Assembly: GCA_030390025.1 (NCBI GenBank)
Contig: CM059449.1
Location: 35,216,001-35,280,000 of the forward strand
DNA from: Squalus acanthias
Lineage: Eukaryota
DNA: 64,000 nucleotides
Reading direction: 5' to 3'
Shown: positions 1-64,000 of the stretch, one piece after another
Layout: each line of letters begins with the position of its first letter
How positions within the stretch are numbered: position 1 is the stretch's first letter
The notes under the pieces: model-generated
Databases searched by the model: none
Seen by the model: only the letters and a program-made list of their open reading frames with translations
Told to the model about the DNA's origin: nothing
Program-made: the position numbers and the translations under genes

Positions 1-1120
1 CCTTTTCCTCAACCGAGTATTCCCCTCTACTGTTTTTGAAATGGCCATTGACCATGTCCATTCTATTTCGCACACTTCTTGTCTCACCCCTTCCCCTCCC
101 TCCCAGAACCACGATAGGGTTCACCTAGTCTTCACCTTTCACGCCACCAATTTCCACATTCAACGGATCTTCATCCGCCATTTCTGCCATCTCCAGCGTG
201 ATCCCGCCACCAAACAGATCTTCCCCTCACCTCCGCTTTCAGCGTTCCGAAGGGACCGCTCCCTCCGCGACAACCTGGTCTACTCCTCTATCACGCCCAA
301 CACTCCTTCCCCTTCCCACGGCACCTTCCCGTGCATGCGCAGGGGATGCAATACCTGCCCTATTACCTCCTCCCTTCCGACTGTCGCAAACACTTCCTCC
401 AGGTGAAACAGCGATTTTCTTGTACCTCTTGATATTTAGTATACTGTATTAACTGAACAAGATGCGGTCGCTTCTACATTGGGGAGACCAAAAGCAGATT
501 GGGTGATCGCTTTGCGGAACACCTCTGCTCAGTCATTAAGCATGTCCCCGATCGCCTGTCACTTTAATTCTCCACTCCACTCCCACTCTGAAGTCTCCGG
601 CCTCGGTCTCTTGCACAGTTCCAACGAAGATCAACGTAAGCTCGAGGAACAGCACCTCATCTTTCGATTAGGCACTTTACAACCTTCTGGACTCAACATC
701 GAGTTCTACAATTTCAGACAATAACCTCGGCCCCTGTGTTTTCTTTTTTCTCTCACATGGCTGTTGATGATTTTGCCAGTGCCATTTACACTTCATCTAG
801 AGTCATCTTTTGTTTCTTAACTTGTCCCATTATTATCACCCTTTGCCTTGCACCATCAACCATTTTGTTTTTTAATCTCTACTGCCTTCCATCCTATCAC
901 AGACCTTGCCTTTGTTCTTTCCTCCCCTCCTTCCTTTCGCTGCCCCACACTTGCTTAAAAATATTTAACTTCTCCAACGATTTCCAGTTCAGACGAAGGG
1001 TCATCGAACTGAAACCTTAACTCTGTTTCTCTCTCCACGATGCTGCCTGACCTGCTGAGTTTTTCCAGCATTTTCTGTTGTTGTTTCAGATTTGCAGCAT
1101 CTGCAGTATTTTGCTATTAC
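1..1120 (+). mobile_element. Penelope-like element (family A, Neptune-type), 3' part: linker, GIY-YIG endonuclease remnant and pLTR
   Basis: Frameshifted ORFs: SAFRRDRSLRDNLV...FPCMRRGCNTCP (Cys linker) and PIACHFNS...RKLEEQHLIFRLGTLQPSGLNIEF (GIY-YIG C-terminus). Highly similar to 38770-39630. Confidence 0.9.
986..1022 (+). ncRNA. Degenerate minimal hammerhead ribozyme (PLE family A)
   Basis: AGTT CAGACGA AGGGTC ATC GAACT GAAA CC TT AACT. Three substitutions relative to the intact copy at 38178-38214, including one in the CUGA core. Confidence 0.6.
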
Positions 1121-1328
1121 TCTGGAGAGTAATATCGGGCATGGTGTAAAACCGGAGTTCCATCGATTCCGTGGATTCCCGCCCTGCCAGTTAGGTTAAA
1201 ATTAACCCTCAGAGGCTTTGGAGTGACAAGATAGAGGGTGCAGGCATTTTCACAGAAATATAACTGTGGATTGATCATCTTCTCAAGCTAAGGAGAGTTA
1301 GTAATCTTAATTCCACCTTTTTGCAGCT

Positions 1329-2670
1329 AATTTGGTAACAATTGTGTTTCTCTTCTGCGGAGGTTACGGCCTTTCCAAATGCAGCACCCGTTAACTGGTG
1401 GCCATGGCTGCGGCGGCTCCACTGCTGCTGATATCTGATGTAATAGTATATGAGATTCAAGATATTAATTGTGCATATTCATTGTTGAATTAAGCTCCAA
1501 TTTGCTGTCTCAATCTCGCCCTAATTTTTACATATGTCGACTGTTCTATCTGGTTAACTGTCCCATTCACCTTTGATCGGTTTGTGACCATGTATTGCCA
1601 AATTTGCCAACAGTATATTACAGCGAAGACAATTCGGCAGTGGTTATAGCAGCGAAGCGTTCCATGAGCTTTTTATAAAGTGTTCCAATCTACATTGTAT
1701 ATGAAACTCGTGAAATAATTGGCAATGTACCATTGTCTTCCTTTGCAAAATCAAGCTTTTATACCTTAAACATATGGGTCGCATATTTGTAGTTGGAAAC
1801 TATTTTAACTCCATTAGCTGGACTGCTTTTCATTTTACTGCTGAATGCTCTGCTCATCAGACGCATTGTACTTGCAACTAGGGTGAGGAGGGGACTCCGA
1901 GGAAAAGACAATGGGCCAGAAATTTTCGGGTGAGTACGCGCTGTGTACTCACCCGTAAGGCCACCTGAAGTGCCGGTTTCCTGCATGCACTGTGCATGCG
2001 CGGGAAACCTGAACTTCCGCTCCCCTGAAGGGAGGGGTTCAGAAATCGAACGCGTGCGCGGTAGAGGCTGCGCGCACGCAGCGAACTTCAGTTTTTTTCA
2101 GGTTTCTCCGGGAAGGTAAGTATGGAAAAGCTGCACTTTTAAAAAGGAGGCGCAAGGCCAGTTTTTAAAAAGGTAAGTGGTTCATTAATTACAATTTAAA
2201 AAAATGTTCAACAGGTTTATCTTTCTTAGATACTTTAAAGAAAGGTAAATTTATTTTTAGCACCGTTAAAAAGTATAATTCATTTTTTCAAAATTTTAAA
2301 TTTTTGTTTAAAGTAGTTAATTTATTTAACTTATAATTATTTTAAAAATGTGATGTTTTTTTTAAATTTATTTGAAGTTTAAGTGTGGTTTTGAGGCCGA
2401 TCTGTATTCTTAGATTTGACAGGTCTTCCTGTCAAATCTATGAATGAAAATGCCCTGCTAGGATTGGCTCTCCATGGCCCACGTGATCCCAGGGGATGCT
2501 TCGAACGAACTGCGTCCCTGGGATACACAAGCACCCGAAGTCCTCCTGGGCCCAAAGCACAACTGCAGGTCGGTAGGCAAGTACGCGCGCGATGCTTGCA
2601 CCCGCAGGAAGCCGGAAATGCGAATTTCTGTCCCAATAGTTAGAATCCCAATGAAGCAGAGACGGAGACT
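1329..2670 (+). pseudogene. GPR139-like GPCR pseudogene, exon 2 (TM1 to ICL3), interrupted by a MITE and 3'-truncated
   Basis: TTTTTGCAG acceptor, then NLVTIVFLFCGGYGLSKCSTR*LVAMAAAAPLLL...DCSIWLTVPFTFDRFVT, with stops and frameshifts. Homology resumes after the MITE (S*NPNEAETET) and ends near 2670. Confidence 0.9.
1913..2634 (+). mobile_element. Hairpin-rich MITE copy M1 (probable PIF/Harbinger group)
   Basis: TIRs GGGCCAGAAATT / AATTTCTGTCCC; AAT on both flanks (1910-1912, 2635-2637). Removing one AAT restores alignment to the intact GPCR paralogues. Confidence 0.85.
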
Positions 2671-3283
2671 TATATAATAACCTGTCTGTAAACCCATAAC
2701 CTACTTAAGAAATTAGTTTTAATTTATAATTTGCCTTTTCAGGGTTTGACGTGTGATGCGGAATTCTTCGTGATTTCAGTTTTCCAGAATAAAAATAATT
2801 AAAAAATGATCTGCCCACATGTTGAGTATAGTCTATTATTTTTTATATAATTTATGCCTTGTCTTACTAAAGCCGAAGAAAGCAGAAGCAACACATATTT
2901 TATCTCGAGCGATACTTTACTGGGTAGAATTCGGACGTTGGAGGTTCTTCCGATCCGCGACCACAACTTGCGCCGTTCAGACCGGCTCTCCCGGCAGATC
3001 TCGGTAACTTATCCTAATGGATAGTTTATTCTTTTCAGTAATATTAACCAACAGGAATCAAGCTGCGATGCGAATACTTGGCTCCGACGGAAAATATCAA
3101 GACTATCTACATTTGCGACGAAATCCCGATTAAATTGTTTAGTTTAAAAATTTTGAACAAATTGTGCTGCCTGTCCGGTTATTACATGAGGAATATGTCG
3201 GAAACTTTGAGTTTTCTAATAAGTTATTTATTTGCTGCTGGTAATTAATGTCTGCACATCAACAACATCACAACAAAGATAAT

Positions 3284-4043
3284 GGGCCGTATTTTCCGAT
3301 CGGAGGCTTCCTCCGTGCGGAGGCCTCCGATCTGGAAAAAGCTACGGACTTGCATGAGAGCTGCCCAGGTGCGTATACTTTCGCTCCTGGGCCTCTCGAA
3401 ACTCGAAATTCGCAGGCCCAAGGTATCCCAGATGCGCATGCAGTTCGCAATCGTCCCTGGGATCACGTGGGCCATGTGGAGCAAATAGGAGAAGGGAATC
3501 TCCCTTCATACACTTGACAGATAGACCTGTCAAATATATGAATGGAGATCACCGCAAAAACAGTGTAAAATATTAAATAAATTAAAAAATAAAACCACAT
3601 TTTTTAACTGAGTTGAAATTACAATAAACTAAATATTCAAAACAAAAATAGAATTTTTTGAAAAAAATTATTAATGTTTTTTGCGTGGCTAAAAATAAAC
3701 TTACCTTTTTAAAAGTATTTTAAAATGATAAATGAGTGAAAAACAGTTTTTTTTTTACTTTTTTCAACTGTTATGCTGGTAAAAGCAGGCCTTGCACCTG
3801 CTTTTACCAGGCATAAGATTTCTAAGGGTTTTCAGCGGACGGAGGTTCATCAGAAAGCGGATCTATCCGCCCGCAGAGGCCCTTCTCAAGGGCAGCCGTC
3901 CGATCTGTCAAGAGCATTCTTGACAGATCGGAAATGCTGGTTTTCAGCGCATGCGCTTGGCATGCCTGAAACCGGCATATCCGATTTTCCTACGGGTGTG
4001 TACACAGCGCGTACACACCCGTAGGCATCGGAATATACGGCCC
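3284..4043 (-). mobile_element. Hairpin-rich MITE copy M2
   Basis: 17-bp TIRs GGGCCGTATTTTCCGAT / ATCGGAATATACGGCCC (one mismatch). Absent from the paralogous introns near 17905 and 46298. Confidence 0.9.
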
Positions 4044-4107
4044 ATTATTATTACACCGACAGCAGGGACAGTGATACAGGTGAATATTAACTAAATATAA
4101 GCGGTTT

Positions 4108-4181
4108 ATTCTGATATCGAACTTTTGAAAGAATACGGTAGTATATTATTTCTATCTGTATGATTATTATCGGCTGTCATA
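4108..4181 (-). pseudogene. Degenerate exon 1 of the GPCR pseudogene unit
   Basis: Reverse strand resembles QPIIIIQIEIIYYRILSKV, with a frameshifted start and a lost GT donor. Flanks 3130-3280 and 4045-4690 align with the intron and promoter of the two open genes. Confidence 0.75.
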
Positions 4182-5307
4182 TTTTCGGAGCGGTGCGACG
4201 CTTTCTGTCAGTCTTATGGATAGACAGATATTCTGCTTTCAAAATGAGGTATTGCTCAGCCGTGAGAGAAAGCTCAAGTGACTAAACAGCTTTGTACAAT
4301 TGGCATCAGTTAAATTCATTTGAACAAACAGATTAAGCCGAGCCGTATTTGCTCCTACTGATCAGGGAGCAGGACATTTCACGTGGGAAAAAAATAAGTC
4401 GATAATATTACTTGACCATATTTAACAATAAAATATTTGGAAATCTGCACTCCTAAAGTAAAGGTACAGAATCCTGAGGTCATTCTATTAGAGGCTCATG
4501 GAAGGCATTTGATGAAATAACTGTTCACATTTGCACCATCTACATCTTACGTGCATCATAATTTTTGTCTTTATAATTTATATTCTGTATGATATCAGTA
4601 CTAGGAAGCGCCGTGGCTTACGTGAGATCGAAGAGCCTTCAGAGATACACACAGAAAATGTTATAGTCAGTAGTATACAGCTCAGCAACCCCACGGTGTA
4701 AGAATGAGGAGGGTTAATGCAAAAATCTTTTAGCCTTTTGAAAAAACGAAATTATTTGCTAAACAAGCAGTTTTTGCAAAAGTAAGCTGCAAACAACGGC
4801 TACATCCTGTTATTGACTAAAGTCGTTGCAAACCCGATGCTGTTGCACATTCTATGTCGTTGCGAGGCCTATGTCACCCACGAGGTCGAGAGGAACAGAA
4901 GGAGACATTAGGGTATCTTTGTTCAAAGTGCTAGACAAAGACAAGGAAGTGGCAATAACGGCTATATGCTAACGTTCTCGTTAAGCGAACCTGGCGTTAA
5001 CAGACACGATTGGACTTTGTTAGTCTAATGATTAGAATTTGAAGGATAAAACAAGAGGGTTTGTGAAAATTCAGCGCAGAGATAGAAGATCCACGAGGGA
5101 TGTCGAGCGTGTGTCGGTGGTCTTAATGCTGGCCAGAGCCGAACACCTATCTAGCTAAAGAAGCAGACGATGCACACTGTTCTGTCCAGCCACTGAACGG
5201 GTAATAACCATTCAGAACTGTAAAACACTGCTGTCTGCTGTGTGGACTAATTAAAGATTCACTGTAACCAATTGGAATCTAGTCCGAATCCTTGAGAGTT
5301 CTAGCAG

Positions 5308-5325
5308 TGGCGACCACGAAGGAAC
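5308..5325 (+). other. Primer-binding site complementary to the 3' end of tRNA-Arg(UCG)
   Basis: TGGCGACCACGAAGGAAC, 1 nt after the 5' LTR. Matches 17/18 of TGGCGACCACGAAGGGAC, the complement of vertebrate tRNA-Arg(UCG)+CCA as I recall it. Confidence 0.8.
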
Positions 5326-5457
5326 GTGATGAACAGCTATTTCGGTGAGCAGTGCGTCTTTGTGTCTGTCAGGAGACGCAACCACAGATCGTAGGGAGAT
5401 AACCTAACGGGAGACTGGAAGATATAATCACCCACCAGACATCAAAGGGCCACAAAG

Positions 5458-7290
5458 ATGTCAAAAAGGGTTAACGTTGAAGAAGCGCTTGAACAAGAGT
5501 TAAGTAAGTTGAGTTTTAAGGATACTCAAACGTTAGTGTCAGAGTGTCTGACTAGCGAGACATCGGGCCGGATTTTCCGATCGGAGGCTTCCTGCGTGCG
5601 GATGCCTCCGATCGGGAAAAAGCTACGGACTTACCAGCTGGCTCCGTAGGTCACGAGACTTTCGATCCTGGGCCTCTCCGGATCCGCACCCGCAGAGGCC
5701 CAGGTATCCCAGGGGCGCAGGCGGTTCGCAAGCATCCATGGGATCATGTGGGCCATGGGGAACCAATTAAAGAAGATAATCCCCCTGCACACTTTTGACA
5801 GGTCTCCACGGATAGATCTGTCAAAAGTTTGAATGGGGATCACATTTAAAAACAGAGTTCAACATTAAATATTTTTTTTTAAATCACATATTTAAAATTA
5901 GTTAAAATTACATTAAATTAAATATTTTAAACAACAATGTAACTTCTTGAAAAAATAATTAACGTTTTTTACGGGGCTAAAAATAAACTTACATTTTTAA
6001 AAATTATAAATGAGTGAAAGAAAATTATTTATTTTTTTAAACTCTAATTTTGTTAAAAGCAGGCCTTACGCCTGCTTTTACCAGGCGTAAGATTTTTATA
6101 GGTTTTCAGCGGGCGGATGTTGTGCAGAAAGCGGAACTCTTGCCCACGGAGGCCCTTCTGCCGGGCAGGCGGATGATCTGTCAAGATGATTCTTGACAGA
6201 TCGGAAGTGGCGGATTTTAGCGCATGCGCTTCGCATGTCTGAAACCGGCACTTGCCGGGCTTCTATGGGTGCGGCACACCTCGTACGCACTTGTGTGGGG
6301 TCGGAATAACTGGCCCATCGTCTTCAGAAAAAGCGGTGAAGTATATTCTGGGACAAGTAGACGATAAAATAATTAAGTTAGACAAAGGAATGACATTACT
6401 CGTCTATGCGGATCATGTTTGTGCACAGAAAAATGCTGAAAAATTTAAGGACCTAGGGAGACAAATTGAGCAGTTAAAACAGTCATTATAAAATGAAAAG
6501 CAATTTAAACATCAATTAAACGCTATAGTAGAACAGGAAAATGTAGCAAATGTCACAGCCTGTGCCGCGGTGATGGAAGCGGCTGAAACTAAAAGACAGT
6601 GAGAAGAAACCGAACGAGAAAACGAAAAACTTAACAGAGAATTTGAAGACGTCCGGGGAGCACTCCGTGAGGCGATTAAGCAGCCTCACGTCACCGAAGC
6701 GCTGACCATAAGTAGAAGCTAAAAAATTACGAATTACACGGTAAATTAGGTAAACAAGCGGCTTTGATCTCGGCTGTGTCCGCAGGCACAAAAGTCGATG
6801 ACTGCACTGATATCGACTGGGGAAGGTTGGATTGGGAAGCTTCACAGTTACATAGTCCTGTCTACCTCACCCCGCGCCCCGACCCACACACAACGCCTCC
6901 TCACCCCCGATGATTCGCGACCACCTCCGGTCTGTGAAACAACGGGGGTCCGCCACTATAATGGCAAAAACACTCTGATGAAAGTCCGAGAGTCCATGAT
7001 GCCGGTGAGTCAAAAGGATGCTGAGAAACTGGCTCGGGAGCTAGGACCTATTAAGGCCGGGGACGATCCTATTGATGTCACATGGAGAAGAAGAAGACAA
7101 TCTGTTCAAAACAGTCTCTTCCTTGCAATGAAAACGTTTCTCAAAAAACCTCAGAGAAATCTCCACAGCATTGTGCAGGAGGAAAGAGGCTTGGAGTGTC
7201 CGCTTGAAACTTCGAATCATAGCAGAATGGAATTCAATAGAAAACATCAGAATGTGAAAATTGGTTTAAGGAAAAAGGATAACAAATAGT
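5458..7290 (+). pseudogene. gag-like coiled-coil ORF remnant split by MITE M3
   Basis: MSKRVNVEEALEQELSKL...CLTSET joins in frame to SSSEKAVKYILGQVDDK...IEQLKQSL once M3 is removed. Stops and frameshifts follow. It sits just downstream of the PBS. Confidence 0.6.
5565..6316 (-). mobile_element. Hairpin-rich MITE copy M3
   Basis: TIRs GGGCCGGATTTTCCGA / TCGGAATAACTGGCCC; ATC on both flanks; closely similar to M2. Confidence 0.9.
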
Positions 7291-10200
7291 TTTGATGGAA
7301 TAAAGCAGAAAAGGAAAGCCCAATCTCTTTTCTACCGATCCATAGTTATTTGGTATTCAGTATGAATGTTGATGTATTTTTTTAAAAACTGCATGTGTGA
7401 ATGTTACTGCGGCTGTGGCTCTTCCCTCTTTTCATTCTGGAGTGTGTGTAGAGTTTAAGATTAAATTGGAGTTATTGAGGTTAACTTACCTATCAAATTA
7501 TGAAAACCAGACTTTCATTGTGGCCAGGGTGAAATTCTGGTTGCAGTAAATTGTATGAAACCGAATGCTGTTACTGTGTGTATGGTATCGGGCAAATGTC
7601 TTAAAATGTATTTGAAAGCTGCAAGAAGTTGTGCAACGCAAGCTGACATTGATTGCTGACGTGTGGGTTTGCCTTCCTTTGAAATGAGAAAAAGGGAAGT
7701 TAACTCCCACCAGCAGATGTGTGTTTTGTAGACACCTTGGGCATTTTTAATTTTTTTTTAAAAATTTGATGGATGTTTCCTCACATTGAGGAAATGGATT
7801 CAGAACTGTACAAATGACGAGTTAAGCCATTGACTCGCAGGAGAGCCACAATGGATGTTCTGTTTTTCTTTTAAGCAGAGTTCCATATGTGTGTCGATGG
7901 TGCAAGATTACCAAGAGGGGTTCTTTGATATAGAAATGACTTCAAGGTGTTACAAAAATTGAACGTAAGACGTTGCCTTTCGAATTGTTATCGTCCAAGA
8001 CAAATTGCTCAAGGGGGAAGTACACGATGTTCATCCAAACACAATTGTTACTTTTGTTTTCTTTTGTAAATTCACGAGTCTGGATATAATTTGTTTGTGA
8101 AATTAAAATTAATAGATACATTGATACGAGTTGTTGTTCACACACTCGGGAAGGGAAATTTAACTGAAATTTAATGGGCTAATCACATTTTGTTTTTGAA
8201 AAGGTCCCATCTACGTGGTTCTGTCCGAACTGTGTGTTAAAACAATTGTTTTGGGGGAAAACTGTTCTGTTAAAGTTAACGAACATCCCTCATCTGCAGA
8301 CTGAACTGCTCTATGATATATTTTTGAGAATACAAAGTCTAATAAGAGTTTAATTAGAATGAACAAATGTGTGTTCATAACTTGGATTGATTTCGGAAGT
8401 TTGTTAAATGGTAATGATCATATTGTACTGGACATTGAAGTTTCTCCAGGTCTCCTGAATGAGATGAAATGGTAATATAGCGGGATTTTTTTCTAAAATC
8501 ACTTCCCCAGGTGATTTTGGGTGATTGCAGGAACCTGAACAGGTGTTAGGAAAAGATTTTTGAGTGCAACCCTGAGTTACATGACAAGATTTTCAGTTTG
8601 GTATCAATACAAATTATATTGAAAGTCAGGAAAGTGTACGTGATAATCGTAGATTGACATGTTTCTCTTGAAGATGTTTGTGTCTTTGCCAAGACTGAAC
8701 AATAGCTTGGGCACTACCTAGATGAGAAAAAATCTCCGATCTTTTCATAAGATAAATTAAAACCCCAGGAATGGCTTGTATCTGATGTCAAGTGTGGTAT
8801 GAAACTGAGATACCGGTGTTTATGCAAATATGATATGTTGCACATGAGGCAACTAGCATGCGGACACGCATGGTGAAGATGCACTGAAGAACGGTTCTCA
8901 GACGTGCGCAGTTATTGGACAACAGCACGACATGAAATGGTTAATGTGGCTCAGGAGAGTGAGTCAACTTTTATTCAAGACACTGACATATTCCATAGCA
9001 AAACTGCCATTTTAAATGAAACAATATAGAGTTAAACGCACTGGTACTTATCAGACGGATTGAAATTAGAGTAAAGCATAGAATTTGGATTTCTTAAATT
9101 CAGGAGGGAGACCACAATGGATTTGTAGTAACTGAAAGCTAGTGGGAAATGATACTTAGTAAGAAAATCCACAAGATGCATAATGGTAAGGACAGCTGGA
9201 GAATCTTTTAAGTCTATGATTACTTATTGACATGATCAATAGTAGTGTTCATTTTGTCAGCAGTACACACGTCACCAAATTTGTGTCAAGGCAAACATAA
9301 CATCTTCTATGCTTTACAAAACGTTTGAATAAAAGTTCAAATAGATTGGAACTTACTACATTAATTAATAAATAATTGTGTAATTATGAGGAGTCGGAAG
9401 CGATTTGTCGTCCACAAGTCGGGGATGTAAGAATGCAAAGGGTTAATTCAGAAACTATAAGCTTTTTTTTACAAAACTAAGTTATTTACTAAAGGAGCAG
9501 TTTTTGTAAAAGTAAGCTGCAAACCACGGCTACATTCTGTTATTGACTAAAGCCGTTGCAAAGCCTATGCTAGTGCAAAGCTTATGTCATCGCGAAGCCT
9601 ATGTCACACACGAGGTCGAGAAAACCAGAAGGAGACATTCGGGTATTAAGATGCAAGACAAAAATAAGGACGTGTCATAAAGGCTACGTGCCTACCTGCT
9701 CGTTAAACGAACCTGACGTGGTCAAACACAATTGGACTTTGTTTGTCAAGTGATCAGTACCTTGAAGGATAAAAGAAGAGGGATTGCTAACATTCAGACC
9801 AGAGATATAAGGTCCACGAGGGATGTCGAGCGTGTGTAGGTGGTCGAAATGCTGTCTGGAGCCTAACTCCTACCTAGCTAAATAATACGACGATGGAAGC
9901 TATTCTGTCCAGTCATTGAACGGGTAATAACCATTCAGAACTGTAAATTGCTGCTGTCTGCTGTGTGCACTAATAAAGGATTCACTGTAAACAATTGGTG
10001 TCAAGTACAAATCCTTAAGACTTCTAACAACGGATATGCTGAGATGTTGGATTTCAGCATCAAGAGGCATTGGGCGGAGGGGAAGGAGACAGGGTCTGAT
10101 ATGATATATGTCGGGGGTGAGAAAGATAAATGTGGATAAACATCTCAGTAGCCGTTTGGAAGGGATATGGAAATTTATGGCCGTCAAATTCTAAGGAGCT

Positions 10201-11344
10201 GAAGGGTAAAAATGAGATTCACGTCGGCTGTGCAGCCAGAATTTGGAGCGGGACCCGGTTAGGCACCTCGGGTCAATGGCAAGTAGCCCTGACTGAAGCC
10301 GAGTTAGTTTAGAAATATGGCCCATTCCCCTAATGCCTGTCACATTTTAGATATTTCACCATTTGGTCAACGATGAATTTTGATGTGATGCATATTAAAA
10401 TGAGAATGTGCAGTCATATTGTTCCCAAAAGTGATTACCATTCGCACTGCAGCAGATGATGCGATTTAGGGGGAAGGTTGGGTGGCGGGAAGAGGTTCCA
10501 GATTTTTATATGAAAGTTAGATTGTCCACTTTGTGCTACTTGAATGTTATTTTCGTAAACTTTCCAAAAGTTCTGTCCAAACTTATTCCCGAAAGTTGCA
10601 TCCCCAGTTGGAACTGAGGTCGTTAATCCAAGTCAGGGCAGCGATTTCAGCCATTACAATTCGCCTCAACTACCTTCGATGATGTGGGGAAAATCTTACC
10701 GATTCTCTTTTTTGAAATTATATTCGCGGCCCCTCCGAAAGTGTGCATGTTGGGAAAGTTTGGTGGGATTTTTTTGCTGTGATGTTGTAACATAATGACA
10801 TTTTGTTTGTGTTTTAATTTGCATGATTTCAAATTGGAAGGGGAAACATGACTTATGCATAGATTTAACAAATTGCATCATTCAGAGAACGCCATTGTTA
10901 CCATGTCAGTGATGACGTTAACTGTGCAGACCTGTCAGTCTGTGCAAGAAGAATTATCGAATCTGATGGGATTCATTGCGTTTTTTTCTGCCTTTGTTTG
11001 AAAATAAATTAAGGGAAAATGATTTTTGGTGAATGAAAAGCCTAGTTGTAAAGGGAATGTGTATGGACTGAGAACCGATGCAGTCAGCTGATTTTACCTC
11101 TCTAATTATGTATCAATTAAGGCAAATTTTAATGGAAGGAGCCAATATATGTCGACATTAAAGCATTCCCTCACAAGCTATGGGGTCAATCGACCTCCCA
11201 TTTTGTTGACTTCAAGGTAATTTCTGTAGGTGGATTAATTTCCACTGTAACAGCACGTTTCACTTTCCCCTTGTATTTAATGCTGACTTGCGATCTGAAC
11301 TCTTGGTTTAAAGAGTTTACATATAATTACAATTCATGTGCAAC

Positions 11345-11830
11345 TCGAGCCTCCTCTCATTCTTCCTCATCTAAGTCTATCAACATAACTCTCTATACCC
11401 TTCTCCCTCATATGCATATGCCGCTTTCCCTTAAATGGTTCCATGCTATTCGCCTCAACTATTCCCTGTGGTAGCGAGCTCCTCATTCTCACCAGTCTCT
11501 GAATAAAGGCGTTTCTTCTGAATTCCCTGTTTGATTTCTTGGTGACTATTTTATATTGATGGACTCTAGTTTCCCTCTTCCCCAGAAGTGTAAACACTCG
11601 CTCTGTGTCTACTCTATCGAAACGTTTCACAATTTTAAATACTTCTATTAGGAAATCCCTCGGGTTTCTCTTTCCAGCAGAAAAGAGACCCAGCCTGTTC
11701 TTCCTATCCTTATATCTATAACGTCGTAGTTCTGGTATCACCCTTCGAATTTTTTGCACCCTCTCCATGCCACTATGTGATTTTTTTATAATATGATAAC
11801 CAAGAATTGAACAGATTACTCCCAGTGTGA
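11345..11830 (-). mobile_element. CR1 LINE 3' fragment
   Basis: RLGLFS...DFLIEVFKIVKRFDRVD...TRVHQYKI...RRNAFIQRLVRMRSSLPQ, the typical CR1 ORF2 C-terminus. Confidence 0.85.
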
Positions 11831-11942
11831 CGGCAGTAGGGGATGAGGGAAACATTAAGGGAACCGGTGTCGAATTTAGATCAGTTAAACGCAACAGATA
11901 TGCTATTCTAATTGATTTTATTTCGAACCTGAAAAATTATTA

Positions 11943-12716
11943 AGACACAGATTTTACGAGGCCGATGACGGCGTTCGCACAGCGTACGCCATCGTAAGTG
12001 CTCAGAATGGCCCCACAGGTTCCAGGTTGCAGCCTGCACTGCACATGCGCGAATACCCAGAACTTGCGATCTGTCAAGTTTTGCATTGACTGGTCCTTCA
12101 CATCCGCTGCAAAAACACCTTTGCTGGCGCAGTTTTGGGCTATTTGCTCAAATACTTCCCAGCGATTGCCCATAAAATTCTTATGACTGGTAAAAGCAGG
12201 CGTGAGGCCTTTTTTCACCAGCCTAAAGGTTAAAGAAATGTTAAAATAACATTTAAAAAATGATTAAAAATGCAATTACATTTAAAAATAATACAGGCAC
12301 ATTTTGATCCGTTATAAAAAGTTTAAACAACGTTTTTAAAAATTACATTTTTATTTTACTTGCTTAATTAAATGGTACTTTAATTACTATTGAACATGTG
12401 ATCATTTATTTTTTTTAAGTGATGTGAATTCTTATTTATTCAGGGATTTCTAATATGCTTATGGAGATTCCGTACGTAAATGGAATCCCCAGGAGCTGCA
12501 TGGAAATCCCACTTTTTGATTGGTAGAACGAGCCCGCTTGATCTCAGGAACGCTTGCGAACTGCAGGCGCCCCTGGGATCCATGGGCCTTTCCATAGGCG
12601 TACGCGTTGAGGCCGAGGACCTGAAGACACTGAAGGGAGACACCAGGTATGTTCGCATTTCTCTTCCTTTCGGAGGGGTGTTCTTCTGGTACGCATCCGA
12701 CAGCAAATACAGGACC
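11943..12716 (+). mobile_element. Hairpin-rich MITE copy M4 (older, decayed TIRs)
   Basis: Same order of motifs as M1-M3: subterminal palindrome, GATCTGTCAAG, CTGGTAAAAGCAGGC hairpin, AT-rich centre, GATTGG. Ends are approximate. Confidence 0.7.
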
Positions 12717-12935
12717 TATGTGTTTGTTCCGATCCGATATCACCTGTATCACATTATCGGCAGAAGTTAATAATACCCCCAACATCTTCCATATCCTACA
12801 ATAACACATCTAATATGGGGATTAGAAGGCAGCCCCCATTTCCTTTGGAGATTATAGTTTGTAGATGGCAATTGAGCAACTTCGGCACGCTTCCGATTAA
12901 TGTAATTGCATTTTAGTTATGTGAAGCCATTTAAC

Positions 12936-13828
12936 TTATTTGATAAAATTAGTAATGAGAGCCAGTGGTCGATTAATCATATTCTTCAATTCATCTCTGA
13001 ATTTGCTCTGGGACACTGCATAAATAAACGTATTTGTGCAAGAACTCAAACACCTCAGCATATACCCGGATTGTTCCGCAATGGTGAAAGAGTCGTTGTA
13101 ATTTGTTTCTAAAAATTGAGTATCTGTAAATTGCACACATATGAGAACTATGAAATTTACCATCCATAACAGTATAAAACTGCCAGATATAGTGAGCAGT
13201 AAAATGATTGACTTTTTTCGGTTCTCAATCTCTGGATCAGTGTGCTTCTCAAGCTTGTTGTTTGCTCGGAGACCGCTCCTCACTCTATTGGCCATTACAA
13301 TGTGCCTGATGGTCAGAGCATTGAGCAGCACGATCAACACAAATGGTGCAAATGGGGTTAAAATGGTTTCCAACCACAAAAATGCTACCCATATGGGTAA
13401 GGTATAGCAGCTTGGTTTTACATAGCAGGACCATGGCACATTGTCAATTATTTCCCGAGATTCATATATGAAGTAGATTGGAACATTTTCTAAGATGCTT
13501 AAGAAACACACCACTGTTATCACCACAGTCACAGTTTTTTCAGTGCAATATTTTGTTCGCAACGCTTGGTAACAAATAGCCACAAATCGATCAAAGGTGA
13601 AACCCACCGTTAGCCAGACAGAGCAATCAATGGAAACAAAAAGCATGGCGAGATTGAAACTACAAATAGAAGTGTAATTCAGGAATGAATATGGGAAATA
13701 AGCATCGTTAATCTCATACAGAATTACTTCAAATGTCAGGACCATTAGATCAGCCACCAGGTAACGAGTGATGCATTTGGAGAGACCGCACTTTCCACGG
13801 GAGAGAATGACGATTGTCACCAAATTAG
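12936..13828 (-). CDS. GPR139/GPR142-like class A GPCR, gene A, exon 2
   Basis: TTTTTTGCAG acceptor; open frame NLVTIVILSRGKCGLSKC...FTFDRFVAIC...FILLW...CTNTFIY to stop. Phase matches exon 1, giving a 320-aa 7TM protein. Confidence 0.9.
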
Positions 13829-15176
13829 CTGCAAAAAAGGCGAAAACAAATTATTTACTCTCTTTACTCTGAGCGGATGATCAGTCGACATTTCTTTGTA
13901 TGAAATTCATGGAAAATTTTCCTATCACTCAACTATCATTCTTTTTATTTCTCCAAATCTATCAGATGATTCTAGCAATTCTGAAATGGTACATTTCTTT
14001 ATGGATACACTTGGCTAACTTATTCTGGTTAACTTCAAATCGAAATAAATGCTGCAGTGAATGACATGGTTCTATTTTCAAATTTCAAAACGACCAACAA
14101 TGGGCTTTTCCGACTCACGGCCGCCTCAATTGAATCCGCCCGATTTTCATTTCCTTTCACTTCAACAGAAAGGAATGCCCGGCTAGGTGCAAGAAGGGCG
14201 GTCGTTTTGTTTATCCCTGTTCCTCCATACACATCATGGGATAGCTTCCCAACTGTCTCCCTGGCCTAAAGCGGCGTTGCGCATCCACTAACACATAACA
14301 GCGGGTGGGCGGGAAAACACCATATTGCAGCAAATGTCAGATTGAAAATACACCCCTGTATTTCCTCATTCCAAATATCCTCAATAATCGTACAATGTAG
14401 GTTTCAGAGTGATGAAACGATCCTGAATGCAATATTCTATCATTTAGTCTTCTGGAAGCAGGTGAAAATTCCCTTCCCGTGCGTTTCCTCAGCGAATGAC
14501 CAGCAAAGAAAGATTTCTCAGTGACACATTGTTTCATGTGCACAATATAATGACACACATTTCATTCTGGATTTGACTCATCTCTGTATCGCCAGAATCG
14601 CATAAATCGAAGCAGCCGGTTAACCAACGGGAGATACGTGGGGTCTGAGCATGGGCAGAGGGAATTTTGAAGATTTAGCAGTTATTATTAGAAATGTGAA
14701 CACTGGTGTGGCTCAGATGCAGACATTTGAAGCACATTTGAAATGTTTTTTTAATAACGTGCGATAGCTATTTCTATCAAGCATAGGCTCTGGAAAGAAT
14801 GACTGTGCTTTGCAACCAAGAGCAGGATCGTCTTGGGTGGTAATTGTTGTCCCCCAATTGATAACATATAAACGGTTCTTTGGTGGCCAATCTGAGCCGA
14901 ATAATGTAAAAATCGATAGCTCTTGTCTCAGATCCAAATCTCTGTCAAGAATGGAATCTAAAGCTTTGGGAACTGTACCTTGCACATACGTAGAATTGGA
15001 AATCCCTGTGACTATAAGGACAATATTTATAATTACCATATCGCATTCTGTCTATTCCCTGTTTTGTGCCTCATGTATGACGCTGCAATTCTCTTTCCTC
15101 CAGTTATCGTGAATAGCAATTGTTTTTAAAGATCTACCAAAAAATGGATTGAAGTCTATTATTGATTTGAACTATT

Positions 15177-15917
15177 GGGCCGAAAATTGATCCCGGGACG
15201 CGAGAGTACGCACTGCATACTCTCGCGTATTCCCACTCCAATTGCCGGTTTTCTGCATGCCCTGCGCATGCGCTGAAAACCGGCAATTGCTCTTCTGAAA
15301 AGGGGGCGGGGCCTGCGTGCATCGCGTGCGCGCTACAGGCTGCGCGCACGCTGTGCACTTCATGCTGTGGACGCGCAGGTAAGTAGGGAAGATTTTGGAA
15401 ATGTAAAAAGGAGTAAGACCCGCTTTTAAGAAGGTAAGTAGTGAATTAAGTATTTTTTTGAATTTTTTTTTACAGGTATATCTTTTTTAGAGACTTTAAA
15501 GACAGGTAAGTTTATTTTTATAACTTTTTAAAAGATTTTAAATTTTTTCAAAAATTTAATTTTTTATTTAAAATGGTTAATTTAATTAACTATACTTATT
15601 TTATTAATGTGATGGTTTTTGTTTTTAATTTAATTGAGGTTTAGCTGTTATTTTGGGGGGGTGTAAGATTCATAGGTCTCACAGCCATGCTGTGAGACTT
15701 ATGAATGGAAGATGGTGTGCTGCCATTGGCTCTAACTGAGTCACGTGATCCCACAGCTCGCACGAATTAACTACGCCGCTGGGATACGCAAGCCCAGCAC
15801 AGCTGATGTCTGGAACATCAAGTTCGTGCGAGCTGGATCAGAAAAAGCATAAGCGAGGTGAGACATCGCGGGGAAGGCTTACCCCCGCGGGAACAGAGCG
15901 AGATCAATTTCTGGGCC
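15177..15917 (+). mobile_element. Hairpin-rich MITE copy M5 in the gene A intron
   Basis: TIRs GGGCCGAAAATTGATC / GATCAATTTCTGGGCC; same internal layout as M1 and M7. Confidence 0.85.
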
Positions 15918-17985
15918 AAATCTCTTGGTTTATCAAACGGGAAGAAAGGACCAGCTGCAAAGAGGGTATTTTTCACATTTACCACATGGTATGAGCTACC
16001 GACCTGGCCAGTGTAAACCTCGCCTGACTTGCATCCCATTGTTGAAGGTGGAAATGACCCCTGCATCAGGGATGTAGTATCTGCAGCAACACTATTGAAT
16101 ACAATTACTGGGGAGGGGTCTGCCGATCTCCTGTGGTAACTTCAACTCTTTACACCGTTTCTTCCGGATTACAAAGCTCTGTTATCGATGCTGTGGTGGG
16201 ATATCGGAAGAAGACCAATCGGAATTCTAATGCCGTGTCTCTACTTCTACCATGCGTCGGAAACTTGGGATAGATTGTAGGATGTATCACCTGGGGATTA
16301 AACATCAGCCGACTCTGTGGGGTAGAAATTGGTTTTCGGCAGTAGCGCTGAACAGGAGGTAGCGCATGGGCCACCTGTTATACGCCTCGCTTGATATTTA
16401 GTTCTATTGAGTTAATGGAGCTGAACATCAGACGGGGAGTGAGAGGCAGACACGATAGCGCCGTTCTACCCCGTATGTAGAAAGGGAAGGCAGCTATGAC
16501 CGCAGGTGTTAACAGAACCCGCCCGATTTTTCTTCCATTGATAGTAATGGAGGACAATCCGCTGCTTTTAGGGAAGCCTCTCCTCCGCGCAGGATTTGGC
16601 TTTTTGTGCTCGGCTCAGGCGATGCAGAACACCCCGGATGTATAGTCTAAAATCTATCCCATGGTTACCGTAGAAATCACCACTTGGACTTAGAATTACA
16701 ACAGCGTAGCAGTCGCAGGACGTTCTTTATTAGCACTTTTCTCATGTTGCTTTGCGGCCTCACAAAACTAACTGAATCCAGCTTAAAGCAACATAATATA
16801 TCGCACAGTTTCAGAATCAAACGCTTCAGTTTTCTCTATAAGCTCTATGACCGAGTAGTTGCCAGCGGTCATTAATCTCGCCTGGCACCAACACATATTG
16901 GCCACTGCGCCCATGGTTTTCGATGGCCAGTAGCAGTGATAAACCTCATTGCTGCCGTCCCAACTCGGAAAATTAGTGACCATGGACGTGGAATTGGTTC
17001 TGGACTGCGGTCTAAAGCTGGCCACAGCGAATTGGTGGCCCATTTTACCCAAATAACATTTCGTTTGACTTCCTCAGCACCACTCTGAGCTCCACAAAGA
17101 TGATTCAAAATTACCAGGTGGTGAAGACCAAAATGTACACCATGGTCAAGAGTTAGGTTATAAATGCAACGAAAACGTTGAGTTTCATCAAAAGAGGGTT
17201 CTGGATGCAAGTCTTGCCTGATGTAGGGGGTGAAATTGTTATTCGTAGTTGCACGAAATAAGCTCAAGCGAATAGGCAGTCTGCTTTACAATGCGCCCGA
17301 ATTTCTTTTCGGAAACTAACATCAGACTGGTGCAAAATGGGCTGCCCATTCTTTCCGAGCCTGTTTTGCGCTGCAGCTGAAGGCCAATGTCAGCGCCTGG
17401 GATTCGGCTTTCTGCCTTTTTGCACGCTGCTGGCCAGCTGCATGCGCCAGAAGAGTGCCCGGGGCAGCTCCCGGTTGGGAAACGCTGGGAACCATTCGGC
17501 TCCAATGCTGACCTGGCAACGGGCGGGATGCAATCCGGGGGATGCGACAGTAGGCCAACATTGCGTCAGAGTCTTTTTGTGGGCCAGGGAATATCACTGA
17601 AAATTTCACCTGGTTTCACAAATATATAACAGAATATTTCCTTTGCCTTTTCTTGGGCAGCTTCCGGGAATCCCTTTAAGAATTGTTGGTTTGGCTACTC
17701 GATCCGATACTAATACTTGGACAAAACAGAGAACTACAAGACTGTCTATCAATAAATTGCTGAATTTGTATTGTCAGAGTAAATTGTGATTCCTCTCAGG
17801 TTGTTACATTAAATATATCACAGAAACTTGGAACCAATTGAGTTATTTTTTTTGATGCCGCTAATCAGTCTCTACAAATAAAAATACATCAAAACAAACA
17901 GATAATATCATTACACTGACAGCAGCAACAGTGACACAGTGAAGCAGTGTTAAAGATGAACATTAGCTGATGATAAGCGGCTTAC

Positions 17986-18055
17986 CAGGAAGACCAACTA
18001 TTGCAAGAATAGGATAGTAAATGTTATCTATCTGTAAGATCACCGGCTGTCCCAT
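17986..18055 (-). CDS. GPCR gene A, exon 1
   Basis: 70 nt, MGQPVILQIDNIYYPILAIVGLP plus G, followed by GTAAG donor (phase 1). Confidence 0.9.
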
Positions 18056-18119
18056 ATTCGGAGAGAAGCGACGTTGCCTGTAACTGTTATGAAGATGCAG
18101 ATCTTAGCTTGCAAACCAA

Positions 18120-18260
18120 GGTCTTATTTATACCTGAGAAAAACCTCAGGTGGCACATGAGCATTACATAATGATTGGCATTAGTTACAGTCATTTAACA
18201 AACAGATTGAGGTGAGTCATAATCACTGCAACTGATCAGGGATATTTTGCAATAATTTTG
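18120..18260 (-). promoter_or_regulatory. Core promoter of GPCR gene A
   Basis: TATAAATA (18125-18132) about 70 nt upstream of ATG, CCAAT (18174-18178), TGTTTGT forkhead-like and TTGCAATAA C/EBP-like motifs. Conserved in gene B. Confidence 0.65.
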
Positions 18261-18776
18261 CCCGTTGAAAGAGTAAGGACTCCAGAATATTATTGACATC
18301 ATACGTTCCAAACAAAATATTTCGACATCTCCTTTACTGCAATCATGGTACAAGACTCCTGAAGCTGAGGATATTTAATTATAGAATCATGCAAGGCGTT
18401 TGATGGAATAAATGCGCATATTTTGATGGATTAGCTTTGTTTCTTAGTTACATCAAGAATGTACTCTATCTTCTTTAATCTATACTGAATATAATTTATA
18501 TTAAGGGGGCTCAATGCTACAGGTGAGTTTGAAGAACATTCAGATACACACAGAACGTGATATAGTCAGTTGTTTACAGCTGAGCAGACCCAGAGATGTG
18601 CAGAAATGTTAGATTTTTGGAAATATTAACAGACCTTGCACGGAAATAAAAGAGGAATGAACAGTTAAATGGCCAGTTTGAACATTCGAATGTCATTTGA
18701 GTAAAACCTCTCAAACGCTTAGCCATATGTGATCGGGAAATTTCATTAAGACATTCAATTGTTCCCCTGGCAGTGG

Positions 18777-18970
18777 TGACGTTAACTGTGCAGACCCGTC
18801 AGTCTGTGTAAAAATAAACATCCGATATTTTTTTATGGGGTTTTATTGTTCTTTGTCCACGACCTTGTGTGGAAATTCATCAAGGTCGTGGACAAAGATC
18901 AATAAAACCTCATAACAATTAACTGATTTTTATTTTTACACAGACTGACTGATCTGCGCGGTTATTGTCA
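18777..18970. repeat. Long inverted duplication (fold-back), arms ~90 bp
   Basis: Perfect 17-bp core CTTTGTCCACGACCTTG (18851-18867) / CAAGGTCGTGGACAAAG (18881-18897) around a 13-nt loop. Imperfect pairing extends outwards. Confidence 0.85.
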
Positions 18971-19830
18971 TAACTAGATGTGTTTTGAAGAGGACTGTCT
19001 AATTTGGAATGTTAATACACATGGATTAATAATAGGTGGATTTAACGTCTCTGGTTGGAGAACGATTAAACTGTCTTTTATTGGAAGGAGCCATATTTAT
19101 ATAGACATTAAAACAATGCCTCACAAACTGTGAAGTTTGTCGACCTCCCCCTTTGTTGAATTGAAGGGATTCATTGAACACATCACGTCTCAGGTTTTCG
19201 TGTCCTTAGTTCTGACTGGAGATCTGAAATACAGGACACAAACAACAGAGCGAGTAATGTTTAGACCAGTTCAGAAGCGGAAATGATATCTCTTACGGAA
19301 TTTATTGTAACTCGAGAGCGGGAGAGTGAGTGGCCCGCGTCTTTGGGGGAAGCAGTGCGCAGGGTCCGCCGATTTTAACGTCCTGGAATAATTAGTCCGC
19401 CGCCTGCGGTGTTACCTCCCGAAAACTGCCGGGAAGTCGGTGGCAAGCTACTGCCAGGACGGTAAAACCACGTGGCAGAAGGGTGCATCTTGGGACTTCA
19501 AGGAACCGCTTCCTAGCACAAGGTAAGCGGATGGAAGGAGAACGTGGTCAGGGAAGGGAGGAACCCAAGGTAGGGGAAATCCAAGGATTCCCTCTGCGCC
19601 TCAGAGGAGAATTCCTGCTCCTGCTGATCCACAGGTAAGTGCAACTTTCAGGTGCTTGGATAGCCTGCATTACCGGCCATCATAATCTCCTGCAGAAAAG
19701 AAATCTGTTGTATGTTACACAATCTTGCAAACACCCCAGTGACTCCAAACAGTTCCTGGATGATGCCTCAAGAAATCAGGGTCAGTAGACTGATTGTCAC
19801 AGAGCCAGAGTAGAAGAAGGAAACATCGGA

Positions 19831-22800
19831 AGATAGAAACATAGAAAAATAAGAGCAGGAGTAGGCCATTCGGCCCTTCGAGCCTGCTCCGCCATTCAAT
19901 ATGTTCATGGCTGATCCTTTATCTCAATACCATATTCCCGCTCTCTCCCCATACCCCTTGATGCCTTTGTGTCTAGAAATCTATCTATCTCCTTATATAT
20001 ATTCAGTGACTTCGCCACCACAGCCTTCTGTAGTAGAGAATTCCACAGGTTCGCCACCCTCTGAGTGAAGAAATTTCTCCTCATCTCAGTCCTAAATGCC
20101 CTACCCCTGATACTGAGACTGTGACACCTCGTTCTAGACAGCACAGCTAGGGGAAACATCCTCCCAGCATCCAGTCTGTCTAGACCTGTCAAAATGTTAG
20201 ACGTTTCAATGAGATCCGCTCTCATTCTTCTAAACTCTAGTTAATACAGGCCTAGTCGACCAATCTCTCCTCATTCGACAGTCCTGCCTTCCCAGGAATC
20301 AGTCTGGTGAACCTTCGCTGCACTCCCTCCATGGCAAGTGACATGAATGTTGTCATTCATGACTTAAGAAGTAATACTGGGCGGCCTGCTGGTGGCGCTG
20401 TCCAGGGAGAGTATAAATACTCGGGCATGGGTCCAGCTTGCTCAGGGACATTCTTCAACAGGAACTAGCGAGGGACACAACTGGACCTGCAGTTTGGAAA
20501 ACAGTTGATTAAAGCTTTGTTTAACACTTAGACCAAGTGCCTAGTAGTTTTCTTACGTCAATTTAATCAACTGGCCTGCTGCACGCTCTGAGTAGTTTTG
20601 GGAACAGCTGACTAGGACTCAAACGGCAGAAGGGAACCAGACGTAGTAATCAATCCATCATGGAGGTACTACTCCGACCCGCCCGTCTCGACCTGTACCC
20701 GAATTCACCAACAACTGCTAAGGTATGGAAACACTGATATCGTACCTTCAGCAACTTCCTCAGGGCATGTGGTAAGAATGTTCCTGATAAGTTAGAGATA
20801 CTTGCCAATTATGTATCCCCTTATGTGTTTGATTATATCGAAGACTGTGTAGACTATGACTCCGCTATCCGAATACTATAGCAACTATATGTTAAGGCCA
20901 CAAACGAAATATTTGCTCGGCATCTACTGGCCACAACTCGACAACAACCCGGGGTATCACTTGATGAATTCCTTCAAAAGCTTCGCAGGCTCAGCAAAGA
21001 TTGTAATCTCAGTCTGTCTTAGCTGAGCAGTACCAGGAGGAGTTAATTGGCGATTTTTTTATTAAAGGAATTGCGTCTCCCTTCATAAGCGAGCGTCTGA
21101 TGGAGAATAAAACCCTCGATTTACAAGCTGCCTATGACCAGGCATATTCTCTGGACTTGGCAAAAAAAATGCAGATGCCTATCTTTTACCACGTGCACGG
21201 ACTGCTGATATCACTTTTAGTGACTCCTCCGATAAGCCTCAGCCTAAGCCCTCACTGATGACGACTCTATCCTAGCTGATGACGACCCTACTCTAGCAGC
21301 ATCTTTGCAATCTAAAGGAACTGTTTCTTCTGTGGAGGTACATTTCATTATCGGAAATTTTGTCCTGCTCGTAATGCAATCTGCAATTATTGCAGTAAGA
21401 AAGGCCACTTCTCGAACGTATGTCAGTCAAGAGCATCTTCTACAGTTACAGCTGCTTCTGTAAAACTGCTCCTCCCCGAAGAGCCACTACTAATGTTACA
21501 GCTGTCATCTATAAAACTACTCCTCCCCCAAGAGCCACTACTAATGTTACAGCCTTCAAGGATAAATCAGCCCCTCCTCCCATCACAGCTGTCTTCCCCC
21601 AAAGCCTGCCCCATGCAGCCACGAAGGTTTCGGTAAATGGATACATTTTTAGTGCATTAATTGACTCATGCAGCTCTGACAGCTTCATCAGTGAGCAGGC
21701 TTTCAATAAGTTAAAACTCTGTATTTACCCCTCGGACAGGGAAATTGCAATACCTCTGACGACACTGACCACTAACTCCTCCGGCTTTTGTCTTGTCGAC
21801 CTTATTCTCAATGGCCATCCTTATTGCTCTACCCGGCTCGGGGTGCTCAAAAACCTAAGCAGTGATGTGCTCCTGAAAGTGGATTTCCAGAAACAACATA
21901 AAAGACTCACTTTCGAGTTTTGAGGATCAAAGCTGGAGCTTACTATTTGCAAAGTATCGTTTTGTGCACTTTCGGCGGCTTCGCTCGACGAGCCCTCCCT
22001 GTTTGCCAATCTTTCCCCCCGATGTAAGCCCATAGCCACTAAATCACGACGCTTCAGCCAAGATGACCTATCCTTTATCGAGGCAGAGATCTCTCGCCTT
22101 CTAGCTGACGGTATCATTGAACCATGTTCATCTTCCTGGCGGGCTCAAGTCGTCGTTGGTAAAAATCCTCTGTAGCAACACAAGAAACGTCTTTGCATCG
22201 ATTACTCGCAAACTGCTAACCAGTACACCGACCTGGATGCCTACCCACTACCACGCATCGATGACATGTTCAATAACCTTGCTAACTACAAGGTATTTTC
22301 AACTTTTGACTTAAAGAGCGCATACCAGCAAGTACCGTTAAAGGACTCTGACAAAAAGTATACGGCTTTTGTGGCCAATGGTCGGCTTTACCAGTTTCGT
22401 CGCCTTCCATTCGGGATCACCAATGGGGTGGCCGTCTTTCAACGGGCAATGGATAGCCTAGTCAAACAGGAGAATTTAACGGACACTTTTCCATATCTGG
22501 ATAATATCACCATTGCTGGTCATGACCAGAAGGAGCATGATGCCAACCTCCAGAAATTTCTTGACGTTCTCCGTCGTCGCAACTTAACCTTAAATGTGTC
22601 CAAATCTGTGAAATCAGTACCATCAGTCAACATCCTTGGCTACTGGGTGGACAAAGGTGTCATCGAACCGGATCCGGAGCGATTTTGTCCTCTTCAGAAG
22701 CTCCCTCCTCCTACGAATCTCAGCTCTCTTCGTCGGGCCCTTGGCATGTTCGATATTATGCGAAGTGGATACCTCACTTTTCCAACAAGATCCAGCCCCT

Positions 22801-25800
22801 GCTTCATGCGAAGTCATTTCCGTTGGAGGCGAGGGCTATTTCAGCTTTCGATCTCCTCAAGCAACAACTGGAAAAGGCCGCGCTTCATTCCATCGATGAA
22901 AATCTCCCTTTCGTGTTCGAGTGCGATGCATCAAAGGTGGCGATCTCAGCTACCTTGAATCGAGGCGGTCGACCTGTTGCATTTCTGTCTAGAACTTTGC
23001 AGGGTAGCGAGCTCCATTACCCTCCTGTCGAGAAGAAGGCTATGGCTATCATCGAAGCAGTACATAAATGGAGTCATTTTCTCGCTGGTCGGCATTTCAG
23101 CGCTCGGTGGCCTTTATGCTGGATAACCGGAAACCCACCAAAATCAAGACTGACAAAATACAGCTCTGGAGGATGGAATTGGCCGCCTTTGGCTACACCA
23201 TACAATATCGACCCGGCAAGGAGAATGTGGCCCCGGATACCCTCACGCTTGCATTCTCCTCTTCCATGTCAACTTCGACTCTTGCGGATCTTCATACTGA
23301 CTTATGCCATCCTGGCGTTTCCCGTATGTTGCACTCTGTGCGGTCTAAAAATCTCCCATTTTCTACGGAAGACATGAACAGAACATACTCCACTTGTAGA
23401 ATTTGCACGGAATTAAAACCGCAATTCTTCTGTCCGTCGGATGGCTCACTCATACACGCCACACAGCCTCTGCTGCGACTCAGCATTGATTTTAAAGGCC
23501 ATTGACTTCCTCAACGCGAAACACCTACCTGCTTACTATGGTGGACGATTATTCACGCTTTCCCTTTGCTTTCCCCTGTCCCAATATATTTACTTCCAAA
23601 GTGATGAAATGCCTCGATCAGGCCTTTTCCCTTTGCGGTACGGCCAATTTCATCCACTCTGATCGGGGACCCACCTTCATGTCAAGCAAACTTAAAAGTT
23701 ATCTTTCCCAACGGGGAATCGCCAGAAGTAAAACGACACCACATCATCCTATTGGAAATGGACAGGTTGAGAGATACAACGCTATCATTTGGAACGCTGT
23801 TCGTCTTGCACTGAGGTCACGCAATCTACCAGACCATCAGTGGGAAACTATGCTCCCCGATGCGTTGAATTCCATCAGGTCTCTTCTTTCTACATCCACC
23901 AATGTTACTCCTCATGAACGATTCTTCGGGTTCCAGCGTCGCTCCACTCATGGGACGTCTCTACCATCATGGTGGGCTGCTCCTGGCTCCATGCTGCTCC
24001 GAAGATTCGTCCGATCCTCCAAGAGTGATCCCCTCATCGACGAGGTGGAACAAATTGATGTCAATCCTACATACGCGTACGTGCGGGATCCTGATTCCCG
24101 GGAGTCCACAGTTTCACTTCGGGATCTGGCTCCCTGCCCAACCGGTCCCACGGACCCAATCGATAGAGAGACCTGTATTAATAATGCCAATACACCGCGC
24201 TCCTCCGAGGATGACTCTCTACCCGGGACATCAAGGGATCTGCCAGCTACTCCGCTGGATCAACCCGGGAAACAGAGCGCTCCCCGCAGGATTGCCACAC
24301 GGAGACAGGACGCCGGTCAATCACCAGCTACTGAGCAGGATGAAGCCAGCTCTGCGCCGGTATTGACCCGGACCTGGAGCCACCATCTCCCCAGTCCCCC
24401 TGAGGACGATCAAGGCGACACGGACTCTGCCAGCCCGCCGGTATGAACCAAACGAACCAGGGACCAAAACACTGTCCGAGGAGACTTGCCTTCCGGCCTC
24501 CAACGGAGACCCAAGCGACTGCGTATATTCTTAGTGTGTCTATTTCGGTAGAAGGAAGCCGCCGGACTTCCAATCTTTCAGGTGGGAATAATGACATGAA
24601 TCTTGTTATTCATGACTTATGAAGAAATACTGGGCGGCCTACTGGTGGCGCTGTCCAGGGAGAGTATAAATACTCGGGCATGGGCCCAGCTTGCTCAGGG
24701 ACATTCTTCAACAGGAACTATGGAGGGACTCAACTAGACCTCCATGTTGGGAAACAGTTGATTAAAGCTTTGTTTAACGCTTAGAGCGAGTGCCTAGTAG
24801 TTTTCTTACGTCAGCAAGTAGATCATTTCTTTAGGTAAGGAGATCAAAACTGCACACAGTACTCCAGGTGTGGTCTCACCAAGGCTCTGTATAACTGCAA
24901 TAAGACATCCTTGCTCCTGTACAAAAATCCTCTTGCAATGAAGGCCGTCATACCATTTGCCTTAGTAACTGCTTGCTGCACCTGCATGTTTGATTTCAGT
25001 AACTGGTGTACAAGGACACCCAAGTCCATCTGTACATCAACATTTCCCAATCTATCACCATTTACATAATACACTGCCTTTCTCTTTTTCCTACCGAAGT
25101 GGATAATTTCACAGTTATCCACGTTATACTGCATCTGCCATGTATTTTCCCACTCACTCAACTTGTCTAAATTGCCTTGAAGCCTCTCGCACCCTCCTCA
25201 TAACTCACAATCCCACCTAGTTTTGTGTCATCAGGAAACTTGGAAATATTACAGTTGGTTCCCTTATCCATATCATTGATGTATATTGTGAATAGCTGGG
25301 GCCAAAGCACTGATCCCTGCGGAACCCCCCTAGTCACCGCCTGCCACCCCGAAAAATACACATTTATTCCTACTCTTGGTTTCCTGTCTGTTAACCAATA
25401 TTCAATCCATGGCAGTTTATTTCCCGCAATCCCATGTGCTTTAATTTTCCACACTAACCTCTTATGTGGGGCTTTATAAAAGGTCTTCTGAAACTCAAAA
25501 TACACCACATCCACTGGTTCTCCCTTATCTATTCTACCAGTTTCATCCTCAAAGAACTCCAGTAGGTTTTTCAAACACGATTTCCCTTTCATAAATCCAT
25601 GTTGACTTTGTCTAATCCCGTTGATATTTTGTAAGTGTCCTTTATAATAGACTTTAGCATGTTCTCTACTGCTGATGTTAGGCTCACCAGTCTGTAGTTC
25701 CCTGTTTGCTCTTTCCCACCTTTTTTAAATAGCGTGGTTAAATTTTCCACCCTCTAATCTGCAGGAACTGTTCCATAATCTATAGAATTTTGGAAGATGA

Positions 25801-28010
25801 TAACCAATGCATCCACTGTGTCCATGGCTACCTCTTTTAGTACTCTGGGATACAGATTATCAGGCCCTGGGGAGTTATCGGCTTTCAGTCCCATTAATTT
25901 CTCCAGCACTATTTATTTACTAATACTATTTTCCTTTAATTCCTCCTGCTCACTAGACCCTTGGTTCCCTAGCATTTCTGGGAAGTTATTTGTGTGCTCT
26001 TCTGTAGAGAGAGAGAACCAAAATATCTGTTTAATTGCTCTGCCATTTCCTTGTTCTCCATTATAAATTCTCCCCTTTCTGACTGTAAGGGACCTACATT
26101 TGACTTCACTAATCTTTTTCTTTTTACATACCTTTAGAATCTTTTACAGTCCGCTTTTATGTTCCTTGCAAGTTTACTCTCATACTCTATTTTTCCCCTC
26201 TTAAGCAATCTCTTGGTCATTTTTTGCTGAACTGTAAACTGCTTCCAATCCTCAGGCTAGCTACTTTTTCTGGCAACTTTATATGGATCCTCTTAGGATC
26301 TAATACTATCCTTAATTTCTTTTCTTAGCCATGGTTGGGTCTATTTTCCTTTTGTGTTTTTGCGCCAGAAATTAATGTATAGCTGTTGCAATTCATCCAT
26401 TCGGTCCTTAAATGTTAGCTATTGCCTGTCCACCGTCATGCCTTTTAATGAAGCTCCACAATCTATCATAGGCAACTCACTCCTCATACCTTCGTAGTTT
26501 CCTTTGTTTAGATTAAGGACCTAGTTTCATTTTGGAATTCTTCACTTTCCATCTTTATGAATAATTCTATCATGTTATGGTTACTCTTCCCTAAAGGACC
26601 CCGCACAACAAGATTATTAATTAACCCCTTCTCATTGCACAATACCCAATCTAGGATCGCCTGTTCCCTAGTTGGCTCCTCAAAGTACTGGTCCAAAAAA
26701 CGTCTCGTACACACTCCAGGAATTCATCCTTCACAGTATTATTGCTAATTTGGTTTGGCCAGTCTCTATGTAGATTAAAGTCAACCATGATTACTGTAGT
26801 ACCCTTGTTACATGCATCTATAATTTCCTGTTTGATGCCATCCCCTATATTACCACTACTGTTTGGAGGAATATAGACAACTCCCATCAATGTTTTCTGC
26901 CACTTGGTGCTTCTTAGCTCCACTCAGACTGATTGTGCATCTTGATTTTCTGAGCCAATATCCTTTCTCACTATTGCTCTGATTTCATCCTTTACTAACA
27001 ACACCACCCCACCTTATTTTCCTTTTTGCCTGTCCTTCCTAAATATCGAATATCCTTGTATATTCAGCTCCCAGCCTTGGTCACCCTGCGGCCATGTCTC
27101 CGTAATCACAATTATATCACATCCATTTACATCTATTTGCGCTGCTAATTCGTCTACCTTATTACAAATGCTTCTTGCATTGAGATAGAGTGCCTTTAGA
27201 TTTGTCTTTTTAACGCGGAGCCGAAGTTCCTGGAGCCGCAGAGACTTACCGCAGATGTATTCACCCTGGACAAAAATGTCCACAAGCTCCCACATATTGC
27301 ATCAGCAACACATCTCCTGTTCTCCCATTATTTTATTTATTTTATTAATTAGTTTACAGTTAATAAAATTATTTACCTCGTTTAGCTTATTAAATTAATT
27401 CAAATAACTTTATTTTTAATAATTTAGTTTTATGTAAAATGTTAACTTAAAACTTAGCCCACTGTCACTACCAATCACTTACCTGCCTTACCTGTGAGGT
27501 CAAACGGCCGTTTTCTCTTTTTGATGCAAGTCTCCTGCTGCTTTTATCCCTGCTCTCGTGCCTCGGTCTGCTCCCTCTCAGTTCCGCCGCTGCTCTGCGG
27601 GAGAAGTTAGGAAAAGCATGTACCTCCTTCCTCCACTTCACCGAACTCCCACACTTACCAAACTTAAAGTAATTCACTCTGTGCACGCTGCACTCAGTGT
27701 TGGCTGCACTCACATGCCCCTGTGTTTATACTGTTTCTGACTCAAATGAGTCAGCACTGCTCTGCTACTGTTTCAGGAACCAGTTTAATCCAGTTAGCTA
27801 TTTAACTGACTACAGCAGCTCTCCAAAAGACAACTTGCTTGTTTGTCTATGCATAAGCCTGAAGAAACTTAAAATAATTAAAGTTAAATTTTAACTTAAA
27901 CAGTTGATCTTACTTAAGAGCTACTAGCATTTAACACTTGATTTTAAAAGCGATTAAGCCTTAAAACTCCCACACTTACCAAACTTCCTTTAGTTCACTC
28001 TGTGCTCGTT
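19831..28010 (-). mobile_element. Near full-length CR1 (HER1-like) LINE, interrupted by a Gypsy element
   Basis: TTTCTATG-type tail near 19835. ORF2 remnants: [21 protein letters not shown] and KFPDDTKL, C-terminal LYRALVRPHLEYC. ORF1 N-terminus MWELVD...YICGK. The 5' boundary is approximate. Confidence 0.9.
20339..24813 (+). mobile_element. Full-length decayed Ty3/Gypsy LTR retrotransposon (Mag-like organisation)
   Basis: 222-bp LTRs 20339-20560 and 24592-24813 (TG...CA, ~17 differences by eye); 5-bp TSD GCAAG. Gag from ATG 20660 with two CCHC knuckles (21322-21423), then protease ALIDSC, RT YLDN, RNase H ECDAS and integrase IHSDRG/GNGQVER. Many frameshifts. Confidence 0.95.
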
Positions 28011-28319
28011 CTAAGGAACTTGGTGAACAAACCTGGGAGCCTGGTCATGCACAGAGTCGACAACAGCTGATTAGGAACAACTTCACTTGAATAATTTCCG
28101 CACCCTAAGCATTAACAGTCCTAACATTATAGTGAACCCCATGACAACAGTTTGATCTAAATCACATTCCCACGTGTGACTCTTTAGCACCCGCACCATG
28201 TCAGAAGACCATATTATTTCTCCCTGACATTGGACCAATCCCACTAATCAATTGAAAAAAATAATTTTACTGGTAAATGTTAGCATTCAACTTCCATCCT
28301 TCTATGGTTCACAATAGCA

Positions 28320-29200
28320 CGTTTTGAATTAGCAAGAGACAGTTGACGGTGGAGTAGACGGAAGAGACTTTATTGATATACAGCACAGTGATTGGCCTAA
28401 CTGCATACAGAGAGAGCTGCTTTTCGGTTTCTGCATCTTTCGAGCTCTCCGAAGAACTACTGAAAACCGTGCTCCTTTATACACCATATTTATCTACGTC
28501 ACATGTGCATGTTATAGATAAGACCTCATGATGTTTCTATTCCCAAATCCTTTAAAGACATTCTGTTCATTTTAACAGTTGTATTTGCTTATTCAAAAGC
28601 TATTTCCCTCAAACAAGACTTCCTGATGTAACTGTTCTTTGTCTCGCAGAAGAACAGGCTTTATTAACAGTTATTCTTCTATACTAAAGCTAATGGATAC
28701 CTCTGCCTATGTTTATTACCCCAGCCCCTAAAGTTAGATTTAATCACTCATGGCTGACGTCATTACTGTCAGTTATTTCCTTGCACAAGCACTTTACGTA
28801 TCAGAAGACAAACTATGTATTCCTCAAAGGATACTTCAAAGCCATCCTGTATATCTTGGATGAACTGCTGTTCCAAGTTACAAAGAGGCTCGACTATTAA
28901 CCCTTTACTCCCCAAGATGTCCAACATACAGCTCTCTGGGATGTCCAACATATCCACCACTTATTATTTCTAATGATGCATGCTCATATATTGAGCTTGA
29001 CTCCCTATACATCATAATTCTAGTTCACTGTGCTGAACTTTGTTTTAAACTATCACCCACCATTCATGATTTTCAAAGGTACATGTCCCATTTTCAACGC
29101 CAACACATCATCGTTTCATATACACCATCGCTCATTTAATTTTATGGTTTTAAACTGCAGAAGTAATCCAAGATAATTGTTACCTTTACGACACAACGTT
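28320..29200 (-). repeat. Probable solo-LTR or interspersed repeat
   Basis: TATAAA and AATAAA in LTR-like order on the minus strand. Segment 28836-28960 recurs at 33720-33840. Boundaries unclear. Confidence 0.35.
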
Positions 29201-30910
29201 AATCCCCAACAACTCCTGGCGATCCCTCGTGGGAATATTTAAAGTTTAAATATTATTAGCATTACATATCTATCTCGATCAATTTGTACGTCTAACGCAA
29301 TTTTCATTTGGTTAAAATTACACATCATGATACAATCAAAGATAATCGTAATACATTGTACAGAACCCTACAGTGTATCGTAATATCAAGAAATCAATAA
29401 CTTAAAAATGATCCCGCTCCCCTTTTAACAGTATCCAACTCGTAGAAATTCTTGCTAAGTCTTATTTCCCACTATGTTGCAGTCAACTCAATTTCATTGT
29501 CAACTCAAAGTAATTCAACATGGAATTTTAGAAATTTAAATTCTATGTCCCTCTTTACTTTAATTCCCATCCCTCTGATAGGGACCATTGCGGTCAACAC
29601 TATATTGCTTCATTAAAAGTTAGTTTCGCTATGGAGCTTATGTCAGTGCCTTTAAAAAGAAATTCTCACATTCCTGGACCACATTAACCATTTCATGTTT
29701 CATTGTTATCATTTAACTGAGCATGTCTGAGACTCGTTCTTCAGTGAATCTTTACCATGCATTAGCACATGATAATTGCCTCTTGCACAATATATCAAAT
29801 TTGCACACACACTGGTATCCCAATATCATACCACACTTGACATCTTATACAAGCCATTCCTGGGCTTTTAAATTATCTAATCAAAAGATCGGAGTTCTTT
29901 CTCAAAACCCGTGCATGGCACCATATTGATTGGACAAATCAAATTGGCAATGGTAACCGTGAGGAGTAGTTCCTAGAGTGTATCCGGGATGGTTTCCTAG
30001 AACAGTATGTAATGAAACCAACCAGGGAGCAGGCTATCTTGGATCTGATACATTGTAATGAGACATAATTAATAAATTATCTCATAGTAAAGGATCCTCT
30101 AGGAAAGAGTGATCCAGCATGCTTGAATTTAAATTCAGTTGGAGTGTGAGAAAGTTGTATCTCAAACCAGTGTCCTGATTTTAAACAAAGGCAATTACAA
30201 TGGCATAAGGACAGTACAGGACTGGAAAAATAAATTAAAGGGTAAGACAGTTGAAATGCAGTGGCGGACATTTAAGGAGATATTTCATAACTCTCAACAA
30301 GAATATATTCCAGTGAGAAAGAAAGGTTTAAAGAGAAGGGAGTACCATCCGTGGCTAACTAAGGAAGTAAAGAATGGTATCAAATTGAAAATGAAGGCAT
30401 ACAATGTTGCCAAGATTGGTGAGAGGCCAGAGTATTGGGAATGTTTTCCAAACCAGCAAAGGGTGACTAAAAAATAAAAAAGAGAGAGAAGATGAATTAT
30501 GAGAATAAACTGGCAAGAAATATTAAAACAGATAGTAAGAGCATCTACAGGTATATAAAAAGGAAGAGAGTAGCTAAAGTAAACGTTGGTCCCTTAGCGG
30601 ATGAGACTGGGGAATTAATAATGGGGAACGGGTTAATGGCAGAGACTCTGAACAAATATTTTATATCTGTCTTCACGGTAGAAGAAACTAATAACATCCC
30701 AATAATGGATAATCAAGGGGCCACAGGGAGGGGGGAACTAAAGACAATCACTGTGACTAAGGTAAAAGTACTTGGTAAAATAATGGGACTAAAAGATGAC
30801 AAGTCCCCTGGACCAGATGGCCTGCATCCCAGGGTCTTAAAAAAGTGTTTGCAGAGATAGAGGATGCATTGGTTGCAATATACCAAAATTCCCTGGACTC
30901 TGGAGAGGTC

Positions 30911-31338
30911 TTGGGTTTATGTCACGATACATGACGTGATCCGGACTCGAGTCGTCGTTGGCTTGTTCACAGATGTGATTCCCAGTAAAAAAGTAAAAAT
31001 TTTAAAGTTAATCGTTTTACATACAGACGGCAGCTTTTGACACGTTCGACCCCATGCGATTCCACCTCATTGTCTCAGTTGTATCTTGCTATGTCTTTGA
31101 TGTGGTACCTTCCTGGCTGACCTGATTAACTTTATCACACCTCGGCAGATAAACAGTCAGGATGATTGAATTCAGTTGTCTGCAATTGTAAGTTACACAT
31201 GCTTTGTTCTCTATCTATATATGCTTTGACGATTCTGTATCTCCTCACTTCACCCGATGAAGGAGTTTTAACTCCGAAAGCTTGTGATTTAAAATAAAAC
31301 TGTTGGACTATAACCTGGTGTTGTGCGACCTCTCAACA
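30911..31338 (+). mobile_element. Penelope family B pLTR inserted in the CR1
   Basis: 11-bp TSD CTGGAGAGGTC (30900-30910, 31339-31349). Starts with the LGFMSRY ORF end; 3' end matches 61270-61350. Confidence 0.85.
31250..31286 (+). ncRNA. Minimal hammerhead ribozyme (family B) with a core substitution
   Basis: TCAC CCGATGA AGGAG TTTAA CTCC GAAA GC T T GTGA; CUGA core reads CCGA. Confidence 0.65.
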
Positions 31339-32852
31339 CTGGAGAGGTCCCAGCGGATTTGACACCCGCAAATGTAACACCCCTATTTAAGAAAGGAGGG
31401 AGGCAGAAAGCAGGAAACTATGGACCAGTTAGCCTAATATCTGTCGTTGGGAACATTTTGGAGTCCTTCATTCAGGAAGCAGTAGCAGGGCATTTGGAAA
31501 ATCATAAAGCAGTCAAGCAGAGTCAGCATGATTTTAATAAAGAGAAATCATGTTTAATAAATTTGCTGAAGTTCTTTGAGGATATAACGAGCAGGGTGGA
31601 CAAAGGTGAGCGAGTGGACATGGTGCATTTGGATTTCCAGAAGTCATTCGATAAGGTGCAACATAAAAGATTACTGCATAAGATAAGAGCTCACGGAGTT
31701 GGGGTTAAAATATTAGCATGGATAGAGAATTGGCTGACTAGCAGAAAGCAGAGAGTCGGTATAAATTTGTCATTTTACAGTTGGCAAATGGGAACTAGTG
31801 GGGTGCTACAGGGATCAGTGCTGGGGCCTCAACTATTTACAATGTATATTAATGCCTCGGATGAAGGGACCGAGTGTAATGTAGCCAAGTTTGCGGATGA
31901 TACAAAGATGGGTTGGAAAGCAAGTTGTGCAGAGGACTCAAAGAATCTGCAAAGGGATCTTGAATCGCTAAGTGAGTGGGAAAACATTTGGCAGATGGAT
32001 TATAATGTGGGAAAGTGCGAGGTTATCCACTTTGGCAGGAAAAATAAAAAAGCAAATTATCATTTAAATAGAGAGAGATTACAAAATGCTACAGTTGAGA
32101 GCGAACTGGGGGTTACCTTGTGCATGAAACACAAAAAGTTAGCATGCAGGTACAGCAAGTAATGAAAAAGGAAAATAGAATGTTGGCCTTTCTTGCAAGT
32201 GGGTTGGAGTATAAGAGCAGTGACGTCCTGCTACAATTGTACAGGGTATAGGTGAGACCACATCTTGAGTACAATTTTGGTCTCCTGAATAAAGGAAGGA
32301 TATACTTGCATTGGAGGCAGTTCAGAGACGATTTACTAGGTTAATTCCAGAGATGAGGGGGTTGACTTATGAATAAAGGTTGAGCAGGTTGGGCCTTTAC
32401 TCATTGGAATTCATAAGAATGAGAGGTGATCTCATTGAAACATATAAGATACTGAGGGGACTCGACAAGGTAGATACAGATAGGACTTTTCCCTTCGTGG
32501 GGAAATCTATAACCCGGGGGTATAGTTTCAGAATAACGGGTCGCCCTTTTAGAACTGAGATGAGGAAAATTTTCCTCTCTCAGAGGGTAGTAAATCTGTG
32601 GAATTCTCTGCCCCAGAGAGCCGTAGAGGCTGGGTCATTAAATACATTTAAGGTGGTGATAGACAGATTTTTGCAAGATAAGTGATTGTAAGGTTATGGG
32701 GAGCGGACAGGGAAGTGGCTTTGAGCCCAAGATCAGCCATTACCTTATTGAATGGCGGAGCAGGCTCGAGGAGCTAAGTGGTCTATTCCTGCTCCTCTTT
32801 CTTATGTTCTTATGTCCCAATATTGGATAGTTGCCAGGCCATCAAAGATAAT

Positions 32853-33523
32853 GGCCCGTATTTTCCCGGCAGGCCTCCCGCGGGCGGAGGCCTGCGATCT
32901 GGAAAAATCGACGTCCTTACCTGAGGGCTCCCGGGACGCACACGCTTCCGCTCCTGGGCCTTTCCAAACTCCAAGTGCACAGGGCACACGTATCCCAGAG
33001 GTGCATGTAGTTCGCAGCGTCCCTGGGCTCACGTGGACCAAGAGGAGCCAATCAAAGAAGGGAATCTCCCTTCATACACTTGAAGGGAAGACGTGTCAAA
33101 TATGTGAATGGAGATCACCCCAAAAACCTAGTAAAACTTTAAATATATTTTTTTAAATTACATGTTTAAAATGTTTTGAAATTACAATAAATGAAGTATT
33201 TTAAACAAACATTTAATTTTTTGAAAATAATAATTAAATTATTACGGGGCTAAAAATAAACTTACCTCTTTTTAAAAGTGTTTTTACCAGGCGTAAGAAT
33301 TGTAAGGATTTCCTGTGGGCGGAGGGTCTCCAAAAAGTGGAACTGTACGCCCGCAGAAGCCCTTCTCTAGGGCAGCCGGAGGATCTGTCAAGACCATTCT
33401 TGACGTATCGGGAATGCCGGTATTCAGCCCATGCACTGTGTATGCCTGAAACCGGCATTTCCGATGTCCCTACGGGTAGGTACGCAGCGGGTACCCACCC
33501 GTAGGGATCGGAATATCTGCGCC
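32853..33523 (-). mobile_element. Hairpin-rich MITE copy M6
   Basis: TIRs GGCCCGTATTTTCC / GGAATATCTGCGCC; similar to M2 and M3, with an internal deletion. Confidence 0.85.
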
Positions 33524-35306
33524 ATTATTCTTTCTGTCGGCAAATAAATAAATATCTCCAGCGGAAACCTATTAATCAGTGATTTTCACCTACTCCCGAC
33601 TTTCAATAGAATGTACATCGATACCAAATTGAAATCCGTTCAGGAATCAAGCTCAGGTGATTTATGTTATTCAGGTATACACTCACACATCTTTTCACCA
33701 GGCATTCCTCTCACGATACTTCAAAGCCATCCTGTATATCTTGAAAGAACTGTTGTTTGAAGATGCAAAGATGTTCGATTTTAATCCTTAACTCCCCAAG
33801 ATGTCCAATATACATCACTCCAGGTTGTCCAATGTTCATCATACTTTTGTAAAACGAATATTATTTTTACTTCCACCATGCTCAGCTGTGGCGACTACAC
33901 TCTTCATTATTTAACGTCCATAATCTTACTTGTCTGTATAACTACTTCAGTGGCAGTATGTTCAGCGGGGAGGGCTGATGCCTTGCAGCAGGAGCCGCCT
34001 GGAAATGAAATGGCTTTTTCCTCATGGCAGCCGTGGACCATGAGAGATCAGCTGGTGTTTGCATCTCCAATGTCAAAGTAAAGTCTGGAAGTGGTGACAT
34101 GAATCGAGTACGGTTGGAAAAAGCAGATATAAAGGTGAGGAAGCCGGTGACAAAGGTTAAGGTATTACACTAATAGTCTCTGAAACTGATATTACATTAG
34201 CTAACAGATTGCATGCAGTGTCCAATAAAGCAGATGTCTATAAGAAGGAAAAACATTGAATTTATCCAGAAAATTCTGCGACCCTCTGACAGAATATAGA
34301 ATGACTCCAGGGTCCACTTCCAATTCCAGCCCCCACCCCCCAACCAGGACTGGTAATCCGCTTGAGATACGCACCAGCCCACGAATTTTGGGCTCCCAAA
34401 GTTTGCTTCAAAGGCAAACGTGCCAACGGCTGGGCCAACGTGGCCCTCTTGAGTGAGATTGATGCCAATTTGGGTCACTTTGGAGCTGTGGTCCAAACAA
34501 GGAAGAGCCTCTCGCTCCTGAAACAAAGGGATCAGGGGAAAATACAAATTAATGTTAGAGCTGGGAACTGAGTTTCAGCTGTTAGTGATTCACTTACACC
34601 TCTGAATTTTAAGGCGCTCAAAATAACTTGGAAATCTATACTGAACCATTGAGTATTTTTATTGGTGTACAATAGTCAGTTTCTTAGTAAATCAGTGTTT
34701 TTACCTGTAGAAACTTTTATAACGTGTCGACTGGTGCCTGTGCGCCTGAGAAAAGCTCAATTAGAGGACACTCATCGAACAGACACAATGGGCGGAAACT
34801 CGCCACGCTCATTATTTCGATCTGGGGGCGTGGCCAACTTTGTGGGCGGGGCCGGTTTCGGGCAAAATGACTTTTAAACCAGCGTTAAAGATCGCGGAAA
34901 CTTGATTTACGCTGATGTAACGCACACTTGATTTTGCACTGGTTCAGTTAATTTCACGCGGATTGCACTGATAAATCAAGCAGAAACTCTACTCCTTTAA
35001 ATTTAACTTAATGGTTCTTTTTGCTAATAAGGCACTTCAGGCATAACCCTTGGCTTTATAAACAATAGAGTCATTCATTATATAGCAGAAAAATACCGCA
35101 ATAGAATTAAACGACATCCACAATTGATCCATAATTTAGAATTGTATTAACAACAATAAGAACTCCCAAAATGGGTTCCCTTATTTGAAAACAAAAACAT
35201 GTCCCAGAATAACATCTTAATGAAAATTTTGCATCTACTCATGGTTGGCTCAGACTTGCACAGGCCCTCAAAATATCTCGGTGCCACCGGGTTGTGACGT
35301 AGCACC

Positions 35307-35520
35307 TGGTCTGGAGCCAGTTTATGGAGATCTACAGCAGGTCTGGAGCCAGGTTATGTAGATTTTCAGCTGGTCTGGAGCCAGGTTATGGAGATCTTCA
35401 GCAGGACTGGAGCTTGGTTATGTAGGTGTTCAGCTGGCCTGGAGCCAGGTTATGGAGATCTTCAGCAGGACTGGAGCTTGGTTATGTAGGTGTTCAGCTG
35501 GCCTGGAGCCAGTTTATGCA
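35307..35520 (+). repeat. 32-bp minisatellite, ~6.6 copies
   Basis: CTGGAG starts at 35311, 35343, 35375, 35407, 35439, 35471 and 35503. Two unit variants alternate. Confidence 0.95.
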
Positions 35521-36099
35521 ATTTCCTACGGAGACCTGATCTTCTCTTATTACATCTACGAGATGTAACTCAGCGAGCCCGTGTTGCTTCAGCCCGTCCG
35601 GAACCAATTTTACGCTTTTATATAAACCTGTTGCATATTTTATGTATTTTTTACTACTGCTAGCACTTGTGTGCTTGCAATCAGTGCAATGTGACTTCGG
35701 GGTCCCGTTTCTCCGGTTTCCTGACGGTGAACGGCACCGTTGGAATTTGTGACACGGACACCGGATTCAAAAAGAGCAGCAGGGCCTCTCACTGTGGAAT
35801 GACCAGGAGTGAAGAGTTCCAGATTGGACAGCTCGTGCGAGCGGCCAGGAGCTCACGTTGGGACCTCTTCACCCTGCACAGTGACACACGTCCAGGTCCG
35901 TGATCACAGCCCAAGAGCTCAGCGCAAGGAGCACTTACAATTCACCAGCCCAACACTCTCAACCCCACCAATTATTGCCAAGCCCCTTTCCCAGTGCTGT
36001 TTCCTGCTGTGTCTCGAAGTTACTGTGTGAGATGTGCAATATTCGCCCCGCAGTGGACACATTCTCTCCACACTCTGACACATCAGTTTAGGAACCTAC

Positions 36100-36637
36100 G
36101 GTTCGAAATGACGTACTTTCGGAGGGGCAGCAATTTTATCCTCATCGCACAATCCAGGATACAAAAATGGAAAGAGTTTCTCAGTGAATGTGTCAGTGAA
36201 AGTGTAGAGATTGGACAAATCATCACCATTGTAAAAGTCATCTGTCCTCCCTCCTATTCCAAGTATACTGTGATGGTCCTGCGGTTCACACTCGGGGTCA
36301 GTGGGACTAAAGAGCTTTCAACAGCTCTATCTTAATTCCCATTTCACGGGTGCACAATCCAGTATCCATGTTCAGGCCCCAGGTTTAACTCTCCTTTCCT
36401 ATTGGATGACTCTCTGCCACACCTAAAGTTCACTCAGTCTTGTCCATAAACTCCAACGCCCAGTCGTGTTTCCCTGATGTGTATCCCTGTGACCCCGAAC
36501 ACAGGCAGCAGCAGTGAATCTCTCCGGGTTATCAGGAAGCAGGTATCCTCTCTCACCAAGTCTCACACTGCTCCGGTCCTCAGACAGGATGAACTTACGA
36601 TGCGCTGTGTTTGGGTCCAGGGTCAGTGAGTCTGGGA
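36100..36637 (-). pseudogene. B30.2 (PRY-SPRY) terminal exon pseudogene of a TRIM/butyrophilin-type gene
   Basis: TTTCCCCCAG acceptor, then VPDSLTLDPNTAHRKFILSEDRSSVRLGE...LPDNPERF. Frameshifted downstream, with remnants of VYL..EGGQ and LYTFTDTFTEKLFPFLYP. Confidence 0.85.
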
Positions 36638-37039
36638 CTGGGGGAAATAAAAATGACATCATGTTAAATATTTTAGACAGAGGAAAGTGGAGAGACACAG
36701 GTTAATATCTGATGCCTGTTTTATTGGGCTCTGAACATGCCATCTTGTGGCACTTTAGTAGGACTTCCAATGTTATTCTAAACAGTGGCCTGGCACGGCT
36801 TTATGCTAGAAATCCTCATGGTGCTGGTGATCTTATTCCCCGCAAATCACTCAAAATTCCTTCTGATAAATGATCAGCTGCAGTTTTCCCCTCATTAACT
36901 GAAATTTCTTATTTCCCAAATTAGGATATAACAAGCTGAAAATAAAATATAATTCACAAAAAACATAAATATATGTATCCCATGTGTCGTTAAATGCCTT
37001 CATTAAAATTTGTATTTGAAGTCCTCAGCCTCTCCCAAA

Positions 37040-38090
37040 AGCCTGGGCTTGGAGTTGATATTTTTGCCAGGCGCTTTGATTCTGTTCGCTGAATGCAAAT
37101 TATGTGGTCTGCGCAAGCGCAGTGAACCCAATTTCACAACGTGCATCAATACCTTTCAGTCAGTTAAATGGATCGAATATTTTTCTGCAGCTCGAGCAGT
37201 TTCTGCTCAGCTTTGTTTTTTCCTTCAAAATGATATGATGAATATCGAGAGGACAAATTTAAAACGCTTGAAGCTGAATGTTATTTGAGTAAATTGTAAA
37301 CAGCGAGTGTTCGTGTTAAAGAAAGACAGAAGTGAGCGACAGAAAGAATCCCTGAGATTCCCGAGCATGGGACGGAAATTGCTGGCATCCATAGGGTGAG
37401 CGGACGCTGGGAAGATCGGGAATGGTGTGAGCAGCCGCCAGGAATATGATTCCCATATATTTGTTCATGTGAAAATCCTGAAGTTGTGGTTTGTTTTTCA
37501 CTCCTCCGCCACATGCTGGGCTGTGCCCACCACCACCTCCCATCTCAGTCCCCCAACACACAGAGCTGGCAATCAGTGTAATCTCTCAAATCTAGCAGAG
37601 AGACAAAACCTTCGGCTCTTCCGCAGTAATTACGCTGTTAAGATTCCCACAAAAAAGCAAACTCAAAGGGATAAGTGTAACTGGGCCTTTAACAGTGTGT
37701 TGACTGCTAAACAAAAGTTATGGGCCGGGAAAAAATCAATTTTTATTTTGTGCAGTGTCATTTTATCGATTTTAATAAAAAAAATACTTTTTAAGAAACT
37801 TGTTAAAAAATATATTTTATTTAAGGTTTTTTCATCTTTATATCAATTTAGCCTTTTCCCCATATGAGAGCCCCAATATTTGTTTCTCTCTCTCTATCAT
37901 TTTTAACAAGTTTGAATTTTAAGAGCTACCCACCTCCTTGCTCGCTGTCTTTGAGAATTATGCATTTTGATTGGATGCTTAGACAGCTTATTGAAGTCAT
38001 ACCAGCTCGCACTAGGGGAATCCACCACTATACTCCGTTGATTTGAATTATGCATTGGAAAACCCCAAATTCTCAACATAGAGATCGCGA
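37040..38090. mobile_element. Older MITE-like element with AT-rich centre
   Basis: Imperfect palindromes, an AT-rich core (37720-37860) and GATTGG, as in M1-M7. TIRs not resolved. Confidence 0.35.
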
Positions 38091-38092
38091 AA

Positions 38093-39635
38093 CCCCGCAT
38101 GGGTCCTAGCTATAATAAAAACAGAAAATGCTGGAAATACTCAGCAGGTCAGGCAACATCTGTGGAGAGAGAAACAGAGTTAACGTTTCAGGTCGATGAC
38201 CCTTCGTCAGAACTGGAAAAATCGTAGATGTAACAGATTTTTAAGCAATTGTAGCGGCAGAGAAAGGGGGGAGGGGAGGAAAGTACATAACGGACGGTCT
38301 GTGAGAGGATGGAAGGCAGGAGGGAGTAAAATACAAATGGGTCCTAGCTATGCCTGCATTTGCGTGTGATTTGTGTAACATTCATTGTTCCAGTCCTACT
38401 CAGGTCCCCTCCCTTACCTATTTTCCGGTACATTGATGACTGTATCAGTGCAATTTCCTGCTCACGCCCTGAACTGGAAAATTTCATTCACTTTGCTTCC
38501 AATTTCCACAGTTCCCTCACCTTCTCATGGTACGTCTCTAACTCGTCCCTTCACTTCCTCGACTTCTCTGTCTCTATTTCAGTCAATGGGCAATGAACTG
38601 GCATCCACTATGAGTCCATTGACTCCCACAGCTACCTGGACCTCACTTCCTCCTGCCCCGCTTCATGTATGGACTTTCTCCTATCCCTGTGTTTCCGTCT
38701 TTTTCGCCTCTGTTCTGACGATGTTACCTTCCATATTAGTGCTTCCGATATATCTTCCTTTTTCTTCAACCGATGATTCCCCTCTACGATGTTTGACATG
38801 GCCCTTAACCGAGACCATTCCATTTCCCGCACTTCTGCATCTCACCCCTTCCCCTGCCTCCCAGAACCACGACAGTGATCCCCTTGTCCTCACCTTTCAC
38901 CCCACCAGCCTTCACTTTCAATGGATCTTCCTCTGCCATTTCCGCCACGTCCAGTGTGATCCCACCACCAATCACATCTTCCCCTCCTTCGCCTTTCAGC
39001 ATTCCGAAGGGACTACTTCCTCTGCGACGCCCTGATCCACTCCTCAATCACTCCTAACATCCCTGCCCTTCCCACTCCACCTTCCCGTGCAAGTGCAGGA
39101 GATGCAACACATGTCTTTTTACCTGCCCCCTTCCCATCGTCCAGGGCACAAACTCTTCTTCCAAGTGAAACAGCGAATTAGTTTTATTCTTGCAGTTTAT
39201 GATACTGTATTCGGTGCTCACGAAGCGGTTTCCTCTACATTAGGGAGACCAAATATAGATAGGGTGATCGCTTTCTGGAACACCTCCGTTCAGTTCTCAA
39301 GCGTGCCCCGAGCTTCTGGTCGCCTGTCACTTTAATACTCCGCTCCACTCCCACTCTGAGCTCTCTGTTCTCGACCTCTTACACTGTTCCAACGAAGCTC
39401 AACGTAAGCTCGAGGAACAGCACCTCATCTTTCCTTTAGGCATTTTACAGCCCTCTGGACTCAACATCTAGTTCAACAATTTCAGATCATAACCTCTGCC
39501 CCTATTTTTCCAGTTGGCCGCTATTGATGATTTTGCTCTTCAAATTTACACCTCTTCTAGACCCATCTTTGTTTTCTTTACTTTTCCTATTACCATCTAC
39601 TTTTGCTTTGTACAATCATACCTTTTGTCATTTAA
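38093..39635 (+). mobile_element. Penelope family A element, 5'-truncated (RT motifs to GIY-YIG), with an antisense pLTR piece at its 5' end
   Basis: RMGPSYAC (motif B), FRYIDDCI (motif C), RKLEEQHLIF. Antisense pLTR 38114-38336 is flanked by a 15-bp direct repeat ATGGGTCCTAGCTAT. Confidence 0.9.
38178..38214 (-). ncRNA. Minimal type I hammerhead ribozyme with intact core (family A)
   Basis: Minus strand AGUU CUGACGA A GGGUC AUC GACCU GAAA CG U U AACU: stem I, CUGANGA core, stem II, GAAA, palindromic ACGU stem III. Confidence 0.8.
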
Positions 39636-39910
39636 TCACTCCCACAAGTGGAAAAAATCTCTCCACATTTTCCCTGACCAACCCATTCCTAATTTTAAAT
39701 ACATATGTCAGGTAATGTATAAGTCTTCTCTTTTCGAATTAAAATTTCCCAAACTGTTCATTCTTACACTAGCTGTAATCTCTCCATGCTGGTACCAGCC
39801 TTGTAAATCATTATTGCATTTTCTCCAGTGCTACTATGCCCTTTTTATAGTATGATGAGGAGATGCCGGTGTTGGACTGGGGTGGACAAATGTGAGAAGT
39901 CGCACAACAC

Positions 39911-40140
39911 CTGGCCAAGAAAGCCATTAATTGGTCCAGGCAGCGGGCGGTCGAGGGGGTCGTTCGGCCCGATTGCCTGCCTCTCTTCCGCGGCCATGTT
40001 CGCGCCCGGGTGGCCCTGGAGATGGAGCACGCGGTGTCCGCCGGCACGCTTGAGTTTTTCCGCGACCGGTGGGCGCCGCGGGGACTGGAGTGCATCGTCA
40101 CCCCGGACTTTCAAATTTTAATTTGATTTATTAAGTTTCA
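39911..40140 (+). mobile_element. Tx1/L1-clade LINE 3' end
   Basis: Uninterrupted LAKKAINWSRQRAVEGVVRPDCLPLFRGHVRARVALEMEHAVSAGTLEFFRDRWAPRGLECIV; CpG-rich with a T-rich tail. Clade assignment is from memory. Confidence 0.6.
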
Positions 40141-40207
40141 TTTCAAGTTTTAATTGATTTACAGTAAATTTTGATTTGTCCAACCTGATTTGTCCAACCA
40201 AAAAGAT

Positions 40208-40342
40208 CAACACCAGGTTATAGTCCAACAGCTTTATTTGAAATCGCAAGCTTCACCTGACGAAGAAGCAGCGCTCCGAAAGCTTGTAATTTCACATAAA
40301 GCTGTTGGACTATAACCTGGTGTTGTGCGACTTCTCACTTTT
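40208..40342. mobile_element. Fold-back Penelope family B pLTR fragment with a central hammerhead
   Basis: Arms 40208-40253 and 40280-40325 are inverted copies. Hammerhead CAC CTGACGA AGAAGC AGC GCTCC GAAA GC T T GTA at 40254-40288. Confidence 0.8.
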
Positions 40343-40700
40343 TATAGTCTGGAGCCCAAAACTCTGCAGAATACCACATGTGCGGCCTGACCATGATCCG
40401 ATACAAATTTAACAAAACTTCATTACTTTTGAATTCTATACTCCTGTAAATACATCCCAGTGCTTTGTTAGCATTTTAATTGCTTTGGTGACCTGCGATG
40501 CTGCTTTAAATGATGTGTTCACCTCTATCCCTGGATCCCTTTACTCTTCGTCCCCATTCAGTTTCTTATTTTCTTCGGGTCAGGGATTGTTTATACTTTT
40601 CCTACCAAAGTGCATCACCTCACAATAATTAATGTTAAAGTTAATCTGTCAGTAACTGCCCAGTCTGCAAGTTAGTTTAATATTTGTTGATTTGTATATT
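40343..40700 (-). mobile_element. Old CR1-like RT fragment (also 39645-39850)
   Basis: Decayed match to the WQINFNI..CEVMHFGRK...RDLG and downstream CR1 motifs. Confidence 0.55.
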
Positions 40701-42689
40701 TCCTCGTGTATATTGAATCCCTTTTCACAAATTACGTTGAAATAAAATCAATTTAAAAACATATTTGAAGTTAATTTACCTGAACGATAATTTCGACTTA
40801 TTTCGTTATGTATTAATTATAATGTGGCTCAGTGCAAATTCCCTGTATAAAGCACTTACTGGCTGTGTTGTTACTATTTCTTCAGTTTACTATGTTTACC
40901 TGACGATTATCTGTGCAGTTGTATTTTTAAAACAAACATTCGTTAATTTACGCTGAGTTTTTGCCTCTTCTACATCTCAATATTAACAAGCCAACAGTAT
41001 AAAACATTGTTAACGTTTTTATTGAATCTTTGAAATTAAATGATACGTTAAGCGGTTCTGAATTTATTCAACGATTGTCTGTTAAAGCAATCAGTTGTTG
41101 TTAAAGTCTGAAACACTTCATTAATTTTCAAGAACCAATGATAAATCGCTGACTTCAGTATCTACAGAGAGATTTCTGACAAGGATAATTTCACATTCTT
41201 GGCCATCCATCAAAATGTTGTCAGATCCTGGGATCCTCCCACTCCCACCAATGGTGTCACATACTTCCTACTGCTCCCCCGATAGAAAACAGATTCCACT
41301 AACCGTGTCTACAAGACTCCGGTTTTATCTCTACGGTACTGCCAAAGGAATGGATTCTGCAGGGACCAATTCCCCGAATACCCCATTCCCAGCTCAGCTT
41401 AAACACAAGCGCCCCACTTCTCCCCACCCAGTGTCAATTAACCTCAGAACCACCCCTGCAGCTTTGCAGAACGCGTGGCCATCCAGCCATCTCATCAGGG
41501 AAGGCGACCAGCAGATGTTTCCCACTGGCACTGAGGGGAAAATAGAACTGAAGCCATCCAACTTCTTGCAGCGTAACTGGCTACAGAGCAGCATTAACAG
41601 AGGTATGGGAAACGGCCGCTTTAATGACTGCACTGAGGGAGCTAAAGGAGAGCTACCTGCAAGGAGAAGAACCATTAAAAGAGATTGAACAAGTCACTTC
41701 ATTCTCTGTACTGTGCTCTGCACCATCATCGCGGGAAGGTCTAACATTTGGATTTCACTCCCTAGATTACAAAGTTGCTTAACTAGAACCTGAGAAGTTC
41801 AAACACCAGACTTGCATTGGATCAAAGAACACGCTGAAATAATCATCGGGAATCAATTGCTTTATTGCTGAAACAACTCTATCTGCAAAAACATTTCACT
41901 CAGGCCTTATGTCGCAGACATTTTATGAAAATATTACACATTTGCTTAACATTGAAGAAACATTGTCAAATCTCATCTATAATTGCGCAAACTGATTTTA
42001 CATATTGACCACGCGGAATAAAGGCACGCCAGGGATTTTAAAGTAAGTTTTGTTAATGTTGATACATTCCTAATTAACACAAACTTGATTTCTTTTTCAA
42101 TTCATCTCTTGAAGGCTTGATTCCGACTTTGGCCTCAGGTAAACAGTTTCCTATTGTGAGCAGGAACAGGGACCATGTAGCTTTGTCCTTCCATAGGACC
42201 ACTGACTTTGGGCCCGGTCTCCCTACTGCTGACTCTAACCTATTCCCTGCTACCAGAAAATATGTATCCGTATAATTACTATATTTAAACAGGACTATGC
42301 AACCTGAGCTTTTCCCGTGTACATTTGCGTTCACACTTTGGCTGCCATTCCGGACCCGAGCCATTCAATACTTTTCCACTTCTCCCCCACCCACATCTTT
42401 TCCTTTTCTCTCTATCCCTCCCTAACCGCTCTCTCCTGTCGTCATGCCTCCTTTCATCTCTCCTCTCTCGGACATTCTGCCCTCTCAAATCACTACCCCA
42501 ATTCTTCAATACCCTACTACCCTACTACTCTCCTGCCGCCGTTTGAGGCTTTCCTCCCTCTTAGATAAGCCTGCAGCTTCATTCTGTGCCTCTGTTGGCA
42601 TCCTACGAAGGGCCCATAGAGGCACTCGTCGCTACCCCCTTACGAGCAGCAACCCCAACTGTCCCATCCTACTCTCCCACCGACCTTCC

Positions 42690-43060
42690 CGTCCAACCCG
42701 CCAATGGGGGCTAATCTTAACAATCTCCTCCGCGTCCAACTCATCCCTCCCAGTGCTGACACTGTGGACGCCGGCAGTGGGGCAGCCATCACGAACCCTC
42801 TCCGCATCTCCCTCCAGAATGTCCGGTCACTTGTGAACAAGGCCCTTGCCATTCATCAACTTATCGTGGATCATTGCATCGACATATTGGCTCTGACGGA
42901 CCCTGGTTGAGGGGTATTGACACCTTAACCTTAAATGAAGCCTCCCCACCTGGCTATATCTTCCACCACTTGCCCCGCTGAGACCGCTGTTTTTGCGGTG
43001 TGGCTCTCATCACCAAATCGTATTTTGGTCTGTCCCTCTACTCCTCCGACACTTTTTTCT
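42690..43060 (+). mobile_element. L2/CR1-group LINE APE endonuclease fragment
   Basis: LRISLQNVRSLVNKALAIHQLIVDHCIDILALT...NEASPPGYIFHHLPR. Confidence 0.75.
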
Positions 43061-44118
43061 CCTTTGAGCATCTCATCTTATTTCAGTTCTCTCACCTCTC
43101 AATTAAAATCTCGTTCTCTGGCACCTGTCACACTGTCACATCTCAGCACATTTATTGCAAAACTGCTGCTATTTAATCCTGGATTCATAATCTGATTTTT
43201 CTAAATCTAATAATCGTGTCCCATCATTACTAAATGTTAGAACTTTGCCTCTATTGGGCAACATTTAAGCTCACCCACTGCCCTGCAGTTGAGCCGCATA
43301 ACTCCCACACCAGCTCTCTGATATTGTAGAACACCAACATTTTACCAAAATCTAACCCACCCACCTAATCCTGCCGAAGCTCACAACTAACCCCCAATCC
43401 CAGCATTATCGTTAAGTGGCGGAGACAGTGCTTCATCGTGTTATCTCTTCTCAAACACTTTATTGTGAGCTAGAGCTTGTAAACAGGTAAGACATGAATT
43501 CAGATCGTAGCTGACGATTTTGTAAATCCGAAATAAGACCACGGAATCCGCGTTCAAACAGGAATGGACAAAATCAGTGAATTATTTGGCTGAATAAATG
43601 TTAAAAAGAAGGATATCATGTAATAAAATGCACTTACTCAGTCACCTTAAAGCAGTAGCAGTGAGAGTATGGAATGATTCTTATCGAGCTGATCCCCTCT
43701 GTAATTCTAAATTACCACGGCCGTGGTTTGCAGTTTCTGCACTCTCGAACTAGCAAGCCCTGTCCCCCGTTTTTCATTTTAATTGGAAATAAAATCAGGC
43801 TGGCGAGCACAGAAACAGGAAACGCCGTTCCATATCATTTCACTGAGGGTGATTATTCGACGGGACATGCTTCTGTGCACATTTCTATTGAACAATTTGG
43901 GTCCATTTGCAGGGCTGTAATTGAATTAATTTTAGTTTGGGATGACAGTGTCGAATGGATTCTGTCACATTAGCTGCCCATTATACTCATCTTCCTGTTT
44001 CCTTTGTATTTCAGACAATGCCTCCCGGTGTGCGGGCAATTCGATATCGTCCCTTTTGTATTCATTCCCACAGTTTAAATGATTCCTGTAGTGTTTGAAT
44101 TCGGTGAAGCCATTTAAC

Positions 44119-45014
44119 TTACTTAAAAAATTGCATTATTAATCCCAGAGGACACTTAATTATATTTATCAGCTCATCTCTGAATTTACTCTGGGACACT
44201 GCATAAATAAACGTGTTGGTGCAACAACTCAAAGTGCGAAGCATATACCCGGATTGTTCCATAATAGTGAAAGGGTTATTGTAATTTGCTTCAAAAAATT
44301 GAGTATCTGCAAATTGTACCACTATATAATATATGAATCTGATCATCCATAAAAGTATAAAATTGCCGGATATGGCGAGCAGTAAAATTATGGATTTCTT
44401 TCGGTTCTCCGTCTCTGGATCATTTTGTTTCTCAGCATTGTTGTTTCCCCGAAGTCGCCTTCTCGCTCTATTGGCCAGTACAATGTGCTTGGTGGTCAGA
44501 GCATTGAGCAGTAAAATGAACACAAATGGAACAAATGGGGTTAAAACTGTTTCCAGCCACAGAAATGTTACCCATATGGGTGAGGTATAGAAGCTTGATT
44601 TTACAATGCAGGACCATGGCACATTGTCAATTATTTCCCGAGGTGCAAATGCAAAATAGATTGGAACATTTTCTGAAACGCTCAGCCCACACACCACTGC
44701 TATCACCACAACTGCAGTTTCTTTGGTGCAATATTTTGATCGCAACCTTCGGCAACAAATGGCCACAAATCGATCAAAGGTGAAAGCGACAGTTAGCCAG
44801 ACAGAACAATCAACGGAAGCAAAACACAAGGACAGATTGAGACGGCAAATGGGAGTGTAGTTCAGAAATGAATATGGAAAATAAGCATCATTAATCTCAT
44901 ACAGTATTACAGCAAATATCAGGACCAGTAGATCAGCCGCCACCAGATAATTGCTGATGCATTTGGAGAGACCGCACCTTCCCCGGGAGAGAACCACAAT
45001 TGCCGCTAAATTCG
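44119..45014 (-). CDS. GPR139/GPR142-like class A GPCR, gene B, exon 2
   Basis: CTCTCTGCAG acceptor; open frame NLAAIVVLSRGRCGLSKC...FTFDRFVAIC...CTNTFIY. With exon 1 it gives 321 aa; clear paralogue of gene A. Confidence 0.9.
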
Positions 45015-45130
45015 CTGCAGAGAGGAGGAAGATGAATTTACTGACTCTCCTTATATTAAAAGGATGATCACTCGCCAATTTATTGCTATAAAAATTCAGG
45101 AATTTCTAACCTTGGCCTCAAAAGTCTCTC

Positions 45131-45314
45131 CGGGGTTATTTTAACCGAACACGCAGGGTGAAAAACCCACGGGATGGAGGGCATCGCTCGATTTACTCCC
45201 CGCCCAATATTACTCTCCATTATCTTCAGTAGAGAGTAGAATTGCACAGTGTTGAACCAGCGCTGCTCCCGATCCTATCAGTTTCCGAGGGGTGTGTTAG
45301 GTAATCATTTCCCC
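45131..45314. mobile_element. Small (~180 bp) MITE with a central palindrome
   Basis: Ends GGGGTTATTTTAACC / GGTAATCATTTCCCC; centre CTCTCCATT...AGTAGAGAG. Half of a homologous copy sits at 1122-1208. Similar decayed elements occur near 14080-14330, 16370-16660, 43690-43930 and 56560-57050. Confidence 0.6.
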
Positions 45315-45924
45315 ACAGCGGGAGATTTATTGGTTGGGGCGCTGAAAGGAAATTCTGGCTAAGGCCCACTTGTTAACACAACCCGCCGCAATTTCCTTCG
45401 CTTGATATTAATTTGAAGGAAAATTCATCGGATTATTCAAAGGTGCTGGTTCCAGCCCCCAGTTTGTCGTATCCGTCCAACCCGGCCGGAAAGTATAACA
45501 TCTCTCCCATAGCTGCCGGTGCGATCATTACAAACTCTGCCGCAACTTGACTTTGGCATTCTGGCAGCTTGTTGGCCTTTCCTGTGATGGCTCACAACAT
45601 TAACTGGCCTCAATTTAATGCAGCATCCAATATCGATCAGTTTCCACACTCGCAGCCTTCAGGGTTACCCTGTGAGTGTAAACTTTCCAAATATTTGGCC
45701 GCTTTTCGAGATCTCGCCTTTCACCAAAATGCAGTGGCAAATGCGCCCAATGTTTACGGATTTCTGGAAACAGTGACAAACAATCTCTGCTGAGGGCACA
45801 TTCCAAAAACATCAGTGGCAAACTGGCATTGATGGATATTTTGAACTTTTCTACAATATTAGCCATCCAGAACACAGGTGCGATGCTAATATTTTACCGG
45901 ATTGAAAATTAGATATAAGAATAG

Positions 45925-46105
45925 ATAATGCTATAAAGGTTCAGCAGGTAAGACAGCATATGCGGCGAGAGAAACATAGTTAATGTTTTAGGTCGATGAT
46001 CTTTCATCAGACCTGGTCATCGAACTGAAGCTTTAACTGTGTTTCTCTCTCCACTTGTGTTACCTGGCCTGCTGAGGTTTCCATAATCCACTGTATTTCG
46101 CTTCT
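45925..46105. mobile_element. Decayed fold-back Penelope family A pLTR fragment in the gene B intron
   Basis: Antisense pLTR end followed by sense pLTR end, switching inside the hammerhead motif near 46010. Confidence 0.7.
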
Positions 46106-46379
46106 GAAAATTACAAGAATCTCTACAAAGGAGACGCAATCCCACCTAAATTGTTTCATTTAATATTTCTGGAGAAATTGTGCTGCCCGTCAGGTTATTA
46201 CATTTAGAATATGTCGGAAACTTGGGATTTTCTAATTATTAGTTGTTTGATGGTGGTAATCAGTGTCTGTACATCAATCACATCTAAACAAACAAATATT
46301 ATCAATACAGCGACAGCAGGAACAGTGACACAGTGAGACACTGTTAAAGATGAATAATAACAGATTAGTAGTGGCTTAC

Positions 46380-46449
46380 CAGGAACACCAACTATTGCAA
46401 GAATAGGGTAGTAAATGTTTTCTATCTGTATGATCACCGGCTGTCCCAT
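46380..46449 (-). CDS. GPCR gene B, exon 1
   Basis: 70 nt, MGQPVIIQIENIYYPILAIVGVP plus G, followed by GTAAG. Confidence 0.9.
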
Positions 46450-46514
46450 TTTCAGAGAAAAGCGATGTTGTCTGTTGGTGTTTTGGAGACACAGATCTTG
46501 TGCTTTCAAAATAA

Positions 46515-46660
46515 GGTCTTATTTATACCTGAGGTAATCCTCGAGTGACACACGAGAATTGCACAATGATTGGCATTAGTTACAGTCATTTAACAAACAG
46601 ATTAAGCCGAGCGGTATTTACGGCTGCTGGTCAGAGAATGGGATATTTTGCAATAACATT
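46515..46660 (-). promoter_or_regulatory. Core promoter of GPCR gene B
   Basis: TATAAATA at 46520-46527 and CCAAT at 46569-46573. A 39-nt block (46565-46603) is identical to 18170-18208. Confidence 0.65.
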
Positions 46661-47185
46661 TCACTTTGGAATTTCTTTTAAACATGAAACATTTTGAAAT
46701 CTGCACTCCCAAGTTAATGATACCGACTCCTGAAGCTGAGGATAATCGTTTATAGGAGCAGGGAAGACATTTGATGAAATAATTGCGCACATTTGTGGTA
46801 GATTAGCACCATCTAATTTGTAGATAGATCATATTTTCTTTTTACTTATACTCTACATAATATTGATATAAGGAGGTTCCACGGTGCACTTGAGATCGAA
46901 GAGCGTTCAGATACACACAGGAAGTGATATAGATAGTTGTATACAGCTGAGCAAACCCTGCGGATAAGCTGAGATGTTGGATTTCAGCATCAATAGGCGT
47001 TGGAAGGAGGTGAAAGAGACAGGGTCTGTTCTGATATGGACCGGGTGTGAGAAAGATGAATATGGATAAGGATCTCAATAGCCGTTTGGAAGGAATGCGG
47101 ACGTTTATGGCCGTCAAATTAAAGGAATTGGATGATGAAAAAGAGACTTTATGTCGCTGTCGAACCGGAATTTGGAGCGGGACAA

Positions 47186-47685
47186 GATTTACATATATTA
47201 ATCTTAGACTTGAAATTTCAGTTTGACCTGAACTCAACAGCTTTTTGGAGGAGTGAGTTCCCGATTTGTTCCACCGTTCGTCTGAAGAAGTGTTTCCGGA
47301 AATCACCCCTGAACGGTGGAGCTCTAACATTAAGGTTATGCGCCACCAGAGGAAATAGTTTGTCTCTGTCTACCCTTCCAACACCTTCATTTATCTTAAG
47401 CTCCTCAGATAGATCACCTTTAATCCTCTAGTCTCAAGTAGATACAAACCTCGTGTTTTCATCGTTTCATCATAATTTAAAAGTTTTAGCCCCGGCATTA
47501 TGCTGGTGAATCTGTGCTGCAGGCACTCCAAGCCAATATATGCTTCCTCAGCTGGGATGCCCAGAACTGAACGCAATGCTCTAAATGGGGGCTAGCCAGA
47601 TTTTTATATTACTGTGACGTCACTTGCGCCCTTTTGTATTCTAGCCCCGTTAAGATAAAGGCCAACATTCCATTAGACTTTTAAA
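47186..47685 (-). mobile_element. CR1 LINE 3' fragment
   Basis: LECLQHRFTSIMPGLKLLNYDE...GLYLLE and a CR1-type 3' region. Confidence 0.7.
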
Positions 47686-50300
47686 GAATATAAGAACATA
47701 AGAATTAGGAGCAGGAGTAGGCCATGCGGCCCCTCGAGCCTGCTCTGTCATTAATAAGATCATGTCTGATCTTCGACCTCAACTCCACTTTCCTGCCTTA
47801 TCCCCATATCCCTTTATTCCTCTGGAGTTCAACAAACTATCTATCTCAGCCTTGAATATACTCAACAACTGAGATACCTCAGCACCTTGGGGAGAGAATT
47901 CCAAAGATTCACAACCCTCTGCGTGAAGAAATTGCTCCTCATCTCACTCTTAAAAGGCAGTTCCCTTATCCTGAGTCTATGACCCCTAGCTCTAGACTCT
48001 CCAGCCAGGGGAAACAAACTCACAGCATCTAACCAGTCCATTTCCCCCCAAAATCTTATATGCTTGAATGAAATCACCTCTCATTCTTCTAACTGCCCGA
48101 GAGGTTAGGCCCAATCTACTCAATCTCTCCTCATATGACAACCGTCTAATCCCAGAGATCAATCTAGTGAACCTTCGTTACACCGCCTCTATCTCAACTA
48201 TATATCCTTCCTTAAATTAGGAGATCAAAACTGCGCACAGTACTCCAGGTCTGGTCTCACCAGTGCCCTGTACAATGGTAGCAAGACTTCCTTTCTCTTG
48301 TACTCGAACCCTCAAGCAATAAAGGCCAACATGCCATTTGCCTTCCCAATTGCTTGCTGTACCTGCATGTTAACTCTCTGTGTTTACTGTACTAGGTCAC
48401 CAAAATCTTTCTGAACACCAACATTTTACAGTTTCTCACCATTAAAAATATATTCTGCTTTGTTCTTCTCCCTAACAAAGTGAATAACCTCACATGTCCC
48501 CACACTATACTCCATCTGCCACCTTATTGCCCACTCACTTAACCTGGCTATATCCCTTTGCAGGTTTTTGTGTCCTCCTCACAACTTACTTTTTCACCAA
48601 GCTTTGCATCGTCAGCAAACGTGAATACATTTCACCCGTTAACTTTGTCTAAGTCATTAATATAGATTGTAAATAGCTGAGGACCAATCACTGATTGCTG
48701 CGAAACCTCAATAGTTACAGCTTGCAAATCTGAAAATGACCTGTTTATCCTCTACTCTCTGTTTTCTGTCTGTAAACCAATCCTTTCACATGCCAATACC
48801 TTATCCCCAACCCCATGTGCACCTATCTTGCTTAACAACCTTTTATGTGGCACCTTATCAAATGCCTTTTGGAAATCCAAATATACTACATCCATTGGAT
48901 CCCCTTTATCTACCCTGTTAATAACGTCATCAAAAAACTCTAATAAATTGGTCAAACACGATTTCCCTTTCATAAAACCATGTTGACTTTGCCTAATCAT
49001 ATTATGATTTTCTAATTGCCCTGATACCACTTCCTCAACAATGGATTCCAGCATTTTCCCGACGACTGGTGTCACGCTAACTGGCCTGTCATTCCCTGTT
49101 TACTCTCTCCCTCCTTTCCTTTACATTTGCTAACTTCCAATCCACTACGACTTTCCTCAACCAAAGGAATTTTGGAAGATCACAACCAATGCATCCACTA
49201 TCTCTGCAGTCACATCTGCAGTTAGACCCCTAGGATGTAGGCCATCAGGTACAGGGGATTTGTCGGCTTTTAGTCCCATTAGTTTCTCTACTGATATTAA
49301 TTACTTCAAGTTCCTCGCTCTCATTACCCCCATGGTTCACCACAATTTTTGGTTTTCCTGTTGAATCTTCTACTCTCTTCTACCATTTCCTTGTTCCCCA
49401 ATATAATTTCTCCTGTCTCAGCCTTTAAGGGACCAAAGCTTACTTTTGCTACTCTCTTCCTTTTTACATACTTGTAGAAGCTCTTACAATCTGTTTAATT
49501 TTTTCCTGGATAACTTACTCCCATATTCTCTTTTCAACCTTTTCATCAAGTTTTTGCCAGTTTTTTCTGGTTTCTAGAGATCTCCCAAACGTTAGGCTTA
49601 CTACTATTCTTTGCACCATTATAAGCCTCTTCTTTTAATCGAAAACTATCATTCATTTATTTAGTTATCCACGGATAGATCACTTTTCCCATGGAGATTT
49701 CATTTCTCAATGGAATGTATATTCGTTGAGAATTTTATAATATTTCTTTAACTGATTGCCACTGCTTATCTACTGTCATAGATTTTAATCTGATTTCCCA
49801 ATCTACCTTAGCCAACTCGCGCCTCATACCTACTCATTTGGTTTTGTTTAAGTTTAAGAATCTAGTGTCGAACATAAAAATGTCACTTTGAAAATCAATG
49901 TGAAATTCTATCATATTATGATAACTCTTTCCGAGAGGATCCTTTACTATACGTTTACTAATTAACACTGTCTCATTACATAAACCTAGATCTAAAATAG
50001 CCTGTTCGCTGTTTGGTTCCATGCCGTAATTTTCTCGGAATCTGTCTCGAATACATTCCATGATTACCCTTGATAATTTGATTTGCCCAAACTATATGCT
50101 GATTAAAGTCCCCCATGGTCATTGTATTACTTTTGTTACACCCTTTTATTATTTCTTGATTAATACGCTGTCCAATGGTGTAGCTACTGTTAGGGCCTTT
50201 ATTAACTACTCCTCCCTCTTTTTTCTGCCCCTTGTTATTTCTTATCTCCACCCATTCTGATTGTACTTACTGATCCTCTGAGCCAAGATCTATTTTCATT
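47686..50300 (-). mobile_element. CR1 LINE, most of ORF2
   Basis: TTCTTATG tail near 47690; SQHGFMKGKSCLTNLLEFF, DVVYLDFQKAFDKVPH; APE remnants MGDFN and AILDL. Confidence 0.92.
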
Positions 50301-50309
50301 ATGTTTTTT

Positions 50310-50740
50310 AACTGTCCACTAGCTTTTAGTAATTTCTGTACTTGAACCCCTAAATCTCTCTGCTCCTCCACAGTTTCTCTCTGCTTGCCATTTAGAATAC
50401 TCTCTGGTCTATCTTTCTAAGCTCCAATGTGGATGACCTCACTCTTCCCCTGGTTGCACTCCATCTGCCACAGAATGGCTCACTCATTTAATTTATGAAT
50501 TACCCATTGCAACCGTCTGCTCCCATCTACACTGTTTACTGTCCAGCTTGGTGCCGTCAGCAAACTTGGATATATGACTCTACATTCCTTCATCTAAGTC
50601 ACTATAATTGTATTGAAAAGCTGAGGTTCCAGTACAGTTCCGTGGGCCCACCCGTAATCACATCCTGCTAATCTGAATATGTACCCATTATCACTGCTCT
50701 CTGCCTCGTATTGCCTAACAGATTCCCTACCCATATCAAT
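50310..50740 (-). mobile_element. Older CR1 RT fragment
   Basis: Reverse strand ISKFADGTKL and WQMECN motifs. Confidence 0.6.
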
Positions 50741-52194
50741 GATCTCGGATTCTACCTCCGAATTGATATTTTCGACTTCTCACAAACTGAGCGTGCTGGG
50801 ATAGTTTTCCGGGAATTTTTTGCCGTGACTCTGTAACAAAGTGGGATTTATGTTGGTAATATGATGCTTAATTTCAAATAAGAAGGGAAAATTTGATTTG
50901 AGATAAGATTGACTAAGCTGTACCTTTACAAGAATTCCAATGCTCCCATGGCAGTGGTGACCTTAACTGTGTAGACTCGTCAGGCTGTGCAAAAGGAAAC
51001 CTCGAATATGCATGAGGTTTATTTGCTTTACTCCGTGCCTTTGTTTGGAAATAAACTGAGAAGAAAAAAAAAAGATGTTTAGTAAAGAGAACATCCAGGT
51101 TGTAAGGCCAGTGCATGTGGATTGACAACTGATAGAGGTAAATGACTTAATCTTTCTGATTGTTTGAAAATAAGGCCAATTTTTGTGCAAGGTGCAAGCA
51201 TATAAAGACATTCTAACATGTTCTCACAAGCTTTAACGTTTGTCCACCTCCCATTTTTTGACTTCAAGGTACTGTCTGTAGCCGGGTACATTACCAGTGC
51301 CACATTCTAAGTATTGGCTTGACTGTATATCTGACTGGAGATCTTAACTCTGTGGGTTGATCAGAAATTTTAATTAACCAGCCTGGGTAAAGTCCAAGTA
51401 AGATTTGTTTCATTCCAAAATAGCTGTGCCTTATAAAACTATATCAGTAATTCTCCCGCAGGAGGGTAGATTGCCACCTTCTGAGTCAATAACTGCTAAT
51501 ATTAAAGTACATTACACGGCATCCTGGTCCGAGCTTATTGGGGCAACTGATTAACTTTTGTGTCTTACAAGAATTTTACTTGTGCTGGGTTCATTGTGAT
51601 ACTGTGTTTCTCGATAAACTGAGAAACCAATGTCATACTCCGTCTTATGTTTACTGAAGTGCGGACCTGTGTCCAGACTTGGCTCCAGAAACACTTGTAA
51701 AATATCCCCACCCCCTATGGTTCAGACGTGTTTTTGAGCAGTGATATTTCCTGAGGGTGGACGGGCGCCTCTCTTCTTGGGTTTTGTCTTCATTAGGAAT
51801 ATCTGTAGGTTCTTCCTCATCATCAATATATCTATGCAACTTATTGAATTGTTGCTTTAAGAGACAGTTAGTGTGTGGGGGCTACATTTGTTTTAATTAA
51901 TGTGTTGAACTCTTATTACAGGGTGACTAGAAACACATTTCATATCTTCTCTTACAGAGTTGATACGTCAGCGAAAGCAGCGATTGAAATTCTATGACTT
52001 TTTATGCATTAGGATGTCTAATTTTCCATAGAGAAGACTCAGGACTAAAAATGAATTCAGTTGGCTGTATCTCTAAGTGAGTCCAATGACATCCATAGCA
52101 GTGATATACCGAAGCCTGCTGAAGGAATTCCCAAGTAGTAATCAGTTTTAAATTGCTTAATAATTGACTATGAACGAGCACATAATTGTGAATT

Positions 52195-53450
52195 TCTATT
52201 TATTCAGTCAGAGGATGTGGATGTCGCTGGCCAGGATAGCATTTATTGCCTACCGTAATTACACTTGAGATGGTGATGCTGATCCGCCATCTTGGACGGC
52301 TGCAATCCATGTGGTGAATATACTCCCATTTTGCTATTAGGTGGGGAGTTCCAGGATTTTGATCCAGCGACGAAGAAGAAACGGCGATATATGATCAAGT
52401 CAGGATGCTGCGTGACTTGAAGGGGAACTTGGATGAGGCGGTGTTCCCTTTCGCCTGCTGCCCTTGTCCTTCAAGGTGGTAGAGGTCATGTGTCTGGGAG
52501 GTACTGCTGAAGAAGACTTTGCGAGTTGCTGCAGAATATCATGTAGATGGTACACACTGCAGACACTTTGCGCCATTGTTGCAGGCAGTGCATGTTTAAA
52601 GTGGTGAATGGTGTGCCGATCTAGCGAACTGTTTTGTTCTTGATGGTGTCGGGATTCTTGAGTATTGTTTGAGCTCAGTCACGCAAGTGGAGAGTTTTCA
52701 ATCACACTCCTGAGTTGTGCCTTTCAGGTGGTGGAACGTCTCTGGCGAATCATGAGGTGTGTCACTTGCCACAGAATACCCAACCTCTGACCTTCTCTTA
52801 CAGCCACATTATTTATGTGGCTGGTACAGTTAACTTTCTGGTCAGTGATAAAACTCAGGATGTTGATGGCCGGGGATTCGACGTTGGGCATGCCATTGAA
52901 TGTCACCGGGGGTAGTTAGACTCTGTCTTGTTGGAGATGGTCATTAACTAGTATTTTGCAGCATGTATATTATTTGCCACTTCTCAGCCCGAGTCTGGAT
53001 GCCTTCCAGGTCTTGTTGCAAGCAGGCACGGACTACATCATTATCTGCGGAATTGCAATGGAATTGTACACTATGCAATCAGCAGCGAACATCACCATGT
53101 CTGAACTTATGACGGAGGGAAGGTCATTGCCGAAGCAGCTGAAGATGTTTGGGGCTAGCACACTGCTCTGAGGAACTCCTGCAGGGATGTCCTTGTGTTT
53201 AGATGATTGGTCTCCAACAACCACAACGATCGTCCTTTGTTCCAGGTATGACTCCAGCCTGAATCCCATTGATTTCACATTTTACTAGGGCTCCTTGGCG
53301 CTACAGTCGGTCAAGTGTTGCCTTGATGACAAGAACAGTCACTCTCACCTAACCTCTGTAATTCAGCTCTTTCTCCATATTTGCACGAAGGCTGTAATGA
53401 GGTCTGGAGTCGAGTGGTCCTGGCGGAAACCCAGCAGAGCGTCGGTGAGC
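52195..53450 (-). mobile_element. Jockey-group (CR1/L2-like) LINE, RT to 3' end, distinct family
   Basis: IPAGVPQSSVLAPNIFSCFGNDLPSVISSDMVMFAADC; AATAA-type 3' end near 52200. Confidence 0.75.
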
Positions 53451-53559
53451 GTTGGGTAAGACCCCCAGAAACTAAATTATTATATTCAGATACTTACAGA
53501 CAAGATAAACGGATTGGTAACTTTGCAGTTTGTGCTATATCTAGAATCGCGGCCAGGAA

Positions 53560-56500
53560 CATGCGGGGCCAAATGTGTGCATTCAATAACACACTAGACT
53601 TAATTAACAACTGCCATTAGGAAACAAATATTTGGGATTTACGTGCTGTTGTCCACCAGGAAAAGCATTCAGCTGCAGACTTTAGGTTGGCCAATATTGC
53701 TGAGCTCTCTGAATCAGCCTCCAATAGAGGAGAAATTCGGCTTTGCAGCGCCGCTTTTTAGGTGTTATGCGGCCTCCCAGTTCTATAAAATGGCGTCCGA
53801 GATGCGCCTGCAGAGTTCTGGCAGGAAATGCGGCGGGTGCCACCTTGCTAAAGGGGTTTCAAGGTGACAATGATTCTTAATTTTTATGCAGCTTTCTCCT
53901 TCCAGGCTGTTGCTGTTGATGTAAACTACCTCTCGCTTTTTGCAGTGCAATGCTGCATACGGGAGGTCAGTGAGTCTCTCGATGCAAAGACAGACCACCT
54001 CATCTCATTCCTTCCTGCCACAGTCAAGCAGGCGGAGAGAGCACTAGGGTTTGCAATGATTGCAGGCTTCCCCCTGGTGCAGGGTGCCATTGAATGCACT
54101 CGCAATGCCTTGTGTGCACCTGCTGTCAACTCGGCCATTTTCAGGAACCGAAAGGGATTCCACTCCCTTAGTGTGCAGCTGTTGTGCGACCATAGGCCTC
54201 GCTTCATGCAAGTGAATGTCCGTCAGCTGAGCGGGTATGAAGATTTGAGTTAGTGCTGCATCCTGCACAACAGGCCATTATGAGGGAATAGCCGTACCGC
54301 CGCGAATCAGGCGAGAAGCTGAGGAGCCTCAACACGAGGAGGAGAATGAAGTGGAGGAGGTATTGAAGGAGGAAGAAGTTGAGGAGGAAGTGGAGGAGGA
54401 TTATTTGGAGGAGAAGGAAGGGCAAAAGTAAGTGGAGAAACAGAAAGAGGAAAGGAGGTTACAAAATGGACAGCCCCTCTCTGCCCGGGTTCTATTGATG
54501 AAGTAATTAATGAGCGATACCAGTAAACTTCCCAACACCTCCCCATTCATCAATAGTCCCACGCTCCTTAACTTTCATTTATCACTGACCATCACATCAT
54601 CATCTTTCCGACAACACAAACATAAGAACAAACAGACAAAGCCCATTTCAAATAAAATCCAAAAGTATGTATTTAACCATTTCACAATTACACAAAAATA
54701 ATACAATCATTCTCGTGCAATCCCTTAATGCCTCTTGTTCCGTGTGCTTTTGCCTCTCCTAGTGCTTCGACAGCTGCTTCCCCCGTGCCTGGAGCATGGG
54801 TGCTAGAACGCTTCTGACATTCAATTGAGGGGACCACAGGTGGCCTTGGAGGGAAACCTCGAGCAGCTCTGGGCCTAGATGACTTGGCTTCAGACTGCAC
54901 CATCTCGGCCTGTGCTGCAGCCGTCTGGGCTAACTGGATGACAGGCAACAGTGTGGATAGCAGCGGAGTGGCGGGGTGGGGGAAGGAATGCTGTCATCCT
55001 GAGAGAGGAAAGCAGATCCATGCTCTTTGGAGCCACTGCCACTCACCCGGTGCGGCGCCTCAGCAATCCAATAATCAGTTGGATGACAGATTGATCGACT
55101 GCTGTTAGGCCCTGGAAGCCCTCTACAAAAGTAGTATCCAGACCCATGAGGGCACCATCTGAGCTTCCACTGCAGAACTCTGACCTTTAAGGGAAGCTGC
55201 TTATGATGCAATAGAAGTTGTGACATCGGCCATCAGACGCTGCATCATGGTGGGTTCCACAGGCGTACTGATGGAGGAGACCAGCCGTTGAGCTGCCTGC
55301 TGTTATGTTGCAAACATGGGCGCCGAGCTCAGCGCAAAGCCCCGTGCCGAGTTAGTGCTGAACTCCTCCATGCGCCATGACATTGAGGGCAGGTATCTGG
55401 CAAGTTTCCGGTGCAACAAGGCTTTGGGTGTGTACAACCATCACCTTTCTTCTGCAGCCTGTCCCATTGAAGTCCTCATCTAAGTCCTCTGCCGCAGAAC
55501 TAATGTGTGACTTCGCCCTCCAGCGAGCTGGCGCCTGCGCTATTCTTTCACCCCACCCTAAATCCTTCACACTTGTTCCCGGCGTCTCCCCACATGCAGA
55601 CTCCTTCTCTACCCCAGCCTCTAAAATAATTGCAGAGCCAGTATCGGAGCTGCTGGCTGCGACTGTAAGATGGATTGAAGGTGTCTGTCCGTCTTCCTTT
55701 TCTTCCTCCTCTCCCTCCACCGACTGGACGGGATCCAGTTCCTGGGCTTCTTAAATGAAAAAGGGACAAGGATTGTGTTGTGGTGATGAGAGGGGAGAAA
55801 GTAACAAGTGCCTTCTTACACACTCTGCATCGTCCCAGTCAGAAGAGACTGAGGAATGAGGGAGAAGCGGGATGAGAGAAGAAGGATTAGATATGCTGAT
55901 AACCTGATCTTCAATTGCTTCGGCCCCGCCAATGGCCACAGCTGCAGCGATTCCTCTTCCCCTGATATCTCCTCCGTGGGGGTTAAAACATGCAGGCGCA
56001 TTTGTCCACCTCAATCTATTTTCTGCTGCCTACTGTTAGGCGCCACCTACTCATGTAAGAAATGAGGAATTGAGTCAACGAATGTCGTGCAATATGTTTG
56101 ATTGATGTGGCTGTCATGGTTAAATAGCTACCAGAGTGTGTGTGTTGTGAGTTGCGGGTGCGATGTTTTCAACAGTGCTAAGTGCATGAGGGTGGGGTAA
56201 AGCATATGAATTGAAGGGTTGAGTACTTATTGATAAATTGTTGGTAGGTGGGTGATGGGCTTCAGTGAATTGAGCAGTGAATGAGGCTGGAGTTGCAGAT
56301 CACAGGATCAGCCATTTGAAGAAGAACCCACTGACCTTGAAAACTCGTGTGAGATCGTTAAACTGCTTCCTGCACCGCATCCATTTTGTTGGAGCAACAT
56401 TCCTTGTAATCGACTCCGCCGCTACTTCTTCCCACACCTATTTTTTGGGGTTAGCCAATTTCTCCCCCAACATGTGCCTTATGTGAAATAAGTTCACAGC

Positions 56501-56560
56501 TGACGTGCCGTTTGCTTTCTCTGGTGATGCCGTGCATGTCCTTATGTTTGGCTTGGGTTC
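53560..56560. mobile_element. PIF/Harbinger DNA transposon relic: transposase (+) and convergent Myb/SANT-like gene (-)
   Basis: Plus strand 53880-54250: GFAMIAGFPLVQGAIECT...FRNRKGFHSLSVQLLCD (HARBI1-like). Minus strand ~56338-56433: WEEVAAESITRNVAPTKWMRCRKQFNDLTRVFK then a GT donor; next exon GGQMRLHVLTPTEE. TIRs not resolved. Confidence 0.85.
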
Positions 56561-57199
56561 AGTGCACAGGGTCTGATGCAACGCTGCCATAGTTCTACTA
56601 TTGGGTGCGAAGTTGGACTTGGGCGGGAGACAAAACAGGCGGAATCACATTTTTGAATCGATATATGACACCCCTGATATTCAGATCTATTAAAGTCAAT
56701 GGAACTGAATATCAGACGGTGCGCATAACAGACGACAAATGCGGTACAATTGGTTTTGATTCCCCACCCTTGTCCATTTGCACCAATCAAAAAGTCTCAG
56801 CATATAGATCAGCTCACCTAAATCTAATTATTCCCGAGTTGTGGTGACAAGGCTAATGAAGGGCAACATTACAGTTAGATTTTCAACTTGCCTCTGCCAG
56901 GTAAAATATATTTTGTGGATTGCACTCCCATTGTGCAAACCACCCAATCTTTTTACTTGCAATTAAATCAATGGAGATGAAAATCAAACGGTTTCTACAA
57001 TGAAGGTATTACCTGCAACTCCAGCTTCATGGCATAAGTTGAAAATCGACCACAATGTGATGGATCATCAGGCACGAAACTGTCCTATTCAATTATTATT
57101 GCAACAGTTCATTAAAGGGATGCCTTGAATGACCTATTACATGGATTGATTAAAATTATATCTTATTGTGGAATCTCAGATATATTTAAGTATATTTTT

Positions 57200-57470
57200 T
57201 TAAAATTCCCTTGGACAATATTGTACTGCAATATGATACAAGTGTTTAAAATAATGAACGTTTGGTTAAGGATAGATATAAGCAGCATCCTTCCAGTAGT
57301 CAAGGGACCAAGAATGAGGAGTCATCGATGCAAGAGTAAATGTAAGAAATTTAGAGCAAAGTGCAGCAGATATTCTTTACATAATGGGTTGTAAGGCTGT
57401 GGAACTCATTTGCAGGGTTAGTGTTTGAGGAAAAAACAGTGTCAACACTCAAGTCTATATTGGACAGGAG
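57200..57470 (+). mobile_element. Old CR1 3' fragment
   Basis: MIQVFKIMN...RMRSHRCK...VVRLWNS. Confidence 0.6.
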
Positions 57471-57619
57471 GACGAGGAAATATCAGACAATATTCATTTG
57501 GTATTTGTACAGTCTTAGTCCAGCAACAGACACCAATTTACGTTTATAGTAAACTTAAATGCCTTGTAAAAGCTTCTAAAATTATTGTTACAGCTTCAAT
57601 AGGTATGTAATATAGCAAA

Positions 57620-59400
57620 GATTAGCGAAAGTAAATGTGGGTCCCTTTCAGGCTGAGACAGGAGAAATGATAATGGGGTATAAGGAAATGGCGGTAAATT
57701 AACCGAATACTTTGTGTCTGTCATTACGGAAGAAGACGCAAAAAACTTCCCAGAAATAGTGGAGAACCAAGGGTCTAACGCAAATGAGGAACTGAAAGTA
57801 ATTAGTATTAGTAAAAAAAATTACCAGAGAAATTTATGGGACTGAATGCCAATCAATCCCCTGAACCTGATGGCCTACATTCTAGGGTTTTGAAAGAGGT
57901 GGCTATACAGAAAGTGAATGCATTTTTTGTCCTTTTCGAAAATTCCATCGATTCAAGAATTGGTCCCGCAGTTTGGAAGGTAACAAATGTAACCTTACTA
58001 TTTAAGAAGGGAGGGAGAGAGAAAACGGTGAACTACAGACCAGTTAGCCTGACATCATTAGGGAAAATGCTAGAATCTATTATTAAGGACGTGGTAACAG
58101 GGCACTTAGAAAATAATAATAGGATTGGGCAGAGACAGCACGGATTTATGAAAGGGAAAAGCAAAATACTGAGGATGCTGAAAATCTGCTATAAAAACAG
58201 AAAATGCTGGAAATACTCAGCAGGTCAGGCATCATCTGTCGAGAGAGAAACAGAGTTAACGGTTCAGGTCGATGACGATGGGTCATTGACCTGAAACGTT
58301 AACTCTGTTTCTATTTCTAGAGATGTTGCCTGACCTGGTGAGTATTTCCAGCATTTTCTGTTTTTATTTTATGAAAGGTCAGTCGTGTTTGACAAATCTG
58401 TTAGAATTTTTTGAGGTTGTAAATAGCAGAATAGATAAGGGGAAACAGTGGATGTGATGTATTTGGATTTTCAGCAGGCATTCGATAAGGTGCCACACAA
58501 GATGGATTGAGGATTTGTAAATGGACAGAAAACAGAGAGTAGGAATAAACGGGTCATTTTGGTGTTGGCAGGCTGTAACTAGTGGGGTACCGCAAGGATC
58601 AGTGCTTGGGCCTACGCTATTCACAATCTACATCCATGATTTGGATGAGGGGAAACATGTAATATATCCACTTTTGCTGATGATACAAAGCTGGGTGGGA
58701 ATCTAAGTTGTGAGGAGGATGAAAAGAGGCTTCAAGGCGATATAGAGAGGCTAACTGAGTGGGCAAGAAAATGGCAAATGTAATATAATGTGGAGAAATG
58801 TGAAGTTATTCACTTTTGCAGGAAAAATAGAAAAGCAGAGTATTTTTAAAATAATGAGAGATTGGGAAATGTTGGTGTTCAGAGGGACCTGGGTATCCTT
58901 GAACACGAATCACTGAAAGTTAACAAGCAGGAACAGCAAGCAATTAGGAAAGCAAAAGCTATGTTGACCTGTTTTACAAGAGGATTTGAGTATAAGAGTA
59001 ATGACGTCTTACTGCAAATATATAGGGCCCTGGTGAGACCACATCTGGGTATTGTGTACAGTTTTGGTCTCCTTACATAAGAAATTATATACTTGCCATA
59101 GAGGGAGCACAACGCAGGTTCACCAGACTGGTTCCTGGGCTGGGGTCGATTGTCCTATGAGGAGAGTTTGAGTAGACTAGGCCTATATTCTCGAGAGTTT
59201 AGAAGAATGAGAGGTGATCTCATTGAAACATACAACATTCTTACAGGGATTGACAGGGTAGATGCAGGGAGGATGTTTCCCCTGGCTGGGGATTCTAGAA
59301 CCAGGGGTCACAGCTCAGAATAAGGGGACGGCCATTTAGGACTGAGATGAGGAGAAATTTATTTACTCAGAGCGAGGTGAATCTTTCGAATTCTCTACCG
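57620..59400 (+). mobile_element. CR1 LINE RT region
   Basis: [44 protein letters not shown]. Confidence 0.9.
58156..58367. mobile_element. Fold-back Penelope family A unit inserted in the CR1
   Basis: 11-bp TSD TTTATGAAAGG (58145-58155, 58368-58378). Antisense and sense pLTR ends meet in hammerhead stem II near 58278. Confidence 0.85.
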
Positions 59401-60332
59401 AGTCTGATCAAATAATTAAATTATGAATAGTGGTTTTCTCTGGCTGACCACAATGAACAACTGGTTCAGTAATTATGTGAACAGTCTCGGGTTTGTGGCG
59501 TGTGACTGTCGTGCAACAATTGGCGCATGAGTTCATCACTCATAACAGGGAAATAAATTAATCAGGGCCAAATGTATAGTATACATAAGGTGACTGGATT
59601 TGTTCTATCAGAGAACGTGAATAAAGTTGACATATAATGCAGCCTAGTTAATTACAATGCCTTAATTACGTTCAGTTAAGATTGTGCCCTCAAAATCTCG
59701 GCTATTTAAGGAAGTCCTGCTTTGTCTCAGGCACTCTGGTCTATTTGTAAAGAAATCACAACATTTACTTCAGCCGGGATGTACCTGATTAAGTTTGGTG
59801 TGAACAACACGCATCGGAATCTAGTGACTGATTGTGGTCAAAAATGTATTCAACTTTAAAAGTTGAAAACAATCGTAAAGATTGCCGTCATTTGGTATAA
59901 AGTAAATCAAAACTATACAGGGTGCACGTTAAGTCAGTGTAAAATCAGTGTAAAATCGGGATATAAATTTGGGAGGGTAGGAATTCATATGATGTAAGAC
60001 CAGGGCAGAAACATTCCGAGGGGTGCATTCATTAGGTACATAATCAGGACTAAATCAAAAATGGGAACATTTATGAGGTTCAATATCAGTATTCTAAGAC
60101 ATGCCTATATCGTCCCTCGGCCCGTCCAACAGTTTCCAAAGTTCAGACCCGTCGAACAGACAACACAAAAGCCAATTAATCTGTGAAAAACATCTTTACT
60201 TAAAAATCTGCAAGAGATTACAAGTAAGTTAAGTTGCATGTAACAATTCTCGATTATACTTTAGCATACACAGCGCTATCCATTTACTTTAAGGTCAAGT
60301 GATAATAAGCAAGCACCACACGCATACTAACA

Positions 60333-61357
60333 ACACATGCATAGACCTCCTCAGAAGACGAACACGGGACACAACCAACAGAGTAACCTACGTCGTCCAG
60401 TACTTCCCCGGAGCGGAGAAACTATGCCATGTTCTTCGCAGCCTTCAACATGTCATCGATGACGACGAACACCTTGCTAAGGCCATCCCCACGCCTCCAC
60501 TACTCGCCTTCAAGCAGCCGCCTAACCTCAAAAGTACCACCGTTCGCAGCAAATTACCCAGCTTTCAGGAGAACAGCGACCACGACACCACACAACCCTG
60601 CCACGGCAACCTCTGCAAGACATGCCAGATCATGGACACAGATACCGTCATCACACGTGAGGACACTACCCACCAGGTACATGGTACATACTCATGTGAC
60701 TCGGCCAACGTTGTCTACCTGATACGTTGCAGTAAAGGATGCCCCAGAGCATGGTACATCGGCGAGACCATGCAGACACTGAGACAACGTATGAACGGAC
60801 ACCACACAACAATCGCCAGGCAGCAGGGTTGCCTCCCAGTCGGGGAACACTTCAGCAGTCAAGGGCATTCAGCCTCGGATCTGCGGGTTAGCGTCCTCCA
60901 AGGCGGCCTTCGGGATACACGACAACGCGAAATCATCGAGCTGAAACTGATAGCCAAGTTGCGCACCCATGAGGACGGCCTCAATCGGGATATCGGGTTC
61001 ATGTCACGTTACAGAACGTGACTTGACATCGTTGCCGGTCATTCCAGCATTTTTTTAAAAACAAACACAAGAAACAAACACAAGAAACAAACCCAAATGG
61101 AGAGGATATGCAGCCAGCAGGTGTTTTGACACGTTGGACCCCCTGGGACACATCTCAGTGTCTTGGCTGTGCTCTTAGTATGTCTTTGATGTAGGGATAG
61201 ATTGAATCTCTGCATTTTCTCTGTGTTTATATTCTGTGAATTCGGTTAGATTGTCTCACAGTAACTCTACCTGAGGAAGGGGCGGCAGCTCCGAAAGCTT
61301 GTAATATTAAATAAATCTGTTGGACTATAACCTGGTGTTGTGCTACTTCTCATTTTT
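60333..61357 (+). mobile_element. Penelope family B element (Neptune-type), 5'-truncated, with open GIY-YIG frame
   Basis: QPCHGNLCKTCQ linker, NVVYLIRC...WYIGET...RQRMNGH, stop at 61021; 9-bp TSD ATACTAACA (60324-60332, 61358-61366). Confidence 0.92.
61268..61303 (+). ncRNA. Minimal type I hammerhead ribozyme with intact core (family B)
   Basis: UAC CUGAGGA A GGGGC GGCA GCUCC GAAA GC U U GUA; palindromic AGCU stem III. Confidence 0.8.
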
Positions 61358-61889
61358 ATACTAACACCAGTGATTGGTCAATTCGGAGAAGACTTGACAT
61401 GTGATTTCTGACAACTGAACAGGTTGCCAGACTGCAGCCCCGAGTGTCTTTTTACAGCAGTTTTTATACCATAAAACCTGGCAACCCGCCCAAAGCAGAC
61501 ATGACACAAACTTCAGCAAAGAATAGTCAGTAGTTGTTTTCTTATCAGTGGTCAGTCAGTCAGTCAGTGGGCCGTAAGGCTGGTTACATTCCAAAGTCTT
61601 AAGATATTCCTGCTTTTGAAATGGCTTAACAGTTCAATAGCTTCTTCTCCACAGAACTGTCAAGCTCTATTTCCCTTATCTGTTAAAAGGCAGCAGGCAG
61701 ACTTTACATCTTAGAAACGTAGCAGTCTGTTTTACATTCCAGCAGAAAGTCTCTGTTTCTGTGAACAGTTTCCATACAAAGTTCCCACAAGAATCAACCT
61801 TAGCTTCTTGAAGCAGGCTGGTATATTAAATTTGGTCATCTTTTAAGTTTGGTCAAGTTACAGCAAAATTTACTGCAAATAGCTTTTTC

Positions 61890-64000
61890 TTACCGTCCAC
61901 CCACGAGTGCCTGTGCCGCCGTATCAGTGGTCACGGGCACTTCCACTCTGTGGGCTTTGTCTTCTTCCTTCAGCGTCTTCTGCAACAGTTTAACCCACTC
62001 TTGCTGCTTGCGTCTCCTGTTGACTCGACAAGTTATCATTATTAAATATAACACAATCACCAACTGAACAATGAACAAAACGTGGAGGTAATTCTTATCC
62101 AGGAATGAACCTCAATACTCATACCGATATCCCACCAGGACAAATCGCCCCCGACCTTAAGGATTACTTTATGCAGTTCCCGGTTTTTCTGGGCCAAGGT
62201 ATAAAAGTACTTTTGGGACTGACTAACGCATTTCATTAACTCTAACAAGTGTTCTGGCAGAGGTGGAATGTCATCGCTGAATCGAGTCACGTACTGGTGT
62301 AATTGCTCTTTTAGCTTATCTTCTGCAACAATATCTACTTGTCTATGCCAATAAATGCTTAATAAAATCCGCGCCCCAAGTCTCACAGATTGGACGGGGT
62401 AAAACAAAAATTCCCGTCGCATTAGGAAAAGTCAGGTTGTTACTATACCTGTATTCCCGGTGCATTGCAGTGACACAATGGCCCAGAAATTTGACTTGGA
62501 GTCTTGCCGCGGGGGTAGGGATCCCCCGCGATATCACACTCTGCGCCGGCCGTTGTGTTTCGGGCCCACACGAACTTCAGCTCCTGGGCCTCTCCCTGGT
62601 GCCGGCGCGGAGTGTGTGTTTGTCCCAGAGGCGCAGTTAGTTCAATGCGACCTCTGGGATCACGTGGGGCATGGAGAGCCAATGGCAGCACACCATCTTT
62701 CATTCATTGCTTTGACAGGAGAACTGTCAAAACTATGAATAGAAATTGCCCCCAAAAGAACAGCTAAACATCAAATAATTTTTTAAAAAAACATCACATT
62801 CATAAAATAACTATAGTTAAAAAAATTAACCACTTTAAACAAAAATATAAATTTTTGAAAAACTTTAAATTCTTTTTAAAAGTTATAAAAATAAATTTAC
62901 CTTTCTTTAAAGTCTCTAAAAAAGATAAACCTGTTGAAATTTTTTAAAAATAATACTTAATTAACTACTTACCTTGTTAAAAGGGGGTCTTATGCCTCCT
63001 TTTTTCATGTGTAATATCTTCCATACTTACCTTCGTGTTGAAACCTGAAAAAAAACCGAAGTGTGCTGCGTGCGCACAGCCTGTCGTGTGCAAACGGTTC
63101 ACCTCGGAACCGCCCCCTTCACCATACTCGAAGTGCCGGTTTCCCGCGCATGCGCAGTGCATGCAGGAAACCGGCACTTCGGGACTGAATCCGCGAGAGT
63201 GCACAGTTCGTACTCTCCCGTATTCAGCCGAATTTCTGGGCCAATATTCACCCTTCCCACGATACGCAGATCGTACGGGGATGTGCTGTCCCGCAATCAC
63301 TTTGTTGGTGCAGTTCCAATGCTTTCCCATCCTAATCAAAAGAATAAGCAGGGGCTGCGTGTTCTACGACGTCATAAGTGCAGATGAATGTGTCCCAAGC
63401 TTGAGCGCACCCGGTAAGATCTGGGGTCATCCATGTGGTCCCATCCACTCGGGCCACATACTTCGGGGGTTTGTCATACCTTATTCTCCAAGCGGAACAA
63501 AGCATTTGGGGCAAAATGGGGTAATATGATACCATCACTAACAGGGTGATGTTGTTTTGTTCCAGCAAATGGCATTCATGTTTCACCGGGTACACCTGTA
63601 CCTACCCCCTGACTTTACACTTATTCATGGTAAATTGGTAAGTGGACATAGCCCTCAGGTGTCGATCAGTCACCCACGAGGGTAGCTTCCCCTCAGCAAT
63701 GCTCTGCAGGTTTTCATGGGATTGTTCAACTTTCCAAGATGCATATCATTTCGTGCAGCCTCACTAGAGGCATTCCGATCCTCCATTAAAATTTGATTAC
63801 ATATTAGCATGGGATTCTAAATAGTTAACCACATCCTGCAGATGAATGGTCATAATGTGGTCCTCCTTCAATTCATTTTGTTCCAGACCATTCATTTTAT
63901 TCAAAATTTCCCTTAAACGATTTCTAACCGCCTTTACGGATTGATCGAAGCTGACCAAATCTAAACTATTAACGAGGAAGGTTCCAGTGTTAAAAACAGT
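61890..64000 (-). pseudogene. Decayed retroviral-like env (class I fusion protein type), interrupted by MITE M7, continuing beyond the window
   Basis: Hand translation: TVFNTGTFLVNSLDLVSFDQSVKAVRNRLREIL (fusion-peptide and heptad-like), LQSIAEGKLPSWV, WMTPDLTGC...FICTY, a second heptad, SWWDIG, and TM FIVQLVIVLYLIMIT followed by RRRK. Confidence 0.7.
62480..63242 (-). mobile_element. Hairpin-rich MITE copy M7
   Basis: Perfect 12-bp TIRs GGCCCAGAAATT / AATTTCTGGGCC; AAT on both flanks. Confidence 0.92.

What the first reader, a model, noticed from the sequence alone, without database searches (positions are those of the whole stretch)
12936..46449. Tandem birth-and-death array of orphan GPR139-like receptors: candidate lineage-specific sensory family
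Seen: two open two-exon genes and one pseudogene unit within 47 kb. They have a very short N-terminus, DRF for DRY, CTNTFIY for NPxxY, and FILLW in TM6. Known: mammalian GPR139 and GPR142 are single-copy aromatic amino acid sensors, and clustered birth-and-death evolution typifies chemosensory and immune receptors. Inference: this is part of an expanded, functionally uncharacterised small-ligand receptor repertoire. The ORF track misses the true N-termini because exon 1 is only 70 nt.
Basis: partly seen in the sequence, partly recalled or inferred. Interest (0 to 1): 0.7.

Follow-up and report, generated by a model that had tools for sequence, protein, structure and literature searches.

The report
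Shark receptor family, damaged local copies
This stretch of shark DNA holds three copies, one dead and two probably damaged, of a very large family of orphan cell-surface receptors found in sharks, rays and chimaeras, whose highly variable binding pockets suggest an undescribed set of chemical detectors.

Summary
Two open two-exon GPCR genes (70-nt first exon, GT-AG intron) and one wrecked unit form a tandem array in a shark genome. They belong to a large GPR139-related clade: 113 of the top 120 of 2,285 hits are named shark or ray proteins, and a chimaera member nests inside. They are not GPR139 orthologues. Pocket positions are about twice as variable as other helix positions in the clade (2.74 vs 1.43 bits) but not in a conserved relative (0.71 vs 0.83), which fits a diversified ligand repertoire. 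dN/dS between the two genes is 0.38. The local copies may therefore be dying. The expansion is not species-specific: gene B is sister to an intact sawshark gene. Three polar Trp/Phe-site residues of GPR139 are replaced, so the ligand probably differs. A sensory role is unproven; I have no expression data. The family carries automatic annotation, but my searches found no paper describing it. This scan noted it before on another piece of this genome.

The parts
17986..18055 (-). Gene A coding exon 1 (70 nt, ATG to phase-1 GT donor)
   Evidence: 66 of 70 nt identical to exon 1 of gene B
12936..13828 (-). Gene A exon 2 (end of TM1 to stop); 320-aa class A GPCR after splicing; intron 13829-17985
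13752..13757 (-). Site of the 12-nt in-frame deletion in TM2 of gene A (YLVAD against family YLVAMAxAD)
18125..18132 (-). TATA-like box (TATAAATA) 77 nt upstream of the gene A ATG; function not shown
   Evidence: same box in gene B, lost in unit C
46380..46449 (-). Gene B coding exon 1 (70 nt)
44119..45014 (-). Gene B exon 2; 321-aa class A GPCR after splicing; intron 45015-46379 (1365 nt)
44935..44943 (-). Site of the 9-nt in-frame deletion in TM2 of gene B (YLVAAD)
   Evidence: a paralogous contig under the same species label carries 9 extra letters behind 44938 (table 4)
46520..46527 (-). TATA-like box 78 nt upstream of the gene B ATG; function not shown
4110..4182 (-). Unit C exon 1 relic (start codon and splice donor lost), within a homologous block 4067-4692
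1327..1924 (+). Unit C exon 2 relic, inverted relative to its exon 1; 4 stops, 1 frameshift, cut after TM5 by a repeat starting near 1927
10031..11303 (-). Displaced upstream flank of unit C, homologous to 46961-47183 and 50760-51351 upstream of gene B; separated from the promoter by an insertion at 4697-10029

Best explanation
The window is a piece of a tandem cluster of an old radiation of GPR139-related class A GPCRs in cartilaginous fishes. SHOWN: three duplicated units (upstream flank, TATA-like box, 70-nt exon, intron, main exon); a large clade in sharks, rays and a chimaera; a nearly invariant signalling core; variable pocket positions; purifying selection between A and B. INFERRED: the family works as a repertoire of detectors, each paralogue tuned to somewhat different extracellular ligands and feeding one conserved G-protein output, as olfactory and MRGPR-type families do (analogy recalled). 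In this subfamily the pocket is acidic (D3.37, E/D5.42, E7.35, E/D2.57), so cationic ligands (amines, basic amino acids or basic peptides) are more likely than Trp/Phe. The copies here show the death side of turnover: C is dead, and A and B each lost about one helical turn of TM2, separately and recently, probably by slippage on a short GC-rich repeat. My odds: family identity 0.95; diversified-ligand repertoire 0.7; external chemosensory organ 0.3-0.35; A non-functional 0.7; B non-functional 0.5.
For: Family size and range: 2,285 proteins at E<=0.001 among 3,178 candidates; 113 of the top 120 are named shark or ray proteins and 7 are unnamed. 139 clusters at 50% identity reach E<=1e-30, a count that includes fragments and a few outgroup proteins. 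Of 19 representatives looked up within the clade, 17 are elasmobranch, 1 chimaera, 1 without taxon. GPR139 is the best solved relative of the family profile, E 9e-19 against 4e-13 for the next. dN/dS A vs B 0.38, bootstrap 0.28-0.56, dS 0.39. Entropy at 24 pocket vs 123 other helix positions: wide set 2.74 vs 1.43 bits (p 8e-8), close set 1.58 vs 0.86 (p 7e-5), conserved relative 0.71 vs 0.83 (p 0.48). TM2 deletion in 0 of 102 covering close homologues and 0 of 75 covering segments of the wide set; Met2.46 in 118 of 118. A+B as one clade is rejected, p-AU 0.0002; B is sister to intact sawshark P0004, SH-aLRT 99.2. Positions 2x42-2x46 lie on the common activation pathway and A2A L2x46R abolishes agonist potency (PMC6954041, passages).
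Against: No expression, ligand or coupling evidence. Against non-pocket positions of the extracellular half only, the pocket excess is weaker (p 0.0045 wide set, 0.077 close set). A and B differ at 6 of 24 pocket positions, the same 25% as overall. The pocket positions are standard class A numbers from recall, and the wide set may include mispredicted or dying genes. Apart from the TM2 deletion, A and B look healthy: 2 and 3 departures at 87 conserved columns against a median of 2, with ordinary branch lengths. The AlphaFold model of B exon 2 keeps a continuous 31-residue TM2 helix, and B places Leu at 2.46. Two separate deletions at one site, with none in 177 relatives, are not fully explained by a slippage hotspot. 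The clade has modest support (0.894 without its deepest member, 0.104 with it), and true GPR139/GPR142 were not in the tree.
Confidence: 0.6

Rival explanations
1. The family is an external chemosensory repertoire (olfactory organ, taste buds or skin chemosensory cells), an unrecognised vertebrate chemoreceptor class for waterborne amines, amino acids or peptides.
For: Clusters, turnover and pocket variability; very short N-terminus; sharks are reported to have few olfactory receptors and a 'relative paucity' of GPCRs (PMC8455134, passages). The Atlas neighbours include FMRFamide-like and Srw-domain clusters, and FMRFamide-like receptors expanded to about 450 clustered genes in a snail (PMC11589774, passages).
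Against: No tissue data. The main text of the catshark sensory-organ paper has no word starting 'gpr', and its top 50 olfactory genes held no GPCR (PMC11979771, passages); that list also lacks the known olfactory receptors, so it is weak evidence. Its supplement could not be read.
Confidence: 0.33
2. The family is an internal surveillance repertoire on leukocytes, gut cells or somatosensory neurons that detects cationic peptides or metabolites, a convergent stand-in for the MAS/MRGPR receptors.
For: Acidic, variable pocket. Cartilaginous fishes are reported to lack MAS1 and its relatives (PMC8455134, passage). GPR142 acts in pancreas and gut (PMC7318219, passage). That MRGPRs sense cationic peptides is recalled.
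Against: No expression data. Nothing in the sequence separates this from the external reading.
Confidence: 0.3
3. The expansion is largely neutral: repeat-rich DNA keeps duplicating a redundant receptor, and copies decay without gaining new ligands.
For: The window is full of LINE, LTR and other repeats; 1 of 3 units is dead and 2 of 3 are damaged; A and B show no pocket-specific divergence.
Against: dN/dS 0.38 over dS 0.39; simulated neutral ORFs survive in about 1% of runs at 5% divergence; the clade holds chimaera, ray and shark members; variability is concentrated at the pocket.
Confidence: 0.15
4. Genes A and B are working receptors with a shortened TM2: loss of one helical turn pulls ICL1 residues into the helix and changes basal activity rather than killing the receptor.
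For: Both deletions are about one turn and in frame; no other lesion; promoter, splice sites and conserved columns intact; continuous TM2 helix in the model of B; Tyr or Trp occurs at 2.45 in 5 of 102 homologues.
Against: Absent from 177 relatives; removes an invariant Met; in A it puts Arg at 2.45 and Tyr at 2.46 if D2.50 stays in register. A structure model does not show function.
Confidence: 0.3
5. The two TM2 deletions are assembly or sequencing errors and the real genes are intact.
For: Two lesions at one site in one assembly and none in 177 relatives is improbable; the site has a palindrome and short direct repeats.
Against: They differ in length (12 and 9 nt), both keep the frame, and unit C in the same window keeps the full-length motif. 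No other indels appear in the two ORFs.
Confidence: 0.1
6. These are orthologues of mammalian GPR139 or GPR142 and sense Trp/Phe.
For: Automatic names; GPR139 is the best PDB match to the profile; F3.33, W3.41 and W6.48 are kept.
Against: True GPR139 is 70% identical between human and zebrafish (PMC7318219, passage), whereas gene B scores only E 1.2e-4 against it, below the vasopressin V2 receptor. H3.37, H5.42 and N7.39 are replaced by D, E and Y. The genes are many-copy.
Confidence: 0.03

Closest known systems
Human GPR139 (PDB 7VUG, 9M42) and GPR142
   Same: Class A; best solved match to the family profile (E 9e-19); two exons (PMC7318219, passage); TM7 motif without proline; F3.33, W3.41, D3.49, R3.50, W6.48 kept.
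   Different: Single-copy and highly conserved, against many copies here; H113, H187 and N271 replaced by D, E, Y; P6.50 lost; C3.25 present here and not aligned in GPR139; gene B alone matches only at E 1.2e-4.
RefSeq/UniRef 'probable G-protein coupled receptor 139' gene models of sharks, rays and chimaera
   Same: This is the same clade; best identities 85% (A to P0012) and 80% (B to P0004), both sawshark.
   Different: Automatic names only, and inconsistent (sex peptide, FMRFamide, vasopressin, galanin receptor-like). None of 102 covering sequences has the TM2 deletion.
Conserved GPR139-like gene of fishes, amphibians and reptiles (coelacanth XP_005988539; possibly one of the 'GPR210' sets of Rinne et al. 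2019, PMC6504862)
   Same: Short N-terminus, ERF, proline-less TM7; a near relative of the family.
   Different: A separate clade with its own shark members (P0283, P0286, P0290) and a nearly invariant pocket. The match to GPR210 was not verified.
Salamander 'probable GPR139' (XP_069092602 cluster)
   Same: Sister to the cartilaginous-fish clade in my tree, support 0.843; best non-shark hit among those named (E 1e-62).
   Different: One cluster in three salamander species; keeps P6.50; Asn at 2.50.
Birth-and-death GPCR repertoires (OR, TAAR, V2R, MRGPR; snail FMRFamide-like receptors)
   Same: Clusters, pseudogenes, conserved core and variable pocket.
   Different: Different ancestry; no expression or ligand data for this family. 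The vertebrate families are recalled; only the snail case was read (passages).

Membership tests
Class A GPCR | 7tm_1 profile above the curated cut-off and seven-helix fold | tested here: met
   65 bits against 30.5; model with TM helices, Foldseek hits all class A peptide or chemokine-type receptors among the 50 listed
Class A GPCR | Core residues N1.50, D2.50, C3.25, R3.50, P5.50, W6.48, N7.49, Y7.53 | tested here: met
   present in A and B
Class A GPCR | P6.50 (CWxP) and P7.50 (NPxxY) | tested here: not met
   V/I at 6.50 and T at 7.50; human GPR139 also lacks P7.50
GPR139/GPR142 group (broad) | GPR139 is the nearest characterised receptor | tested here: met
   profile search of PDB: E 9e-19 against 4e-13 next; only receptors with solved structures were compared
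GPR139/GPR142 group (broad) | Shared intron position just before N1.50 | not testable with these tools
   two exons in GPR139 read in PMC7318219; the position in the human gene is recalled, not checked
GPR139 orthologues | High conservation across vertebrates, single copy | tested here: not met
   E 1.2e-4 to human GPR139; 18-30 close paralogues per species in three sharks among 120 hits
GPR139 orthologues | Trp/Phe site F109, H113, H187, W241, N271 | tested here: not met
   2 of 5 kept (F, W); D, E, Y at the others (residues from PMC5430874 abstract and PMC6367278 passages)
GPR139 orthologues | Grouping with GPR139 in a tree | not tested
   no GPR139 or GPR142 sequence was returned as a stored protein
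Chemosensory receptor repertoire | Tandem clusters with gene birth and death | tested here: met
Chemosensory receptor repertoire | Variable pocket on a conserved core | tested here: met
   weaker against extracellular-half positions alone, and not seen between A and B
Chemosensory receptor repertoire | Expression in chemosensory cells and response to environmental ligands | not testable with these tools
   no suitable RNA data or assay
Intact member of the shark clade | Full TM2 motif with Met2.46 | tested here: not met
   A lacks 4 and B lacks 3 residues; 0 of 177 covering relatives do

The most novel reading that the evidence does not exclude
Cartilaginous fishes have an unrecognised class of chemoreceptors, built from the GPR139 lineage and radiating since before the shark-chimaera split, with scores to hundreds of genes per genome expressed in sensory cells and tuned to cationic small molecules or peptides. 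It would offset their small OR repertoire.
Probability: 0.3. Interest if true: 0.85.

Novelty: new variant of a known kind. Interest (0 to 1): 0.55.

Why it matters
Sharks are described as poor in olfactory receptors and GPCRs generally (PMC8455134, passages), yet they carry a large, old, pocket-diversified receptor family that sits under a misleading automatic name and that my searches did not find described. If it is sensory or immune, it changes the account of how cartilaginous fishes detect chemicals, and existing catshark tissue RNA-seq can test this at once. It also gives natural variants of the GPR139 scaffold, a drug target. The window's own two genes are poor representatives, because both are probably damaged; assays should use intact relatives.

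Tried and rejected
No whole genome is held, so no genome-wide count. No RNA holder was listed for gene B; three runs with the same species label, guessed to be RNA, were laid at 80% likeness: none of 119, 113 and 105 laid contigs was 99% alike or more, no joint across the intron was listed, and some contigs cover intron sequence, so this says nothing on expression of gene B. An amphioxus query meant to pull in true GPR139/GPR142 returned only 11 amphioxus-type proteins; the coelacanth query returned its own clade. Foldseek did not single out GPR139 (rank 47 of 50 listed), so fold search does not resolve the family. A shared origin of the two TM2 deletions was rejected by the AU test (5,000 resamplings, below the 10,000 the program advises). 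Further units between A and B: none by tblastn or exon-1 blastn. Literature: gpr139+shark 4 papers, gpr139+expansion+cartilaginous 1, receptor 139+elasmobranch 0, GPR139-like 0, and searches showed no title or abstract on this family; the 24 whale shark supplement files had no GPR139. The catshark supplement, bioRxiv supplements and subscription journals were not seen and could hold a description. I did not fold gene A or an intact control, because an exon-2-only model is not comparable, and did not run a complex prediction.
Full report
1. What is in the window. Six-frame listing shows two long GPCR frames on the minus strand, both matching Pfam 7tm_1. Each has a 70-nt first exon with a GTAAGC donor and a phase-1 intron before the TM1 Asn: gene A 18055-17986 plus 13828-12936 (320 aa), gene B 46449-46380 plus 45014-44119 (321 aa). 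They are 75% identical in protein and 82.5% in coding DNA. A third unit, C, is dead: its exon 1 relic (about 4182-4110, minus) has lost ATG, donor and TATA-like box, and its exon 2 relic (1327-1924) lies on the plus strand with 4 stops, a frameshift and no TM6-7. All three share upstream and intron blocks at 64-82% identity in the same orientation, so they arose by duplication of a multi-kilobase unit, and exon 2 of C was inverted later (inference). The rest of the window is mostly mobile DNA.

2. The family. A search with gene B found 2,285 proteins among 3,178 candidates; of the 120 listed, 113 are named from sharks or rays (mostly 'probable G-protein coupled receptor 139') and 7 are unnamed. 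These include 30 from sevengill shark, 23 from horn shark, 18 from sawshark and 14 from a skate, at 90% clustering; 22 of the 23 horn shark and 16 of the 30 sevengill hits share one contig length, which I read as clusters. A profile search of 1.84 billion representatives gave 139 at E<=1e-30, fragments included. Of 19 representatives looked up inside the clade, 17 are elasmobranch, 1 is Callorhinchus and 1 shows no taxon. The chimaera protein nests beside this window's subfamily (support 0.95), so the radiation began before chimaeras and sharks split. Outside lie a salamander gene (sister, 0.843), a conserved gene of fishes, amphibians and reptiles with its own shark members, and amphioxus proteins (116 of 128 sequences kept after a coverage filter). 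Support for the whole clade is modest, and true GPR139/GPR142 were not available for the tree. The genome is a shark; the closest matches are sawshark.

3. Relation to GPR139. The family profile finds human GPR139 first among solved structures (E 9e-19; next 4e-13), but gene B alone scores E 1.2e-4, while true orthologues are 70% identical from human to zebrafish (PMC7318219, passage). So the genes are relatives, not orthologues. Loss of P6.50 is typical of this clade. GPR139 needs F109, H187, W241 and N271 (PMC5430874, abstract) and H113 (PMC6367278, passage) for activation. A and B keep F3.33 and W6.48 but have D3.37, E5.42 and Y7.39. In the 120 close homologues D3.37 occurs 114 times, E or D at 5.42 109 times and E7.35 111 times. 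An acidic pocket points to cationic ligands; this is inference.

4. Selection and diversification. dN/dS between A and B is 0.38 (bootstrap 0.28-0.56) at dS 0.39 (Nei-Gojobori). Mean entropy at 24 standard pocket positions (numbering recalled) against 123 other helix positions is 2.74 vs 1.43 bits in the wide set (101 aligned segments of 50%-level representatives of 250 aa or more, p 8e-8) and 1.58 vs 0.86 in the close set (p 7e-5). The conserved fish-reptile relative, as a control, gives 0.71 vs 0.83 (p 0.48). Against extracellular-half positions alone the excess is smaller (p 0.0045 and 0.077), and A and B themselves differ at only 6 of 24 pocket positions, the genome-wide rate for the pair. 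The pattern fits a repertoire with many ligands and one output, but does not say where it acts.

5. The family reads YLVAMAxADL in TM2; A reads YLVADL and B YLVAADL. None of 102 close homologues covering the site (18 of 120 did not cover it), none of 75 covering wide-set segments and none of 109 control segments has such a gap, and Met2.46 is present in 118 of 118. A paralogous contig under the same species label carries the 9 letters that B lacks. With those columns removed, B is sister to the intact sawshark protein P0004 (0.993; SH-aLRT 99.2) and an A+B clade is rejected (p-AU 0.0002, 24 sequences). The deletions are therefore separate events. The intact motif holds the palindrome GCCATGGC and, in that contig, two GTGGC copies 12 nt apart, which suits slippage. 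Positions 2x42-2x46 are on the common activation pathway and L2x46R silences A2A (PMC6954041, passages). With D2.50 in register, A has Arg at 2.45 and Tyr at 2.46, and B has Tyr and Leu. Otherwise both genes look normal (2 and 3 departures at 87 conserved columns; median 2), and simulation says a neutral frame survives 39% of the time at 1% divergence and about 1% at 5%, so any death is recent. The model of B exon 2 keeps a continuous TM2 (pLDDT 75), which neither shows nor excludes function. Why two neighbours were hit at one site that is intact in 177 relatives remains unexplained; an assembly error is possible but unlikely.

6. Literature. Searches showed no paper on this family (listings and abstract starts). 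Rinne et al. (PMC6504862; passages and supplement search) name extra GPR139-related sets in bony fishes, 'GPR210', and the word shark does not occur. The whale shark paper speaks of a relative paucity of GPCRs and of missing MAS1 relatives in cartilaginous fishes (PMC8455134; passages and 24 supplement files). The catshark sensory paper has no 'gpr' word in its main text; its supplement was unreadable (PMC11979771). A GPR139 review links the receptor to invertebrate MIP/proctolin receptors (PMC12208981, passages), and a snail has about 450 clustered FMRFamide-like receptors (PMC11589774, passages).

7. Verdict. The sensory reading is a fair hypothesis at about one in three. The two local genes are probably damaged. 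Novelty: new variant of a known kind. Interest 0.55.

Noticed in passing
window 20339-24813: LTR retrotransposon with 222-nt terminal repeats 92% identical and frame-broken protease, RT, RNase H and integrase in gypsy-type order, inserted upstream of gene A.
   Followed up: partly
window 4697-10029: Insertion of 5.3 kb with 610-nt direct terminal repeats (81% identical) that splits the upstream flank of unit C; no Pfam match in the one internal ORF tested.
   Followed up: partly
window 1927-2532, 3284-4045, 5565-6318, 15199-15793, 32840-33532, 62617-63221: A 600-750 nt repeat family with an AT-rich centre, in both orientations; one copy cuts exon 2 of unit C and one sits in the intron of gene A.
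   Followed up: no
window 18777-18970, 40208-40325, 58191-58367: Self-complementary stretches of 120-195 nt (81-88%), probably head-to-head repeat ends or MITE-like elements.
   Followed up: no
window 53852-55754: Degraded region with a weak DDE_Tnp_4 match (E 0.036) and an acidic low-complexity tract, possibly a Harbinger-type transposon relic (family name recalled).
   Followed up: no
window 60293-61021: Open frame of 242 aa ending in a YIGET-type motif that recalls a Penelope GIY-YIG endonuclease; no Pfam match.
   Followed up: no
window 35306-35518: Minisatellite of 32-nt period, 6.6 copies, with a 64-nt higher-order unit.
   Followed up: no
proteins P0223, P0283-P0400: A conserved GPR139-like gene with a nearly invariant pocket in sharks, bony fishes, amphibians, turtles and squamates; no bird or mammal among the named hits of the 120 listed; two models are fused in name with TMEM183A. 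An unnamed orphan receptor with a probably conserved ligand.
   Followed up: partly
proteins P0217, P0269-P0272: A salamander receptor that falls sister to the shark clade and has Asn in place of D2.50; a possible relic of the founding gene in tetrapods.
   Followed up: partly

Follow-up and report, generated by a model that had tools for sequence, protein, structure and literature searches.

The Gypsy element within the window (the whole 64-kb stretch of Squalus acanthias DNA that was analysed) raises the question of how its reverse transcription is primed. A TGG-type tRNA site, as used by tRNA-primed Gypsy elements, is absent after its 5′ LTR, as the original prediction for this DNA had stated. 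One nucleotide beyond the LTR lies a 12-mer that is the exact reverse complement of a segment inside the LTR, here called the arm, which includes the ATTAAA poly(A) signal. This combination, a primer-binding site (PBS) complementary to the element's own LTR and no TGG-type tRNA site, is that of Tf1-type elements. The present analysis argues, at a probability of roughly 70%, for self-priming of the Tf1 type: the element's RNase H would cleave the RNA just ahead of the final A of ATTAAA, and the 5′ fragment so released would act as primer on the LTR complement that follows the 5′ LTR.

Anatomy of the element

The element occupies positions 20339-24813 of the window and is flanked on either side by a 5-bp target duplication (Table 1). 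Its two LTRs of 222 bp (TGAC...GTCA) differ by 17 mismatches and are 92% alike. The TG...CA LTRs, the target duplication and the polypurine tract are those of a Ty3/Gypsy LTR retrotransposon, and the domain order PR, RT, RNase H, IN is the Gypsy order. The closest solved structure to the RT of a natural open frame, taken from another copy, is that of Ty3, and an RNase H domain was found in the element. A chromodomain was detected in none of six proteins at E<=0.1 and in none of the precomputed domains of 120 listed homologs, which sets the element apart from the Tf1/sushi group. Downstream of the zinc knuckles, gag contains two tandem 51-bp copies (window 21457-21558), and its length there differs among copies.

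The host site is a decayed LINE-like repeat (about 19830-20338 and 24814-25724) with RT-like frames on the minus strand, presumably of the CR1 type. A nested inverted repeat, with inner arms of 38 nt that are 92% alike, is located at 18772-18975.

Table 1. Features of the Gypsy element, in window coordinates
Feature	Position	Strand	Remarks
5′ target-site duplication GCAAG	20334-20338	.	
5′ LTR, TG...CA, 222 bp	20339-20560	+	
TATA-like box	20412-20419	+	Kept in three LTR families of the Squalus acanthias genome; suggests a start near 20441
LTR arm, likely 3′ end of the self-primer	20502-20513	+	ATTAAA at 20508-20513
Probable RNA cut between two bases	20512-20513	+	Minus strong-stop DNA would end opposite 20513; from junctions of aberrant sister copies
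Remaining R and U5	20514-20560	+	Stem loop; template of minus strong-stop DNA
One-base spacer (A)	20561-20561	+	With 20562 would supply the two extra bases of the U5 end, CA-AT
Putative PBS	20562-20573	+	Exact complement of 20502-20513
gag-PR-RT-RNase H-IN	20660-24548	+	Stops and frameshifts in the window copy; two zinc knuckles; no env or chromodomain found
Polypurine tract	24580-24591	+	
3′ LTR	24592-24813	+	Arm copy at 24755-24766, no downstream PBS partner
3′ target-site duplication GCAAG	24814-24818	.	

Complementarity between LTR and PBS in the genome

The positions given for the 12-mer and its partner in the original prediction all hold, and the arm is identical in the 3′ LTR, as had been noted. 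In the window, the arm word occurs twice (once in each LTR) and the PBS word once. No tRNA gene was found in the 64-kb window, and the PBS has no match in Rfam. A genome-wide search for the pattern arm, gap, CA and PBS produced 3775 matches versus 71 for a reversed control; 6 of the 100 matches listed were unrelated AT-rich sequences. The same pattern revealed the sister families B, B2 and C, which have differing loops. The family of the window element comprises 3774 first-look candidate copies, 40 of which were scored. Of 30 copies taken for parsing, two remained unparsed (one of these, L025, has two PBS changes), and all 12 pairs are kept in 23 of the 28 parsed copies.

Pair 12 is C-G in the window family and A-T in family C. 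A one-pair compensated change within a family, present in both LTRs and the PBS, distinguishes L074 from L081 and L103; counting against coupled change, L080 has an arm that is altered in both LTRs and a PBS that is unchanged. A search for compensated double changes in family B had little power and returned 0 matches beside 23 single changes. When additional families of the same genome with different arm letters were sought, family B alone appeared among the matches listed (100 of 2327). The folding energy of 20440-20600 is ordinary (z -0.89), and the case for arm-PBS pairing is its position and covariation, not its stability. The complementarity is not due to chance.

Family B also contains a head-to-tail array with shared LTRs and a spacing of about 4247 bp (G000:C1:562284-575070; L044-L046, L226-L229), possibly an assembly collapse, and a duplicate of the initial 40 LTR bases in the 3′ untranslated region (L200:4347-4396).

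Covariation among related families

Relatives were obtained with an alignment of 22 proteins, which led to 80 metagenome and 13 genome-bin loci. Anchoring on gag yielded 35 outside gag starts with at least 200 bases upstream; three more had too little sequence and were left out. An unanchored search gave a longest perfect inverted repeat of at least 11 bp for 27 of the 39 rows anchored on gag and for 4 of 468 shuffles. A perfect stem of at least 11 bp (length 11-18 bp) is present in 23 of the 35 outside rows and in all four own-genome families, and an anchored stem, in some cases with a mismatch or gap, in 30 of the 35. The stem is missing in the other five outside rows (L098, the second element of L122, L129, L137 and L138); L129 has kept a PBS-like word and has not kept the LTR ahead of it.

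At 80% DNA identity, 34 stem rows form 22 clusters, here called families. Pairs 1-12 of these families comprise 264 cells, with 255 Watson-Crick pairs, one G-U pair and eight mismatches, a count that covers stem-bearing families only, in a register chosen by score; the inverted-repeat count (27/39) is the unbiased one. Across 20 aligned rows, two-sided changes occur at 9 of 13 pairs (38 cells), and covariation is 0.44 versus at most 0.09 in slid controls; relatedness inflates the shuffle control. The covariation of the 12-mer with its LTR partner, which the original prediction had proposed as a check, is found in relatives. RT identity among the stem families is 41-90%. In a FastTree phylogeny of the fetched relatives, these families are separated from two distant relatives that have TGG sites; the distant relatives L161, L163 and L165 carry TGG-type primer sites.

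The geometry is constant across the stem families: the LTR ends in CA, followed by one spacer base and TT, and the arm ends in AA, followed mostly by (G/A)CCT, with a stem loop of 24-70 nt. The PBS words vary so much between families that no single tRNA or snRNA can match the whole set. The predicted tRNA-independent priming is supported by a complementarity that is kept and covaries in relatives and by the lack of an Rfam match for the PBS.

No relative was found among viral contigs, and a protein atlas yielded generic Gag clusters only, with no clade name. L153-L165 are eukaryotic LTR retrotransposons within prokaryotic genome bins, likely representing host contamination. The LTRs of L074, L079 and L115 have a common TTACCT word upstream of the arm, which is the reverse complement of a splice-donor-like motif.

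Aberrant insertions and the probable site of the RNA cut

Failed reverse transcription is predicted to leave copies whose sequence continues beyond the PBS as the reverse complement of the LTR. Searches for such run-ons provided 3 and 21 matches. Four of the latter proved to be an ordinary variant of family C, and 20 copies remained. The search did not ask for a U5-R junction, and five of the 20 copies start with an inverted U5-R piece, which reads as folded-back minus strong-stop DNA. In four of these five fold-back copies, the inverted segment terminates at the T that faces the final A of ATTAAA; in the fifth, its end lies three bases into the arm. The five junctions are all different, and target duplications are present, four of them exact.

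A second search addressed LTRs whose sequence changes right before GCTT. In family B/B2, 15 LTRs in nine insertions are joined between A and GCTT, the A always standing before the G; there are three kinds of upstream partner, and the two LTRs are alike in seven of the nine insertions. A control at ten downstream positions (downstream only, B2 left out, about 3947 LTRs) gave 10 matches: seven one-base insertions, two three-base deletions and one foreign junction. The window family contributed eight LTRs in seven insertions, namely four deletions ending between A and G and three losses of two bases within the A run, for which simple slippage may account. Counting against a cut as the source of these joins, short homologies (AGC, AGCTT) favour deletion junctions. 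L213 shows CA-AT and then a jump, as a single case with microhomology.

Since four of the five fold-back ends and the joins before GCTT coincide at one base, the template RNA likely begins at 20513, with the RNA cut Tf1-style at 20512/20513. Such a cut would be placed one pair inside the duplex and would result in a U5 end of CA-AT with two extra bases. Integrases expect two extra bases at the U5 end.

Five separate insertions of 241-252 bp (L179, L182, L184, L185 and L188) begin at a TG located 22 nt upstream of the arm end and terminate in an inverted U3. Each has its own target duplication, and four of these are exact. These insertions indicate that some DNA ends are located upstream of the cut, and a recurrent DNA end and a cryptic integrase site are candidate readings. 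L215 and L216 are solo-like LTR products in which an inverted U3 is joined to the base at the putative cut site.

The occurrence of fold-back and run-on products in the genome means that arm-PBS copying happens, and the complementarity could in principle arise passively from DNA folding back while the plus strand is made, with no role in priming. This is very improbable: such elements would have no primer site at all, and both the fixed geometry over RTs with identities down to 41% and the strong-stop end at 20513 would be left unexplained.

Folding and the poly(A) signal

AATAAA or ATTAAA is located within the arm in 13 of the 22 families, or in 15 when the PBS serves to read two damaged arms; the arm is without either hexamer in nine families as read, or seven by the PBS-side reading. 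Several families without a hexamer in the arm have one in the loop. When the RNA is folded from 20441, the arm-PBS pairing probability is 0.78-1.0; from 20502, it drops to 0.35-0.44. The hexamer in the 3′ LTR is predicted to be unpaired at 0.54-0.98. A hairpin just after the arm is frequent in the folds and reaches p<0.05 in few rows.

Retroviral poly(A) hairpins and 5′-LTR poly(A) suppression likewise involve a stem that contains the hexamer. In the window lineage, by contrast, the partner is outside the LTR and the stem occupies the primer site. Because the PBS partner is outside the LTR, the stem can form solely at the 5′ end, and the hexamer would lie in a duplex in the 5′ leader and stay largely unpaired in the 3′ LTR. 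The stem might merely hide the 5′ poly(A) signal, with an outside RNA or a tRNA fragment serving as primer, a reading that the hexamer in most arms would suit. It is nevertheless improbable, as each stem-bearing family has the start of its stem precisely at the primer position, stem letters differ between families, seven families keep the stem without a hexamer, G-U pairs are nearly absent (1/264), DNA ends are found at the duplex end, and Rfam provides no match. The hiding of the poly(A) signal by a 5′-specific hairpin, as raised in the original prediction, is plausible by folding and is not a constant feature, and the seven families lacking the hexamer suggest that such masking may be at most a secondary, side benefit of the stem.

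Possible origin of the primer

The original prediction had placed a TATA box at ~20414; a TATA-like box, TATAAATA, is present, with its first base at 20412. The point that the arm lies ~60 nt downstream of the start predicted from this box, near 20441, also stands. Eight contig alignments revealed neither a transcript start or end nor a poly(A) tail. The distance from the box to the arm end is 102-103 nt in families A and C and 85 nt in family B. A box at a fixed place was seen only in these three own-genome families and not in outside families. In families A, B and C, the box lies within a small inverted repeat (window 20409-20422; L050 LTR). The conserved box suggests a primer of ~55-70 nt, rather than the 11 nt of Tf1, and such a primer from a TATA-driven start is somewhat favoured over a piece of 11-13 nt. 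A G at -10 in 20 of the 22 families, with A/T at -11, fits an initiator at the arm; the pairing extends further, pairs 12 and 13 still being Watson-Crick in 19 and 18 of the 22 families, respectively.

One of the 20 run-ons stops 56 nt from the arm end, which is 29 nt after the family-B box, with two extra bases and no microhomology. Of the other 19, 14 reach the end of U3, four pass the polypurine tract and one stops near -117. In total, 18 of 20 traverse U3 with no visible break, reaching its end or extending beyond the polypurine tract, for up to 1624 nt. This sample is biased toward the U3 end, because only products with two integrase ends survive. Run-ons beyond the predicted start fit either a 5′ primer with one jump or a 3′-LTR primer without a jump.

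In the latter scheme, the arm copy of the 3′ LTR would serve as primer: a genomic RNA cleaved behind the arm would anneal by its new 3′ end to a PBS, either its own or that of a co-packaged RNA, and the template would have its 5′ end at, or cut to, 20513. The 18 unbroken run-ons would then require no additional jump, and one strand of the five insertions starting 22 nt before the arm end would correspond to U3-arm fused to minus strong-stop DNA. However, a second event would be needed for the template 5′ end to match the duplex end, and the 3′ R required for the first jump would be lost unless two RNAs cooperate. In addition, the 5′ arm is just 48 nt from the PBS, with the high pairing probability predicted from 20441, and one run-on stops at the TATA-predicted start. 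The use of the RNA 3′ end, which the original prediction had raised as a different priming mode, survives as an unlikely minority reading; the evidence favours Tf1-type chemistry with cleavage at the 3′ border of the paired segment. Over all readings, a long 5′ primer is tentatively preferred and a short 5′ primer is rather doubtful; the other possibilities together appear as unlikely as the 3′ primer.

Comparison with known self-priming systems

Double zinc knuckles, as present in the element, are presumably Mag-like. Self-priming is reportedly proven in fission-yeast Tf1. The first 11 bases of Tf1 RNA pair with the PBS, and the RNA is cut between bases 11 and 12 (PMC7175516). Tf1 and Tf2 of Schizosaccharomyces pombe, Tj1 of S. 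japonicus and Tosmo1-3 have, like the window element, a PBS that adjoins the 5′ LTR and is complementary to ~11 LTR bases, and in the Tf1 group RNase H cuts at the duplex end (PMC7175516, PMC4600332, PMC5341516), the same place that the junctions suggest here. Roughly half of the Tf1 cDNA retains a PBS copy, and single-stranded PBS ends have been linked to tandem copies in which neighbours share an LTR (PMC11042837); the copying of the primer into DNA and the tandem copies with a common LTR appear to be paralleled in the window lineage.

Tf1/sushi elements are described as chromoviruses with a pretzel of three duplexes, and Tf1 self-primers are located at the start site (bioRxiv 10.1101/2022.12.06.519325). 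Unlike these, the window lineage has no chromodomain, and its duplex of 11-18 bp ends in a poly(A) hexamer in most families; the loop, unlike that of Tf1, is short (24-70 nt), and in the own-genome families the arm is probably away from the RNA 5′ end. In a crude test that short stems could escape, a post-PBS duplex equivalent to the third duplex of the pretzel reached p<0.1 in one of 22 families, and the loop fold had a mean z of -0.44.

Plant Tcn1 chromoviruses and TAR (Houba, Osr-1) Copia elements are predicted self-primers, with at least 10 LTR-complementary bases 0-5 nt after the 5′ LTR (PMC6317226). They follow the same sequence rule as the window lineage in different lineages and hosts, and these predictions imply that self-priming arose outside Tf1/sushi. 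The survey, in its accessible portions, names no animal non-chromovirus Gypsy self-primer.

Named relatives of the element come from crustaceans, a soft coral, a mussel and a nematode. Like the Mag lineage (A, B and C clades), the window lineage has short LTRs, 165-234 bp in the pairs found, compared with a mean of 174 in the Mag C training set (PMC3601003). The possible affinity to Mag is a loose one, based on the likeness of the LTRs and the zinc knuckles. The accessible portions of PMC3601003, PMC2774666, PMC8220671, PMC3587641, PMC6238403, PMC13524379 and PMC2864245 hold no report of self-priming in Mag elements. Searches of the open literature likewise brought up no report for the window lineage, and an earlier mention may exist in subscription papers or Repbase reports.

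Proposed mechanism

The arm and the PBS are complementary and covary across the 22 families. According to folding, they would pair in the 5′ leader only and close a loop of 48 nt. The element's own RNase H, its domain being present, is predicted to cut at 20512/20513, and the fossil junctions suggest a template RNA that starts at 20513. The primer would then end in ...AUUAA-OH, and synthesis would copy T20562, A20561, U5 and the remaining R, resulting in a strong-stop DNA of ~50 nt with the CA-AT end for integrase. This DNA would be transferred to the part of the 3′ R that separates the hexamer from the poly(A) site, and the 3′ LTR would restore the arm. If the primer is sometimes retained and copied into the plus strand, arm changes could pass to the PBS, which would account for the almost purely Watson-Crick covariation.

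The complementarity is real and lineage-wide, and judged from sequence comparison it most likely serves Tf1-type self-priming in a non-chromovirus animal Gypsy lineage. A more specific proposal is put forward tentatively, with somewhat less than even confidence: this widespread lineage would self-prime on its own terms, from a long capped leader or a 3′ LTR cut inside the hexamer, with one 12-bp stem that primes, sets the CA-AT end and masks the 5′ poly(A) signal, and with failed insertions that map the cut to a single base.

Implications for the lineage

The new aspect is that aberrant insertions preserve what read as reverse-transcription intermediates. This fossil-junction approach leads to a base-level prediction, a cut at 20512/20513 and a strong-stop DNA of about 50 nt. 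Self-priming would also explain why PBS-based annotation misses these elements, and it bears on the order in which hairpin and tRNA priming originated, a question raised in PMC3601003. So far, self-priming has been predicted in the chromovirus kin of Tf1 and in one plant Copia lineage (PMC6317226). If the proposal is true, this animal lineage, which is large, lies outside the chromoviruses and has thousands of copies in the Squalus acanthias genome, would represent a further and probably independent case of self-priming.
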